64,000 nt of DNA from Pirellulales bacterium (GCA_963829655.1 CAWHJG010000002.1:5536594-5600593), one strand, 5' to 3'. Counted from the stretch's first letter, positions 1 through 64,000 are shown. Translations and numbers: made by a program. The notes: generated by a model from the sequence alone, not told the origin.

Positions 1-2055
1 GCTGCGCTTGCTGATATCCATCACCATCCTTCACCGAGCGAGTTAGGATCGTCGGCCACAATTCGCCAATGATCTTCGTGCGCCGCTTGGCGTATTCCAG
101 CGTGTCGTTGCCAAGGTCATACAGGTTCGTCAGCGGATCGGGATCGATCCCACGCGTATCTTCGTCCGTGGCATACGCCAATTGCGGCTCGCCGCTTCGC
201 GCGGCAATCTTCTTCAATTCCGTCAGCTCACCCTCCGGTGATCCGCCGGCGATCGGCTTGTAGCCATACTCAATGGCCCAAACGTCGTACGGCCCGATGG
301 TCTGCGAAAAATAGTCCCCCTGCTTGACGCCCTTCGGGGCGATATTTGCCGGCGTGTAATCCATCACCGAGCTTGTCAGTCCCGTGTCCTTGGTCTTTTC
401 CGGGTTATTCGCGTCGTCCAGCGAGTACATCGCACTCGCTTTGAAGTTGTGCCGCAGGCCGAGCGTGTGCCCGACCTCGTGCATCGTCACTTCCTTCAAA
501 CCTTGCATGATCAGTTTCTCGCGTTCAGCCTCGGAGTTCACCGCTTCCTTCGCGGCCAGCGCCACCGAGCCAAACGCCAGGTCGCGCGAACGGCTCGCGC
601 CGAGCATGCAATGCAGGCAATGCGGCGTCGAATGATCGTGTAACGATTTTCGCTGTTGCGCCTCGTACGACTCCAAATCCAACGGCCCTCCGGTCATCGC
701 CGCAATAGTTTCCGGCGTGAACCGCTCGTACTCGTTCTTCCAAACCTGCATCCAGTCGGCGTCGAAAATGATGTCGGAATCGAGAATCTGCCCGGTCGTC
801 GGATTCGTTCGCCAAGCGGCCATCGCGAATCCGGCTCGCCGTGATCCAGCGGAACGTGTTGTAGTTCAGATCTTCCGGGTCCCAATCGGCGCTGTCCGGC
901 TGCTGGCGAACCTCGATCGCGTTCACAAAACCAGCCTTCTCAAACGCCTTGTTCCATTCCATGATTCCGTCGCGGACCGCGGCGCGATACTTGTAAGGCA
1001 CCGTCTTCTCGATCCAGAAAACGATCGGCTTCTTTGGCGGCGAAATGTCCGCGCTGCTGTCCGCCTTCTGCAAATCCCAGCGGTTGATGTACCGAACGAA
1101 GCGATCCTCGTCTCCCTTTTGCGAATAGTCCTTGAGCACCGTCAAGAAATACCCCACGCGATCATCCGCCAATCGCGCCCGATAGCCGGTCTGCGGTAAC
1201 GCGCTGATCGAGTAATGGATGTTGATCGTGGCCCCGCGGCTGTCCGGCACGGAATCCAGACTGAAGAATCCCGACGACGCGTAAGTCGCCGCGACCTGAA
1301 TCTCCATGTTTTCCGCGAACCCCTTGACCGCCGAAAAATTTGACTTGTTCGAGGCGAACGAGAAACCGGGCAGCCGTTGGCCAAGTTGCGGCAAGTCGCT
1401 CATGAAGACCTGCGCCAGATCGATCACTGTGCCTCCGCTCGGACCGGTCGTGACCGTCGGCAGGCTGTACAGCACGCTGTCGGTGTAGGCTAGCTTCACC
1501 GCTTTTTCCTCGGGCGAGCCCGAGTTCGCGGTAAATCGCACGTTTCGGCGGATGATCCGCACCTGATCGTCCACTTTGCGAAACTGCCAAACCCAATCGT
1601 TCGCCGAAGCGCCGTCCAGTTCCATCAACGTCGTACCGCCGACCAGCGGTTGACCAATCCCCTTGGCGATCGCGCTGACGACAATGAAATCCTTGTTGAA
1701 GTGCGACGAGCTCAGCTCCGCATACAGGTGGTTTTCCTTCCAATACAGCGGAATCAGGCCGGCGATCGGCTTCGCATCCTTAAGCACCGTCGCGTGCGGC
1801 GGGTACTTCGGCTTGGCTGCCTCCGCGGCCTGTGCTGCGGCCACGACCGCCGCGGCGCCCCCCGCCGGCTGGGCCGTCTCGTCTTTCGTCACCTGTTTTT
1901 CTTCCTTGGCCGCGGGCGGAGTGGTCTTGGCATCCGCGCTAACCGGCGTCGGATCGTTGCCCTGCGCCTGAGCGGAATCTGCAATCATCGCGCAACGCAA
2001 AAATGCAGGTGCATCCAAGGATCCCAATCACCCGAAATCCGTTGTTCATCGACAT
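1..2055 (-). pseudogene. secreted zinc metalloprotease, HEXXH type (DUF5117/DUF4953-like); frame-broken, 3' end beyond window
   Basis: ORF 525..2027(-) matches this family (KYPPHATVLKDAKPIAGLIPLYWKENHLYAEL...). After ...NTFRWITAS (~838) the conserved continuation GFAMAAWRTNPTTGQILDSDIIFDADWM...KEVTMHEVGHTLGLRHNF lies in the adjacent frame and stays open to nt 1. HEVGH codons are at 467..481. A signal-peptide-like start MSMNNGFRVIGILGCTCIFAL (ATG at 2055) is in yet another frame. Confidence 0.8.
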
Positions 2056-2408
2056 GGCCGTAACCCTGATTCTGGGCGCCGAAGCGGGCGCGTTATTGGG
2101 TGTGTACCGAGCTTAACGAGAATGAGGCGGGTATCTACGCCGCGCTAGACCACCGCCCAAAAGTGCAACTAGGAGCGTACGTCAAATATACCGTCGCTTG
2201 CCCTGCTTCGTATATCTACGCAGCAATCCAGAGAAGTTTTCGGTTCAAACAGACTTTACCGGGCTTTTGTCGCCACCTGCCGCGTTCCGCCCGGCCGCCA
2301 ACGAGTCCATTCGCACCCGTTTCCTCCCTGGCATATACCGGCGAGAATGAATCTGCGGGTTGTGCCGCCCCTCTCCGGTATTTCCATTCTTGTAGCTTTG
2401 CGACGGTG

Positions 2409-3437
2409 ATGCAACTGCCCACCACAGTCCAGGCCGTCCTCGGTCGATATCCGGCTGATTGCCAGCCAACTGCGGTCGATTCCCTCAGTTCAGCCGGCGG
2501 GTTCAGCGGAGCAGAATTCTGGCGGCTCCAAACGCCTCGCCGCCTTCTTTGCTTGCGGCGCTGGCCGACCGAGCATCCCGGTCCAGAGCGGCTTGCATGG
2601 ATCCACGCAGTGGTCCGCCATGCCAGGTCGCACGGCTTCCGACTGCTTCCAGTCCCAATGACAACAAGCGACGGCGCCACCTTCGTGCAGCATGACGGGC
2701 ACCTTTGGGAGCTCACACCGTGGCTGTCTGGAAAGGCTGACTACAAGATCATGCCGAGCCGACAGAAGCTGACCGCTGCTCTCAGAGCATTGGCCGAGTT
2801 TCATATTGTCGCATCGAGTTTTCCTACAAACCACCAGACCGTTTCACTTGAACGATCTCCCGGGATTTCTGAGAGGCTACAACTTGTCGAACAACTCCGT
2901 AACGGACGGCTTGCGCAACTGCAAGCCGCCGTTTGTCAGCAGTCAGGCTCCAATTCCTCGCTGCGAGCCCGAGCGCTCAAAATTCTGTATCTCGTTGGCC
3001 CCCGATTGGTGACTCTTCAGAGAATTCTCGAAGCGGCAGCCACCATCGCGGTTATCTTGCAACCCTGCCTCCGCGATATCTGGCATGACCACGTTCTCTT
3101 CGAGGGTAACCAAGTCGCCGGGATCGTCGATCTCGGCGCAATGCGAATCGAGACTGTCGCCGCCGACGTGGCTCGTCTCACTGGCAGCCTCTGCGAGAAT
3201 GATCCACAGGATTGGCAAACCGCCATCGCCGCTTACGAAGGCGTTCGTCCGCTTTCGGACAACGAACGAAAGCTCGTCCCGGCCCTCGACCAATCCCAGA
3301 TCCTGCTCGCCGGGATAAACTGGATAGAATGGGTATTTATAGAGCGGCGTCGCTTCGCCGATCCGCTCGCAGTCGAAAACCGTATAGCAGACATCCATCA
3401 CCGCCTCGTTGCGTCCCAGAACGCCGATCCCTTTTAA
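2409..3437 (+). CDS. phosphotransferase-family protein (aminoglycoside/choline-kinase-like fold)
   Basis: In-frame ATG at 2409 (MQLPTTVQAVLGRYP) inside track ORF 2100..3437. Kinase-like catalytic loop LRDIWHDHVLF and metal-binding IVDLGAMR. N-lobe GGFSGAEFWRL. Confidence 0.75.
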   Translation: MQLPTTVQAVLGRYPADCQPTAVDSLSSAGGFSGAEFWRLQTPRRLLCLRRWPTEHPGPERLAWIHAVVRHARSHGFRLLPVPMTTSDGATFVQHDGHLWELTPWLSGKADYKIMPSRQKLTAALRALAEFHIVASSFPTNHQTVSLERSPGISERLQLVEQLRNGRLAQLQAAVCQQSGSNSSLRARALKILYLVGPRLVTLQRILEAAATIAVILQPCLRDIWHDHVLFEGNQVAGIVDLGAMRIETVAADVARLTGSLCENDPQDWQTAIAAYEGVRPLSDNERKLVPALDQSQILLAGINWIEWVFIERRRFADPLAVENRIADIHHRLVASQNADPF

Positions 3438-3624
3438 GGCGCATTCCCTTATCAGGGGTACTCCCGTACGACAGTCGCCGACACCCGAAGTTGACCCACT
3501 TTGCGGAAAACCGATAAACTCAAACGATTCGCGTCCATGGACGGATGCTGTCGAGGCTCTCGCCGTCGGTGGAATCGACGCCAGATCTCAACGCTTTCCA
3601 TCATTCGCACCGAGGAACGACTCC

Positions 3625-5724
3625 ATGGTTGGTGCTCGTAGGCGGATTGGTTCCGCACTCATCCGATGCCTCGTAATGGTCGCGGCGATCGTTGCCGCTG
3701 CGCGCCTGGATCAGCCAGCTCATGCGCAAACCGCAGGCAAGAACCAGGTGACCGCCACCGCTGAGTTTTCCCCGCCCGACCGACAGGGGCGATCCACGCT
3801 CAGCGTAACGGCCAAAGTCGCCGAGGGCTGGCACATTTATTCGAACACCCAGAAGCCCGGGGGGCCCAGGAAGACGCAAATCAAGCTCGACGAGTCCAAA
3901 TCGTTCGAACGCGTTACCGACTTCAAGTCCAACAAAAAACCCGAAATCCACGAGTACCCGAAAGCCTGGCCCGGGCTTAAGGTCGAAGAGCACCATGGCG
4001 CCATCACTTGGCAGGCCGAGATCGAGTTAGCCACCGATGTAGACCCCACCACGCTGGAGATCAAAGGCGCCGTCAACGCTCAGGTCTGCAAGGAGGTCTG
4101 CCTTCCACCCAAGGACTACAAGTTCGCCGCCACGCTCGCCAGAGCGAAAAAATCAGCGCGCGGCGACGACAAATCGGCCGCGACTGGTGACCATGCCGAG
4201 CCCGCCGAGTTCGCTGCCACAGAGCCCGACGGCGCCAACACCGACGAGGAATCCCCCGCGATTCCCCCCTTGACGACAATCAGCGAAGCAGCCGGCCCGC
4301 CCGCCGGCCGCGATGCTGTCTCCGCCGTCTCGGTCGCACGAGCCGGCGGCAGCGCCTTCGACATCAACCGGGTACAACCTCGTACAGAGGACGGCGCCAA
4401 TTATTCCACACTCGCCTATCTCGGCTTCGCCTTCCTTGGCGGTCTTATCTTGAACCTAATGCCCTGCGTGCTTCCGGTCGTCGGGCTGAAGATTCTCTCG
4501 TTCGTCGAGCAAGGGCATCACGACCGCCTGCACGTTTTTCGGCTCAACCTTTGGTACACCATCGGCCTGATGTCGGTGTTTCTCGCCCTGGCAACGCTGC
4601 CGGTCGTGTATCAGGTCGCCTTCAATCAGACCTATAGCTGGGGCCAACAGTTCGGCGATCAGCGCTTCACGATACCGCTCGTCGCCATTGTGTTTGCGAT
4701 GGCCCTGGCGATGCTCGGTATCTGGGAGATTCCCATCCCCGGCTTTGTCGGCGGCCGCAAAGCCCATGATCTAACCGCCAAAGAAGGCATCGCCGGCGCC
4801 TTCTCCAAAGGGGTCATTACAACGCTGCTTGCTACCCCCTGCACCGCACCCCTCATGGGTACCGCGCTCGGATGGGCCGTTCGCCAGCCGCCTTACCTCA
4901 TCTACGCCGTCTTCGCCACGATGGGCCTCGGCATGGCCAGTCCGTACCTCATCATCGGCGCCTTCCCGCGACTGATCCGCTTTCTGCCGAAGCCCGGCGC
5001 ATGGATGGAAACCTTCAAGCACCTGATGGGCTTCGTACTGCTCGGAACCGTCGTTTGGATACTCACTTTCATCCCGTTGTGGATGGTGGTCCCCACGATC
5101 GCCTTCCTCATGGCAATTTGGGCCGCTTGCTGGTGGATTGGTCGCACGCCGCTCACCGCCGAGCCTCGTCAGCGATGGATGGCCTGGGGCTGGGCCTTGG
5201 CCTTCGCCGGCTTGATGGGCATCGTGTCGTTCGATTGGCTCGCCCGCGTAATGCACGAGCGATATATCCGCAGCGTGGATAACCAGTTCCTCGAAATTGC
5301 GATGGGCGGCGGCGAGACGCGCGCTCGAAGTCCCCACGCACTCGATTGGAAAGCATTCTCGACCGACGAGCTAGTTCGCCTCACGGCAAGTCAACGCACG
5401 GTCCTCGTCGATTTCACCGCCGACTGGTGCCTCACTTGCAAGACCCTGGAACAATTCATCCTGAACACCAGCGATGTAAAGAACGTTGTCGATGAGTTGG
5501 GAATTGCAACGCTTATGGCCGACTTCACAGAGACGCCGCCCGAGCTTCAAACCGTTATCGAAGCCCTCGGGGGCAATGGCGTGCCCGTCATCGCCGTTTT
5601 TCCCGCGGGAGATCCCAACCGGCCGTTCGTATTCATCGGCGGTTACACCAAGCAACAACTGCTTGACGCCCTTCGCGATGCCGGCCCCTCAAAGAAGACA
5701 GAACAGGTTGCCCTGCGCCACTGA
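3625..5724 (+). CDS. DsbD-family thiol:disulfide interchange protein (N-terminal DsbD-alpha-like domain, CcdA-like membrane core, C-terminal thioredoxin)
   Basis: Internal ATG at 3625 gives a signal peptide (MVGARRRIGSALIRCLVMVAAIVAAARL). CKEVCLPP in the N-domain. Membrane-core Cys motifs LNLMPCVLPVVGLK and ATPCTAPLMG. Thioredoxin motif DFTADWCLTCK. Confidence 0.85.
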   Translation: MVGARRRIGSALIRCLVMVAAIVAAARLDQPAHAQTAGKNQVTATAEFSPPDRQGRSTLSVTAKVAEGWHIYSNTQKPGGPRKTQIKLDESKSFERVTDFKSNKKPEIHEYPKAWPGLKVEEHHGAITWQAEIELATDVDPTTLEIKGAVNAQVCKEVCLPPKDYKFAATLARAKKSARGDDKSAATGDHAEPAEFAATEPDGANTDEESPAIPPLTTISEAAGPPAGRDAVSAVSVARAGGSAFDINRVQPRTEDGANYSTLAYLGFAFLGGLILNLMPCVLPVVGLKILSFVEQGHHDRLHVFRLNLWYTIGLMSVFLALATLPVVYQVAFNQTYSWGQQFGDQRFTIPLVAIVFAMALAMLGIWEIPIPGFVGGRKAHDLTAKEGIAGAFSKGVITTLLATPCTAPLMGTALGWAVRQPPYLIYAVFATMGLGMASPYLIIGAFPRLIRFLPKPGAWMETFKHLMGFVLLGTVVWILTFIPLWMVVPTIAFLMAIWAACWWIGRTPLTAEPRQRWMAWGWALAFAGLMGIVSFDWLARVMHERYIRSVDNQFLEIAMGGGETRARSPHALDWKAFSTDELVRLTASQRTVLVDFTADWCLTCKTLEQFILNTSDVKNVVDELGIATLMADFTETPPELQTVIEALGGNGVPVIAVFPAGDPNRPFVFIGGYTKQQLLDALRDAGPSKKTEQVALRH

Positions 5725-5742
5725 ACCCTGAACCCTGAACCC
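5722..5742. repeat. heptamer tandem repeat (TGAACCC)x3 filling the dsbD-like/purM convergent gap
   Basis: Read directly: TGAACCC TGAACCC TGAACCC TC CTACCG. The first TGA is the stop codon of the upstream gene. A near-identical block occurs at 37634..37654. Confidence 0.9.
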
Positions 5743-5744
5743 TC

Positions 5745-6809
5745 CTACCGCTCCCACGCAACTCCCCGTGGTCCCGAGATCACCCGGCCGATCGTCCAAC
5801 TCTCCAGGCCGCAATCGGAAAATTGCGTGCGAATGCTATCGGCGTAGTATGGGCTGACAACCATGACCAGCCCCACTCCCATATTGAATACCTGATCCAT
5901 CTCCCCCTGCTCCACGTCCCCCAGCCGCTGTAACCACGCAAACACCGGCGGCGCCGGCCAACTCTCTCGGCGAATCACCGCCTTGCACCCTTCCGGCAAG
6001 ATCCTCCCCAGGTTCTCATGTAATCCTCCGCCGGTGATGTGCGCAATCCCGTGCACCACGTGCTTGACCTTATAGTTCGACAGGACTTTTCGCACCGGCC
6101 GCGCATAGATCCGCGTCGGCCGCATCAGCGCCTCGCCCACGGTCGCTCCCAGTTCCTCGACGTGCTGATCGACCGATAGCTTCGCGACATCAAACACGAT
6201 CTTCCGCGCCAGGCTGAACCCGTTCGAGTGCAACCCGCTCGAGGCCACGCCAAGGATCATGTCCTCCGGCACAATCTGGCGTCCGTCGAGCAAGTGCTTC
6301 CGCTCCACCACGCCCACGCAAAAACCCGCCAAATCGTAGTCCCCGCGCCGATAAATGTCGGGCATGATCGCCGTCTCGCCCCCCAGCAGCGCACAGTCAC
6401 TCTCCATGCAACCGTTCGTCACACCTTCCACGATCTGCTCCAACAGCGCCGGATCGTCGTGCGACATCGCCACGTAATCCAAAAAGAACAGCGGCTCTGC
6501 CCCGCAGCAGATCGCGTCGTTCACGCTCATCGCCACCAGATCGATGCCCACCGTGCGGTGCGCGCCCGCCATCACCGCCACCTTCAGCTTGGTGCCCACG
6601 CCGTCGGTGCACGACACCAGCACCGGGTCCTGATAATTCCGCGCAAAAAGCTGGTTGGTGAAGTCGAGTTGAAACAGCCCTGCAAACCCGCCGTCGAGCG
6701 GTATCACCCGCGGCGAATAAGTCCGATGCAACAGGCGTGGCAGCCGGGCCATCGATTCACGGTAGACCTCGAGATCGACGCCGGCATCCTTGTAGGTAGT
6801 TTTCCCCAT
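5745..6809 (-). CDS. purM: phosphoribosylformylglycinamidine cyclo-ligase (AIR synthetase)
   Basis: Full-length intact [17 protein letters not shown]... N-terminus, [16 protein letters not shown] and HITGGG motifs are typical of PurM. Confidence 0.95.
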
Positions 6810-8387
6810 TCACCCGCTCAAAAAGCTCAACGATCGACACATGGATGCAGAATTTTCGTTGTGTTGTCTTTGGCTGTCAACCGTTGTCCGTGGTTGACCG
6901 TGTTTGTCCGAGGTCTCTTCGCGATCGCGGACACTGCCGGCGCAGTCAACCAGAGACATTGAAAGACACTCCCGGTCGCCACGATGTGCAAGCTGGTGTG
7001 CATTCGCCTGGTCGGTCCCCGTCGCACGTAGCACGGCTAACGCTGGTTGCGGCTCAGGAAGCTCTGGCAGGCCTTCGACGGCGGCCGTCAGGTCATGCTT
7101 GGTTAGGTGGGTATAGCGGTCCATCGTGAGCGTAATCGAGCTGTGACGCGCCAGCTTTTGCACTACCTTCGGGTTTGCTCCGCTCATGGCCAACATGGTG
7201 ATGTAGGTGTGGCGAAGCGCGTGAAAGTCAACGGTGCGACCCTGATTGTCGCGAGGCGCGATACCAGACGCCCTCAGGTCGTGCCGAATCATTGAGGCGG
7301 CAGCGGTCGGCCATTGGCCGGGCCAGAGCTTCTCCGTGGCTGCGCGGCCCTGTAGCCACGGCTTTATCGTCGCCACAGCGCTGCGACGAAGATGCTGCAC
7401 GGTGCGCTCCCTGTTCTTTGAATAACCGGCCTCGACGGTTACGGTTGGCTCGTCGCCAGCCAAGTCGAATGCTGCCGGCGTCAGGCTGCCGCACTCCGCC
7501 GCTCGGAACCCGGTTTCTGAAGCGACGAAGTACAGCATCGCTCTGTCGCGCCCGCTCAGCCAGCGACGCGTCTTTTGGTGCGCGGTCGTGGCGATCAAGT
7601 TGGCCAGCTCGGCCGGGGTCAACGCCCGTCGCTCGATTCGCACATCCTTACGGGCTTTTTTCGTGTCAACTTTGGTGAATGGGTCTTTTGCCATTCGATT
7701 ATTTCGGATCATCCACTTGCAAAAATGCTTCGTACTGGCCAGGTAATAATTCCACGATTGCAAGCCGAATCGCCTCTTGCCGTTGGCATCCTCATCGCGA
7801 CGGTCGGCGAGCCAGACTTCTAGACGGTCTGGGTGAGAGGTCATGTCCGCAATCCACACGTACCCAGCGCCGATGACTGCCTTCTCGGCACGCGCGCACA
7901 CAAGCTGCACGCTCTGTGAGGTAACGCCTTTGTTTTTCATCCACGCGCGGAAGTCTTTTAGATGCTTCGTCAGCGGTTGCTTCGTATGCTCGTCAAACGG
8001 ATCGGACATGTCGGAGTGCCGGCGCTCCGCTTTTTTTACGAGATCAGCGGCCTTCTGCTTCGTCGATTCCAGGTCGGTGTAACCTGGCACGCGCTTCCAT
8101 CGGCCGTTGTGGTCTTTGTATTGCACGTACCACTTCTCCGACTCGGCCAGATAGCCGCGGCCGTCGCGAGTGAGCTGCACTTCGGTTGTGCGGCCGTCGA
8201 TCTTGACGCGGGCGAAGCGCAGCGGCGGCTCCGTGGGCGCCGGGAGGCCGGCCTTCTCCGCCTTTTCGTTCGCGCGCTCGGTTGCCTTCTTGAGCTTCTT
8301 GGCGTTCTTTGTCGTTCGCGGCTGGCTGAGCAGCTCAGCATCCGACGGGAGTGGTTTGGTGTAGAGGGGCTTCAGAATCGACGACAT
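6810..8387 (-). CDS. tyrosine-type site-specific integrase
   Basis: Intact 525-aa ORF. Catalytic region HALRHTYITMLAMSGANPKVVQKLARHSSITLTMDRYTH (H-x-x-R ... Y). The C-terminal tail reads through the putative att core, and its stop codon directly abuts the purM ATG. Confidence 0.9.
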   Translation of the reverse strand: MSSILKPLYTKPLPSDAELLSQPRTTKNAKKLKKATERANEKAEKAGLPAPTEPPLRFARVKIDGRTTEVQLTRDGRGYLAESEKWYVQYKDHNGRWKRVPGYTDLESTKQKAADLVKKAERRHSDMSDPFDEHTKQPLTKHLKDFRAWMKNKGVTSQSVQLVCARAEKAVIGAGYVWIADMTSHPDRLEVWLADRRDEDANGKRRFGLQSWNYYLASTKHFCKWMIRNNRMAKDPFTKVDTKKARKDVRIERRALTPAELANLIATTAHQKTRRWLSGRDRAMLYFVASETGFRAAECGSLTPAAFDLAGDEPTVTVEAGYSKNRERTVQHLRRSAVATIKPWLQGRAATEKLWPGQWPTAAASMIRHDLRASGIAPRDNQGRTVDFHALRHTYITMLAMSGANPKVVQKLARHSSITLTMDRYTHLTKHDLTAAVEGLPELPEPQPALAVLRATGTDQANAHQLAHRGDRECLSMSLVDCAGSVRDREETSDKHGQPRTTVDSQRQHNENSASMCRSLSFLSG

Positions 8388-8399
8388 CGATCCGCCTTT

Positions 8400-8903
8400 C
8401 TATTTGCTGTGTCGCCGCGAGCGGCAACGCGTGATGGTTACGATCAACGAGAGTCCAACCAAAAGCACACTTGCGGGCTCCGGGACAGTGAAGCCCTCGA
8501 AGCGTCCGGTCGCAAGCGGCGCGAATATCCAGCCGCGTTGCTGTGTGAACGGCTCGACAAACTCGACGCGCAAGTCGGAGCCCGGAGCAATCGGGCCATC
8601 GACCTCGACCCAGCGCCCTGGAGTTTGCCGCGTGATGTACCAGCCAGTGAAGTCGTCGCCGGGCCAGGGCGGCTGATTGGCGATGAGCATGTCGCCGTGG
8701 CTCAGTGTGATGCCGACCTCGGACGGCGGTGGCACGCGGATTCCAGGGCGGACCTGGAGTTGGAAGAGCGACGCCGATTCCGACAGGTTGGTGATGTGGA
8801 ACTTGTCGAGTGACACGATCGTCTCGAAGGCGATCGGAGTCGGCGGAGCTGCGAATGATGGCGTGGCGAGCAGCAGCATTGCGGCGACAAAAGTGGTTCG
8901 CAT
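8400..8903 (-). CDS. secreted PEP-CTERM-anchored protein of unknown function
   Basis: ATG at 8903 gives the signal peptide MRTTFVAAMLLLATPSFA. The C-terminus VPEPASVLLVGLSLIVTITRCRSRRHSK shows PEP, then a TM helix, then a basic tail. Confidence 0.6.
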   Translation of the reverse strand: MRTTFVAAMLLLATPSFAAPPTPIAFETIVSLDKFHITNLSESASLFQLQVRPGIRVPPPSEVGITLSHGDMLIANQPPWPGDDFTGWYITRQTPGRWVEVDGPIAPGSDLRVEFVEPFTQQRGWIFAPLATGRFEGFTVPEPASVLLVGLSLIVTITRCRSRRHSK

Positions 8904-8955
8904 GGGACTGGCCTCCAGGTTTGGTTGCGCCTCCATGCGTGTGAACGATTCCTAG

Positions 8956-9396
8956 TTAATCCGACGCAAACGACCGGATCAATGTGTCGCAGCGGGAACG
9001 GAGCGCGGGGAGCTTCTCTTTGGGAACAAACTCGGCGGCGACGTCAGCGAGCGACCCGGCGATGGCCGTGACATCCGCCTTGCTGAAGGATTCGGCGGCG
9101 CGGCGTCCGAATTCTTCCGGCCACAGCCTTTCCAACAGGAACGCGGCGGCGTGCCAGTTGCCTCGGCCGGCGGCCGCGTTGATCAGCGAAAGCAATCTGA
9201 ATTTCCCCGCAGTTTGGGCCCGGCCGTAGTCATTCGCGAAATCCGGGTCGCGCTTTAGTTCACGCCGGATCGAGCGGGCATCGACGCCGACGTAGCCGGC
9301 GGCCTCTTTCTGTGTCATTCCGGTCGAGAGGAGCACGACCAGATCATGCTTTTTCATTGCGTCCATCGATCGCGGGCGTCCGTTTGCGTTTGGCAT
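8956..9396 (-). CDS. helix-turn-helix protein, small-terminase-like/resolvase-HTH-like
   Basis: HTH LSTGMTQKEAAGYVGVDARSIRREL followed by GNWHAAAFLLERLWPEEFGRR. In my memory this motif is typical of phage small terminase / HTH proteins. A paralogous gene lies at 37671..38443. Confidence 0.5.
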   Translation of the reverse strand: MPNANGRPRSMDAMKKHDLVVLLSTGMTQKEAAGYVGVDARSIRRELKRDPDFANDYGRAQTAGKFRLLSLINAAAGRGNWHAAAFLLERLWPEEFGRRAAESFSKADVTAIAGSLADVAAEFVPKEKLPALRSRCDTLIRSFASD

Positions 9397-9477
9397 GAGT
9401 TGATTCCGTTCTTCAGTTGGGGTGGGGGGTTTTGTCCTCAAAAGTGTGAATCCACAAGGGCCGCGGCGAAATTCCGG

Positions 9478-9930
9478 TCACAAAAGACGCTTCTGCTGGT
9501 CGCTGCTGCGGCCTTGGCGTCCGCCCTGGCCGGTGTTCACTTTCAAACAGGTGATCTCATACCGGCGGTACATCGCGGCCGTCGCGTCGTTACTCTCGAT
9601 CGCCAGATACCTCTCCGGTTCGATCCCGTGCTTCAGCATGATCCGCTCGGTGAGGACGTGCTGCTTCCAACGCGGTGCCGTCCATCGGTGTTCGTTGAAA
9701 TGGGCTTCGTCGGGTCGCCAGCCGGTGAGCTGCTCGATATGGTCCAGCGTCGCTTGCTCGAATTCCCGTCCGCGATGCGTGACCAGGGCGACGTGGTGAG
9801 CCTTGACCAGCTCGACCAGGGGTAAGCGGTACAGCTCGGCGGCGACGTCGGGCCGAAACCGCCCGGCCTTGTGCGAAGTGGCCCAGGAGTTGGCGACCAG
9901 CGTGTAGTTCAGGTCGAGCAGAATGATCAT
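9478..9930 (-). CDS. HAD-like phosphatase-fold protein (degenerate motif I)
   Basis: Start MIILLDLNYTLV (DxDxT-like, with N in place of the second Asp). Later LVTH and IESND motifs. Its ATG overlaps the stop of the upstream recombinase as ATGA (9927..9930). Confidence 0.4.
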   Translation of the reverse strand: MIILLDLNYTLVANSWATSHKAGRFRPDVAAELYRLPLVELVKAHHVALVTHRGREFEQATLDHIEQLTGWRPDEAHFNEHRWTAPRWKQHVLTERIMLKHGIEPERYLAIESNDATAAMYRRYEITCLKVNTGQGGRQGRSSDQQKRLL

Positions 9931-11189
9931 TTCGCAGCTCCGTTGCGCTCGGGTCGCGGCAACACTTCGCCCGCGCGAACACCAGGCATCAGCGAGTTGT
10001 CGATGTAGCCCATCGTCACGGACAGCGCGGAGTGTCCCAGGTGTCGGCAAGCCTGCTCGACGCCGACGGCCGCCGCCAGGTGAGTCGCGCTTGTGCGCCT
10101 GATCCGATGAAACAGGTCGCGGCGACTGTCCGGCAAGCCAGCCTTGCGCAACAATCGGTGGTAGAGCTTGTAAAACGTCCTCTTGTGCATCGGCACCGGA
10201 AACAGCAGCTCACGCTTCGGCCTTCTGATTTCTGAAATCGCCTCGATAGTCTGCTCGTGCAAGTAGAATCTTTGCTCCGCGCGGTTTTTCATCAGCTCCG
10301 CCGGCACGGTGAGCCACCGGCTGCGCAGGTCGATCGCCGACCACGGCAGCAACACGGCGGACCGGAAGCGAATTCCAGAGTCATAGAGAACGAGGATCAA
10401 CGCCGACCAAAACCGACTAGCGGGAATCACGCCGATCGTTCCTTGCTGCGTCACGCACGTCGCCAGCAGGCGGCCGAGCTGCTCCATCGTCCAGGCAGTC
10501 GGGAGCCGCTTGTGTCGGGGGAGCCGCTCGTTGTCGGGGTGATCGATGCGCAGCTTCCGCTTCACGCTAAATCGCCATAGCGCCCGCAGCTTCGCCAGGC
10601 GGTTGTTGATCGTGTCGTTTGACATTCGGCACTCGCTCAGCTCGGCGGCGAAGTCCATCAACAAATCGTCGGTCAGGTCCAGGATGCCGAGCCCCGGTTT
10701 GCGCGTGAACCGCAGTAGCCCGCGGACGGCAATATCGAATTGCTCCCGCGAGCCCTGGTTGCGGCCGACGAGTCGATAAGGCGCGTAGGTGTGCTGGAGG
10801 AAGTGCCACAGCGTGCCAGGCTCGTCGATGGGTTCCGGCTCGTCGCGGCGTCGAGTCCAGCGGCCACTAAGAGCTGGAAACCGATCGGGCCTCGCCTGTT
10901 TCAAGATCATGCGCAGCAACCAGCGGTACTTTGTGACCGTGATCGGCGCGTACTCCTGGGCAATGCACCGCCGTCTCATTTCGTCCAAGTCGTCGTCGGT
11001 GATTTCGTCGATCAGCAGCTTGCCAGGCTGACTGCATTTGACGCATTCGAGCAGGGTGATGGCCGAAAGGAATTGGTGCCGATAGACCCGGTCTTTTCCG
11101 GCCAGGCGGTCGGGCGCGAACTCGGTGATGAAATAACCCCGGAGTGTTGTCCCCGACCCGACAGTGACGTTGCCTGATACACTTTTCAT
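9927..11189 (-). CDS. second tyrosine recombinase/integrase
   Basis: C-terminal catalytic region LFHRIRRTSATHLAAAVGVEQACRHLGHSALSVTMGYI. Internal ATG at 11189 (MKSVSGNV) chosen over the track start at 11255. Confidence 0.85.
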   Translation of the reverse strand: MKSVSGNVTVGSGTTLRGYFITEFAPDRLAGKDRVYRHQFLSAITLLECVKCSQPGKLLIDEITDDDLDEMRRRCIAQEYAPITVTKYRWLLRMILKQARPDRFPALSGRWTRRRDEPEPIDEPGTLWHFLQHTYAPYRLVGRNQGSREQFDIAVRGLLRFTRKPGLGILDLTDDLLMDFAAELSECRMSNDTINNRLAKLRALWRFSVKRKLRIDHPDNERLPRHKRLPTAWTMEQLGRLLATCVTQQGTIGVIPASRFWSALILVLYDSGIRFRSAVLLPWSAIDLRSRWLTVPAELMKNRAEQRFYLHEQTIEAISEIRRPKRELLFPVPMHKRTFYKLYHRLLRKAGLPDSRRDLFHRIRRTSATHLAAAVGVEQACRHLGHSALSVTMGYIDNSLMPGVRAGEVLPRPERNGAAK

Positions 11190-11261
11190 GTGAGTCCTCG
11201 ACACTGAATAAGAGGGCTTACCACGGCCCCGGCGCCTTGCACTGCGCGGGGCCAATCAATT

Positions 11262-11288
11262 CCCTGCCGGCCAACGCGACCGGCAGGG
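11262..11288 (-). terminator. GC-rich hairpin downstream of gene 11300..11689
   Basis: CCCTGCCGG-N9-CCGGCAGGG, a 9-bp perfect stem. Only a weak T-rich tail on the minus strand. Confidence 0.3.
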
Positions 11289-11299
11289 CTCGGACGTTC

Positions 11300-11689
11300 T
11301 CACGTGCTCTTAAAGCCCTTGACGGATTGCACCTTGGTCTCGCCGTCATCAGTCGCCTCGATGACGGCCTCGATGTGTTCCTCGAAAACGTCGTCGTATG
11401 TGCCGTTGAAGATGGCGATGGCCAGGTTGCCGTAAAAGTCGATCGCTGAGTGAAGATCCTTCATCAACTGCTGATCGATCATTTCGCGGTGCTCTCCGTG
11501 AAGCTCCATCACCTTCTCAGTCGTCATGAGGGCCGGGCCTTGGCTAAACGCCGCCATGAAGAGCGCGCGAGCAGCGGACAGCATGTCGTTGCCCGACCAT
11601 CCCGACGGTCCAGGCTGGAGTGGCTTGCCGTCACGAAGCGCAGCGACGAGCTGCTCTCCGCGCGACTTGTCGAAATTGATCCCGATCAT
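11300..11689 (-). CDS. hypothetical protein (element-borne, acidic C-terminus)
   Basis: Intact 129-aa ORF with protein-like composition. The opposite-strand ORFs are Arg-rich shadows. No motif recognised. Confidence 0.5.
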   Translation of the reverse strand: MIGINFDKSRGEQLVAALRDGKPLQPGPSGWSGNDMLSAARALFMAAFSQGPALMTTEKVMELHGEHREMIDQQLMKDLHSAIDFYGNLAIAIFNGTYDDVFEEHIEAVIEATDDGETKVQSVKGFKST

Positions 11690-11767
11690 TGTGTTGTTCC
11701 TTTGCTTGTTGAAGTAAATCCCCGCCGGCCGCGAGCACCGACGGGGGTTGCGCTACGGACCTTTCAG

Positions 11768-12193
11768 CTAAACGGTTTTCGAGTACAAGGTCGGGTCTGA
11801 GAATTCGGCCCACGCACGACGATCCGCCTTCGACATCTCCCACTCGACGACGATCGACCAGGCACGTCCGCACGGCGTCCGGTATGACGCGAGCACCTTG
11901 CGTTGCAGACCTTCGGTGAGCCAGAAGTCGAAGTCGCCGGCGACGTGATCCGGTTTGCCGACCGACAGCAGCACGGCAACTTCTGGACTCCACTGCATCG
12001 CCGTCAGCAGGTAGCGCTCCCGCCAGTCGGCGGGGTGCTGCTGCTGCATCCAATGGAGCTGCGAGCGGGCAAAGAACTCGGCAACCTCCGCGTCGGTCTC
12101 CACGTCGCCGCCGCCGAAGTCGATCGGCTTAGCCTTCGCCACCGGAGCGATCGCGGCTCCGCACAGGGTTAGGATCATTTCTCTCCGTCTCAT
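11768..12193 (-). CDS. hypothetical secreted protein
   Basis: Internal ATG at 12193 preceded by GGAGA. N-terminus MRRREMILTLCGAAIAPVAKA looks like a signal peptide. It lies in frame within track ORF 11768..12628. Confidence 0.5.
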   Translation of the reverse strand: MRRREMILTLCGAAIAPVAKAKPIDFGGGDVETDAEVAEFFARSQLHWMQQQHPADWRERYLLTAMQWSPEVAVLLSVGKPDHVAGDFDFWLTEGLQRKVLASYRTPCGRAWSIVVEWEMSKADRRAWAEFSDPTLYSKTV

Positions 12194-12628
12194 GAGTATC
12201 TCCGTTAGAGTTGGGCCTCGACGACCGCGCCGAGGCCACTGGTGATGTGGACACAACGACGCTAACCGTCGAACCGGGACGACTCCCAATCCCTGGCGCA
12301 GTCGCTCCGCGATCTCCGCATGGGACTGCGACAGTTGATTCCGCACAAAGCGACGCCAGGTCGGCTCGCTGTGCTCGTCGAGCTTCAGCTCGGCGCCTGC
12401 GCCGTCGTGATACACAACGATGCTCTCCAGAGAGTCCAGCCACCATTCGATCTCGCCCGGGTCGCCTGGCTCGTCGAACGACGCCGGCACGACGGGGCCG
12501 ACTCGATAGGCGATGTCCGCGGTGAAGGCGACCGGGAACTCCGTGTCGTATTCGCCGGTGAAGCTGATCCGACCCGCTGGCCGGCTGCGCGGTTTGACGC
12601 GCGACGGAGAAGTAACTAACGTGCTCAT
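12194..12628 (-). CDS. hypothetical protein; 3' end uncertain (reads in frame into the next gene)
   Basis: MSTLVTSPSRVKPRS...FDEPGDPGEIEWWLDSLESIVVYHDGAGAELKLDEH... The tail after ~12300 becomes Arg/Pro-rich. A neighbouring frame ends ...ITSGLGAVVEAQL-stop just before the next ATG, so a frameshift is possible. Confidence 0.4.
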
Positions 12629-12751
12629 GTAAACCTCATCACGGTGGGGTTTGCCAGGCCCCGGATGTTATCAGCATCGCGGGGCCACTTTTCTTGAGCG
12701 GCCTACGCTGGCCGCCGCACTCCATCATTATACGTATTCGTATGTAGTGGT

Positions 12752-12795
12752 CAATGCATTTTCGCATTGACAATCAGATGCCAAACTCAAAGAAT
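12752..12795 (+). promoter_or_regulatory. candidate operator plus promoter of the XRE gene
   Basis: Inverted repeat CAATGC-N6-GCATTG (12752..12769) overlaps TTGACA (12767..12772). After a 17-nt spacer comes AAGAAT (12790..12795). The ATG at 12802 would be at or near the transcript start, giving a leaderless-like mRNA. Confidence 0.3.
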
Positions 12796-12801
12796 CGGGG
12801 G

Positions 12802-13014
12802 ATGGCCGAAGCAATTTCTACAGCTCTGCGGAAGGCGATCGAGGCGTCTGGCGTCTCGCACAACGAGATTGCCAAGGCGACCGGCATCCCCCAGCCGACG
12901 ATCACCAGGTTCGTCAACGGGGCCGATCTGAGGGTGAGCAACTGCGATGCGCTGGCGGCCTACTTCGGGCTGTCTCTGAGCGGCAAGCGGCGGGCTGGAC
13001 GTAAGCGGCACTAA
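12802..13014 (+). CDS. XRE-family (Cro/CI-type) HTH transcriptional regulator
   Basis: MAEAISTALRKAIEASGVSHNEIAKATGIPQPTITRFVNGADLRVSNCDALAAYFGLSL is a typical HTH_3 layout. It is transcribed divergently from the minus-strand element genes. Confidence 0.75.
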   Translation: MAEAISTALRKAIEASGVSHNEIAKATGIPQPTITRFVNGADLRVSNCDALAAYFGLSLSGKRRAGRKRH

Positions 13015-13031
13015 ACACGAAGGATCACGGC

Positions 13032-13175
13032 ATGAAGCCAGTTGACCAGGCTACAAAGGACCATGCGCTCCGCCTGCTGCGCGGCGGCTTATCGAAGCGA
13101 GCAGTCGCCAGGCTGTGCGGCCTCGCTTACAACACCGTCGAGAAAATCCAGCGCGAGGCGACGGCGGCGAAGTAA
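13032..13175 (+). CDS. small HTH protein (47 aa; below the ORF-track size cutoff)
   Basis: Translated by hand: MKPVDQATKDHALRLLRGGLSKRAVARLCGLAYNTVEKIQREATAAK, with stop TAA at 13173..13175. It starts 18 nt after the XRE stop. Confidence 0.45.
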   Translation: MKPVDQATKDHALRLLRGGLSKRAVARLCGLAYNTVEKIQREATAAK

Positions 13176-13193
13176 GCGGCCGGCAAAAGAGTA

Positions 13194-13679
13194 GTGGAGG
13201 TTCCAATGCTGTTTGCGGCTGAGACTGATCCATTCGTGACGATTGCGGTTGCGTTCATCGGCTTCAGTGGCGCTGTGCTGGCCGCTTGGCTCGTCGCCAG
13301 GGCCAGCATCAAGAATACGCAAACCATGGCAGCAGCGGAAACGGAGCGGCAAGCCTACCGTGTCCAGGCGGAGCTGAGAGCGCGCCTCAATGAGAAGAAG
13401 CTGGAATGGATTAGACGGGCGATCTCTGAGCTGTTGGCCATCACAGACCCCGACTTCGAGCCGACGAACTACAAGCGGGTCACTACCCTAATCCACAAAA
13501 TCCAAATGACACTCGATCTGCGACGGGAGGGCGACCGCCAGGTCAATCACTTCACGACGGCTCTCGGCTTAGCAGTTCGGGAGTACGCTCGCGGAGAACA
13601 CGCGCACGATGATCTTTCACGAGCGCATGCCGGGCTGATCGACGCCGCACGGCTTTTCTTTGCCCAGGCGTCCGGATGA
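13194..13679 (+). CDS. membrane-anchored coiled-coil protein, unknown function
   Basis: N-terminal TM helix FVTIAVAFIGFSGAVLAAWLV, then a helical region. Third gene of the tightly spaced XRE operon. Confidence 0.5.
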   Translation: MEVPMLFAAETDPFVTIAVAFIGFSGAVLAAWLVARASIKNTQTMAAAETERQAYRVQAELRARLNEKKLEWIRRAISELLAITDPDFEPTNYKRVTTLIHKIQMTLDLRREGDRQVNHFTTALGLAVREYARGEHAHDDLSRAHAGLIDAARLFFAQASG

Positions 13680-13846
13680 GGCGAAAGAACAGATTGATTG
13701 CTCTAGGGCGTGCGCCGTTGGCCTGATTCGCGGCGTTTTCGAGCGGAGCCACTTCGACGCTGCACACGCTCTTGCACAAAGACGGCCGATCGCGGGGTGT
13801 CCTAACAGTGTGTTGGCCGAAGGGCGACCATGAGGCGTTGCCTCAA

Positions 13847-14107
13847 TCACTTGTCAGTGGGCGGCCCATTACTCATCAGATTCCAAATTGTGCCACCCGC
13901 CGCGATATCCCATATTTGTCCGGTGTGCGTATCAAACACCAAAGTTTGCCCTCCCCTAATATACTGGAATTGGTATCGCCCTGGTCCTGGCGTCGGCTCT
14001 TTCCGCGCGAGGACTAACGCCACGATGAACGCTGCCACTGCGATGAGTTCCAGAAGCGTTCGTAGGCCGAATTGCAGCGGTCGGCGTTGACGTGGCTTCT
14101 CGTCCAT
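13847..14107 (-). CDS. small membrane protein with LQF.LRTLL-type N-terminus
   Basis: ATG at 14107: MDEKPRQRRPLQFGLRTLLELIAVAAFIVALVLA... The upstream part of track ORF 13847..14320 is Arg/Ala-rich and unlikely to be coding. Confidence 0.5.
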   Translation of the reverse strand: MDEKPRQRRPLQFGLRTLLELIAVAAFIVALVLARKEPTPGPGRYQFQYIRGGQTLVFDTHTGQIWDIAAGGTIWNLMSNGPPTDK

Positions 14108-14318
14108 GCGGGTATTGTAGCTAATCACTTCGGCCCCAGCCCGGCCCGCGCTCGCACAGCGGCGTTCCCGCGGCCTCCATCGCCGGCGGGCACAAGTGGC
14201 GGCCGGAGCCGCGTCGGCGTGTCCTGCGCAAGCTCCGTGCGACGCTGCTTGCAAACGACGGCGGGCAGGGTGACGATGGAGTCGGCCAACTCGCTGCACG
14301 CCGCACCCAGGCTCGCTC

Positions 14319-15143
14319 ATGGATCGATTGCTCGAAAAAAGTTCATTCCTCGTTCAGTTGGGGACGCTCTTCGGTCCGCTCCTGAAGGTCGTGGATAATC
14401 CTGCTCAATACAACGAACAGGAAAAGGCCGAAGTTGTCGCCAGGTACTGTGCAGAGTGGCATAGCCTGACTGCGGCGTTCAAGCGTTTCTGTACGGCGGA
14501 AGCGGGTCACAACTATCGACCGCAATTTCTCAGCTTGTACTTGGCACTGCAGACGATCGAAACCAACTTTGTCCAGGGTAAAGGCTGGGATGATACGATT
14601 CGTCGGAGCCTCACGGCTGCATCTGCCGCGGTTGACGCTGTGCCAGTGCCAAGGAGTTCGGTCATCCTTGAATCTGGCACACCGTTCTCGACGTATTGCA
14701 AGCTCCGCGCGATGTGCGAGGCGGACGCGACAACCAGCCTTCTTTGGATCGATCCGTACTTCTCGGCGAGCATCTTCATTCGATACCTTTCTGGCGTTCG
14801 ACCCATGGTCCCGATCACGCTCGTCGCCCAAGAGGTTGGCACGACCGCCGGGAAAAAGGACAAAGACCGCTGGTCTGAGTTTCTTGACGTGTCGCGATTG
14901 TTTTCGCAAGAGCGAGGACCGTCGCAATACCGCTTGGTCGTCAACAACAAGTTCCACGATCGATGGTTCGTATGCGATGAGAAGCGAATACGCAGCTTGG
15001 GAGGATCGGCGAAGGACGCTGGCGACAAGGATTACTTTACGATCGCCAATGTCGAGGCGTCGCCAGGAAACCTCCAAGCGATCGCGGACCACATTGCGAA
15101 TGGTACGGAGTGGTTTGGGCCCTTGGTGCCGGTGCACAAATGA
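14319..15143 (+). CDS. hypothetical protein with C-terminal PLD-superfamily-like (HKD-variant, MIT_C-type) motif
   Basis: LLWIDPYFSASIF...ITLVAQE...FHDRWFVCDEKRIRSLGGSAKD aligns with HxK(x)4D(x)6-7G(G)S, with K replaced by R. The N-terminal half is helical. The antisense ORF 14343..15137 is Arg-rich (shadow). Confidence 0.5.
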   Translation: MDRLLEKSSFLVQLGTLFGPLLKVVDNPAQYNEQEKAEVVARYCAEWHSLTAAFKRFCTAEAGHNYRPQFLSLYLALQTIETNFVQGKGWDDTIRRSLTAASAAVDAVPVPRSSVILESGTPFSTYCKLRAMCEADATTSLLWIDPYFSASIFIRYLSGVRPMVPITLVAQEVGTTAGKKDKDRWSEFLDVSRLFSQERGPSQYRLVVNNKFHDRWFVCDEKRIRSLGGSAKDAGDKDYFTIANVEASPGNLQAIADHIANGTEWFGPLVPVHK

Positions 15144-15177
15144 GCTGAAGGGTGGTCAATCGGAATGACCAGCCTCA

Positions 15178-15211
15178 GCCGCCCGCGTGCTCGCTACGCG
15201 ACGGGGGCGGC
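15178..15211. terminator. long GC hairpin between convergent genes
   Basis: GCCGCCCGCGT-gctcgct-ACGCGACGGGGGCGGC, followed by GGTAGGTTTTC on the plus strand. Confidence 0.4.
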
Positions 15212-15272
15212 GGTAGGTTTTCAAAGAACACACGGCCGCGGCTGGCGGCCTCACCGATTCACGCTCGCCAGG

Positions 15273-15524
15273 TCAACCGGCCTGTTGGCGGAGTGTGTCG
15301 GCCATTGCTGTCGCCACTGACGCGGCGAACTGAACGCCGAGCCCAAATCCAAATTGGTCGGGCTCGGCAATCTGGACAGTGCGCGATCGAAGATCGAGCT
15401 GCTCCGCGTAGAAGTCCAGCACCTCTGCCACACGCTTGGGGTCTGGCGGTAAGAATCCCTTGGAGATCATCGCATCGATTGCAGCTTTGACGCCCTCATT
15501 AAAACGATCTTCGCCGTTTTCCAT
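15273..15524 (-). CDS. hypothetical small protein
   Basis: 83-aa ORF with balanced composition (MENGEDRFNEGVKAAIDAMISKGFLPPDPKRVAEVLDFY...). No motif recognised. Confidence 0.45.
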   Translation of the reverse strand: MENGEDRFNEGVKAAIDAMISKGFLPPDPKRVAEVLDFYAEQLDLRSRTVQIAEPDQFGFGLGVQFAASVATAMADTLRQQAG

Positions 15525-15620
15525 CGCGCACCCTCTCTTTGGTTGACGCTAAACCGTCTCTTGAATCGGGCGACGCCGCCGCCCATGATGAATTCCAAAC
15601 AAACCACGTGAGGTTCCGCC

Positions 15621-15974
15621 ATGCAAGTCGCCTGCTCTTCTGCCGTCCGCCTGGTCGCCGCCCTGGCCATCGGCGCCTGCCTGTCTCTTGCCGGCTGTGG
15701 CGGCGGACGCGACGCTGCACTCCAGCGGTACAAGACGGAGCTGGAGCTGCTCGATCGAAAAGAGCAGGAGTCCGAGAAATGGCAATCCAAGTTTCGCGAA
15801 CTTGATGAGATCAGGCTGGCGCAAATACGAAACGGGGATAAGCCCTCGAAGGAAAACCGCGACAAGACCGACGCAGTGGCGAAGGAGGTTTTTGGCAAGC
15901 TCGACGCTGAGCTCGCCGCGCAGCGTGATCGCGTCATTCAGGCCAAGGCGACGCTGGATAGTTTCGGGCATTAG
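15621..15974 (+). CDS. lipoprotein with coiled-coil body
   Basis: Signal peptide plus lipobox: AALAIGACLSLAGC-GGG. The remainder is charged and helical. It overlaps the stop of the convergent TMP-like gene by 4 nt. Confidence 0.6.
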   Translation: MQVACSSAVRLVAALAIGACLSLAGCGGGRDAALQRYKTELELLDRKEQESEKWQSKFRELDEIRLAQIRNGDKPSKENRDKTDAVAKEVFGKLDAELAAQRDRVIQAKATLDSFGH

Positions 15975-17729
15975 AAAATTGCACCCTGCGCCGCCATTCC
16001 GCCGGCGCGTCCCTTCTGCTGGTTTTTCGCCTGCTCGTTGCGCTGAAACTCCGCGACGATTCGCTTGGTCGTCTCGTCCTCTCGCTTCTTGATCTCGTCG
16101 GTCACGGCCCTAGTAAACGTGACCATCAGGCCGCTGATCGTCTGGCCGATCGCTTCGGCCGTGGCTTGACCCTCTTGTTCGATCGCGCGAACGGCCTCTT
16201 CCTTTTGCTCAACCTGTTTTTGCAGCGCTGCCGCTTGTCGGTCAGCGTGTTGGGCTTGGCCTTCGTCACCAATACCAAAACGGCCGCGAATCGCAGCGCC
16301 GCGGTCCATGCGAATGCCGCGCAGGCGTTGGCCCTCAGCGCACCCAAGGAACGGCTCCAACTGCCGGAGCTGATCCTCGCTGAGGTTTGCGCCGGCGTCG
16401 AACTGTTGCTTGAGGCGCAGAAGCTGGTCCTGCTGCATCGGGTTAAGCTGGCCGAATTTCTCTTGCCGGCCCATCAAACCCTCGCGCAGGGACTGTGCCA
16501 GGTCGCGGTGCGCCTGCTGCTGTTGCTTGAGCCCCTGGATCGTCTCCTGAGTCTGGCGAACCTGCTCTTGAGTCTGCCGCTGCGTGAGGGCTAGCTCGGT
16601 TTTCCGCGCCTCGATTGCTGCCTGGCGTGACGACTGCAGCGCGTCGAAGGCACCTTGACGCGTGTTTTCGGTTTGCGTCCACGAGTCTGATCCAATCTCA
16701 CCGCGGACGTTTCGCGAGGCGGTCCCCAGCTCGCCGCGCAGGTCGCTCACGATATCGTCAGCACGCTGCCGGTTGCGTTTTGCCAGGAACAGCGGGTCTT
16801 GCGACGGGCTGAATTCGCCGACGCCGGGCAGGCTGTGCCGCGCGTGAATCATCTGGACGCGCAGCGACTGAGTCTCCGCGGCGATCCTGTCTTGCATTCC
16901 CAGACGGTTAAGCAGGTCCGCACGGCGTTGCTGTGAACGGGCCAGTGCCTCGCTGGAGTCTTTCAACTTCATCAACGACGGCAGCAGCGACCGCTCGCCG
17001 TTCTGTAGGGCGTCGATGCCCAGCGCACCGCCAGCACCAGCCGCCAGGATGCCGCCGCCGACTGCCAGGCCAGCTCCAGCTCCACCGCCGACAAGTCCAC
17101 CGGCTCCGCTCAGGCCGCCCATCACCGCTGCCTTGGAGCCGCCGAGCATGGCGCCGCCGATCGCAGTCCCTCCGGCCCAGCGGCCGACTTTGCCAGCGCC
17201 GACCAGCGCTTCCTTTGCGAAGTAGTAACCTCCGGCGTATTTTGCCAACTGCTCCGTGTCCCATCCCAATGCGCCGGCGACACCGACGCCGCCAGCGAAG
17301 AGCTGCGCTGACCCTTGCAGTGCGCTGCCCATTGCACGCCGGCTGCGGATTGAATCCTGCATGCGGAGACGCTCGGCCTCGCGCGCTCGAGCGTAACCGC
17401 GTTCGCGCTCTTCGATCGCGGCCTTGTGTGCCGCCGTCTCGGCGCAGCATCTGCAACTTTTCGTTGAACGCCTGCTTCTCCTGGCGGGCCCGCTCGCGAA
17501 TGCTGCGGAGCTGCTCCTTCTCCCACGCCTTGGTGGCGCGGTCGATCTCTTTGATCTCCTTGTCCATTGCGCGCTCGATGCGCTTTATCTCTTGCTCGAT
17601 CGTTGTGCCGAGTTTTTTGGCCTCGCCCTGCGCGGACTGCAGCTCCTGCTTGATGGAGCCGGCGCCGCCGCCGCCCTTGTCCATTTCCATTCGGACCTTC
17701 AGGACCACTTCGCGGGTTGTGTCGCTCAT
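15971..17729 (-). pseudogene. tape-measure-like protein (coiled coil plus glycine-zipper hydrophobic block); one frame break
   Basis: ORF 16908..17729 (MSDTTREVVLKVRMEMDKGGGG...QAFNEKLQML) continues as AETAAHKAAIEERERGYARAREAERLRMQDSIRS... in the frame of ORF 15971..17362. The switch is near 17440. Gly-rich block GGLSGAGGLVGGGAGAGLAVGGGILAAGAGGALG. Confidence 0.55.
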
Positions 17730-17739
17730 TGTGTTGGCC

Positions 17740-18069
17740 TCACCTTCCTTGGTTTTGGTCTAAGTCGATTGCGCCCTGTACGACAGCGACCGGTCTCCCA
17801 AATTGATCGCGGATCAAAATGTGGGCTCGCTGGTCGTCAACGTACACGGTCGCCCGTGTCCGGCCCTGGTCGTCATACACATGGATCACGGCGTCGTCGG
17901 CACTGACGAGCATCGACGCGAGCTGCTTGCCGTCGCGGGCCATCACGCTGCCGCCAGCGTCTCCGTTGTCCGAAGCGTGGAACGTCGCGCGAAACGAGCC
18001 ATCGGGCCACTCGGCTGTGAGCTGTCGCGTACCTGGTTCGTCGTCCGGTTGCTGTGATTCCTCCGCCAT
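17740..18069 (-). CDS. hypothetical protein
   Basis: ATG at 18069 (MAEESQQPDDEPGTRQLTAEWPDGSF...). It ends 10 nt before the TMP-like gene start. Confidence 0.45.
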   Translation of the reverse strand: MAEESQQPDDEPGTRQLTAEWPDGSFRATFHASDNGDAGGSVMARDGKQLASMLVSADDAVIHVYDDQGRTRATVYVDDQRAHILIRDQFGRPVAVVQGAIDLDQNQGR

Positions 18070-18315
18070 TCGACCCTCAAAAGATTGCCGATTTGCTCGT
18101 TGTCTCGTGTAACCAGTTGCCCCGTCGTGGTTTCCGTTGTGTGCCGGTTTTGATTGCACACGCCCATGTACATGATTTGTAAAATCCCCGCTCCGCGGCC
18201 GGGAAAGCGAGAAACCGGCCGGGAGCGGGTTACGCCGCCACGCGGCCGGGAAAGGGAAGCCCGACCGGGAGCGGTTTCACTGGCGCGGGCCACGATGCAA
18301 CCCGCGCCGCGTGTT

Positions 18316-19230
18316 TCAATCCCAGCGCATGTCCCGCCATGCGCTAGCCGGCGCACTGTCGATTCGCTTTTGCACTTCGTCCCGCTGCGCTTGCAGGCCC
18401 TGAATCCTCTCTTTAAGCGCGTCGATGTGCGCCAGGTGGCCGCGGAGGGTGCTAACGTCGTCGGCCGTTCCGTAGTACGAAGCCGGATTGGCGATCGCGG
18501 CCCGAGCCAGGGCAACGATGTCGCCGGCTGACGGAACGTTGATCTGGGCGCGGTTGTACTTGAATTCAAGATCCCACATTGCTTTGTCGAGCCCATCGGG
18601 GCCATGACCCGCCATCGTCAGTGCGTCGTCGATCTCCTTTGCCTCGGCCGCCAATTCAGCAAGCCGGGCATGGTAGGACCGGCCTGCCGTCTGATGCAGA
18701 TACTGCTGAGCATTCATCACCTTCATCCGCGGCAATCCAGTGCTGTGGTGGTAAGGGTGCTCGTTCTCTCGGCGTCTTACATCGGCCAGCGCCGCCTGTA
18801 GTGGTCGCAGCCTTTCAGAGGCCGCGGACTCCTCGCGCTGCCGGATTGTCGCAATCTCCGATTTGAGTGCATCGCTGGGCGCAACGCGCTCGGCTTCTCG
18901 AAGCGCAGCGATGGCCGGCTCGATCTCACGCACCGTCCGAATCTGCGCCTCAAGTGCGTTGGCCTCGCCGGTCATGCCGATCAGCTCGCGTTGCGCCTGC
19001 GGCCAACCCTCAACGGTCTCTTGCGACTGGCGACGCTCCCGGGCCAGCTTCAGGTGCCGTTCGTAGTCAGACCTGGTCTTTTCCGCGGCGACCATGCGCG
19101 AGCGAATTTCCATATCGCTGAACTCTTCGCCGGCCGCCGAGCGAATGATCATGTCGCAGTATTCTGCGAGCGATTCACCCAGCGGCTTGAGGCCCATTCG
19201 TGGTTCTTCTTGAAGTGTGGCGGTGGCCAT
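18316..19230 (-). CDS. hypothetical alpha-helical/coiled-coil protein
   Basis: ATG at 19230 (MATATLQEEP) with AAGGAAA upstream. Long helical heptad-like stretches. It does not look like an HK97-fold capsid protein. Confidence 0.5.
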   Translation of the reverse strand: MATATLQEEPRMGLKPLGESLAEYCDMIIRSAAGEEFSDMEIRSRMVAAEKTRSDYERHLKLARERRQSQETVEGWPQAQRELIGMTGEANALEAQIRTVREIEPAIAALREAERVAPSDALKSEIATIRQREESAASERLRPLQAALADVRRRENEHPYHHSTGLPRMKVMNAQQYLHQTAGRSYHARLAELAAEAKEIDDALTMAGHGPDGLDKAMWDLEFKYNRAQINVPSAGDIVALARAAIANPASYYGTADDVSTLRGHLAHIDALKERIQGLQAQRDEVQKRIDSAPASAWRDMRWD

Positions 19231-19279
19231 CGTGATTTCCTTTTTTGGTAAACGGTGAAACAAAAGGCGAGTGCAATGA

Positions 19280-20301
19280 TCAGCGGTAACAACCGATGGC
19301 TCGGGCCAGGCCCTTCGAGTCGGCCGGCAACTTCAGGTCGTCGTTGTCATGGCGGTCGCGCCGCGACTCGGTGAACGCGATCGGACGCTTGCGGGCCGGG
19401 GCGCGGCGACGGGCCAGTTTGGCCCGCAGGTCGCCCTCACCGTACAAACGCTGGCGTGTTGACTCGGTGATCGGCTCGTCGTCGTTGCCTCGCAGGTCGC
19501 CGGCGTCCTCGATTGCGTCGGTCGCTTCCTCTTCGGCGGCCAACAGCTTTTCGAGACGCTGCAATTTTTCGCGCTTGGTGAGCGACTGGTCCTGGACGAT
19601 GCGATCGATCGCCTCGCGGAAAGCTTCGTTTGCCTTGTCGCGCACGTTCGATCGTGGTCGGAAGGCGCGGCTCGTCCTCGTCCTCATCGCCCGACTCGAT
19701 GAGCAGCTCCAGCTCGTCCATGGAGCGATTCGGGCTGCGAAGCTCGGCCGCTACGCACTGCGCCGGAGGGCATGCGGAACGGCCGACGCTCTTGCGTCGA
19801 TTCAAACAGGCTGCTGGACGTTGCCGGGTTCAAAACCAAATCAACGCTCTTCACGCGCTCGATCGACTCGACAATTTCCTTTCCGCCTTGCCTGCGCGTT
19901 ATGGCGTTCGCGTGGTGCGACAGGCCCATCTTGCGTGGGAAGCGCTCGACCTGTTCCAGCACGCTTTCGGCGAGCACGTGGCTCTTGATGTAATGCAGGT
20001 CACCGCGGAGCCCATCGTCGGCCAGGTACACGTCGCGCAGCTCCCCGAAACGGTCAGTCATTGGCCGCTGGCCGTTGGGGTCGCGCTTGGTCGGGTGGTC
20101 GATGTAAACTGTCGCCGCTTCGTAGAGCGGCACGGCGTTGCGAATGGCATCGCGAGTGTACTGCCGACCCTTGCTCGGGGCCTCAAAGCCGAGGATCTTC
20201 ACGTCGCGAATGATCCCAGCGCCGCGGTCCACGCGACCACCGCCGGCGGCTCGCTCCTGCAGCTCCACGCGGCAGCTTGATCTGGTCAAGGTCATGCTCA
20301 T
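19280..20301 (-). pseudogene. phage head-maturation protease/scaffold-like protein; two frame changes
   Basis: GAGIIRDVKILGFEAPSKGRQYTRDAIRNAVPLYEAATVYIDHP...GLRGDLHY...VKSVDLVLNPATSSSLFES resembles prohead protease (S78/U35-like) layouts from memory. The acidic segment AAELRSPNRSMDELELLIESGDEDEDEP and the tail DKANEAFREAIDRIVQDQ... lie in two other frames, with switches at ~19790 and ~19650. Confidence 0.4.
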
Positions 20302-20361
20302 TTTTCGATTCCCTTCGGTTGTGAATGCCGCGCTCCGCGCGGCGAAAGAACTACTGGTTTG

Positions 20362-20380
20362 ATTTACACTCTTTGTAAAT
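20362..20380. promoter_or_regulatory. AT-rich perfect inverted repeat upstream of the protease/scaffold-like gene
   Basis: ATTTACA-ctctt-TGTAAAT in an otherwise GC-rich tract. A GCCGCGC-tcc-GCGCGGC hairpin follows at 20327..20343. Confidence 0.3.
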
Positions 20381-20427
20381 AGCTCGTGCCTTTGACTTTC
20401 CGCCAACTGCCGCCGCCTCGTGCACAA

Positions 20428-20616
20428 TCACTTGCCCACGGCCGGTGGACCGCGGCTCCCGGTCGCCGGCTTCTCCTGGCCGCTGCTCTCGCGCAGTTGG
20501 GTGCATCGGACGTTGTAGGTCCGAAGGATGGTTTTCAACGCGGGGCGCAACACGATGGGGGCCGGCGGTCTGCCGACGTGGTCGGGGACTTCGAGAGTCA
20601 GGTCGTATCGGCTCAT
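20428..20616 (-). CDS. hypothetical small protein
   Basis: 62-aa ORF. GGAGGT lies 5 nt upstream of the ATG at 20616. Confidence 0.4.
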   Translation of the reverse strand: MSRYDLTLEVPDHVGRPPAPIVLRPALKTILRTYNVRCTQLRESSGQEKPATGSRGPPAVGK

Positions 20617-20635
20617 GCGTTACCTCCGGGTCGTC

Positions 20636-20742
20636 GGACCGTTGGAACGTACGGGGGCCCCTATAAGGGCCCCCCCGTCCAACGGTGCAACGGTCGTTGG
20701 ACCGATACCGTGCGCACGCTCCCGTCCAACGGTGCAACGGTC
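20636..20742. other. iteron-like repeat cluster plus GC hairpin (candidate replication origin or packaging site)
   Basis: 22-bp direct repeat CCCGTCCAACGGTGCAACGGTC at 20674..20695 and 20721..20742. Inverted partial copies (CCGTTGGA / CGTTGGAC) at 20638..20645 and 20695..20702. Hairpin GGGGGCCC-ctataa-GGGCCCCC at ~20653..20674. The cluster lies immediately downstream of the helicase gene. Confidence 0.45.
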
Positions 20743-20744
20743 TC

Positions 20745-22361
20745 TCATTGGTCACCTTCCGCTCGCTTAAAGCCGCGACGTGGTGTCTTGCGGTCTGACT
20801 TGTGAACGCCGCATTCCTCGACCAGGCCTTGCCGCATAAGGTCGAACAGGATCGCGCGGGCCTTGTCCTCACCGACCCCGGCCGCACAGCGGATATTGCG
20901 CAGCGTTTCGCCGGCGGGGAACTGCTGCAAAGCTCGAAGCACCTTCTCAACGTCAGCCTGTCCCGAATCCAAGTCACGCCGCTTGCGTTCGGACTGTCGC
21001 AGCTCCTTCTCTACCGCCCTTACTTCGCTGCTGGGAATCACGCGCACGTTCCATTGCCGGCCTTGTGCGGCGTTGTTGGCCCCTTCGTCGATATCGAGCC
21101 CCCACAGCGAGCTGTGGCCCGCGGAACCTCCGCTTCGCAGCCAAAGCTCGTGCCGGCCTGTGCCCTCTTCGTATGCCTTGCGGCGATTGACGAGTAGCCA
21201 TTGCCGCGCAAATTCCGACCAGCCGCTGTACGCCAATTCCTCCAGCTCCAACGGATCGAACCGACCTTCGAGTCGTCCCTTCTTGGTGTGATGGGCCACA
21301 ATCAAGAGCACGCCCTCAGCGCGACACATGGCGGCCAACGGTGATAGTGCCTCTCCCATCGCGAAAATGTTTCCAGCACGATCGCTCATTCCGTCAAACG
21401 CCAAGTAAGCAGGATCTACGATCAGACAGCCGAGCGACCGCTGCCGCGCGAGCTTCGCCATGGCGTCAAGTGATTCAGCGCGGTTCACCTTCGGCACGAG
21501 CGGCACGACGGTAAACCCATTTAGGCTCGACAGGTCGCAACCGGCAGTCGCGGCGATGCGCTTCGCTGTCTCCGCCAACGTCGCCATGCCTGACTCACCG
21601 CTGAAGATGGCGACGTTTTTCGGCTCAGCAACTCGGAACCGACCGAGAAAGTAACCGCCGCTTGCAAGGCTGATCGCCAGGTCAAGGAGAAGCGAAGTCT
21701 TCAGAGACTTATGCGGGCCGCCGACGATCGTCGGCTGTCCATCGACAACCAATCCGTCGATCGCGTACCGAAGTTCAAACTGGCCCTCAGCGAGATCGGC
21801 GCCGCTGTACTGCTCGAAGCTGATTGCCGTCCCAGCTTCCTCCTTCGCGACCGATGCAATGGTTTGCGCATGGCGAACCAGGTCGGCGGTGGTCGCGCCA
21901 TTCCGGGCATGCTTGATGCCGTCGATCGACCAAAGCAAATGCCGGCGGCGAACGGCTGTGTCGTGAACGTCGCGCGCGTAGTGTGCAGTATGCGCGGCGA
22001 CCGGGTGCTCGTTCGTAATCTCGGCGAGAATCGCCTTCCAGTTCATCGCCGGGAATTTCGCTTCAAGGCGGGGCGCGAGAAGTAGCGCGTCGATGGGCTT
22101 ACCGTCTCGACGCAGATCGGACATGCTCGTAAAAATCCGGCGGTTGTCCTCATTCCAAAAATCCTCTGGCGCTACCTTTAGTGCGTCGAATTCCTCAGTC
22201 GCCAGTTTGATCATCAATCCCCCGAGCAGCGCACGTTCGGCCTGCTGGTTGTTTGGCGGATCAGCCTCTAACAGCTTGTCGAGCGGGTCGGGCGCCGGTT
22301 TTGTCTTGCGCGTTGTGTGGCCGTTCCGTGGCGTCGTGCTTGCATCCATGCGGGTGCTCAT
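20745..22361 (-). CDS. replicative helicase-like protein (DnaB N-terminal-like domain, RepA/AAA_25 RecA-type ATPase, C-terminal winged helix)
   Basis: QQAERALLGGLMIKL... is DnaB-N-like. P-loop region IVGGPHKSLKTSLLLDLAISLASGG. LIVDPAYLAF and LLIVAHHTKKG are Walker-B/sensor-like. ATG at 22361 overlaps the excisionase stop as ATGA. Confidence 0.8.
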   Translation of the reverse strand: MSTRMDASTTPRNGHTTRKTKPAPDPLDKLLEADPPNNQQAERALLGGLMIKLATEEFDALKVAPEDFWNEDNRRIFTSMSDLRRDGKPIDALLLAPRLEAKFPAMNWKAILAEITNEHPVAAHTAHYARDVHDTAVRRRHLLWSIDGIKHARNGATTADLVRHAQTIASVAKEEAGTAISFEQYSGADLAEGQFELRYAIDGLVVDGQPTIVGGPHKSLKTSLLLDLAISLASGGYFLGRFRVAEPKNVAIFSGESGMATLAETAKRIAATAGCDLSSLNGFTVVPLVPKVNRAESLDAMAKLARQRSLGCLIVDPAYLAFDGMSDRAGNIFAMGEALSPLAAMCRAEGVLLIVAHHTKKGRLEGRFDPLELEELAYSGWSEFARQWLLVNRRKAYEEGTGRHELWLRSGGSAGHSSLWGLDIDEGANNAAQGRQWNVRVIPSSEVRAVEKELRQSERKRRDLDSGQADVEKVLRALQQFPAGETLRNIRCAAGVGEDKARAILFDLMRQGLVEECGVHKSDRKTPRRGFKRAEGDQ

Positions 22362-22627
22362 CGTGCTAGTTGCCCCCGTTCCCAAGTTGCGGGGCATCCT
22401 TCTTCAATCCACTCACGCAGCTCGTCGGCGCAAAAGCGCACAAGCCCGCCAATGCGGAGCTTCGTGAGCGGAAACTCCCCCCGCGCAATGAGTCGATCAA
22501 GAGAGCGTCTGCTGATGTCGATCGCCTTCGCCGTTTTTGTCGGCGACAACAGTTGGCGGCCGTCATCGACGCGCGGACCTGGAGCGGTCGGCTCCACCTG
22601 GTCCGTAGGCGTGGCAATGCAGATCAT
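22358..22627 (-). CDS. excisionase/AlpA-type HTH DNA-binding protein
   Basis: LLSPTKTAKAIDISRRSLDRLIARGEFPLTKLRIGGLVRFCADELREWIE is the classic excisionase-family HTH pattern. Confidence 0.7.
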   Translation of the reverse strand: MICIATPTDQVEPTAPGPRVDDGRQLLSPTKTAKAIDISRRSLDRLIARGEFPLTKLRIGGLVRFCADELREWIEEGCPATWERGQLAR

Positions 22628-22638
22628 GGCGCGGCCCT

Positions 22639-22863
22639 TTACGCTGAGGCCGCGACAGGATGAGCGACGTGACCGTTGCGGCCGGCCCTGGCTGCCAGGT
22701 AGGCCACGAACTGATCGACGTGGGTTTCGGTGTAGATGCGATTACCGACCCCGTCGTAGCGGGGCTCGTCGATGTGGCAACAGTCGATCGCATGCTGCAC
22801 GGTGTACGGCCTCACGTTGTGGCCGCGGGCCTTCAGCTCTGAGAGAAATTCTCGTCTGGTCAC
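22639..22863 (-). CDS. hypothetical small protein (GTG start)
   Basis: GGAGGT-ccacc-GTG at 22863. VTRREFLSELKARGHNVRPYTVQHAIDCCHIDEPRYDGVGNRIYTETHVDQFVAYL. The upstream part of the track ORF looks non-coding. Confidence 0.4.
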   Translation of the reverse strand: MTRREFLSELKARGHNVRPYTVQHAIDCCHIDEPRYDGVGNRIYTETHVDQFVAYLAARAGRNGHVAHPVAASA

Positions 22864-23183
22864 GGTGGACCTCCACGGTTGTAAACGGCCTGCGCGGAGC
22901 AAAGCGCCGGGGCTGACCGTCGATGAACTCGAAACCACTGTTGCAATCGCCACGTCGCGCCGCTGCTCTCCCTCAAGAGCGAGACGAGTTGCTTGACGAT
23001 TGTTGCCGCCGTCTGGCGGCCATTCGTTTTTCTCCGTACTACGGTGCCGCCTGGGCAATCTCCGTGCTACGTGGGCTGTCAGAAAGCCCGTCTTCAGTGG
23101 TCTCGATGCCGTGGATCGGCCGTGGGGCGGGTATCTCCTGGTTGCTTACAACAACCACACCGCCAACGAGAATAAGAAGTAAT

Positions 23184-23546
23184 TTAGAAATGCGACGCCG
23201 CTTGGTCAATGCTGCCGCGCGCAGTTTTTTGTCGCGCCATGCGAATCAGTCCGCCGACACCTTCACAGTCTCGTCGGACTCGAGCGCCGCGCAGCGGCAG
23301 CGGCTCGTCGGACGGCGGCGGCCCGATCAGGTCGATGAGACCTTGCACGCCGAGCGACCCGATCGTGGGACTGCCGCCGTCACTGAGCAGCGGCGCCAGT
23401 GGGTCGATCTCGAAGCCCGACGGCTCAATCATGGCCAGGAGCTGCCGCCGCTTGGCGTCAGTCAGGCTCGGCCAAGCTCGGACAATCAAAGACAGGTCGG
23501 CGTCGCCCGGTTCGTTTGTGCAAGCCGTAGTACGACTTTCCGGCAA
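23184..23546 (-). CDS. hypothetical protein (first gene inside the right element end)
   Basis: 120-aa ORF. DLSLIVRAWPSLTDAKRRQLLAMIE motif. No family recognised. Confidence 0.45.
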   Translation of the reverse strand: MPESRTTACTNEPGDADLSLIVRAWPSLTDAKRRQLLAMIEPSGFEIDPLAPLLSDGGSPTIGSLGVQGLIDLIGPPPSDEPLPLRGARVRRDCEGVGGLIRMARQKTARGSIDQAASHF

Positions 23547-23644
23547 CTCGTCAAAAAACCGGACCGAACGGGCGGTTCCTTCGCAATATGGGATGAATGC
23601 AGAATTCTAGGAACGCAGCGAAAGAACTGTCAAACCCGTCGCAG

Positions 23645-24196
23645 ATGAGTCACGATGATCCCATGGTGATAATCGAAACGCCGCGCCTGCTTCTTCGAAC
23701 TTGGACCATCGACAACGCGCCACACGCATTGGCAATCTGGGGAGACCACAACGTCATGAAGTTCATCGACTCAGGCCAAACTCTTGCCGACCTCAATGCG
23801 GCGCGCCAAGCAGTGGCCCGCGCCATCGAATCATACGAGAACCGCGGCCTCTGTCTTTGGCCCGTAGTTGAAAAAGCAAGCGATCGCTTGACTGGTTGTT
23901 GTGGGTTTCACGCATTCGACGGCGGTCCCGACCTCGAACTTGGGTTTTACTTAGCACGCTGCGATTGGGGAAAAGGTTATGCCACCGAAGCCGCCCGCGC
24001 CTGCGTTGAATACGCGTTCCACACGCTCGCCGCCGATCGAATCGTGGCCAGCACATATCCGGACAATACCGCATCGATCCGCGTTCTGGAAAAAACAGGC
24101 TTCTCGCTGGTTGGCACAAAGCGATATGGCGAGATCAACGAGCTCTTCTACGAGCTAGCTCCATCAATTGCAACGTCCGCCGGCCCCGCCGCTTGA
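23645..24196 (+). CDS. GNAT-family N-acetyltransferase (RimJ/RimL-like)
   Basis: ETPRLLLRTWTIDNA... N-terminus. Acetyl-CoA site region WGKGYATEAARACVEYAF. ASIRVLEKTGF. Confidence 0.85.
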   Translation: MSHDDPMVIIETPRLLLRTWTIDNAPHALAIWGDHNVMKFIDSGQTLADLNAARQAVARAIESYENRGLCLWPVVEKASDRLTGCCGFHAFDGGPDLELGFYLARCDWGKGYATEAARACVEYAFHTLAADRIVASTYPDNTASIRVLEKTGFSLVGTKRYGEINELFYELAPSIATSAGPAA

Positions 24197-24232
24197 CACG
24201 CGCACCCCTCAAAGCAACCATGACAGGGCAAT

Positions 24233-24313
24233 TTCAAAAGGGGACTGGCTCCGAGCCTGACGCCATTCGATTCGCTGGGTGACCCCGCCGCGAGGTGCCT
24301 GTCCCCTTTTGAA
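24233..24313. repeat. 13-bp inverted repeat pair (REP/MITE-like or structured RNA)
   Basis: TTCAAAAGGGGAC (24233..24245) and GTCCCCTTTTGAA (24301..24313) separated by 55 nt. AAAGGGGAC recurs at 37321..37329. Confidence 0.6.
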
Positions 24314-24355
24314 CCCTTCGTATCCGTCATGGCCAATGACCTTGGAGTCGCCGCA

Positions 24356-25138
24356 ATGAATCCACGCAGCCGTCGCCGCCTCCCACTAATTCTAATTGCA
24401 TTGACCGCACTCGCCGTGACCGGTGCAAAACTCGCCGTCGAAGCCCCGGCGCCCCCCAAGGTCTCCGAATTCGCTTCCGCCGAAGACCTGCTCAGTCAGT
24501 TCAACTACTTCAACGGCCGCCTTAAGGAAACGGTCGGAGCCGAAGCCGACTACGACGAAGCCAAACAAACTCGCATCATTCGCGACGCCAATACACTCGC
24601 CGTCCTGGCCCAGCATCTCGGCATGCACGACTCCGATAACCCAATCAAAAAATCCGCCGCCGGCATCATCAAGGCCGCGCAAGCCATGACCAAGGCCACC
24701 GACCACAAAACCGCCGCCGCCGCTTATGCCGACTTGGAAAAAGCTGCCGCCGGCAATGGTTCCTCCGACGAGCTGAAATGGGGCAAGGTTGCGGGCCAAG
24801 GCCAGCTTATGAAGCAAGTCAATGTGATCAACCCAGCCCTCAAGCGCGGCCTGCAACCTGCGCACATCAAATCGCAGGCAAAAACCACCGCCGGCCAAAC
24901 CGCCACACTCGCCGCAATCGCCAATACTTTGTTGTTCGACACGCACGAGGTGAAGAACGAGGCGGACCTTCCCAGTTGGTACGAATACTCGATCGAGTTT
25001 CGCGACGCGGCTCATGGGCTGAACACGGCAATCAAGAGCGGCGAAACCGCGAAAGTCAGCTCGGCCTTGTCGCGGATGAACCGAAGCTGCGACACCTGTC
25101 ACAAAAAGTTCCAGCAGTCGCAGCTCACCGTGCCGTAG
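24356..25138 (+). CDS. secreted helical c-type cytochrome-like protein (class II / cytochrome c'-like C-terminal CxxCH)
   Basis: Signal peptide MNPRSRRRLPLILIALTALAVTGA. Ala/Lys-rich helical body. Single heme motif CDTCH near the C-terminus. Confidence 0.5.
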   Translation: MNPRSRRRLPLILIALTALAVTGAKLAVEAPAPPKVSEFASAEDLLSQFNYFNGRLKETVGAEADYDEAKQTRIIRDANTLAVLAQHLGMHDSDNPIKKSAAGIIKAAQAMTKATDHKTAAAAYADLEKAAAGNGSSDELKWGKVAGQGQLMKQVNVINPALKRGLQPAHIKSQAKTTAGQTATLAAIANTLLFDTHEVKNEADLPSWYEYSIEFRDAAHGLNTAIKSGETAKVSSALSRMNRSCDTCHKKFQQSQLTVP

Positions 25139-25307
25139 GCTGCGCGTCGGATCAGCCGCGTGATGCCTACGACTCGCGCAGCTTCAATGTCCCGCCGCGC
25201 CGCGCTCAATCCGTTTGCCTTTTGTAAACGGCGCGAGGTGAATCATTTCCCGCAAAAACACCCCCGGCGCACGGCCCATTTCAGCGTCCAAACCGCGTGC
25301 GAGTGCT

Positions 25308-27455
25308 ATGCTTGAAGGTACTCCTCCTCGCACCTCGGACGGACCCATGCTGAAGAAGATCGTGCACCCGCACCCTGCCTTGCAGTTCTCGCAAACGCTT
25401 CCCTACGGCGCAATCATCCACGATGGCGGCGTGCAGTTCGTCGTTTTCAGCCGCTCGGCCACCGCAATGCGCGTGCTGCTGTACGACGAGGTGGACGATC
25501 CCGAACCGGCCGAAATCATCGACTTCGATCGCGACACCGACCGCTGGGGCGATATCTGGAGCGTGTTCGTCCCCGGCCTGCAAGCCGGTCAGCTTTATCA
25601 CTTTCAGGCCGAAGGCCCCTACGATCCCGAGCACGGCCAACGCTTCGACGGCCGCGCCCGGCTGATCGATCCGTATGCCAAGGCCCTCGCCGGGCGATAT
25701 CTTCCGGTCGACGACGGCATTGTCCGCCCGCCCAAGTGCGTCGTCGTCGATGATCACTTCGACTGGCAAGGCGACCGCCACATCAGGCGCGAGCCTCGCC
25801 GAGACGATCATCTACGAAATGCACGTCCGCGGCTTCACGCGCGATGCCATCCAGCGGCGTCGAAAACCCCGGCACGTACCTCGGCGTCATCGAAAAGATC
25901 CCCTACCTCAAGTCGCTCGGCGTGACGGCCGTCGAGCTGATGCCGGTCCACGAGTTCCCGATCGAAAGCCCCTATGGGCACGAGCTGGAGCGCCCCAACT
26001 ACTGGGGCTACGACCCGCTGGCATTCTTCGCGCCGCACCGCGGCTACGCCGTCGAGCGACGAGCCGGGCAGCGCAGGTCAACGAGTTCAAGGAGATGGTC
26101 CGGGCCCTGCACCAGGCGGGGATCGAAGTCATCCTCGACGTCGTGTTCAACCACACCGCCGAAGGCAACGAGCGCGGGCCGACGCTGAGCTTCAAGGGTC
26201 TGGAGAACCGCGTCTATTACATGCTCGGCAACGGCGGCAAGCTGGTATCGCAACTACTCGGGCTGCGGCAACACGATCAACGGCAATCATCCCGTCGTCC
26301 GCGAGATGATCTTCCACTGCCTGCGCCACTGGGTGCACAACTACCACATCGACGGCTTCCGCTTCGACCTGGCCTCGATCCTCAGCCGCGACCGCAACGG
26401 CGAGATCGTGCCCAACCCGCCGCTGGTCGAGCTGATCGCCGAAGATCCGCTGTTGGCCGACACCAAGATCATCGCCGAAGCCTGGGACGCCGCCGGCGCC
26501 TATCAGGTCGGCTCGTTCGCCAACATGCGCTGGGCCGAGTGGAACGGCCGCTATCGCGACGACGTGCGCCGCTATCTGGCGCGGCGACGTCGGCCATCGC
26601 GGCCACTTCGCCACGCGGCTGGCCGGCTCGGCCGACCTGTACCAGCCCGGCGGGCGTCAGCCGTATCACAGCATCAACTTCATCACCTCGCACGACGGCT
26701 TCACGCTCAACGACCTGGTCAGCTACGCCTACAAGCACAACGAGGCCAACGGCGAAGGCAACCGCGACGGCGACAACAACAACCACAGCGACAACTACGG
26801 CGTCGAAGGGCCCACGCAGCCGCCGCTCGATCGAAACCATTCGTCAGCGGCAGATCAAGAACTTGCTGGCCACGCTGCTGTTGAGCCAGGGCGTGCCGAT
26901 GATCGCTGATGGGCGACGAGTGCCGCCGCACGCAGCGCGGCAACAACAACGCCTATTGCCAGGACAACCAGATCTCCTGGTTCAACTGGAAGCTGCTGGA
27001 AAAGAACGAGGATCTGGTCCGCTTCGTGCAGGCGTTGATCGCGTTTCGCAAGATGAACCCCACGGTGCGGCGCACCGACTTCCTCAAGGGAACGCCGAAT
27101 CGTCAAGGCGAGCTGCCTGACGTGAGCTGGTTCGACGCAGCCGGCAAAGACGTGAACTGGTACGACGGCGCCGACGCCAGCCTGACCTGCATCTTTGGCG
27201 CCCCCGATGTGGACGAAGATCCCGACCGCCACGGCCGCCATGTGATGCTGTTTGTTCACGCGGGCAGCAGCCCGCGACGTTCAAGGTGCCCGAGTTGGCC
27301 AAGCCGATCGTCTGGCGGAAGTTTATCGACACCGGCGCCGCTCCGCCCGGAGGACATCTACGACGACCACAAAGGCCCGCCGCTCCCTACCGACGGAAAA
27401 ATCCTGCTTCAAGAGCGCGAGCTTCGTTTGCTACGTCTCCACCCGCAGCCGCTAG
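25308..27455 (+). pseudogene. glgX: glycogen debranching enzyme GlgX (GH13), heavily frame-broken
   Basis: Conserved GlgX segments are spread over all three + frames: GVQFVVFSRSA..., [152 protein letters not shown]. About 10-11 frame switches. Confidence 0.85.
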
Positions 27456-27523
27456 GGGGCGCTGTGTTTTGCGTCCGCGTGATGCAAGAATTGCCTTAGT
27501 GCACTGACTCCTGAACAAACGTC

Positions 27524-27577
27524 GCGCGCCGATCGGCCGCAAAACACGGCGCGCTGGGGGCGCAGATAATCGCCCCC
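27524..27577. terminator. two GC hairpins in the convergent gap after glgX
   Basis: GCGCGCCG-N15-CGGCGCGC (27524..27554) and GGGGGCG-cagataat-CGCCCCC (27556..27577). No clear U-tracts. Confidence 0.35.
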
Positions 27578-27578
27578 G

Positions 27579-28121
27579 CTACCGTGCCTCCTTCCACGCA
27601 CCCAGAAACTCATCAAACTTGGTTTCGACTTCCTGAACTACCACCGTCATATCGCGATTGAGCCCAATCACCAGCTCGGAAGGGAATAGCGACGCCGTCG
27701 CCATTCCGGCCCGAAACTTTTGCTTGCTCGGCTCCACGCTCAACGTCACCGGCCCGTCCGACATCTCGACAAATCCCATCCGCTCCACGTGAATCAGAAT
27801 CGCGTAGGCGTGAACTCCCCCCTTCGCCGTCATCAGCGAGCAGGTTACGGTAACGACCGGAGTTTGAAACGCCTCCTTCTGAGATTGACCGTCGCGCCAC
27901 CGCTCATACTCCTCGAGCGTTCCAGAGCCAACCACTTTTAGTCCGGCCTTCTTGGCGTTCTGCTCCAGCTTGGTCTTCAGGCGGCCCACGTTCGCATCAG
28001 GCAACCCTTTGAACTCGACGCCCAGGTAAACCTCGGACACGTCCTTGAGCAGCTCGCTGGCATTCGCGTGCACCGCAATACACAACGCGATCAGCGGCAC
28101 TAAGACAATAATCCGCTTCAT
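27579..28121 (-). CDS. hypothetical secreted protein
   Basis: ATG at 28121 preceded by AGGAGG. Signal peptide MKRIIVLVPLIALCIAVHANA. Confidence 0.55.
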   Translation of the reverse strand: MKRIIVLVPLIALCIAVHANASELLKDVSEVYLGVEFKGLPDANVGRLKTKLEQNAKKAGLKVVGSGTLEEYERWRDGQSQKEAFQTPVVTVTCSLMTAKGGVHAYAILIHVERMGFVEMSDGPVTLSVEPSKQKFRAGMATASLFPSELVIGLNRDMTVVVQEVETKFDEFLGAWKEAR

Positions 28122-28415
28122 GGCACATACCTCCTGCGAGACCTCATTCACCCTCCACAACTCTACGTCACACTCACGATAGTGGTCCGGGGAGGGCGAG
28201 GCTCCCGCCGAGCAGATTGGGCTATTCATCGGTGCATGCCGCGCGAATATCGTGTTTCGCAGGGCCGGAGGCTCGTCAGGAAATAGCGCCGAACTAAGGT
28301 CGGTGACTAGTGCTACCATCGAAATCCGAGGTCCGGAGGATCGGCACAAAACCGAACGCGATGGCGACTCCTATCGTTTTCCCACGCGCCGCTCCACGTT
28401 CCCGCCCGCCGCTCT

Positions 28416-28440
28416 GTACTTCGTACGTAGTACTGCGTAC
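28416..28440. repeat. four GTAC palindromes at exact 7-bp spacing
   Basis: GTACttcGTACgtaGTACtgcGTAC, read directly, inside the 570-bp divergent intergenic region. Confidence 0.9.
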
Positions 28441-28690
28441 CACTTTCCTCTGTCGCCGCGATGCCGCAGGTGCCCCAGATACTAGCCGGGCGTTCGAATA
28501 CCCCCGGACCCAAAGCGCCTACCTTCATCCGCGGCTCTCACGTCCTCTTCTCCACTTCTCCCCATCACCTCTTCTTGTTTGCCGTTCATCCGCCGCCAGC
28601 TAATCCCGTTCCCGCCCACGTCCCACTCCCTACCTCCTACTCCCTGCCGTTATGATGGTCCCTTTCGGGTCCAAGATCAGGAGATACCTC

Positions 28691-29620
28691 ATGCCGTCGC
28701 AAACATTCGATCGCCGTGCGTTTCTCACCTCGGCCGCTGGCGCCGTTGTCGCCGGTTCGTTCCATCAATCCGCTCGGCCGGCAGCCGCTCAGGACAAGCC
28801 GAAGCTGTACCCGGTCAAGCTCGCGGTGAAATACGGCATGATTCGCGACGGCCGCACGGTCGAAGACAAGTTCGCGCTCATCAAGCGCATCGGCTTTGAC
28901 GGGCTGGAGATGGACAGCCCGGCCAACATTGATCGTGACGAGGTCGTGCGCGCCCGCGACAAGACGGGCGTCGTGATCCACGGCGTCGTCGATTCGATCC
29001 ACTGGAACCAGCGGCTTTCGGACCCGGACGCCAAGGTCCGCGAACAAGGATTGGAAGGCCTGCGGACGGCCCTTCGCGACTGCAAAACCTACGGCGGCAC
29101 GACCGCCCTTTTGGTCCCCGGCCGCGTCTCCAACCGCGAGACCGAGAATTTCGACCAGGTGTGGGAGCGATCGACTGCCGAGATCAAAAAAGCAATCCCG
29201 CTGGCCGACGAGCTCGGCGTGAAAATCGCCATCGAAGTCGTGTGGAACGATTTTTTAACGACTCCGAAGCAGTTGATCGATTACGTCGATCAATTCCAGA
29301 CCGAAACCGTGGGCGCGTACTTTGACACCAGCAACATGCTCCGCTACGGCGTGCCCGCCGCGGAGTGGATTCGACAACTCGGCAAGCGGATGCTCAAGTT
29401 CGACTTCAAAGGTTTTGACAAGCGCAAGTACGACGACCCGACGACGCGAAAGGAAGCCTGGGTGAAGATCGGCGACGGGACCGAGGACTGGCCCGAAGTG
29501 CTCAAGGCGCTCGACGAGGTCGGCTATCGCGGCTGGGCGACGGCCGAGGTGTCTGGGGGCGGCGAGCCCGAGCTGCGCGACATCTATCAGCGGATGCAGC
29601 GGATCTTTACCTTGAAATGA
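28691..29620 (+). CDS. sugar phosphate isomerase/epimerase (xylose-isomerase-like TIM barrel) with Tat-type signal
   Basis: AGGAG then ATG at 28691. MPSQTFDRRAFLTSAAGAVVAGSF twin-arginine-like signal. Family-typical FDGLEMD, IAIEVVWN and YFDTSNM segments. Confidence 0.8.
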   Translation: MPSQTFDRRAFLTSAAGAVVAGSFHQSARPAAAQDKPKLYPVKLAVKYGMIRDGRTVEDKFALIKRIGFDGLEMDSPANIDRDEVVRARDKTGVVIHGVVDSIHWNQRLSDPDAKVREQGLEGLRTALRDCKTYGGTTALLVPGRVSNRETENFDQVWERSTAEIKKAIPLADELGVKIAIEVVWNDFLTTPKQLIDYVDQFQTETVGAYFDTSNMLRYGVPAAEWIRQLGKRMLKFDFKGFDKRKYDDPTTRKEAWVKIGDGTEDWPEVLKALDEVGYRGWATAEVSGGGEPELRDIYQRMQRIFTLK

Positions 29621-29684
29621 CCGTCCGTTGCCAGTTGTCGGTGGTCCGTTGCAATGTCGTCATCGTTTTAGCTGAAGGTTTTCG

Positions 29685-30872
29685 ATGCCGCCACATCAGT
29701 CATTTCCAAGAGCAGAACCAGCGCCGACGTCGTTAGGCGCCGGCGATCAACCGCAGATCGCCGCGGCATCGTTCCTTAGCGACAGCACGTTGCTCTCCGG
29801 CATGCTGCATGTCTACCTGGCGTTTGATTGGGGCGAAGAGATTGACCTCGAGAAAGCGCAGAAGCTGTTCCCGGCCGAATTGCAGACGTTGGCTCGCCGC
29901 CGCCGCACTCCGGCGTCGATCGCCTACCGGCCGCCGCCGCTTCGGTATCCGCTAACGGCGCCGGCGCTGGGACTCGCTGAGATCGACGGTCTGGCCGCGA
30001 CGGTCGAGGCCACGGTCTTCGATTTCGGCGGAGTTAGCGTGGGCATGCGTGTCCCCTTTAAGTGCAACGCCCTGCAATTGACCAAGATCGCCGCGTCCCT
30101 GTCCGACGCAAGTCCGTTGATTGAAGCCGCCCGAGCGGCGATCACGCCGCTGCATTCCGCCTTGCTCCCGGCCATCGACGCACCCCACTTCAGCCAACTG
30201 ACCGAAGAGTACTTCGTATTTCAGTTGCCGCCGGGCGAGCCGCTGCCGGCGCCCGACGAGTTACTTGCCAAACACGCAAACTGGGTCGCGGCGCTGACTC
30301 GGCTGGAATGTGAACCGTTAAGCGACGAAGAGATGGCACAAGCCCTCCTGGCGCACCTGAGCTATAGCCCCGACGACCTGTTCTTGCCCGATTGGTCGGC
30401 GGCTCTTTTGATCGATCGCGATTGCGACGAAACGCTGCAGGTGATCGAGTTCGCGAACTTGCAGCTCCTGGAATACCGGTTCCTCGACGACCTGCTCGAC
30501 GACCGGCTGGCCGAAGCGCACCGCTTCATCCGCCCGCTCGCTCGCTCCTGGTTGCCGTTCTGGCGAGTTCACGATCGCTCGCTGCGGTCGCTTGGCGAAT
30601 TGAAGATCGACGCCAACAATGTGTTCGAGCGCACGGGCAACTCGTTGAAACTGGTCGGCGATCAGTACCTGGCCCGCGTCTACCAGGCCTTGCAGAACCG
30701 CTTTCACCTGAAGGACTGGGAGCGCAGCATCGAGCGATCGCTAACCGTGGTGCAGGACGTGTATCGCGTGGTTTCCGATCAGGCCGCGAACTATCGGGCC
30801 GAGTTCCTGGAGCTGATCATCATCCTGCTGATTCTGTTTGAAATCGTGATGGCGTTTGTGAGAAGGGGGTAA
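29685..30872 (+). CDS. RMD1/YagE (DUF155)-like protein with C-terminal TM helix
   Basis: Overall layout and C-terminus ...AEFLELIIILLILFEIVMAF resemble DUF155 proteins as I remember them. No catalytic motif. Confidence 0.45.
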   Translation: MPPHQSFPRAEPAPTSLGAGDQPQIAAASFLSDSTLLSGMLHVYLAFDWGEEIDLEKAQKLFPAELQTLARRRRTPASIAYRPPPLRYPLTAPALGLAEIDGLAATVEATVFDFGGVSVGMRVPFKCNALQLTKIAASLSDASPLIEAARAAITPLHSALLPAIDAPHFSQLTEEYFVFQLPPGEPLPAPDELLAKHANWVAALTRLECEPLSDEEMAQALLAHLSYSPDDLFLPDWSAALLIDRDCDETLQVIEFANLQLLEYRFLDDLLDDRLAEAHRFIRPLARSWLPFWRVHDRSLRSLGELKIDANNVFERTGNSLKLVGDQYLARVYQALQNRFHLKDWERSIERSLTVVQDVYRVVSDQAANYRAEFLELIIILLILFEIVMAFVRRG

Positions 30873-30902
30873 TCCGGCACAAGTTAAGAACCGCTTGTCG
30901 CC

Positions 30903-32581
30903 CTACGCTCCGCGGCCCACGCACACCAGGCACATGTCGTCGCTTTGCGGCGTGCCGCCGACAAAGTTCTCGACGTCGTCCAGGATCACGCGGCCCAACT
31001 CCGCCACGTTGGACAGCGAAGACCCGATGCGTTTACGCAGCCGCTCCAGGCCGTACAACTCCTTTTCGGAGTTCATGGCCTCGCTAAAACCATCGGTGAA
31101 CAACACCAGAAACTCCCCCGGCGACAGACCGACGGTCGAGGAGTTGTATTCGTACGATTCGTCCACGCCCAGCGGCACGCCGGATACATCCTCGGCCACC
31201 GCCTCAACCTGGCCGTCTGCCGATCGCAGAAACGGAGGCATGTGGCCGGCGTTGACAAGCGTGACCTCGTTCCGCGCCGGATCCAACAAGCGCAATGACG
31301 AACGTGACGAAACGGTCTTCCCATCCGTTCCGCGCGAAATTGGTGTTGATTTGCTGAACTGCGCGGGCAACGACCGGTTCGCTGGCCAGCGAGAATCGCA
31401 CGATCGCTGAGAGCTTGGCCATCACCAATGCGGCGGAAACGCCCTTTCCCGAGACGTCGGCGAGCACGACGGCCACTCGTCCGTCAGCCAGCGTGATGTA
31501 GTCGTAGAAATCGCCGCCCACCTGGTTGGCGGCCTCGTAGAAGTCGAAGAAGTGATAACGCTCGACTACCGGAGGGGCGGCGGGGAGCAGCCCTTGCTGA
31601 ACTTTGTGCGCCAGCTTCAGGTCCCTCTCCATTTGGTTCTGACGAAGAGCCGCCTCGTGAAGCTGGGCGTTGTCGATCGCGATCGCCGCCTGTCCCGCGA
31701 CGCCGGCGAGCACATCCAAGTCTTCCTGCTGGAAACGGCCGCGCTGGTCGCTGGTGTCCAGTTGGATGACGCCGAACGATTTGCCGTCGCCGTTGACCAG
31801 CGGGGCGCACATCATCGAGCGGATGCGGAAGTCGGCGATGCTCTGGCTCATGTCGAACCGCACGTCGTTCGCCGCGTCGGCCGAGAGGATCGCCTGCTGT
31901 GATTCGAGCACCGTGTTGACGATCGTGCGGCTGATGCGGATCGACTCGTCCGACTCGCCGCGGCGGTACTTCACCGCCTTCGGGATCAGCCGATCGTCGG
32001 CCCCGCGGAGGATAATGAAACCGCGATCTGCTTGGATAAAGATCTTGAACAGGCTGTCGAGCAGCTTCGGCAGCACGATGTCCAGCGCCAGCGCCTTGCT
32101 GAGGTTCTGGTTGATTTCGATGATGGCGCACAGCTTGACTTCCGGGTTTACGGACAGGCGCACGCCCGTTGCGCCGGTCGAAACGTCAAGCTTCGACATG
32201 ACCTTGGAGTTATCGCCGTCGTCGTCCCAGTGCAGATTGCCTGTGATCGTGTCGGTGTGGCGATCGGAAAAAGTCTGACGGTTGCGGGCATCGCGATAGA
32301 ACGTGAACTCCTGGTCGCAGATCTTCAGGCGGTCGCCATTTTGCAGCCGGCGCGGAGCGCGTGATTGGAGCGGAGTTCACGTAAGTGCCGTTGCGGCTGC
32401 GCAGATCTTCGACCCAATAATCGCCTTCGCGAAACTCAATCTTCGCGTGTTGCCGGCTGACGGCGCCCTGATCGAGCACGATGGCGCACTCGGGATGCCG
32501 GCCGAGAACCGCCGTTTCATTGCCGAGCATGTCGCGCTCGCCGGTACGGTCTCCCGAGAGCAGCTCCAAGACGGCCATCAA
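30903..32581 (-). pseudogene. FHA-GAF-PP2C(SpoIIE) serine/threonine phosphatase; two frame breaks
   Basis: FHA: LGRHPECAIVLDQGAVSRQHAKIEFREGDYWVEDLRSRNGTYVN (32210..32581). GAF plus the start of PP2C in ORF 31204..32199 (GGDFYDY...VLADVSGKGVSAAL). PP2C end in ORF 30903..31370 (LVLFTDGFSEA...QSDDMCLVCV). Switches at ~32350 and ~31290. Confidence 0.8.
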
Positions 32582-32743
32582 AACGTACTCACGATTAGGC
32601 GGTATTGCCCCGGCATGGAGGGAAGGAATCCACGGCCGGAACGTGTGGCGGGATCGCCCGGACAGGCAAGTCGATTTTATGATTCCGCGGCAAGCAGCGT
32701 CAACGGGCCGGATCGCGGCGTTTTCGGCTGGTTCGCCGCCATA

Positions 32744-34278
32744 CTAACGCCGCGCGGTATTGCCGCGCTTGCGTTTGGCATTCGCGGGCGAGGCGGTTCG
32801 AGCTAGCAGGCGCATGCCATGAAACAGGAACGCCAGAACGCCAAGCCCGGCAAACACCGTTTTGGCTTGTGCGAGGAGCGTGTCGCCGGCAAGGAACTGC
32901 CAGGTAAGATCGTTTTGCGGATTGTGCGATGAGGTGGACGCGTCGCCCGGCCGACTGCTCTGAGGTGTAGCGGCAATCGTCGCGGTTGTTGACGGAGGAG
33001 GGGGAGTTGCCGCTGCGGCCGCGATCGACGCAACAGCGGGTGGCGGTTGAGCCGCTTTGGTTTCACTGACTACCGGTGACTCGCCTGATGAATAAACATT
33101 CGCCACAGTCGCCGTCGGCCGAACCGCCATTGGTTCGTACGGCGGCAACGAGGTCGACTCTTGCTTGCCGGTGTATTGCCGGGCAGAGCCTGCTCCGATG
33201 CGGCGGGTAGGATTGACGCAATCGCCGTCGGATTCTCCGGTTCGCCGGACGGGCGGCGCGGCCGCCAACCATTCGCGGTCGGCGCCGACTGGTTGTCCGT
33301 GTTAGTGGTTGTCGTTATCGCGGCAGAGCCCGTTGGCGGAAGCGACGCGACCTGTGCCGAACTTCCCTGACGCAACGGCGACGTAGCGCTCACGAGAAAC
33401 TGATGCACGCGCCCGCAATAGGTGCCCGACGTTCGGCCGCCTCCTTCACCGAACAGCACGCCCGCCAGTTCGCCGCGGCTATTGAAAATCGGCCCGCCCG
33501 AGTCCCCTTGCCGTGCTGCGGCCGCGCATTCCACGATCTCAAACGGATGCCGCAGGCTCGGCGCGAGATACTGCGTGCAGCGACCAGTCTGCGATCGATA
33601 ACTGCCGCCGCCGTAGCCCGCGATCGTCAGCGGCTCGCCGATTTGCGGCGGCTCGCTGGCGAGCTTCACGGGGGCCGCGGTTGGCCGCTTGATCAGCACG
33701 CCCGCCAGGTCCCAATCGTTGTCCATCCGCAGCACGCGGCCCATCGACTGGAACCCGTCCGGAAACACGACCATCACGCCCTGCCGCGCGTCCTTGACCA
33801 CATGCCAGTTGGTCACCACCAGGCCGCTCTCGTCGTTGGCGTCAACCAGCGTGCCGGAACCTAAGGACGCCCCACCCGGTTCGGGCACGATGACTCGCAC
33901 CACGGCCGGATGAGGCGTCTGTTGAGTGAAAAGTGAATTCGGTTGCGAGGTGACGTAGCTGGACCCGTGTCGCTCAAACAGCGATTCGCCTTGTTGGCGG
34001 GGCCGAAAACGGCTGTCGGTCTGGGTGGTAAAGTCGAGCTGAGCGTGAGCATCGTTGAAGCTGGCTGCAATCCATCCAATCCAAATCACCGAGAAACACA
34101 GCGACTTCAACCAACGGAGCACGTGGCGGCCTTGGCTTGGGCTTTGCGCCGCGCTTCGCTCTTGAGGATCATCCGCAACAGCTCGCGCCGCAATTGTTCC
34201 CGATCGGCGGCGGCGGTCGTGGGGTTTTGTTTTTCCTGCATCGAAGTACCTGGTTGCACTATCGCTTTTGTTTACCAA
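32744..34278 (-). pseudogene. trypsin-like (S1) serine protease with long Pro/Ala/Thr-rich tail and C-terminal TM segment; one frame break
   Basis: GSGTLVD...VVTNWHVV (His), DWDLAGV (Asp) and ARQGDSGGPIFN (Ser) lie in ORF 33070..34278. The tail ...AAAPPVRRTGESDG...TVFAGLGVLAFLFHGMRLL continues in the frame of ORF 32744..33268. Switch at ~33270. Confidence 0.7.
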
Positions 34279-34402
34279 GATTCGTTGCCGGGTGGGGGTT
34301 GGGCGTCACGTCGTGTTATAGGTTGAGGTGGGATGCGGACTTAGGTGCGGTGGATTCTGGCGGTTGGAGGATTTGCGGTGTTTTTATGTAGTCCTCTATG
34401 GC

Positions 34403-34654
34403 TTATGCGGCGATGGGGCGGCCGCCGCGAAGGTCCTCGCCGCGCTGCGGAAAATCCTCGCCGCGGTTGTACACGTGCTTCAATCGCGCCAGTTCCGCGC
34501 AGGCGCAGCTCTCGGCCAGCTTCGTCAGCGTCAGCAGCGCCGGATACCCAGCCAGGTGAAACGCGGCGTTCCGCGCTTCGTCGAGGATCTCGGGCGAGAG
34601 ATACAACGTGGCGCGAACCTTTGGCGAGCGGCCGTCGGGTGAAAAAAGCGTCAT
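34403..34654 (-). CDS. ribbon-helix-helix (CopG/ParG-like) DNA-binding protein
   Basis: ATG at 34654 after AAGGGAGG. KVRATLYLSPEILDEARNAAFHL (beta strand then helix), followed by ...NRGEDFPQRGEDLRGGRP. From memory this resembles small partition/centromere-binding RHH proteins. Confidence 0.45.
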   Translation of the reverse strand: MTLFSPDGRSPKVRATLYLSPEILDEARNAAFHLAGYPALLTLTKLAESCACAELARLKHVYNRGEDFPQRGEDLRGGRPIAA

Positions 34655-34669
34655 GAAAACCTCCCTTTT

Positions 34670-34705
34670 GTAACGTGCGACGTTTCTGCATCGGTGCCAC
34701 GTTAC
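34670..34705. promoter_or_regulatory. inverted repeat just upstream of the RHH gene (candidate operator)
   Basis: GTAACGTG (34670..34677) ... 20 nt ... CACGTTAC (34698..34705). Confidence 0.35.
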
Positions 34706-35105
34706 TGACATCGGGCGGCATCGCGATGAAAAATTATGAGCCTGAGGGCGTGCAGGAACGGTTTAGCCCATCGCGACGACGCAAACCTCCGTCAGAAGTC
34801 GTAAACGCGGGAAGGTTTGCCAGACGCAGCTCGTACCCACGGCGGACGCAGCCCGCGGACGCAATCGCGCCCGCACGTATCGACCCCGGCAGCAGTCGTT
34901 AGACATTAGCCGGGTGGTCGAAGACCCCGGTACATAAGCGCCCGGCGACTCTCGGCCCCAAACGGGCCGCGGAATTTAGCCACGGGTGCAGCGGGGGCGC
35001 GGCGCAGCCCGGCAACGCGCAACCGTGGAACAGAGGTCCCGTTATTTTCCTTTTCGCCCCGGTGGGGCGAAGGATTCTCGCTGCCTCCCCCACTACAATA
35101 ACCTC

Positions 35106-35390
35106 ATGCCCGACCTACATCCACTGAATGCTCCTGGCGAATTCTACGTCGAGCACCAAATGTGCCTCGCGTGCGCGGCTCCCGAACACGAGGCGCCGGA
35201 TTTGATGACTCATGATGGAAGCAATCATTGCTACTTTTATCGTCAGCCGGGAACACCTGAAGAATTGTCGCGTGCCATCATGGCAGTAGCAGTCGGTTGC
35301 TGCGGCGCTGTGCGGTACGGTGGCCGAGACCCAGCGATCATAGAGCGCCTCACCAAACTTTCCTCACACGATGCTTGCGATCATGCCTAA
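35106..35390 (+). CDS. small Cys-rich ferredoxin-like protein
   Basis: MPDLHPLNAPGEFYVEHQMCLACAAPEHEAPDLM...CYFYRQP...AVGCCGAVRYGG. The GEFYV...C..C...P layout is recalled from small ferredoxin-like proteins. Confidence 0.45.
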   Translation: MPDLHPLNAPGEFYVEHQMCLACAAPEHEAPDLMTHDGSNHCYFYRQPGTPEELSRAIMAVAVGCCGAVRYGGRDPAIIERLTKLSSHDACDHA

Positions 35391-36282
35391 CGCGCCGCAC
35401 CGCGAAAAACGCCCTATAAACTCTTATGTGCCTAATCCCACCGTGTGCCGGACGCTGCTGATACTGGTCGTACTGCCGCTACTCGGTTGCTCGAATGAAC
35501 CGCACGTGCAAACCGCCGACGACATCTTCCGCGCTGAACTTGACAAACGCGGCCTTGAGCATTCCGTGACGCCTGAAGGACGCTACCGGGTCAAAATCGA
35601 CGACAACACGGTAATAATCAGTCTGGAAAACGTTCGCCGCAACTATGATCGTGACGGCGATGCTGATGCCATCGTTCGGTTCGTCGCTAAGCTTGACACG
35701 GATTTCTTCGCTGAAACGCCGTCTTGGGATGATGTGCGGCCCTTCGTTCGATACTCGCTGGAAGACGCAGACTACAACATAGGATTCGACGACGTTCTCT
35801 TTACTCCCATCACGGACGAACTGTATCAGGTATTCGTTTACACGCCTGCGGACGGCTCCCGAATTGCATGGATAAGCGAATCGATGCTTGATGATTGGGG
35901 CGTGACTCGCGAGCAAGTCGTTCGACAAGCCGAAGAAAACATGACCGCAATCGTGGCCAGCTCTAAACTAGATGTCGAGGACATTGATGGCAACAAGATT
36001 GGGATGATCTCCACTGAAGAAACACCGTTCAAGGCTTCCCTGATCTTGTCGCCCGCGTTCCGCGACCTTGTTTCGCCATCGCATGGCTGGCCGGTGTATG
36101 TCGTTGTTCCGTGTCGCGATTTCGCCTACGTTTTACGCATTGATAGTCGTGATTTCCTCGGTCGGCTTGGCAGAGTGGTGGTTAATGAGTATCGCAACTC
36201 AGGTCACCCGATAACGAAAGATGTGCTTCAAGTGTCGGATGATGGAATCACCGCAATTGGCACGTATCCTGATCCCGAATAA
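35371..36282 (+). CDS. lipoprotein, DUF1444 (YtpQ)-like, in lower-GC islet
   Basis: LLILVVLPLLGCSNE lipobox. Intact ORF. Visibly lower GC than its surroundings. The family call is weak and from memory. Confidence 0.5.
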   Translation: MLAIMPNAPHREKRPINSYVPNPTVCRTLLILVVLPLLGCSNEPHVQTADDIFRAELDKRGLEHSVTPEGRYRVKIDDNTVIISLENVRRNYDRDGDADAIVRFVAKLDTDFFAETPSWDDVRPFVRYSLEDADYNIGFDDVLFTPITDELYQVFVYTPADGSRIAWISESMLDDWGVTREQVVRQAEENMTAIVASSKLDVEDIDGNKIGMISTEETPFKASLILSPAFRDLVSPSHGWPVYVVVPCRDFAYVLRIDSRDFLGRLGRVVVNEYRNSGHPITKDVLQVSDDGITAIGTYPDPE

Positions 36283-36315
36283 AACTCAGCTACGACGTCT
36301 TTAAGCTGATAACCG

Positions 36316-37275
<960 letters not shown>

Positions 37276-37434
37276 GTGCCGGCACGCCGTGAACCGGAGT
37301 GGCCGTCGGCGGGGGCAGCTAAAGGGGACATTCTACTCATAAGCTACATATCCACTTCCGGCCGCTGGTCGCCGCCGCCGCTTCTCCTTCCCCACCAACG
37401 ACTTAGGACGCCGACAAATATCTTCATGGACCTA

Positions 37435-37463
37435 TTGACACTACATGGACGCCTGTGTATGAT
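37435..37463 (+). promoter_or_regulatory. near-consensus sigma70-type promoter
   Basis: TTGACA (37435..37440), 17-nt spacer, TATGAT (37458..37463). It lies in a non-coding stretch 160 nt after the preceding stop codon. Confidence 0.45.
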
Positions 37464-37466
37464 ATA

Positions 37467-37581
37467 GCCGGTACGTCCAAGGTATCGCTGGATCGCTGGG
37501 ATAATGCTCCCGGTACTTCCACGGGCCCACGCCGGTGCGCTGCTCCTTAAACCGAGCCGCCCACCGCCGTGGGCTTTTTTT
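37467..37581 (+). ncRNA. candidate ~115-nt small RNA or terminated leader
   Basis: Bounded by the promoter above and an intrinsic terminator. No ORF with a plausible start. Internal direct repeats CCGGTAC(G/T)TCC and CGCTGG x2. No known RNA family recognised. Confidence 0.3.
37559..37581 (+). terminator. Rho-independent terminator
   Basis: GCCCAC-cgcc-GTGGGC followed by TTTTTTT. A second long hairpin GTCGCCGG..CCGGCGAC follows at ~37585..37614. Confidence 0.6.
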
Positions 37582-37633
37582 ATTGTCGCCGGTCGCCGAA
37601 GGCGGGCCGGCGACTACAAAACACAGCCGTCAT

Positions 37634-37654
37634 TAAACCCTAAACCCTGAACCC
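37634..37654. repeat. heptamer tandem repeat TAAACCC TAAACCC TGAACCC (partner of 5722..5742)
   Basis: Read directly. Followed by TCACCTACGG, compared with TCCTACCG at the first locus. It ends 17 nt before the ATG at 37671. Confidence 0.9.
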
Positions 37655-37670
37655 TCACCTACGGTGCCCC

Positions 37671-38443
37671 ATGCCACCCCCCAAGTCCTACGGTTTTGAC
37701 GGCTACACCCCGCCCAAGCGCAACGATTCCCGCCCCCCGCCGCCAAAACCTGCGGCCGCAGAACCGCCGAACAAATCAGCCCAAGAATCGCCGCCAAAAC
37801 TCGGTCGGCCCACCAAGCTCAACGACAAAAAACGCGACGAGCTCTGCACCATGATCCGTGCCGGCTGCTCCGTCCGCGGCGCCGCCGCCAACCTCGGCAT
37901 ACGCGAACACACCGTTCGCTACGCTCGCCGGACCGATTCCAAGTTCAATCAACAAGTCGTCAAAGCTGAGCGCCAGCGAAATCTGCTCCTAGTCGAAAAC
38001 GTCGCCGCCGCGGGCAAGAAGTCCTGGCGCGCAGCGCCTGGCTGCTCGCTTCCCTCCAGCCCGACGTTTACAGCCACCGCAAGCGCGGCCAGGCGCTCGG
38101 CAAGAAGCGCCTTGCCGAGCTAATCGCCAACGTGGTCAAAAAAATCCTTCCCAAATGCCTCGACGAGCTCGACACCGAGGACTTTCCAAATTCCTCCCGA
38201 GCAGGTGACGCGCTCGTTGCTACTTCCCTCATTGATGCCCGTCTGGCCGAAATCGAAGAGCAGGTCGGCATGCCAATCGACCAGCTTCTCAAAGACGACC
38301 CAAAAGAACGTCGCCTCTTCGACCAATGGTTGAATAACGACGACAATGACCCGAACGCCGAAACCAAAAACGTCGAAATGTTCAAAAAGCTCCTCGCGAA
38401 AAAGCATGGCCCCCAACCTAAACCCAAGTCGGCGGCGAAGTAA
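37671..38443 (+). pseudogene. HTH (small-terminase-like) protein, paralog of 8956..9396; one frame break
   Basis: LGRPTKLNDKKRDELCTMIRAGCSVRGAAANLGIREHTVRYARR...KKSWRAA, then the expected AWLLASLQPDVYSHRKRG...VVKKILPKCLDELD continues in the frame of ORF 38132..38443. Switch at ~38030. Confidence 0.55.
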
Positions 38444-38778
38444 CGGAAACTGTCGCGCTCCGCGAAAAGCGACTTTTCGGCGCACAAGTCGGGGCCCCCC
38501 CCCAGCAGAAAAATCACCCTGCGCAAAAGTCGAATGTCGCAAGTCAGCGCGTGGCCGGTCGCCATCGGCTGGTCGCTGCAAGCGGGCCAGCCGCAAACAT
38601 CACTGGCGGGCCGGCCACAAAAAAACAGCCGGGCCCACAACCAGAAAATACAGCCAGCAAACGCAGCCCTTTCACTTTGTGCAAGTTTCCGCCGGCGCAT
38701 GCCAGATTTCACCGGTCCCCTATAATGGCCAACTTGCAGCAGTCTGCAGCCAATTCATCCATTGCGGGCATACGATCC

Positions 38779-39267
38779 ATGACCACCGAAGCGCCGCTCC
38801 TCCCGAAGTTGCCGAATACCCTGCCATCCTTCGCCTGCCGGTGCAGTGGGGCGACCAGGACGCCTACCAGCACGTGAACAACGTGGTTTACTTTCGCTGG
38901 TTCGAAAGCGCGCGGATCGTGTACCTGGAGAAGATCGGCTTGAAGGAGATGTATCACGCCCAAGGGCATCGGGCCGATCCTGGCGGCGATCGCCTGCAAC
39001 TACCGGCGGCAACTGAACTACCCGGACACGGTGGACGTCGGTGCGAAGATCACGCGGATCGGCCGCACGAGCATGGAGATGGTGCACGTGCTGTATAGCC
39101 ACGAGCAACAGGCTGTGGTGGCCGACGGGACATCAACGATCGTGGTGTTTGACTACAACCAGCAGCGGCCGACGCCGGTGCCCGAGGCGATTCGCGCGAA
39201 GATCGAGGAGATTGAGGGGAAGAAGTTTTCAGCGCCATCTCAGCCGCCGGATTCAAAACCGGGATAG
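38779..39267 (+). pseudogene. acyl-CoA thioesterase (4HBT/YbgC-like hotdog fold); two frame breaks
   Basis: MTTEAPLLP | EVAEYPAILRLPVQWGDQDAYQHVNNVVYFRWFESARIVYLEKIGL...YHAQG | ..YPDTVDVGAKITRIGRTSMEMVHVLYS. The first switch is in a C-run near 38806. The second is near 38960. Confidence 0.75.
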
Positions 39268-40170
39268 AGCGTCATACCGCCGTCGATGATCAAGCTCACG
39301 CCGTGCACGTAGTCCGACTCGTCGGAAGCGAGCCAGACCGCGGCATGGCCAACGTCTTCCACCTCGCCAATCCGCTTGACCGGAATCAACTCGAGCAAAT
39401 CCTTGTACGCCTTTTCGGTGTCCCAGGCTTCCTTGTTGATCGGCGTGCGGATTGCCCCGGGCGTGATGCTGTTTACGCGGATCTTCAGGTGGGCGACTTC
39501 CTGGGCCAGGCTCTTCATGAGCAGCATGACGCCCCCCTTGCTGGCCGCGTAGTTGACGTGACCGGCCCAGGGGATGATCTCATGCACGCTGCTGACGCAG
39601 ATGATCTTGCCGGCGGCGCGGGAGACCTTTTCGTTGACGCCGCGGCGTTTGAACTCGCGGACCGCCTCGCGGGCACAAAGAAACTGCCCAGTAAGGTTGG
39701 TCGCGATCACGCCGTTCCACTGCTCAAGCGTCATCTCGTCGAACGGCGCGTCCATCTGGTGGCCGGAGTTGTTGATCAGGATGTCGATCGTGCCGAACTG
39801 TTCCCGCGCGGCGGAACATGGCCTCCACCTGATCTTCTTTCGCAACATCGCACTGATGGGCGATAGCCTTCACGCCATGCGGCTCGATCCTCGCAACCGT
39901 TTCCTCGGCCCCTTCGCGATTGCTCCGGTAATTGCACAGTACGTCGGCGCCTGCCATGCCCAGCGCCTCGGCGATGCCTTGACCGATGCCAGAGGAAGCG
40001 CCGGTAACGAGGGCCTTTTGTCCGGCAAGGGGCTTGGCAATGGCGTACGTGGGCTGGCGCTTGTTGATTGCGCGGCAGCGGACTTCGGCATGAATCGCTC
40101 CGTAATGAATTACCTGAATTGTGGCGGCATTATAACTAGATGTCACAGAGGTCGATAGCGAAGGGCGCAC
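39240..40170 (-). pseudogene. short-chain dehydrogenase/reductase (glucose-1-dehydrogenase/FabG-like); one frame break, start uncertain
   Basis: GQKALVTGASSGIGQGIA (TGxxxGxG) lies in ORF 39724..40170. NNSG, SSVHE...YAASKGG (YxxxK) and PGAIRTP lie in ORF 39240..39848. Switch at ~39810. Confidence 0.8.
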
Positions 40171-40211
40171 GGCTCGTGTAGGCTAAGGCCACATACCGAG
40201 GAGATTGGAAT

Positions 40212-41783
40212 ATGTCACGATTCGCGGCATTCCGGCGCTGGTTCATTTCGCTTTGCTGCTGCTGGGTGGCTCTGTCGTTTGTCGTCGCGCACGCCGACGA
40301 TGCCGGCTCCCCGCTAAAACTCACGCTTCGCAGCCGAACGACCGAGGATGGCGGCGAACGGTTTCGCGTGCGCTTCACGCCCGCGGAATGGAAGCCGAGC
40401 GAGACTGCGGTGATCGTCGTGGACATGTGGGACAACCACTGGTGCCCGACGTCGGCGGCGCGCGTGGTCGAAATCGCGCCGAGGATCGACGCGTTTGTGG
40501 CCGCTTGTCGCGAGCGCGGCTTGCACATCATCCATGCGCCGAGCGACTGCATGGATTTCTACGCCGATCACCCTGCGCGGCGGCGAGCGATGCTGACGCC
40601 GAAGGCTGGCAAACTTCCTGACGGGATCGACGTGTGGTGCAAGAGCATTCCGGCCGAGGAGCGGGGCAAATACCCAATCGATCAGAGCGACGGCGGCTGC
40701 GACGCGGAGAATCCTCCCAAAAGCGCCAACGTGTGGAAGCGGCAGATCGATGCGATCCGCATCGACGACGGCCGCGACTATATTTCGGCCAGCGGCAGCG
40801 AGGTGTGGAGCATTCTCGAGGAACAGGGCGTCAAGAACGTGCTGTCTGATGGGAGTGCACACCAACATGTGCGTGCTCGGCCGGCCGTTTGGGTTGCGAA
40901 ACCTGAGCCGGTTCGGGAAGAACGCCGTGCTGGTTCGCGATTTGACCGACACGATGTACAACCCGAAGGCGTCGCCGCACGTGAACCATTTCCGCGGCAC
41001 GCAGTTGATCGTGGAGCACATCGAAAAATATGTCACGCCAACGATCACTTCGGATCAGGTGCTCGGTGGCGTGCCGTTCCGGTTTGAGGGAGACGTGCGG
41101 CCGCTGGTCGTCGTGGCGATCAGCGAACCGGAGTACAAAACGAACGAGACGCTGCCGGTGTTTGCGGCGGAGGAACTTGAGACACGGCTCGGTTACGACT
41201 GTTTCGTGCTCCAGGGCGACCCGCAAAAGCACGTGCTGCCCGGTCTGGCCGAGGGATTGAAGAACGCCGATCTGTTGCTGGTGAGTATTCGTCGGCAGGC
41301 GCTGCCGGAGCGCGACGTCGAGGCAGTGCGAAAGCACTTGGCAGCCGGAAAGGCGGTGGTCGGCATTCGAACAGCCAGCCATGCGTTTGACGCTCGAAAG
41401 GAAGGGCTCGGCCGGGAGCGCACAATGGCCGGAGTTCGATGCGGACGTATTGGGCGGACATTACACCGGTCATCACGGAAAAGGGGCCACGCCGCGACGT
41501 CACCAGCCGCCGAGGGCGCCGAAGGCCATCCGATCCTTGAAGGGAGTGAGCACCCCGTTTGTCAGCCAAGGATCGCTCTACAAGACCAGCCCGCTGGCGC
41601 AAAGCGCAACGCCGCTGTTGATCGGCACAGCGTCAGGGCTGTCCAGCGAGCCGGTAGCCTGGACAAACCAGCGCGGCACAGTCGCGCGTGTTCTACACGT
41701 CGCTTGGACACGAGGAGGATTTCAAGGACGCGAGCTTTGTGCGGATGCTGGCGAACGCGGTCGAGTGGGGGTTAGGGAAGTAA
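40212..41783 (+). pseudogene. isochorismatase-like cysteine hydrolase domain fused to ThuA-like domain; several frame breaks
   Basis: Signal-like N-terminus. VIVVDMWDNHWC and VLLMGVHTNMCV are isochorismatase-like. Then LVVVAISEPEYKTNETLP...GKAVVGIRTASHAF...WPEFDADVLGGHYTGHHG...HPILKGV...PVAWTNQRG..RVFYTSLGHEEDFKDASFVRMLANAVEWGLGK is ThuA-like. Switches at ~40850, ~41410, ~41500, ~41540 and ~41680. Confidence 0.6.
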
Positions 41784-41882
41784 GACGTCCCGCCAGCTTC
41801 GTTTCGCCGAGGCGGACTCGGCCCACCTCTACCGGCTATACTGGACGTATTCACGTTTCTCGCCGCCCTCGCGCAGCAATCG

Positions 41883-42781
41883 ATGCCACTCGTCGGTCTG
41901 TTCATCCCCTGCTACATCGACCAGTTCTACCCACAGGTGGGTTTGGCAACCGTGGAGTTGCTCGCGCGTCTGGGCGTGCCGGTGGATTTTCCGCAAGAGC
42001 AAACCTGTTGCGGGCAGCCGATGGCGAACACCGGCTGCACCGAACGACGCGGCGCCGCTGGCGCAGCGATTTGTCGAAATCTTCCGCGGCTACGAACACG
42101 TCGTCGCGCCGTCGGGAAGCTGCGTGGCGATGGTGCGGCATCATTACGAAGAGTATTTTCCGCACGGCCATCCGCTGGAAGCGGAGTTACTCGCGCGTGC
42201 GAGGGGCGACCTACGAGCTGACCGAATATCTGGTCGATGTGCTGGGAATCACCCGCTTGGAGGGCCGGTTTCCCCATCGCGTCGGCCTGCATCAAAGCTG
42301 TCACGGGCTGCGCGAGCTGCGGCTGGCGAGCTCGAGCGAACTGGTCGGGCGGCCGTTCAATAAGGCCCGCTCGCTGCTTGAGGGACTGACGGGAATATCG
42401 TTTTCCGATCTATCGCGCCCGGACGAATGCTGCGGCTTTGGCGGAACGTTTGCCGTAGCCGAGGAGGCCGTGAGCACGATGATGGGACGCGATCGGATTC
42501 ACGACCATGAGCAGGCGGGCACGGAGATACTCACGGCGGGCGATATGTCGTGCCTGATGCACCTGGAGGGTTTGCTGCGGCGCGAGAAGAAGCCGATGCG
42601 CGTAATGCACATCGCGGAGATTCTGGCGGAGGCGACGCGGTTTGATCCGCGGCTCTCCGCAGACGGGGATAAGGGGATGAAAAGGGATGTGGGAATGGGG
42701 GCAGCAGAAGAGAAGGAGAGCGGAGGAGAAGAGGAAATCGCACGTCCGGCCGGTTCAGCGGTCGGAAATCGGTCGCGCTAA
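41883..42781 (+). pseudogene. lutA: lactate utilisation protein A-type (Fe-S)-binding CCG-domain oxidoreductase; frame-broken
   Basis: MPLVGLFIPCYIDQFYPQVGLATVELL...CCGQPMANTGC; APSGSCVAMVRHHY; HQSCHGLRELR...DECCGFGGTFA...AGDMSCLMHLEG. Switches at ~42040 and ~42190. Confidence 0.8.
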
Positions 42782-42804
42782 CGGTAATTGCGGATTTGAA
42801 CCGA

Positions 42805-44194
42805 ATGACCACAACTTCAGATCATCCGGCGAAGGCCGCGGCGTTTGTCGCCAATGAAGCGTCGTGCACATTGGCACGACCAGGCGTTGTGGTTCGTGCG
42901 CGTGAAGCGGGACCGGATGGCGCAATCGCTGCCGGAGTGGGAGCTACTGCGGGAGACGGCGGCGCAGATCAAGGCCAACGTGGTCGCACATCTGGCCGAA
43001 TACTTGGAAGAGTTCGAAGCGAACGCCACGCGGCTCGGCGCTCAAGTTCACTGGGCACGCAACGCCGCCGAGCACAATGAGATTGTGCTCCGCATTCTGA
43101 AACAGCACGGCGTTCGCCGCGTCGTGAAGAGCAAGTCGATGTTAACCGAGGAATGCCACCTCAATCCATTTCTCGAGCGGCACGGGATCGAAGTCATCGA
43201 TACCGACCTGGGTGAGCGGATCGTGCAGCTTGCCGGCGAGCCTCCGAGCCACATCGTGCTGCCGTGCATCCACGTGAAGAAAGAGGAAATCGGCGAGCTG
43301 TTCCACCAAGCATCTAGGCACGGAGGCGGGATCGTCCGACCCCAACTACCTGACCGAGGCGGCGCGGCAGGACTTGCGGCGGCGTTTTCTGGCGGCTGAA
43401 GCGGGAATCACGGGCGTGAACTTTGCCATCGCCGAGACGGGCGGGCTGGTCGTTTGCACGAACGAGGGGAACGCGGACCTGGGCGTGTCGCTGCCGAAGC
43501 TGCACATCGCTTGCATGGGGATCGAAAAGCTCGTCCCGCGAGCGCAGGACATGGGCGTTTTTCTGCGGCTGTTGGCTCGCAGCGCCACCGGCCAGCCGAT
43601 TACGACATACTCGTCACATTTCCACGGGCCGCTGCCGGGCGGCGAATTGCATATCGTGTTGGTCGATAACGGCCGGAGCGACATCGTCGGGCAGTGACGA
43701 CTTTCGCCGCTCGCTCAACTGTATTCGCTGCGGCGCGTGTATGAATACGTGCCCGGTGTATCGGCGGAGCGGCGGTCACAGTTATGGGACGACGGTGCCG
43801 GGCCCGATCGGATCGATTCTGGCGCCGGCCCGAGATGCCAAGCGGTACGCGAGCCTGCCGCACGCATGCAGCCTGTGCGGCTCGTGCACCGACGTGTGCC
43901 CGGTGAAGATCGACTTGCACCATCAACTGCTCACGTGGCGGCGAGAGATTGCGGTCCGCGGGCATCTGCCGTGGTCGAAAGCGGATGGCGATGAAGCTGG
44001 CGCGGATGGTCTTGAGCCGCCCGTGGCTGTATCGACTTTCTGGAAAGTTGAGCCGATGGATGCTCAGGTGGCTGCCGCGGTTTGTGATTTACAACCGGTT
44101 GAATTCCTGGGGAAAGCAGCGCGAGCTGCCGGCAGCGCCGAAGCGAAGCTTTCGGGAGATGTGGGCGGGAGATAAGGGAATGAAGGGGAGATAA
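42805..44194 (+). pseudogene. lutB: lactate utilisation protein B-type iron-sulfur protein (LUD domain plus 2x4Fe-4S); frame-broken
   Basis: GVNFAIAETGGLVVCTNEGNADLG, HIVLVDNGRS, CIRCGACMNTCPVY and CSLCGSCTDVCPV lie in different frames. Switches at ~42860, ~43320, ~43695 and ~43985. Confidence 0.8.
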
Positions 44195-44198
44195 GGGG

Positions 44199-44878
44199 AT
44201 GAAGACAGCAGACGCACGGCAGGAGATTCTGAGCAGGATTCGCGAACAGCCCGTTCCGCGGCAGAGCTGCCGGAAATAAGCGGGAGGCCGTGGATTACGT
44301 ATGACGATCCCGCGACGCAATTCGCGTCAGTGTTGAAAGCGGTCGGCGGTAATTGTATTGCGGTGGCCGATATTGCAGGAGTTGCGGCGGAAGCTAGCTG
44401 CGATACCGGCCTACGCTGACGCCAATCAGGTAGTTTCGCTCGTCGATGGCGTCGGCAGCCGCAACGTCGATTTAAGCGTTGTCGATGATCCGCATCATCT
44501 TGCGGACGTGGATTTTGCGATACTGCATGGGCGATTCGCCGTTGCCGAAAACGGCGCGGTGTGGGTGAACGACGAAGGCGTCCGGCACCGAGTGATTTAC
44601 TTTCTCGCTCAGCACCTGGCGCTTGTCGTCCCTGCGAATCAGGTTGTCAACAACATGCACGAGGCATATGAGCGGCTTCGGTTCGATGGCCCTGGCTTTG
44701 GCACGTTTATCTCCGGCCCGTCGAAAACAGCCGACATCGAGCAATCGTTGGTAATCGGGCGCACGGGCCGCGATCGTTGACGGTGTTTCTTATCGGTCCA
44801 GACAAAATCGATGCGTTGCCCGCCGAAGCTGTCGCGGCGGCCTACGGTCGGCACCGCGAACGGTCGTCGTTGGACTGA
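44199..44878 (+). pseudogene. lutC: lactate utilisation protein C-type (LUD domain); frame-broken
   Basis: MKTADARQEILSRIREQPVP...; FAVAENGAVWVNDEGVRHRVIYFLAQHLALVVPANQVV...TFISGPSKTADIEQSLVIG, then ...PRSLTVFLIG in another frame. It starts 5 nt after the lutB stop. Confidence 0.7.
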
Positions 44879-44883
44879 TCAAC

Positions 44884-47426
44884 ATGGAGGTTACTCGACG
44901 CACCGAATCGCACCCCCGCTGCCGATTGACGATGTACTGCCGGCGTTGAGCGACGCACTCGCGGGGTGGTAGCGTTGTACTGCGCCCAGCCCGGAGCCGG
45001 CAAGACGACGCGCGTGCCGCCGGCGATCATCGATGCCGGCTTGGCTGGCAACAAGCAGGTGGTTGTGCTTCAGCCCCGGCGACTGGCGGCTCGCAGCGCG
45101 GCATGGCACGTGGCTTGCAAGAACGCGGCGGTTCGGTTGGCGACGAGGTTGGTTATCAGGTTCGCTTCGAAAAGCGTGCACGGCCCGCAAACGCGAATTC
45201 TGTACGTGACCGATGGAATCTTCATTCGCCTGTTGCAGGAAGATCCGTTCCTGGAACGCTTCGCGGCTGATCGTCTTCGACGAATTCCACGAGCGGAGTC
45301 TGAACAGTGATCTTGCGCTGGCCATGGTGCGACGAGTGCAGCGCGAAGTGCGGCCGGATCTGAAGCTGGTCGTCATGTCAGCCACGCTCGTGACCGAGCC
45401 GGTCGCCAAGTTCTTAGGCGATTGCCCGGTGGTGGTCAGCGAGGGAAGGCTGCACCCGATCACAATCGAGTACTTGAAGTACAGCACCACTGGTCCACTG
45501 GCGGCCAAAATCGTTCCCGCGGTTGAGAAGGCGTTAGCGGCAACGGGCGGTCACGTGTTGGTGTTTTTGCCGGGCGTTGGCGAGATTCGACAGGTGGGAC
45601 GCGAATTGTCGCCGATAGCCGAACGCGCAGGCATCGAAATTTGTGAGCTTTATGGCGACATGCCTCTTGCCCGTCAGCAAGAGGTCCTTCAGCCAGGCGG
45701 CGTAAGGAAGGTGATGCTGGCCACGAACGTCGCGGAGACATCGCTGACCATCGATGGCGTGACCGCTGTGGTTGACAGCGGGCTGGCGCGAGTGGCGCGC
45801 ATTGACCCAACGACCGGAATCAATCGATTGGAGATCGAGCGAATCTCGCGCGCGTCGGCCGATCAACGCGCAGGGCGGGCCGGCCGAACGGCGCCGGGCG
45901 TTTGTTACCGGCTCTGGACAGAACGCGATCAGCAGGCGCTGGCCGAGTTTGATCAGCCCGAGATCGCACGTGTCGATATATCGGGAGCGGTGTTGGAACT
46001 GCTCTCCTGGGGCGAAACCGACGTCGCAACATTTTCGTGGTTCGAGCCGCCCTCCGGTGCCTCGATCGAACAGGCGCTTGCACTCTTGCGCCGATTGGGG
46101 GCAATCGACACAGGAGTTATCACGGCAGTCGGTCACGCAATGGCGCGACTGCCGGTGCACCCACGGATCGCAAAGCTGCTCATCGAAGGGGAGCGAATGG
46201 GCGTGGCCGAGCGCGCGGCCTGGGTGGCGGCGATGCTTTCCGAGCGCGACCGCTTCGTTCGATCGGGACCGCGCGACATCGCGAAGAGCGAGCCATCGAT
46301 CCGACTCGGATGTCCTGGATCGACTGATGTCGGTGGAGAGTGGTTCGCGCAGGAGCTGGTCACGTTTCGCGCTGGCTTCGACGGGAATGCGCTGCGAGCC
46401 CTGGCGCACGCAAGGAGCAACTCCAAAGGTTGATCGAACACGATGATCGGAAAACCGCAAAGGCAGATAACGATGAAGCCGTGTTGCGCGATTCTGGCGG
46501 CATATCCCGATCGCGTGGCGCGCCGCCGTGAGGCCGGGAGCAATCGTGCATTGATGGTCGGCGGGCGCGGCGTTCGGTTGGCAGACGAAAGTGCGGTTAC
46601 GGAGTCCGAATTGTTCGTTTGCGTCGAACTGCAAGAGACGGGGAAGAGCGAAGCACTCGTCCGGCAAGCATCATCGATCGAGCGATCGTGGTTGCCGACC
46701 GAGCTGATGCAGCGAGTGGTCGACGTGGAGCTTGACCGCGAGCGCGGCCGGTTGGTGGCATATCAGCGCATGCGATTCGAGGACCTGGTGATCGACGAGG
46801 CGATCACGGCCGTGTCCGCCGACTTTGATGCCACGGATCTGCTCGCCCGCGCGGCAGCCGAACGCTGGCCGAACGGCGAGTGGCTTGATGATGCGTCTCG
46901 GGCCTATCTTGCGCGCGTGGAGTTTTTGCGAGCGGCAATGCCGGAATTGGCGTTGCCGGCGTTCGATTCGGCGATGCTGGCTGAACTTTTGACCGCGGCT
47001 GCGGCCGGGCGCACGACCCTAGACAAAGTACGTCAAGCAGACTTCCAGCCCCTGATCAAAGCACGACTCACGACACAACAAATGTGCGCCATCGAACGGG
47101 AAGCCCCCGAACAACTGGAGGTGCCCAGCGGTAGTCGCATCGCGGTTGCCTACGAACGTGGGCAGCCGCCGGTACTCGCCGTCCGCATTCAGGAGTTGTT
47201 TGGAATGATGGAAACGCCGCGGATCGCGGGCGGCCGCGTGCCGGTGACGCTGCACCTGCTCGGGCCGAACTACCGGCCCCAGCAGATTACTCGCGACCTG
47301 CGCAGTTTCTGGCAGAATACGTATCCGGAAGTGCGAAAGGAGCTTCGGCGGCGATACCCAAAGCACGCCTGGCCCGAAGATCCCACGACTGCGAAAGCTG
47401 AGCGACGCCCGCGCCGGCATCGATAG
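44884..47426 (+). pseudogene. hrpB: ATP-dependent RNA helicase HrpB (DEAH/RHA family); about 7-8 frame breaks
   Basis: AQPGAGKTTRVP (motif I), VGYQVRFE, FDEFHERSL (DEFH), VMSATL, FLPGVGEI, LATNVAETSLTIDGV, QRAGRAGR and the HrpB C-terminal domain (ORF 46443..47426) are spread across frames. Confidence 0.85.
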
Positions 47427-47453
47427 CTGAGGGGCTCCTGAAGAGACAGCTCC

Positions 47454-47927
47454 ATGGACGCGACAAATCAGACTTTTGAACTCGCCTGCCCGGACTGCTC
47501 GTGGCGGACGATCTGCGGCGCGCCGCAGATGGTCGAGTGGTTACAAAAGCATCGACTTTTGCGATCTCAGGCGGACCTCGATGCCGCGTTGCTTTGCGAG
47601 CTGTTTCGCGTTTCCGCCGAGAAGTTCACGTGCCCGCAGTGCGGCCACAAAGGGCTCACCGCCAAACCAAGCGAGCCGCTCAACGACGAAGAATGGGGCA
47701 TGACTCGCAAGTGTTCTCAATGCGGTACTGTGATACCGCCGGAGCGACTGGAAGTGTTTTCCGAGATAACGCTCTGTGCCGAATGTCAACGCAAGGAGGA
47801 GAGTGGCGAGCTAACAGGCACGGAGGAGTATTGTCCGCGTTGTGGCAATGTGATGACTCTACGGACATCCGACCGGGGCGGAATCACGCGTTGGTCGATG
47901 CGCTGTCCCAGTTGCGGCCGACGATGA
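47454..47927 (+). CDS. multi-zinc-ribbon protein containing a TraR/DksA-type C4 finger
   Basis: Three CxxC pairs: CPDC...CPQC; CSQCGTVIPPERLEVFSEITLCAEC (TraR/DksA-like); CPRC...CPSC. Intact ORF 28 nt after hrpB. Confidence 0.6.
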   Translation: MDATNQTFELACPDCSWRTICGAPQMVEWLQKHRLLRSQADLDAALLCELFRVSAEKFTCPQCGHKGLTAKPSEPLNDEEWGMTRKCSQCGTVIPPERLEVFSEITLCAECQRKEESGELTGTEEYCPRCGNVMTLRTSDRGGITRWSMRCPSCGRR

Positions 47928-47968
47928 AAACCTCGGCCGGTAAACCAACAGGCCAGGACTCGCCGCGG

Positions 47969-50244
<2,276 letters not shown>

Positions 50245-50363
50245 TGGTTGGGATTCGCCTGAATAATTGCGATACAATGTACCGCCGCAACAGCTCGACT
50301 TGTACTACGTGAAAATCGGCCTGGTAGGTCGCGACCAATGGAACGGGAACAATTTCTGACACT

Positions 50364-50687
50364 ATGACTGCGTTACCTCAAGACCTCAAGGCCCTGCGCG
50401 GCGAAGGGCTGCTGCAAATTACGTGGAGCCCCCAGCACGTCGGGGATTATCGCTTCAAGTTCCTTCGCGGCCAATGCAACTGCGCCAGTTGCGTGGACGA
50501 AAACACCGGGATTCGCGTCCTCGACCTGGCTTCGATTCCCGACGATATCACCGTCACCGACATGCAGTTGGTCGGCAATTACGCCGTGCGAATCCACTGG
50601 TCGGATAGGCACTCTAGTGGGCTATATACGTGGCAGCACTTGTATTCGCTTTGTCCCTGTGAGCATTGTCAGGCGGCGCACGGTTAA
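50364..50687 (+). CDS. DUF971 (gamma-butyrobetaine hydroxylase-like N-terminal domain) protein
   Basis: LLQITWSPQHVGDYRFKFLRGQCNCASCVDE...VGNYAVRIHWSDRHSSGLYTWQHL matches the DUF971 pattern. Confidence 0.8.
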   Translation: MTALPQDLKALRGEGLLQITWSPQHVGDYRFKFLRGQCNCASCVDENTGIRVLDLASIPDDITVTDMQLVGNYAVRIHWSDRHSSGLYTWQHLYSLCPCEHCQAAHG

Positions 50688-50789
50688 GCCACCGCGTCGC
50701 CGGCCGCTTGCGGCGCGATAGCGCACGGACAACAATTGGTTGGCCAACGTGGATACGGCTCTCTGACAAATGAACTCGGAGTGATCGAG

Positions 50790-51515
50790 ATGTTGCGCAC
50801 AACCGTCTGTGTGTTTACACTTTTAGCATCGGCAGCAGGATTTCACGTCCAATCCGTCTCCGCCGCAGACGAACAGTCCCGCGCGTTTATCGACGGGCAG
50901 GGCCGCGGCTGGAAGGCGCTTGGCGAGAACGATTTTGTCAACGTGAATTGCGATCCCCATACGTGGATTTGGAAAGACGGCGTGGCCCACTGCACTGGCC
51001 AACCGGTGGGTGTGATCCGCTCGCAAAAGGAATACAAGAATCTGGAGCTCGTCGTCCAGTGGCGACACCTCAAATCCGCGGGGAATTCGGGCGTGTTCGT
51101 GTGGACGCCCGAAAAGTCGCTCACCGATCTTAAGCCGGGCAAATTACCGCACGGCATCGAAGTCCAGGTGCTCGACCTCGGCTATGCGGAGCAATTCGAA
51201 AAACGCGAGGGCAAAAAGCCTGACTGGTTCACGGCACACGGCGACGTGTTTCCCGTGGGCGATTCGAAGATGACGGCGTTTGCACCGACTGCGCCCGGGG
51301 GCAAACGCAGTTTCCCCGCGAAGGAGCTGAGCAAAGGCGTTGGCCAGTGGAACCACTACTACATCCGCGCAATCAACGGCGAGGTGCGATTGTGGGTCAA
51401 CGGCGAGGAAGTATCGGGCGGCACAGGTTGTGAGCCGGCCTCGGGCTACCTTTGCCTGGAGTCGGAAGGTTCTCCGGTGGAGTTCCGCGATCTGCGGATT
51501 CGCGAGCTACCGTGA
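50790..51515 (+). CDS. DUF1080 (3-keto-disaccharide hydrolase-like, concanavalin-type) secreted protein
   Basis: Signal MLRTTVCVFTLLASAAGF. WKDGVAHCTG...YKNLELVVQWR...NSGVFV...WNHYYIRAINGEVRLWVNGEEV...GYLCLESEGSPVEFRDLRIREL. Confidence 0.8.
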   Translation: MLRTTVCVFTLLASAAGFHVQSVSAADEQSRAFIDGQGRGWKALGENDFVNVNCDPHTWIWKDGVAHCTGQPVGVIRSQKEYKNLELVVQWRHLKSAGNSGVFVWTPEKSLTDLKPGKLPHGIEVQVLDLGYAEQFEKREGKKPDWFTAHGDVFPVGDSKMTAFAPTAPGGKRSFPAKELSKGVGQWNHYYIRAINGEVRLWVNGEEVSGGTGCEPASGYLCLESEGSPVEFRDLRIRELP

Positions 51516-53686
51516 GCTATCGCTGCCGGTCAATTCCGGATAACGCAGGTCACGCGCGCTCGGCTGGTGCGAGCCATATTGTAAGTCGCGCTCCCCAAAC
51601 TTCGGCGACGGCGCACGACCCAAGATGCGGTGCAAGATCGAGTTCAGCGTCCATTCGTCGTTGTCAAACCCTCCGTGTGTCTCGCTGCGGGAAACACTCG
51701 CCGAATCATTTCCGCCGGCCCCGGCAATCACCAGACTTGGCCGGCCGTCCACCTTCCTTTTAAATAACGCATCCAGGGCTGAATCCGCTTCATGGCCGCC
51801 AATGTTGGCACGGACAAACTTCTCCATGCCCAGAATCGGCACTCCGCGCTGGCCTTCGAACGCATTGCTCACCAGGTACAATAGCGACTTGCCGTAAGCG
51901 CCCCCGGACCCACATTATCATCCCGTTCGCCAACGTCGCTGAGCAAATACATGGTGGGCAGCGGACACCGGCCGGCGTTGATCTCCCTGAGAAAAGTCTC
52001 TTTGAATAGTTCGACGGTGATCGCCGGCGCCATAAGCTGAAGGGTCTTGAACGAAAGGCCGGTTCCGGCGAGCAATTTGAGGGCGTGCGCAATGACGATC
52101 GAGCCGGCGCTGTGCGCAACGACATGCAGCTCCCATTCGCGCCGTCCGGCGGCGGGAAGACGGCTCATGGCGCGTTTGACCTCCTCCGCCACAATCTCAA
52201 GCGCGCCGTCGTCCTTCCGTCGATCGCTTGCCAGCCGCGCATTCTCTTTCATTTCGTCCCAAAGCGCCGTGCCAGGGCGCGCCACAGTCAGCTCAAACGT
52301 GCGGTCCTTCGCCTCCACCAGGTGCTCTCGCATCTTGTCTAGCCATTCGCTCACGCCGCCGGCGCGGGGGTCGGGCTCGACAAACACGTCTTCAATCAGG
52401 CCATACAGCGACTCCCAAGCGCCGCTCTCCCACATGATGTGCAGCGGATAGATTTCATTCTCCAACATCACGTTTTTGAACGCGACGATGCGCCGCGCGA
52501 CCGCGCGCTCGTCGTTTAGCCCGCCATGCAAGTATAGGAGCACCCGCCGCCGCTGCCAGGTCTTGGTAGCCTGTGGAATGATTTCGTCGAACAGTCGGCG
52601 AACATCGTCGGGAGTCGTCCAGTAGCTGCCCGTGTTGGAAAGCATCCCGTTGTTGCCGACGTCAATGACGTACGGCCGAATCTGCTCCAACGGAATCGAC
52701 TCACTCGCTCGCTGCAGTCCCGATTTGCTTTCCGAGCGAGCTTGATTTACCCAGACATCCGCCTTCACCGGCACACCGAGTTGCGCCACCCAAACATCCG
52801 TCGCATGGATCAGAAAGTCTTCGTAAGGCAATAGTGCGAAGCCGCCCGCCCCCCAACCTGGCCCCCAGGAATTCTGCACAATGAATCCTTCATCCGTATA
52901 TCCAACCAGCGCAACTGCGTGACCTCCGTCGGCCCGCCCTTCTCGACGAATCACCGGCATTGGGCGCTCGCGGAGGTTCCCATTCTCGACATAGACAAAT
53001 GGTTTTTGCTTATCCGAGTCGCGAAGGATCGGATTGCTCCAACCTCCGTGAACCATCAATGTGCAATACACGATGCCGCTTTCCGCGATAGCGGCATGAA
53101 CATCTCGGACCTGCCGATGCATCACACGATAGAAAGCGCCTCCCGGCGTGGCGAGCGCTGCTTGCGCAATCTTCGGCGTGAAATGCTTGCTGTCGGCAAG
53201 TTCAATCGGCCACTCGGTATCGGTGCACACTCCATGGCGCACCCAGCCGATCATCGCCCCGCGCCGACGAGCCTTCATAATCCTTTCCAGGCCATTCGTC
53301 GTAATGGCGAGCCATTTCATACAACATTCGCGGGCTTACGTTGCGCTTGACGTTGCGTTTGGCCAACAGGTACTGGATTACGGCGGCAAGCGCAAAGCCG
53401 GTGCAAGACCCTTCTCGTTTCTGATCGAGTACGGCGGGAACCGAGTCGCAATTGACGACGCGATCGGGCAGCGATATCAGCGGCGGATGATAAAACCAAT
53501 CGCGGATGTCCACGCGATCCGGCGCCGCGTCGAGCTTGCACCGATCCGCGCCTCGGCCGAGCTGACCGCTGCCTGCGGTTGGCGCCGCGCGTCGGCGGCG
53601 GGACGCGTGGTCTTGGGACGCGAGTCCTCGACAGTGGTTCGCCTCGACAATTGTTGACGGCGGCGAGTTGTTGTTTGACGTGCCAT
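51507..53686 (-). pseudogene. papain-like (C1) cysteine peptidase fused to a DUF900-like alpha/beta hydrolase; about three frame breaks
   Basis: AAGGAG-N5-ATG at 53686 gives the Arg/Thr-rich MARQTTTRRRQQLSRR... C1 motifs: QKREGSCTGFALAAVIQY (Cys), GGHAVALVGY (His), VQNSWGPGWGAGGF. Hydrolase motifs: VLLYLHGGLND, HIMWESG, LHVVAHSAGS (GxSxG-like). The tail LLYLVSNAFEG... is in another frame. Switches at ~53530, ~53260 and ~51890. Confidence 0.65.
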
Positions 53687-53741
53687 AGACGCTCCTTGAA
53701 GTCGAAGGCTACCAAGCGGCGTTGCCTGCTCGGCGCACCGC

Positions 53742-54631
53742 TCACTTGCGCCGTTTTGATTTTTTGCCCATAGCCGCGCGCTTTGCCGGTTTCCGCCCGG
53801 CCGTCTTGCCACGCTTTCCCTTGGCACTGCCCGGCGCCGCCCGCTTCGGGTACATCGCCGAAATAAACGACTTATCCTGGTCGGAAAGCGTCGTGTTCGA
53901 GCGGGTTCCCTTGCCGTCGGTGAACAGGCTCCCGGGAAACTCGTAGAGCATGATCGACTTGGGATCGAACTGGCTAAACTGCGTCTGCGTCTTCGAATAC
54001 CGCCGCAGGATATTGTGGTCGATGTCGGCCTTCGACCAGAAATTCGGCGAGCCCGAGAACGTGCGGTAGACCTCGTTCACGTTCCACTTCAACGAGTTTG
54101 CCGGGTTTTGATGCTCGTGAATGCAGCCCAGCGCGTGCCCGAACTCGTGGACTACGACGCGCTCGTATTCGCGGTCGCTCGTCCGCGCATCGAGCCAGCC
54201 GTAGTTCATCGTTGGCTCGTGACGTGGAAAGTAAGCTTCAACGAGGGCATCAGTGCCGAGCGCCGACCACGATCCTTGACCCGCCATGAACGCGATCCGC
54301 ACTTGCGCCGGCGCCGGTCGTGACAAATTGAAACGTGACATTGGCGTACCGCTCCCACAGATGCGCAAGCCGCTCGACCTTGACGCGCACCGCGCGATCG
54401 CCTTCCAGAAAGCGGCAGCGCACTTTGGCGCCGTTGGGCCATTTCTTGATCGCTACCAGCGCGAGCTTCATCGGCATGCCCGGCGGGCCGCCCGGCTGGC
54501 GCGCTATCCGCGCGACCGGCCATCTCCGCAATTCTTGTGCGTGCCGCTCGCTCGGCGGCGGCACGTGCCGGCTGATACTCATCGGGCACGACGCGATCAA
54601 TACATACGCGTACTTCACGAGGTCCGGCCAT
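53742..54631 (-). pseudogene. astacin-like (M12) zinc metallopeptidase without signal peptide; two frame breaks
   Basis: AGGAG then ATG at 54631 (MAGPREVRVCIDR...). KKWPNGAKVRCRFLEG. HEFGHALGCIHEHQ is the HExxHxxGxxHE astacin signature. SIMLY is Met-turn-like. Lys/Arg-rich C-tail. Switches at ~54540 and ~54300. Confidence 0.7.
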
Positions 54632-54836
54632 GGTACGGCTCCTGGCTTGAAGGACTGCGATCACCAGCTGCATCCGCTTGAATTCAAAGGTCTGGCCGCG
54701 CGCTTTGCAAGCAAAATCGCAGGAAGAATTCCGGAGGAACCAGCGGTGTATCGAGGTGTTGCGGCCGCGGCGGATTTACGGGGAGACTGGACGGCTTTCG
54801 CGGGTCGATGAACACGAATTCCCGAAGGAGCACCGC

Positions 54837-55217
54837 ATGCGGAGAAACGTAATCGAAGGACCCGGCGTGCCACGCAGCCACCTGCCGTTCAGTCCCGCGG
54901 TGCAAGCCGGGGGTTTGGTGTTCGTGTCGGGGCAGGCGTCGGTCGATGAGGCCGGAAAGATCGTCTCCGACACTTTTGAGGGGGAGATGCGGCGATCGAT
55001 GGAGAACGTACACAAGGTGCTTTCCGCCGCCGGACTCGGTTTTGAGCACGTGGTTCGCGTATGCAGCTATCTCGGGCGGCAAGATGACCTGGCGGAGTAC
55101 AACCGCATCTACCGCGAGTACTTCAACGAACCGTTCCCCGCGCGCTCGACTTTGATGGGCTGTCTGGGGACGCTGTTGAAGTTTGAGATCGACGTGGTGG
55201 CGTATGCGGGCGAGTGA
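54837..55217 (+). CDS. ridA: RidA/YjgF-family reactive-intermediate deaminase
   Basis: GAAGGAG then ATG at 54837. PFSPAVQAGGLVFVSGQ...MENVHKVLSAAG...VRVCSYL...FPARSTL...EIDVVA. Confidence 0.85.
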   Translation: MRRNVIEGPGVPRSHLPFSPAVQAGGLVFVSGQASVDEAGKIVSDTFEGEMRRSMENVHKVLSAAGLGFEHVVRVCSYLGRQDDLAEYNRIYREYFNEPFPARSTLMGCLGTLLKFEIDVVAYAGE

Positions 55218-55226
55218 TGCGTGCGA

Positions 55227-56540
55227 TCATTCAGTGTCGCGCACCAGTGAGCGTGTGGGATCGACGATGAGCCAGCACACGGCCATGAGCACTAAAGCGG
55301 CGCTCGACAGGTAGAACACGATGTTCCACTCGCCCGCTTTTGCGAGAGCGCCGATCTGCCAACTGAATACGGCTGCGCCCAAATTTCCGCACATGTTGGC
55401 AAAACCCAGCACCGACGCAGTGCTTGCTCCACCGATGTCTTGATAAACCGCCCACAGCGATCCGAGCGCGAGGTCCGCGAAAAAGTAAATCGCGGCCATT
55501 TCGATGGCAAACAGCCAAATATTGTCGGTCATCGACGCGATCACATAAACGCCGCCCGCGAGAATACCGGAAGCAATCCCCGGCAGTCGCCTTCCATTGT
55601 GCATTCCGAATCGGCGCGTGGAATAGTCGCCGAGCCACCCCCCGCTCAAATTGCCGGCCATCCCGGCCACCGCAGCGCCGGCGGTGAGCAGGCCCGCGAT
55701 CGTCTCAATGTCCCGAAGTGGTTCGTCACGTGCCGCATTGAGTGTTTCGAAGTAAGTGGCCAGCCAAGTTGCCAGAAAGATCCACCCGAAGTTGAGCAAA
55801 AAATTGATCGTACAAAGAATCCAGAGGTTCGGCGAGCGAAGTAAATCAACGAGTGGTACGCGGCGCGGCTGCGCTGCCACACGCAATGCACCGGCCGAAA
55901 TCAACTCCTGCTCCGCTTGGCCACAACGCGGGTGCTCCCGCGGCGCGTTACGAAAAAGGGGCCAAAACCAAAACGCCCACACAATGCCGAGCATGCCATA
56001 GAAAATGAACACCGGCCGCCACTGTCCGGTGGCGATGCCAAGTGACGATCGCAACGCCCTGAATCAAAAGCGGGGTAAGTGCAAACGACATCAGACCGCC
56101 GAGTCGTGCCACCCGTGGAAACAGCGCTGTTCGCTCGAGCACGACCCGGAATTGGGATCCAGCACTTGATGATCGCGGCCGCGGCCGGATAGGCGCCGGC
56201 CTGCGCCACTCCGAGAGCGGCGCACAACACGAAAAGCGCGAGCAGGCCGTTGACCAATCCGATGCCGATCGTGCAGACAGACCATCCGATAACGTACAGC
56301 GTGAGCATCTTCCTTGAGCCCAGACGATCCGCCATCCAGCCGGCTGGAACCTGCATCAATGCGTACGCCAGAAAGAACGAGCCGACGGCTCGGCCGAACT
56401 CCTCTTGATCGACCTCCAAGTCCGCAATCATCCGCGGCGCGACCGCATTGATTGCAAACCGATCCAGGTACAACAGGATCGACATCACAACCAACAGGCC
56501 GAGCACCTGATACGCGCACCCTCGTCGGCCGCGCGCTCAT
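55227..56540 (-). pseudogene. MFS transporter; about three frame breaks
   Basis: MSARPTR.. / VLGLLVVMSILLYLDRFAINAVAPRM...LMQVPAGWMADRLGSRKM / ...LGGLMSFALTPLLIQG / ...WRPVFIFYGMLGIVWAFWFW... 12-TM-type hydrophobic pattern. Switches at ~56525, ~56100 and ~56040. Confidence 0.75.
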
Positions 56541-56584
56541 ATCCGCCGATTGCGGCGGCGCGTACGGCGATCGCTCGTCGATTT

Positions 56585-57692
56585 TCACGAGAGCCGTCCT
56601 CGTGCATCGACTGACAGCTCTCGAATTCGGCCGTCCGCACCGTGCCACCAGAAGCGATCCACGAGGTTCACACACGGGCAGATGTGATTCGGAATCACGG
56701 TCACGCGCTCGCTCACGCGCGGCCGAGACGTCGCAGCGCGAAACATCCACCTCGCCGTGCTCCTCGGTCAACCGCACGATGGCGGCTTCGGGATATTCGA
56801 CAACGAGGCCGTGGCCCGATTCCGGTCGCGGGCCGCAACGATCCGACGTAAGCGTCTTGGTGCCGGCATCGATGACCACTTTGCCGGGCACCGCGTCGCT
56901 GACCACGGTGGCAATTATCCGAGCGGCGCAGTCTTCAATCGTGGCATCGCCTGCGTACAGTTCGTTCACGCCGTTATAGACATACGTGCCAGGGCGGATT
57001 TCGGTGAGCTGCGGAACGACGCGCGAAAGCGACGCGGACGGAGTCGAGCCACCGCTGACGATGGCAGCCTGCAAACCGGTTTTCCTCCAAGCGTCGAGCA
57101 CCTCCGCGATGAATTGAGCGATGTTTGCCATACCGGCGCGGCGTTCGTCGGGCGAGCCACCGACGTGTCCGGGAAAGAAAAACACGCCGTCCAACCGCAG
57201 GCCGGGGAGCCGGTCTACGAGCTGACCGAGCGCAAGCGCTTCGGCAGTATCCTGCACACCGGTGCGATGAAAACCAACGTCCAGGTCAACCAGCACGCCC
57301 AGTTGCACTCGCGCGGCGGACGACGCGCGCGACAGCGCCTCGGCGGCCGTCGCTGAATCAATCGCGACACGCACAGTGCGTTCCTTCGCCAGCGCGGCGA
57401 GCCGCGTCGTTCGCGCCGCATCAACCACCGGGTAAGCGACGAGGACGTCGTCGGTCAGGTCGCCGAGGACCTCGGCCTCGCCTACTTTGGCCGTCGTTAG
57501 GCCAATCGCCCCCGCCTCAAGCTGCAATCGCGCGACGTGGCGCGACTTGTGTGTCTTGGTGTGCGGCCGAAGCGCTATCGAGTGGGACTGGCAGTACTCG
57601 GCCATCCGGGCGATGTTCCGCCTCACTGTTGCCTCATCCACGATGAGGCACGGCGTGGCAAGGTCGTCGGGAAGTTGTTCGAGAGACCACAT
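56585..57692 (-). pseudogene. PLP-dependent D-threonine aldolase / D-serine dehydratase-like enzyme (alanine-racemase N-terminal fold); one frame break
   Basis: TPCLIVDEATVRRNIARMAEY...ALRPHTKTHKS (PLP Lys)...IRPGTYVYN... The C-terminus ...VTVIPNHICPCVNLVDRFWW is in the neighbouring frame. Switch at ~56710. Confidence 0.75.
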
Positions 57693-57693
57693 T

Positions 57694-58790
57694 TCAAGAT
57701 GCGGAAGGGAGCGAGACGGAAAGCTTGCGCAGCCAATTGCCCCAGAAGACTGCGTCAATGTCACCGCTGCTATACCCGCGCAAGGCGAGAATATCAACAA
57801 GGCGGTGCAAATCGGCGATCGATTTCAGATTTCGCGGCGTTTGCTCGGTCCCATAGGCGCCGTCGAGGTCGCTGCCGATGCCAACATGGCGCACGTCGCC
57901 GGCAATTTGGCAAATGTGATCGATGTGATCGCCCGCCGAGGAAATGTCGAGCACATCGGGCTGCGTCTTTCCGCGAACCCAGCCTTGGTACAGCATAATA
58001 GCATCAAACGCGATGCCGATCACCGCGTCGCGCTCGACAAATTCTTTAATCTGCTCGTTGGTCAGTTGTCGCTGCCAGTTTACCAATGCGCGGCAATTGT
58101 GATGGCTCGCCCAAATCGCGCCTTTGAAGCTATCCATCGCTTCGGCCATTGCTTGGTCTGACAGATGTGTGACATCCAGAACAAAACCCAGCCGCTGCAT
58201 TTCGCCGAGTAGCTCCCGGCCAGCCGGAGTCAGACCGCCTTCGGCATTCGTCCCAGCGGAGTAGTGGCTATGGCCGTAGTGAGCAGGGCCAATCGTGCGC
58301 AACCCTTGCTCCCACCAATACGGCAATTGTCCCGGATTGTGAATCGGGTCGGCGCCTCCATCGAGAGTATGACGCCGATCGGAAGGCGCGATCGATCGGC
58401 GGCCGATTGCCACAGCGACCAATGGTGCGCCAAATCCTCGCGCGATTTGAGCAAGCGAATCTCGCCGCGGCGCTCCAACAGGCGGTAATACGCCAGTTGT
58501 GCATGGCAGCCGCAAAACGCCGAATCCCGCGTCGCGCTGTCCAGGTCGCCGCGAGCATAGCGCGCCGGCCGTGTATGTCGCGGGCCAGAGTGCGCGAGCA
58601 ATGTCGCGATGCAAACCGCAATCCCCGCCTTGCGCATTTCAGGGAGCGTTACGGTGCCGCGGCCGCGAAACGGCGCGTCGTCCATATGCGCCTCGGACGC
58701 ATTCATTGCCTCCAGCGGCAGGGTGATATCGCGATCGTAGTTCAGCGCGTTGAGGGCCAGATCGAGATGAGCGTCGATGAGAAGCGGCAT
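57694..58790 (-). pseudogene. membrane dipeptidase (peptidase M19); one frame break
   Basis: MPLLIDAHLDLA...; VLDVTHLSDQAMAEAMDSFKGAIWASHHNCRALVNWQRQLTNEQIKEFVERDAVIGIAF...VGIGSDLDG. Switch at ~58370. The stop is 1 nt before the next gene's ATG. Confidence 0.8.
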
Positions 58791-58818
58791 GCGGCGATCG
58801 TATGGTCGAACCGATTAT

Positions 58819-59525
58819 TCAATCGCTCAGGAGCCGAACCCTGCCGCTTTCAAGCTCGTAAACCGCGCCGACGAGTTCAACCTTGCCCTCGCGCAGCAAT
58901 TGCGCCGTCTCGGGCATTGCGGCAAGTTGGCGCAGTGAATACCGCACGTTCGCTTCAACGCCGGCGGCAATTTGACTGGCACGGTCAAGATCGGGATCAA
59001 CTTCCTTCAAGCCAGGATGAAGCAGCTTCAACAGCGCCTCGATCCCCGCGGACTGGTGGGTATTGCGATGCATACGGTCGAGCGCCGCGGTAACGGCGCC
59101 GCATTGCTCGTGACCGACGACCATCACCAGCGGAGTTCCTAATAGCCGGACGGCGAATTCGACGCTGCCCATTGTGGCGCGAGCGATCGCGTTGCCGGCC
59201 ACGCGAACGACGAACAGATCGCCAAAACCCTGGTCGAAGACCAATTCGAGCGGCACGCGTGAATCGCTGCATCCAAGCACCGTGGCGATCGGGCGTTGCT
59301 CCTCGGTAAGCATCTTGCGCCAGTTGCGCTTTCGTGGACGTGCCGCGTGCGCGCCCGCACAAAGCGCGCATTGCCTTCGAGCAGACGTTCCAGCGCCTCC
59401 CGACCAGTCAAAAGCGACGGCGATTCGTCGTCCAACGATATCCGCGGCGAGCTGAGGTCGATCGCAATGTCGCCCGTGCTGCCGCTGGATGGACGGTGAC
59501 TTTCAAATTCCGCATGTTTGTGCAT
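58819..59525 (-). pseudogene. beta-class carbonic anhydrase; one frame break
   Basis: LGCSDSRVPLELVFDQGFGDLFVVRVAGN...VVGHEQCGAV. The N-terminal MHKHAEF...LERLLEGNARFV is in another frame. Switch at ~59330. Confidence 0.8.
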
Positions 59526-59708
59526 GCGGCTATTGTACTCGACCAGCGCGTGGATTCTCAATTGCGTGAGCCAAATCCCCGCGCTCTGTTCGACGGACCT
59601 TATAGATCAGTTAGTAGAAACGTTGCAGATTGAACGACACCTGCTCACTATTCCCCGATTCTGCGCCAGATGATCGCGCAACGATCCACCAGAATGGCCC
59701 GTCACGGC

Positions 59709-60341
59709 CTACTTCATTTCCCGAATGCGAATGTTGCGGAACTTGACCCAACCCGCATGTCCCTCGGCGCCGTAGGTCTGAAATGCAATCACGCCGGCCT
59801 GAAGGAACTTTTCGGCGGGCTCGCGATCGGTATAGTCGGCGACTGCAACGCCGTTTAATTTCACGCGAATCTGCCCGCCCTTGGCAACAATCTCCAGCGA
59901 GTTCCAGTCCCCCGGCTTGCGGATCTCGTCCTTCTCGTCTCCCTTCGCGAGCCAGCGATCGGTGAAGATTCCCGCGGTGTACTCCTCGGCTTGTCCGCGG
60001 CCAATGTTGACCTGGTACCCAGTTCGGCCGCCCTTCCCCGCCGTCTGCCGAAGATAGACGCCGCTGTTGTACTTGCCGTGCTCGTCGATCATGAAGTCGA
60101 GATGCAGCTCGAAATCCTGAAATTGCTCCTTGGTCGTCAACAGGCCGGACCGCTTGGGGTCGCCGTCTTGTCCGCCGACAATCACGCCCTCTTCGACCTT
60201 CCATTTGGCCGAGCCGACTGTTTCCCAGCCGCGAAGGTCCTGGCCATTGAACAACGGACGAAAACCGGTCGCGGCATCCTCAGCGCACGCAACCAGCGCG
60301 AAACCGATCAAACAACCAGCGGCAACGAAGAATCGCCTCAC
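59709..60341 (-). CDS. DUF1080 (3-keto-disaccharide hydrolase-like) secreted protein
   Basis: GGGAGG then GTG at 60341 (V/MRRFFVAAGCLIGFALVACA). FRPLFNGQDLRGWE...FELHLDFM...NSGVYLR...WNSLEIVAKGGQIRVKLNGV...GVIAFQ...VKFRNIRI. Confidence 0.75.
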   Translation of the reverse strand: MRRFFVAAGCLIGFALVACAEDAATGFRPLFNGQDLRGWETVGSAKWKVEEGVIVGGQDGDPKRSGLLTTKEQFQDFELHLDFMIDEHGKYNSGVYLRQTAGKGGRTGYQVNIGRGQAEEYTAGIFTDRWLAKGDEKDEIRKPGDWNSLEIVAKGGQIRVKLNGVAVADYTDREPAEKFLQAGVIAFQTYGAEGHAGWVKFRNIRIREMK

Positions 60342-60345
60342 GTCG

Positions 60346-61638
60346 TCAAACCTCCCAGCCTTTGCGATATTCTTCGCGGAGGAATTTCGCCACGTTCGCG
60401 GTGCCGTGCGCGGTGAGCGTTTTATGCTCCCATGCAAAACCGCCCCCGGCTCGATACGCCGCGTTCCCCAACAGCGCCGTCTCGGCCATCGGTCCGCCGT
60501 AGTCGAAGTTGCAGCTCGCCGGCGAGCCGCCTTTGCAGGCGTTGAACCACTCCTGATAGAAGCCGGGGGACTTATACAACGCAGACTCTCCGGGCTGATA
60601 GTCGCGGAACTTCTCCTCCGGCAGCAATCGCGGCTGACCGAATCCAGCCAACAACATCCCGTCGCTGCCGATGAACAGGTTATTGGCGCCCTTTGCGTCG
60701 AGCTTGAGCTGGCTCAAGATTGGCGGCGTGCCGTGATACCAGTGCAGCGTGACCGGTCCGCGATTTCCCTCAGGCGGAAACTCAAACCGCGTCGTCATCG
60801 ATGTCGGCGTCGTCTGCGGATGCGGCTCGGGCCCGGAAGCATCAACGCGCGTCGGGTACTTCAGGTTCAGCGCCCAAAACGGGATGTCGAGGATGTGGCA
60901 GCTCCAGTTGCCGGTCTCGCCGGTCCCAAAGTCCCACCAGAAACGCCAACCATACGGACAATACGTTTCGTGGTAGGCTCGTTCTTTCGCTGGGCCCAAC
61001 CAAAGATCCCAATTCAGATGCGCCGGCACCGGCTGCGACTCCGTCGGGGCCTTCGGCATGCCGCGGTTGCCGCTGATCCACGCATGACACTCCTTCACCT
61101 GTCCGATCGCTCCGGCTTGAATCAACTCCACCGCCTTGCGCAAACCCGGCAGCGTGTGCCGCTGCACTCCAAGCTGCGTGGCCAGCTTCTTCTCGCGCGC
61201 CATGTCGGTGAGCTTGCGGACCTCCCACACGTTGTGCGCCAGCGGCTTCTCTAGGTACACGTGCTTGCCGCGCTCGAACGCCCAATACGTCGGATGGAAG
61301 TGCGTGTGATCGGGCGTGCTGATGACGACGGCGTCGATTTCCTTCTCCACCGCATCAAACATCTTGCGGAAGTCCTGAAAGCGCTTGGCCCGCGAGTATT
61401 GTTCGAACCCTTTTCCGCCGCGACTCTCGTCCACATCGCACAGCGCGACGATGTTCTGGCTCGACACCCCCTTCAGGTTGTCACCGCCTCGCCCGCCAAT
61501 TCCAACGAGCGCGAGATTCAACTTCTCGTTGGGGGATTCCGCCCCCCGCGCGCGAGCGCCGCTCGTGCCGATCCAGTATCCACCGCCGAGAGCCGCCGTG
61601 GATTTTAAGAAGTCGCGTCGCAGCAAGTGGTTGAACAT
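60346..61638 (-). CDS. Gfo/Idh/MocA-family oxidoreductase with Tat signal
   Basis: MFNHLLRRDFLKSTAALGGGYWIG. Rossmann region LNLALVGIGGRGG. VVISTPDHTHF. EKPL motif YLEKPLAHN. Confidence 0.85.
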   Translation of the reverse strand: MFNHLLRRDFLKSTAALGGGYWIGTSGARARGAESPNEKLNLALVGIGGRGGDNLKGVSSQNIVALCDVDESRGGKGFEQYSRAKRFQDFRKMFDAVEKEIDAVVISTPDHTHFHPTYWAFERGKHVYLEKPLAHNVWEVRKLTDMAREKKLATQLGVQRHTLPGLRKAVELIQAGAIGQVKECHAWISGNRGMPKAPTESQPVPAHLNWDLWLGPAKERAYHETYCPYGWRFWWDFGTGETGNWSCHILDIPFWALNLKYPTRVDASGPEPHPQTTPTSMTTRFEFPPEGNRGPVTLHWYHGTPPILSQLKLDAKGANNLFIGSDGMLLAGFGQPRLLPEEKFRDYQPGESALYKSPGFYQEWFNACKGGSPASCNFDYGGPMAETALLGNAAYRAGGGFAWEHKTLTAHGTANVAKFLREEYRKGWEV

Positions 61639-61736
61639 GTGGATTGTCTCCCGCAAGGAATCGGCTTCAACAAAGGCCGCGGCGGCTGTGCTATTATGGC
61701 CAGCGGCAATCCCGCCGTCACCTGGGCACACAAAAC

Positions 61737-63181
61737 ATGCCTCTACCGCGAACGATCGTAACGTCTTTCACCGCGCTAATGCTCATTCTCGCTCTCCATG
61801 CCGGCGCGGAAGCGGCGGAAACCGCATCACCGTCGAAGCCCAACATCCTCGTGATCATTGCCGATGACATGGCCGCCGAAGATTGTGGCGCTTACGGCCA
61901 TCCTAAAATCCGCACTCCGAACATCGATTCTCTGGCTCGCGAGGGCATGAAGTTCACACGCGCGTTCCTGACGTGCAGCTCATGCAGCCCCAGCCGCTCC
62001 AGCATCCTGACAAGCCGCTACCCGCACAACACTAGCGCCGAGCAGCTTCACTGGCCGCTGCCGTCGGACCAGGTCATGGTTTCGAGCGTACTTCGCGACG
62101 CGGGTTATTGGACCGCCGCCGTCGGCAAATGGCACCTCGGTGATCCTGCGAAGCGACAGTTCGATAAGATTGTCCCGCGCTTCGACGAAACTGTACCGAC
62201 GCTTCGCAACCGACCCCGCGATCGCCCGTTCTTCCTCTGGGCGGCTTCCTCCGATCCGCATCGCCCGTATCAACCGGGCGCGATCGCGAAGCCACACGTC
62301 ACCGCCGACGCCGTAGTGCCTCCGTATCTGCCCGCTGTCCAAGAAGTGCGCGACGATCTCGCCCTCTATTACGACGAGATCACACGATTGGATGCCGCGA
62401 TCGGCGAAGTGTTCGACGAGCTTAAGCGACAAAACGCACTCGACAACACGCTCGTTGTCTTCATGTCCGACAACGGCCGTCCGTTTCCGCGCTGCAAAAC
62501 AACCGTGTACGACAGCGGCATCAGGACACCGTTGATCGCGCTATCCCCCGCTGGTCAAAGCCGGCAGCGTTTGTGACAGGCTCGTCAGCTCGATTGATCT
62601 TTCGTCCACGCTTGTCGAATTCGCCGGCGCCAATCAACCCGAGTCATTCCAGGGCCGCAGCATCTTGTCGCTGTTAAGAGACGCCGGCGCGCCGCCCACC
62701 CGCGACCACGCCTTTGCCGAACACAACTGGCACGACTTCGACGATCATTCCCGCGCCGTCCGCGGCCAGAAGTTCAAATACATACGCAACTGGTACACTG
62801 ACGTCCCCGGCACCCCGCCTGCCGACGCCGTCCGCAGCCCGACGTTTCAGACCATGCTCCGCCTCCGTGAAGCAGGCAAATTGAACGAAGCACAATTGAA
62901 CCCCTTTCGCACGCCGCGTCCCGCCGAAGAGCTTTACGATGTAGACGCCGACCCGCACGAGCTCGTCAATCTCGCCGGAGAGCCTCGCTACGCCGAAGAC
63001 CTTCAGCAATTGCGCAGCGCTCGACGATTGGATGACCGAAACCGCCGATGGCGTGCCCGCCGAGCGAACGCCCGACGAATTCGATCGCCAGACGGGTGAA
63101 CGCCGAACCGAGCGTGTCCCGGACGGTGCGCGGACGCAGCGGCCGAGCCGGGCCTCAAAGCGACCAAAATCGCGCGACTAG
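61737..63181 (+). pseudogene. sulfatase (formylglycine-dependent arylsulfatase family); two frame breaks
   Basis: Signal peptide. NILVIIADDM. FGly motif SCSPSRSSILTSRYPH. GKWHLG. MSDNG. The later part (...LVKAGSVCDRLVSSIDL...; ...ALDDWMTETADG...) is in other frames. Switches at ~62545 and ~63025. Confidence 0.8.
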
Positions 63182-64000
63182 TTGTGCGTCCCGCTCTTCA
63201 AGATCTCAAGCGGGGTAAGCTCCACGCTGCGCACGCGGCCCCACGTCTCGACTTCCAGATCAATCCGGCCGTCCGCGTCGGCCAGCAGCTTCGCAAAATC
63301 ATCGCTCGACTGAAATGATTTCCCAGCCACGCGATACACCCGATCCCCCACGCGAAGCCCCGCCTCGTGTGCTGGCGATCCCGGTGTCACCCGCGCAAGC
63401 TGAACAACGCCCGGCTCCGCTTCGTCAACGCGCCAAGCGATTCCCACACGCACCGGACGACCGGAGAGCGGTATCGAAATCCGCAGCGGCTCCGCGACGC
63501 CGGTCCGCTCAACGACCGCTGCGACCGGACTTTCCGCCGCAAGCACCATGGGCGAAAACCGGCTACTGCCCTCAACCTTTTGGCCGGCCAATTCGACGAT
63601 GCGGTCGCCCGGTCGCAAACCCGCAGCCGCCGCCGCGCCGCCGCGCGTCACTTCGATCAGCCGCACCCCGCCGCGGCCGTCGTCGTCGCTGGACCACCGA
63701 ACGCCAAACCGGCCGGGTAGCGCCGCAAGTCCCGCCTCGTGCCCCTCGCGCATGCTCTTGAGCTCTTGCTGCGAGCGTGCGCGAAATCTCTGCCTCTGGT
63801 CCGAGTCCGCCATTTCAAGAACCGCGTTCAGCAAAAGTTGCGTAATGCGCTGAATCCCCTCGACGTTCAGCTTCGGCGCATCGTCGCTCGGCCGGTGATA
63901 ATCCTCATGTAGGCCTGTGTGAAACATCATCACGGGCAAATTGGCTTGGTAAAACGCCCAATGGTCGCTGTTGTCGCTCATCTCCCAGGTGAAGTCGAGC
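63178..64000 (-). CDS. M28-family peptidase C-terminal part with two PDZ domains (5' end beyond window)
   Basis: SDHWAFYQANLPVMMFHTGLHEDYHRPSDD is the M28 C-terminal motif. Two PDZ-like blocks (GLRPGDRIVELAG; GLRVGDRVYRVAG). The frame is open to nt 64000. Confidence 0.7.
   Translation of the reverse strand, partial: LDFTWEMSDNSDHWAFYQANLPVMMFHTGLHEDYHRPSDDAPKLNVEGIQRITQLLLNAVLEMADSDQRQRFRARSQQELKSMREGHEAGLAALPGRFGVRWSSDDDGRGGVRLIEVTRGGAAAAAGLRPGDRIVELAGQKVEGSSRFSPMVLAAESPVAAVVERTGVAEPLRISIPLSGRPVRVGIAWRVDEAEPGVVQLARVTPGSPAHEAGLRVGDRVYRVAGKSFQSSDDFAKLLADADGRIDLEVETWGRVRSVELTPLEILKSGTHN

Follow-up and report, generated by a model that had tools for sequence, protein, structure and literature searches.

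Described PICIs consist of an integrase, a regulation module (alpA, merR or stl), a primase-replicase, capsid morphogenesis genes and a small terminase (PMC10085698). Our literature search found no paper on phage satellites in Planctomycetota. Prophages that enter host genes may bring along a substitute for what they displace, such as a tRNA 3' end.

We analyzed 64,000 nt, one strand, of a Pirellulales bacterium (Planctomycetota; GCA_963829655.1 CAWHJG010000002.1:5536594-5600593), and this whole stretch is called the window. A phage-related mobile element of 16.75 kb (block 6855-23606) was located immediately 5' of purM, and its size falls within the reported PICI range (PMC10085698). Each of the five functional categories in the PMC10085698 list has at least a candidate counterpart in the element. 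Like PICIs (SaPIs, EcCICFT073-type), it has an integrase, AlpA/XRE regulation, a putative replicase with iterons directly 3' of its gene, a capsid-morphogenesis-type gene, a terS homologue, and accessory and defence cargo, and it is without tail, holin, portal and terL. Unlike PICIs, it shares no sequence relationship with the described families, its host phylum is not mentioned in PMC10085698, its prophage map places int at the opposite end to alpA, and it carries a second integrase. Its morphogenesis module is a prohead protease plus a detached scaffold-like domain rather than homologues of described PICI morphogenesis genes, its helicase has a DnaB-N domain without a primase domain, and it sits in a promoter instead of a typical PICI att site. 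The int/alpA/replicase left half, terS and prohead serine protease are shared with cfPICIs, whereas the element has no capsid, portal, head-tail adaptor/connector or terL of its own. With P4-like satellites it has only int, alpA and a helicase in common, and no ORF matched psu-delta-sid, epsilon or the alpha primase-helicase in PHROG/Pfam. Compared with an intact temperate tailed prophage, terL, portal, major capsid, tail and lysis genes are missing. Our tentative reading, with a probability of about 45%, is that the element is a site-specifically integrated, phage-derived mobile island that is unable to build virions alone and resembles a PICI-type, helper-dependent satellite in its functional make-up.

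Element boundaries and the purM promoter

The features at the two junctions are as follows.

6841-6854, no strand: attL core, ATGGATGCAGAATT; the exact match to attR is the 10-mer at 6845-6854
23593-23606, no strand: attR core, ATGAATGCAGAATT, from the repeat comparison with attL
23604-23633, minus strand: native purM promoter, TTGACA-18-TAGAAT, in the host flank; now apart from purM and reading into the element
6852-6880, minus strand: element-borne promoter-like site, TTGACA-17-GAAAAT, now reading into purM; its -10 overlaps the att core
6876-6951, no strand: candidate arm or operator sites: GGTTGAC/GTCAACC in three copies, with the palindrome GTCAACC-N9-GGTTGAC at 6876-6898 lying over the -35

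The 10-mer ATGCAGAATT was present in only two copies in the window, starting at 6845 and 23597 in direct orientation. The first-pass annotation had noted it at both transitions and called it suggestive; the repeat proved to be longer, with 13 of 14 nucleotides identical. Chance expectations were drawn from the 64-kb window itself. Two 200-bp windows 16.75 kb apart share a 10-mer or longer by chance in 9% of cases, and the actual junction windows (291 x 104 bp) in 5%; the local-alignment score of the junction repeat is reached in 3%, and the 13/14 match had an empirical P of ~0.008 (0.8%). Taken alone, the direct repeat is suggestive evidence for the predicted element ends. The lone mismatch between attL and attR lies as expected from a crossover within ATGCAGAATT, attL carrying the host's nucleotide and attR the element's.

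In 29 of 80 related Planctomycetota genomes, the motif TTGACA-N18-TAnAAT precedes purM by 28-54 nt, and 29 of its 30 occurrences in the 2.39 Mb of the 80 related purM loci were upstream of purM. In the window it occurred once (23633->23604), touching the right repeat. The target is thus uninterrupted in 29/80 relatives, where promoter and purM are contiguous, versus 16.8 kb apart in the window. Because the conserved motif sits at the right junction at this distance, the block is inserted DNA that parts purM from its promoter. In the reconstructed attB, 42 nt separate the end of the -10 from the purM ATG, within the 28-54 nt range of the relatives. A promoter-like site stands at each junction in identical register, and the exact 10-bp att core overlaps the -10/+1 region of the purM promoter. 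Comparison with the related loci shows that the element lies exactly between the purM ORF and its conserved promoter. The earlier proposal of a phage-like integrated element with these junctions was borne out, the purM promoter having been found at the right one.

Among the 80 relatives, purM is followed in 38 by a divergent homologue of the window ORF at 24329-25138 (cytochrome-c'-like), usually within 70-550 bp, and element genes were present in none. The empty site is established at the level of synteny, the closest relatives in the collections having at most 78% PurM identity. An empty site had been anticipated between purM and a GNAT gene; a synteny-level empty site does exist, but between purM and the cytochrome-c'-like gene. 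The GNAT gene is a lineage-specific neighbor outside the predicted element.

With a 10-mer alone expected by chance at 5-9%, it might be argued that there is no discrete element, the repeat being fortuitous and the region either ordinary DNA specific to the lineage or the outcome of a rearranged chromosome. This is highly improbable and effectively refuted by the promoter motif, which stands at purM in relatives and is displaced here by exactly the proposed block; the integrase at the junction and the lack of element genes from all 80 related loci also argue against it.

Int1 would recombine attP with attB at the purM promoter, and integration would swap the promoters, placing the element's TTGACA-17-GAAAAT before purM. 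In the circular form, this site would drive o23184-o22639-alpA-helicase across attP; after integration, the native purM promoter would read into the alpA-helicase operon. Like gene-restoring prophages, the element carries a surrogate for the displaced host sequence, and therefore the target gene can stay functional. Unlike in those prophages, what is replaced is promoter sequence (the -35 and the spacer) instead of a coding or tRNA part, and the predicted exchange is reciprocal, with the host promoter now facing the element's operon.

Integrases, excision and replication

The genes for integration, excision and replication, with the ORFs beside them, are listed below.

6810-8387, minus strand: int1, tyrosine integrase (Phage_integrase 2e-18; HxxR...H...Y residues visible in the sequence)
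9927-11255, minus strand: int2, second tyrosine recombinase (Phage_integrase 2e-14)
20428-20616, minus strand: 62-aa ORF; a GGAGG lies 7 nt before its start
20632-20742, no strand: putative origin, repeats directly 3' of the helicase gene
20745-22361, minus strand: replicative helicase, DnaB N-terminal domain plus RecA-like AAA_25 (profile matches)
22358-22627, minus strand: AlpA/HTH_17 excisionase-type regulator (AlpA/HTH_17 at 7.6e-9)
22639-23546, minus strand: two ORFs of no assigned function in the profile search, 22639-23058 and 23184-23546

Several calls of the first-pass annotation were confirmed here, namely two tyrosine recombinases with one at the left edge, an AlpA gene coupled to a DnaB-N/RecA-type helicase gene, and iteron-like repeats. 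The int1 gene adjoins one junction of the element; its homology to relatives stops near residue 440-460, and the ORF tail runs across attL and ends directly against the purM ATG. Int2 is 24% identical to Int1. The AlpA stop and the helicase start overlap in ATGA, and the annotation of the source genome has the helicase start that gives 538 aa. The Walker residues were invariant in the alignment. No primase domain was found in the element, the helicase consisting of DnaB-N and AAA_25 with adjoining iterons. These are two perfect 22-bp direct repeats (20674-20695 and 20721-20742), and the putative origin also contains an inverted partial iteron copy (20632-20650) and a GC palindrome (20653-20674). 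In the proposed mechanism, AlpA and Int1 would excise the element, and the resulting circle would be replicated by the helicase, starting at the iterons that directly follow the helicase gene on its 3' side.

Head-assembly genes and the incomplete virion module

The following genes were assigned to head assembly and packaging or lie next to those genes.

8956-9441, minus strand: small-terminase-like (terS-like) HTH protein (phrog_4102, 2.8e-14)
15971-17729, minus strand: Gly-rich/coiled-coil gene in two frames, no profile match
17740-18159, minus strand: ORF of no assigned function (ORF call, profile search)
18316-19230, minus strand: ORFan, all-alpha in the predicted structure
19280-19687, minus strand: scaffold-like domain, homologous to the C-terminal part of relatives' fused protease-scaffold proteins
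19684-20301, minus strand: prohead (capsid maturation) serine protease (structure match; H69 and S128 invariant in the alignment)

The small-terminase-like HTH gene noted earlier was supported both by its profile match and by a homologue in phage contig L230 that lies directly upstream of terL and portal; L230 also carries the protease family found in the element. The AlphaFold model of the protease (pLDDT 85) matched T4 gp21 (5jbl) in Foldseek with an E value of 8e-7 and a probability of 1.0. A head-protease/scaffold gene had been proposed, and both the protease fold and the scaffold-like domain were recovered, but as two ORFs rather than one gene: the scaffold-like C-domain is detached and in a different frame, overlapping the protease ORF in ATGA. 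Helper-phage capsids would be redirected by the TerS-like protein, the prohead protease and the scaffold-like domain, the last two possibly acting on capsid size.

The 586-codon coiled-coil gene is assembled by a +1 shift near 17440 that links the ORF starting at 17729 to the ORF at 15971-17362. It had been called tape-measure-like, which was not upheld, since no Pfam, PHROG, NCBIfam or PDB match was found. The +1 frameshift in this gene and the different frames of the protease and scaffold parts speak against the satellite reading. ORF 18316-19230 had no homologue among 5.8 billion proteins; it was considered as an HK97-fold capsid and rejected, being predicted all-alpha.

Profiles, tblastn and structure yielded no gene for terL, portal, capsid, tail or lysis in the element; the first four had also gone unrecognised in the first-pass annotation, and the search for cryptic virion folds revealed no complete virion module. 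Tail, holin, portal and head-tail connector gave no match in Pfam, PHROGs, NCBIfam or tblastn, with several element ORFs lacking assignment, and not even traces of MCP and portal were seen in the 64-kb window. In phage contigs with this protease, MCP lies at most 4 kb downstream in 55/55 and portal upstream in 51/55. No helper phage was visible in the window either, which counts against the satellite reading.

With integration, replication and two assembly/packaging genes kept and virion genes absent, the element is either a satellite-like island or a prophage remnant, and this earlier alternative stands. A decayed (cryptic) prophage would be an L187/L230-type temperate tailed phage whose terL, portal, MCP, tail and lysis genes disappeared by deletion and rearrangement once it had entered the purM promoter, and which gained a second integrase and cargo; the remainder might still excise but would otherwise be inert. 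The terS-like and protease homologues both occur in one tailed-phage group (phrog_38 terL, phrog_21 portal, HK97-type MCP), and for each of protease, terS, int1, alpA and HAD there are homologues in genuine phage contigs, with protease, alpA-like and int1-like genes together in L187. Identities to the IMG/VR tailed-phage contigs L187, L184 and L230 were 44-48% for the protease, 31% for terS, 32% for int1 and 41% for alpA. The frameshifted large coiled-coil gene, the protease/scaffold split, the two integrases and the singleton nature of the element with its ORFans also fit decay. However, no pseudogene traces of terL, portal or MCP are left, and the catalytic and Walker residues are intact. 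The L187, L184 and L230 contigs have the full terS-terL-portal-protease-X-MCP module, whereas the element has terS and protease only, 10 kb apart, and its order terS...int1 | att | alpA-helicase-ori-protease is not derivable by deletions alone from terS-terL-portal-protease-MCP. As the genes of the element do not run collinear with those of the phage relatives, simple deletion does not account for it, and this fits the satellite pattern. The frameshifts are weak evidence for decay, because the host alpha-amylase-family gene (25.3-27.5 kb) also has at least three frame switches and local assembly error is possible. We consider decay possible but doubtful, and prefer the PICI-like helper-dependent island. 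Against that preference, the two unrelated integrases and the distance between terS and protease suggest a mosaic.

It also weighs against the satellite reading that the element is a singleton without a close relative, every tested protein forming a single-member cluster. No second locus carried the helicase together with the protease/terS genes, so there is no family-level conservation to show selection for the reduced gene set.

Regulatory switch and cargo

The remaining features comprise a switch region, the genes to its right and the leftward genes.

8400-8936, minus strand: PEP-CTERM-tailed secreted protein, cargo (21.0 bits against a cut-off of 20.7)
9478-9930, minus strand: HAD/PNKP-phosphatase-like protein (phrog_32036)
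11300-12628, minus strand: two ORFs without profile matches, 11300-11689 and 11768-12628, first genes of the leftward operon
12727-12795, no strand: switch region with back-to-back promoter-like sites, minus 12754->12727 (11/12) and plus 12767->12795 (10/12)
12754-13014, plus strand: XRE/Cro-C1-type repressor (profile match)
13194-13679, plus strand: ORF of no assigned function (ORF call, profile search)
14319-15143, plus strand: candidate anti-phage defence gene (PADLOC PDC-S05, 2e-8)

The divergent XRE switch reported earlier was recovered with both its repressor and its promoter-like sites, whose -35 boxes form the two halves of the palindrome GTCAATGC-N6-GCATTGAC (12749-12770). The repressor would hold this switch; its translation may in fact begin at the ATG at 12802, which would make the transcript from the plus-strand promoter leaderless. 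The PDC-S05 defence candidate, the PEP-CTERM protein and the HAD phosphatase would be the cargo.

Relatives of the int/AlpA/AAA_25 helicase backbone were found outside phages, in small islands whose cargo is restriction-modification, which fits the satellite pattern. The closest (L109, L081) carry type III or MmeI-type systems without phage structural genes. Together with the defence candidate and PEP-CTERM protein, they would also suit a non-packaged, self-replicating integrative island in which this backbone carries defence cargo and the captured phage genes (protease, terS-like HTH) are idle in transfer. Profile searches detected no relaxase, T4SS or other transfer function in the element, and there is no evident reason to retain an intact prohead protease, a scaffold-like domain and a terS homologue without capsid use. 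Such an island is unlikely.

Significance of the locus

Mobile elements of Planctomycetota have barely been described, and the locus provides a precisely delimited one with predicted attL, attR, attP and attB sequences. Its integration mode is unusual, with a predicted crossover inside the -10/+1 region of a conserved housekeeping promoter and replacement of that promoter. Should it be a remnant only, it would be an ordinary cryptic prophage at a neat insertion site. If functional, so small a morphogenesis set, made up of protease, scaffold domain and terS but lacking a capsid, might bring to light a new strategy of hijacking. It would be bolder still, and quite improbable on present evidence, to see here the first Planctomycetota phage satellite lineage, hijacking helper capsids through its own protease, scaffold-like domain and TerS, with a reciprocal swap that wires the purM promoter to the excision/replication operon and the island promoter to purM. 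If that were true, island activity would be coupled to host purine-gene regulation.

Junctions of the element and insertion between purM and its promoter

The repeat ATGCAGAATT was found by exact search at positions 6845 and 23597 only in the 64-kb window and, on extension, was identical at 13 of 14 positions (ATGGATGCAGAATT at 6841-6854 versus ATGAATGCAGAATT at 23593-23606). In empirical nulls sampled from the window itself, a shared word of at least 10 nt was expected by chance in 9% of cases for two 200-bp windows and in 5% for the actual junction windows (291 x 104 bp); the 13/14 match had a chance expectation of 0.8% and the local-alignment score of the junctions one of 3%, with no significant similarity outside the repeat core in that alignment. 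The first-pass annotation had called the repeat suggestive, not proof, and null values of 0.8-9% agree: taken alone, the repeat is suggestive of insertion and no more. GC content and GC skew did not discriminate as boundary markers. The single mismatch (G/A) had the host-side version in attL (the purM-side junction) and the element-side version in attR (the GNAT-side junction), as expected from a crossover within ATGCAGAATT. The predicted recombination sites are:

attP, excised circle: GGGCGGTTCCTTCGCAATATGGG-ATGAATGCAGAATT-TTCGTTGTGTTGTCTTTGGCTGTCAACC
attB, empty site: CAACGATCGACAC-ATGGATGCAGAATT-CTAGGAACGCAGCGAAAGAACTGTCAAACC

Both strands of 80 purM loci from related genomes (2.39 Mb) were then scanned for comparison. 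Of the 80 relatives, 29 had the pattern TTGACA-N18-TAnAAT ahead of purM, the distance from the end of the -10 box to the purM ATG being 28-54 nt; the whole 2.39 Mb contained 30 occurrences, 29 of them upstream of purM, and this near-exclusive position indicates that the pattern is the conserved purM promoter. Within the 120 nt upstream of purM, the promoter, TTGACA-N18-TA(A/G/C)AAT, was strikingly conserved among distant Planctomycetota (L001-L080, the related purM loci). The 64-kb window contained the pattern once, on the minus strand (23633 to 23604), adjoining the right repeat copy and directed toward purM, 16.8 kb distant. When the flanks were joined at the repeat as in attB, the -10 box came to lie 42 nt from the purM ATG, within the range of the relatives. 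Since the conserved promoter has been displaced to the right junction, positions 6855-23606 have been inserted between purM and its promoter, and we regard an integrated mobile element at this promoter as close to certain. The position of the native promoter at the right repeat copy also confirmed the junctions that had been proposed from the repeat.

A homologue of the cytochrome-c'-like ORF 24329-25138 was present upstream of purM, in divergent orientation and mostly at a spacing of 70-550 bp, in 38 of the 80 relatives, and neither the element genes nor the GNAT gene had a homologue at any of the 80 loci. An empty site was thus recovered as synteny, with purM beside the cytochrome-c'-like gene and not, as the first-pass annotation had proposed to look for, beside GNAT; at the DNA level, the intergenic regions of the relatives did not align with the junctions, the best PurM relatives (Pirellulales/Thermoguttaceae-type MAGs) being at most 78% identical. 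Every tested protein of the source genome formed a singleton cluster at 90% identity, indicating that a close relative of this genome is absent from the collections.

Because the relatives have purM beside the ORF 24329 homologue without GNAT, we first favored GNAT as cargo, with a right end near 24200-24330. This was ruled out: GNAT is separated from the element by the native purM promoter, and no repeat marks the alternative junction. The GNAT gene (23645-24196, Acetyltransf_3) is on the native side of the insertion. Its absence from the 80 loci, together with the cytochrome-c'-like gene being the direct divergent neighbor of purM in 38, marks it as a separate lineage-specific acquisition positioned between that gene and the purM promoter. 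Once attB is reconstructed, the start codons of purM and GNAT are only 83 nt apart. The intergenic region between GNAT and ORF 24329 contained a perfect 11-nt inverted repeat at 24235-24301 (CAAAAGGGGAC ... GTCCCCTTTTG, 45 nt between the arms).

Backbone and cargo genes

The backbone of the element consisted of the following genes:

6810-8387, minus strand, int1, tyrosine recombinase
9927-11255, minus strand, int2, tyrosine recombinase
12754-13014, plus strand, XRE repressor
20745-22361, minus strand, DnaB-N + AAA_25 helicase
22358-22627, minus strand, AlpA/HTH_17 protein

Much of this backbone had been read correctly in the first-pass annotation. Profile matches verified the tyrosine integrase at the left edge and the second tyrosine recombinase; the predicted translational coupling of an AlpA-type excisionase to a DnaB-N/RecA-type helicase was seen as an ATGA overlap of stop and start codons; the iteron-like repeats corresponded to a pair of perfect 22-bp direct repeats lying 47 bp apart directly 3' of the helicase, accompanied by a partial copy in inverted orientation and by a GC palindrome; and the divergent XRE switch had back-to-back promoter-like sites, with the half-sites of the palindrome GTCAATGC-N6-GCATTGAC serving as their -35 boxes. 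On the plus strand, the promoter-like site of the switch extends to 12795, which would start the XRE transcript at or near the internal ATG 12802, and the repressor mRNA is possibly leaderless. A tandem pair of elements with one common att was ruled out, as a third core copy was absent and int1 and int2 were only 24% identical. The search for RNA genes yielded no Rfam match, no tRNA and no tmRNA. The cargo was as follows:

PDC-S05 defence candidate
PEP-CTERM protein
HAD-like phosphatase

Predicted promoter exchange on integration

The element has its own promoter-like site at attL (TTGACA-17-GAAAAT, 6880 to 6852), with a -10 box that partly coincides with the core and is in register with that of the native promoter at attR. 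Once the element is excised as a circle, the site would be directed across attP at ORF 23184, ORF 22639, alpA and the helicase gene, and integration would exchange the upstream halves of the two promoters; in the integrated form, the element promoter would serve purM, and the native purM promoter would read into the alpA-helicase operon. Transcription is predicted to start about 7 nt past the -10 box at 6852 for purM and past that at 23604 for ORF 23184. From this arrangement of sites, we infer a reciprocal promoter swap on integration. An intrinsic terminator directly inside attR was not convincing, the fold being no better than shuffles (z-score +0.65). Three GGTTGAC copies clustered at 6876-6951, with one palindrome over the -35 box among them, could be arm or operator sites.

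In the reconstructed circle, the int1 ORF continued in frame across attP into ORF 23184-23546 to give an ORF of 651 codons, whereas int1 of the integrated element ended directly at the purM ATG (TGAATG), with a tail of 95 residues past the integrase catalytic domain. The continuing frame is probably due to chance in a 60% GC genome.

Phage-derived genes and missing virion genes

ORF 8956-9441 matched the small-terminase family phrog_4102 (2.8e-14), and its homologue in a tailed-phage contig (L230) directly precedes the large terminase (terL) and portal genes, both of which support the earlier call of a small-terminase-like HTH gene. ORF 19684-20301 belonged to a family of at least 4,294 proteins with invariant His and Ser; its AlphaFold model (pLDDT 85) had T4 gp21, a prohead protease, as a match (E 8e-7) and herpesvirus proteases lower in the list. 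Most relatives of this protease are 300-400 aa, and ORF 19280-19687 was homologous to their C-terminal scaffold-like part. The gene annotated as head-protease/scaffold-like is therefore a prohead protease by structure, and the scaffold-like part is a separate ORF in a different frame.

In viral contigs with this protease family, a major capsid protein (MCP) homologue was present at most 4 kb downstream in 55/55 loci and a portal upstream in 51/55. As the first-pass annotation had noted, these genes were missing here: not even traces of terL, portal or MCP were detected in the 64-kb window, and profile searches gave no match to any gene for tails or lysis. At the capsid position, ORF 18316-19230 is the one unassigned reading frame of any size; it was rejected as a cryptic capsid (an ORFan without homologues, no PDB sequence match, and an all-alpha predicted fold of low confidence). 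Elsewhere in the element, ORFs 11300, 11768, 13194, 15549, 15971-17729, 17740, 22639 and 23184 were likewise unassigned. The element cannot be a self-sufficient prophage.

The "tape-measure-like" call was unsupported; the gene is Gly-rich/coiled-coil and readable throughout only with a +1 frameshift near 17440. A host alpha-amylase/GlgX-like gene (25300-27500) was readable only with at least 3 frame switches within ~750 bp, its tblastn segments alternating between frames 3, 1, 3 and 1; either the gene is a pseudogene or the assembly has many errors in this stretch. Since this host gene is also frame-switched, the frameshifts of the element may reflect errors in the assembly and argue only weakly for decay.

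Nature of the element and its relatives

The five core categories of phage-inducible chromosomal islands (PICIs) and the "forbidden" structural genes that they lack have been listed (PMC10085698), and in its functional inventory the element has a counterpart for each of the five categories, a putative one for the primase-replicase (a helicase with no primase domain found) and for capsid morphogenesis, and none of the forbidden genes was found. This inventory, together with a gene order that could not be derived from related phages by deletions alone, favors a helper-dependent, satellite-like island, a tentative reading to which we assign a probability of about 45%. The same gene order argues against a decayed prophage, which we consider less probable, and a replicative island that is not packaged and has captured phage genes is less probable still; the singleton status, mosaic look and frame disruptions of the element count against the satellite-like reading and keep both alternatives alive. 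Our search of the literature turned up no paper on satellites of phages in Planctomycetota.

AAA_25 helicases of the element type were common (381 proteins at E<=1e-10), and their neighborhoods (80 metagenome and 11 viral loci) contained no other element gene except an occasional int, alpA or xre. The gene combination, which should recur if the island belonged to a conserved family, was repeated at none of the loci examined, and a single-protein scan of viral contigs for such a family gave no match. Two contigs with backbone relatives had small islands that combined an AAA_25 helicase/primase-helicase, AlpA/XRE and a tyrosine integrase with restriction-modification cargo: type III res and methylase in L109 (2182-13251), and an MmeI-like gene in L081 (7598-14457). 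The data suggest that small replicative defence islands of these types are a widespread class.
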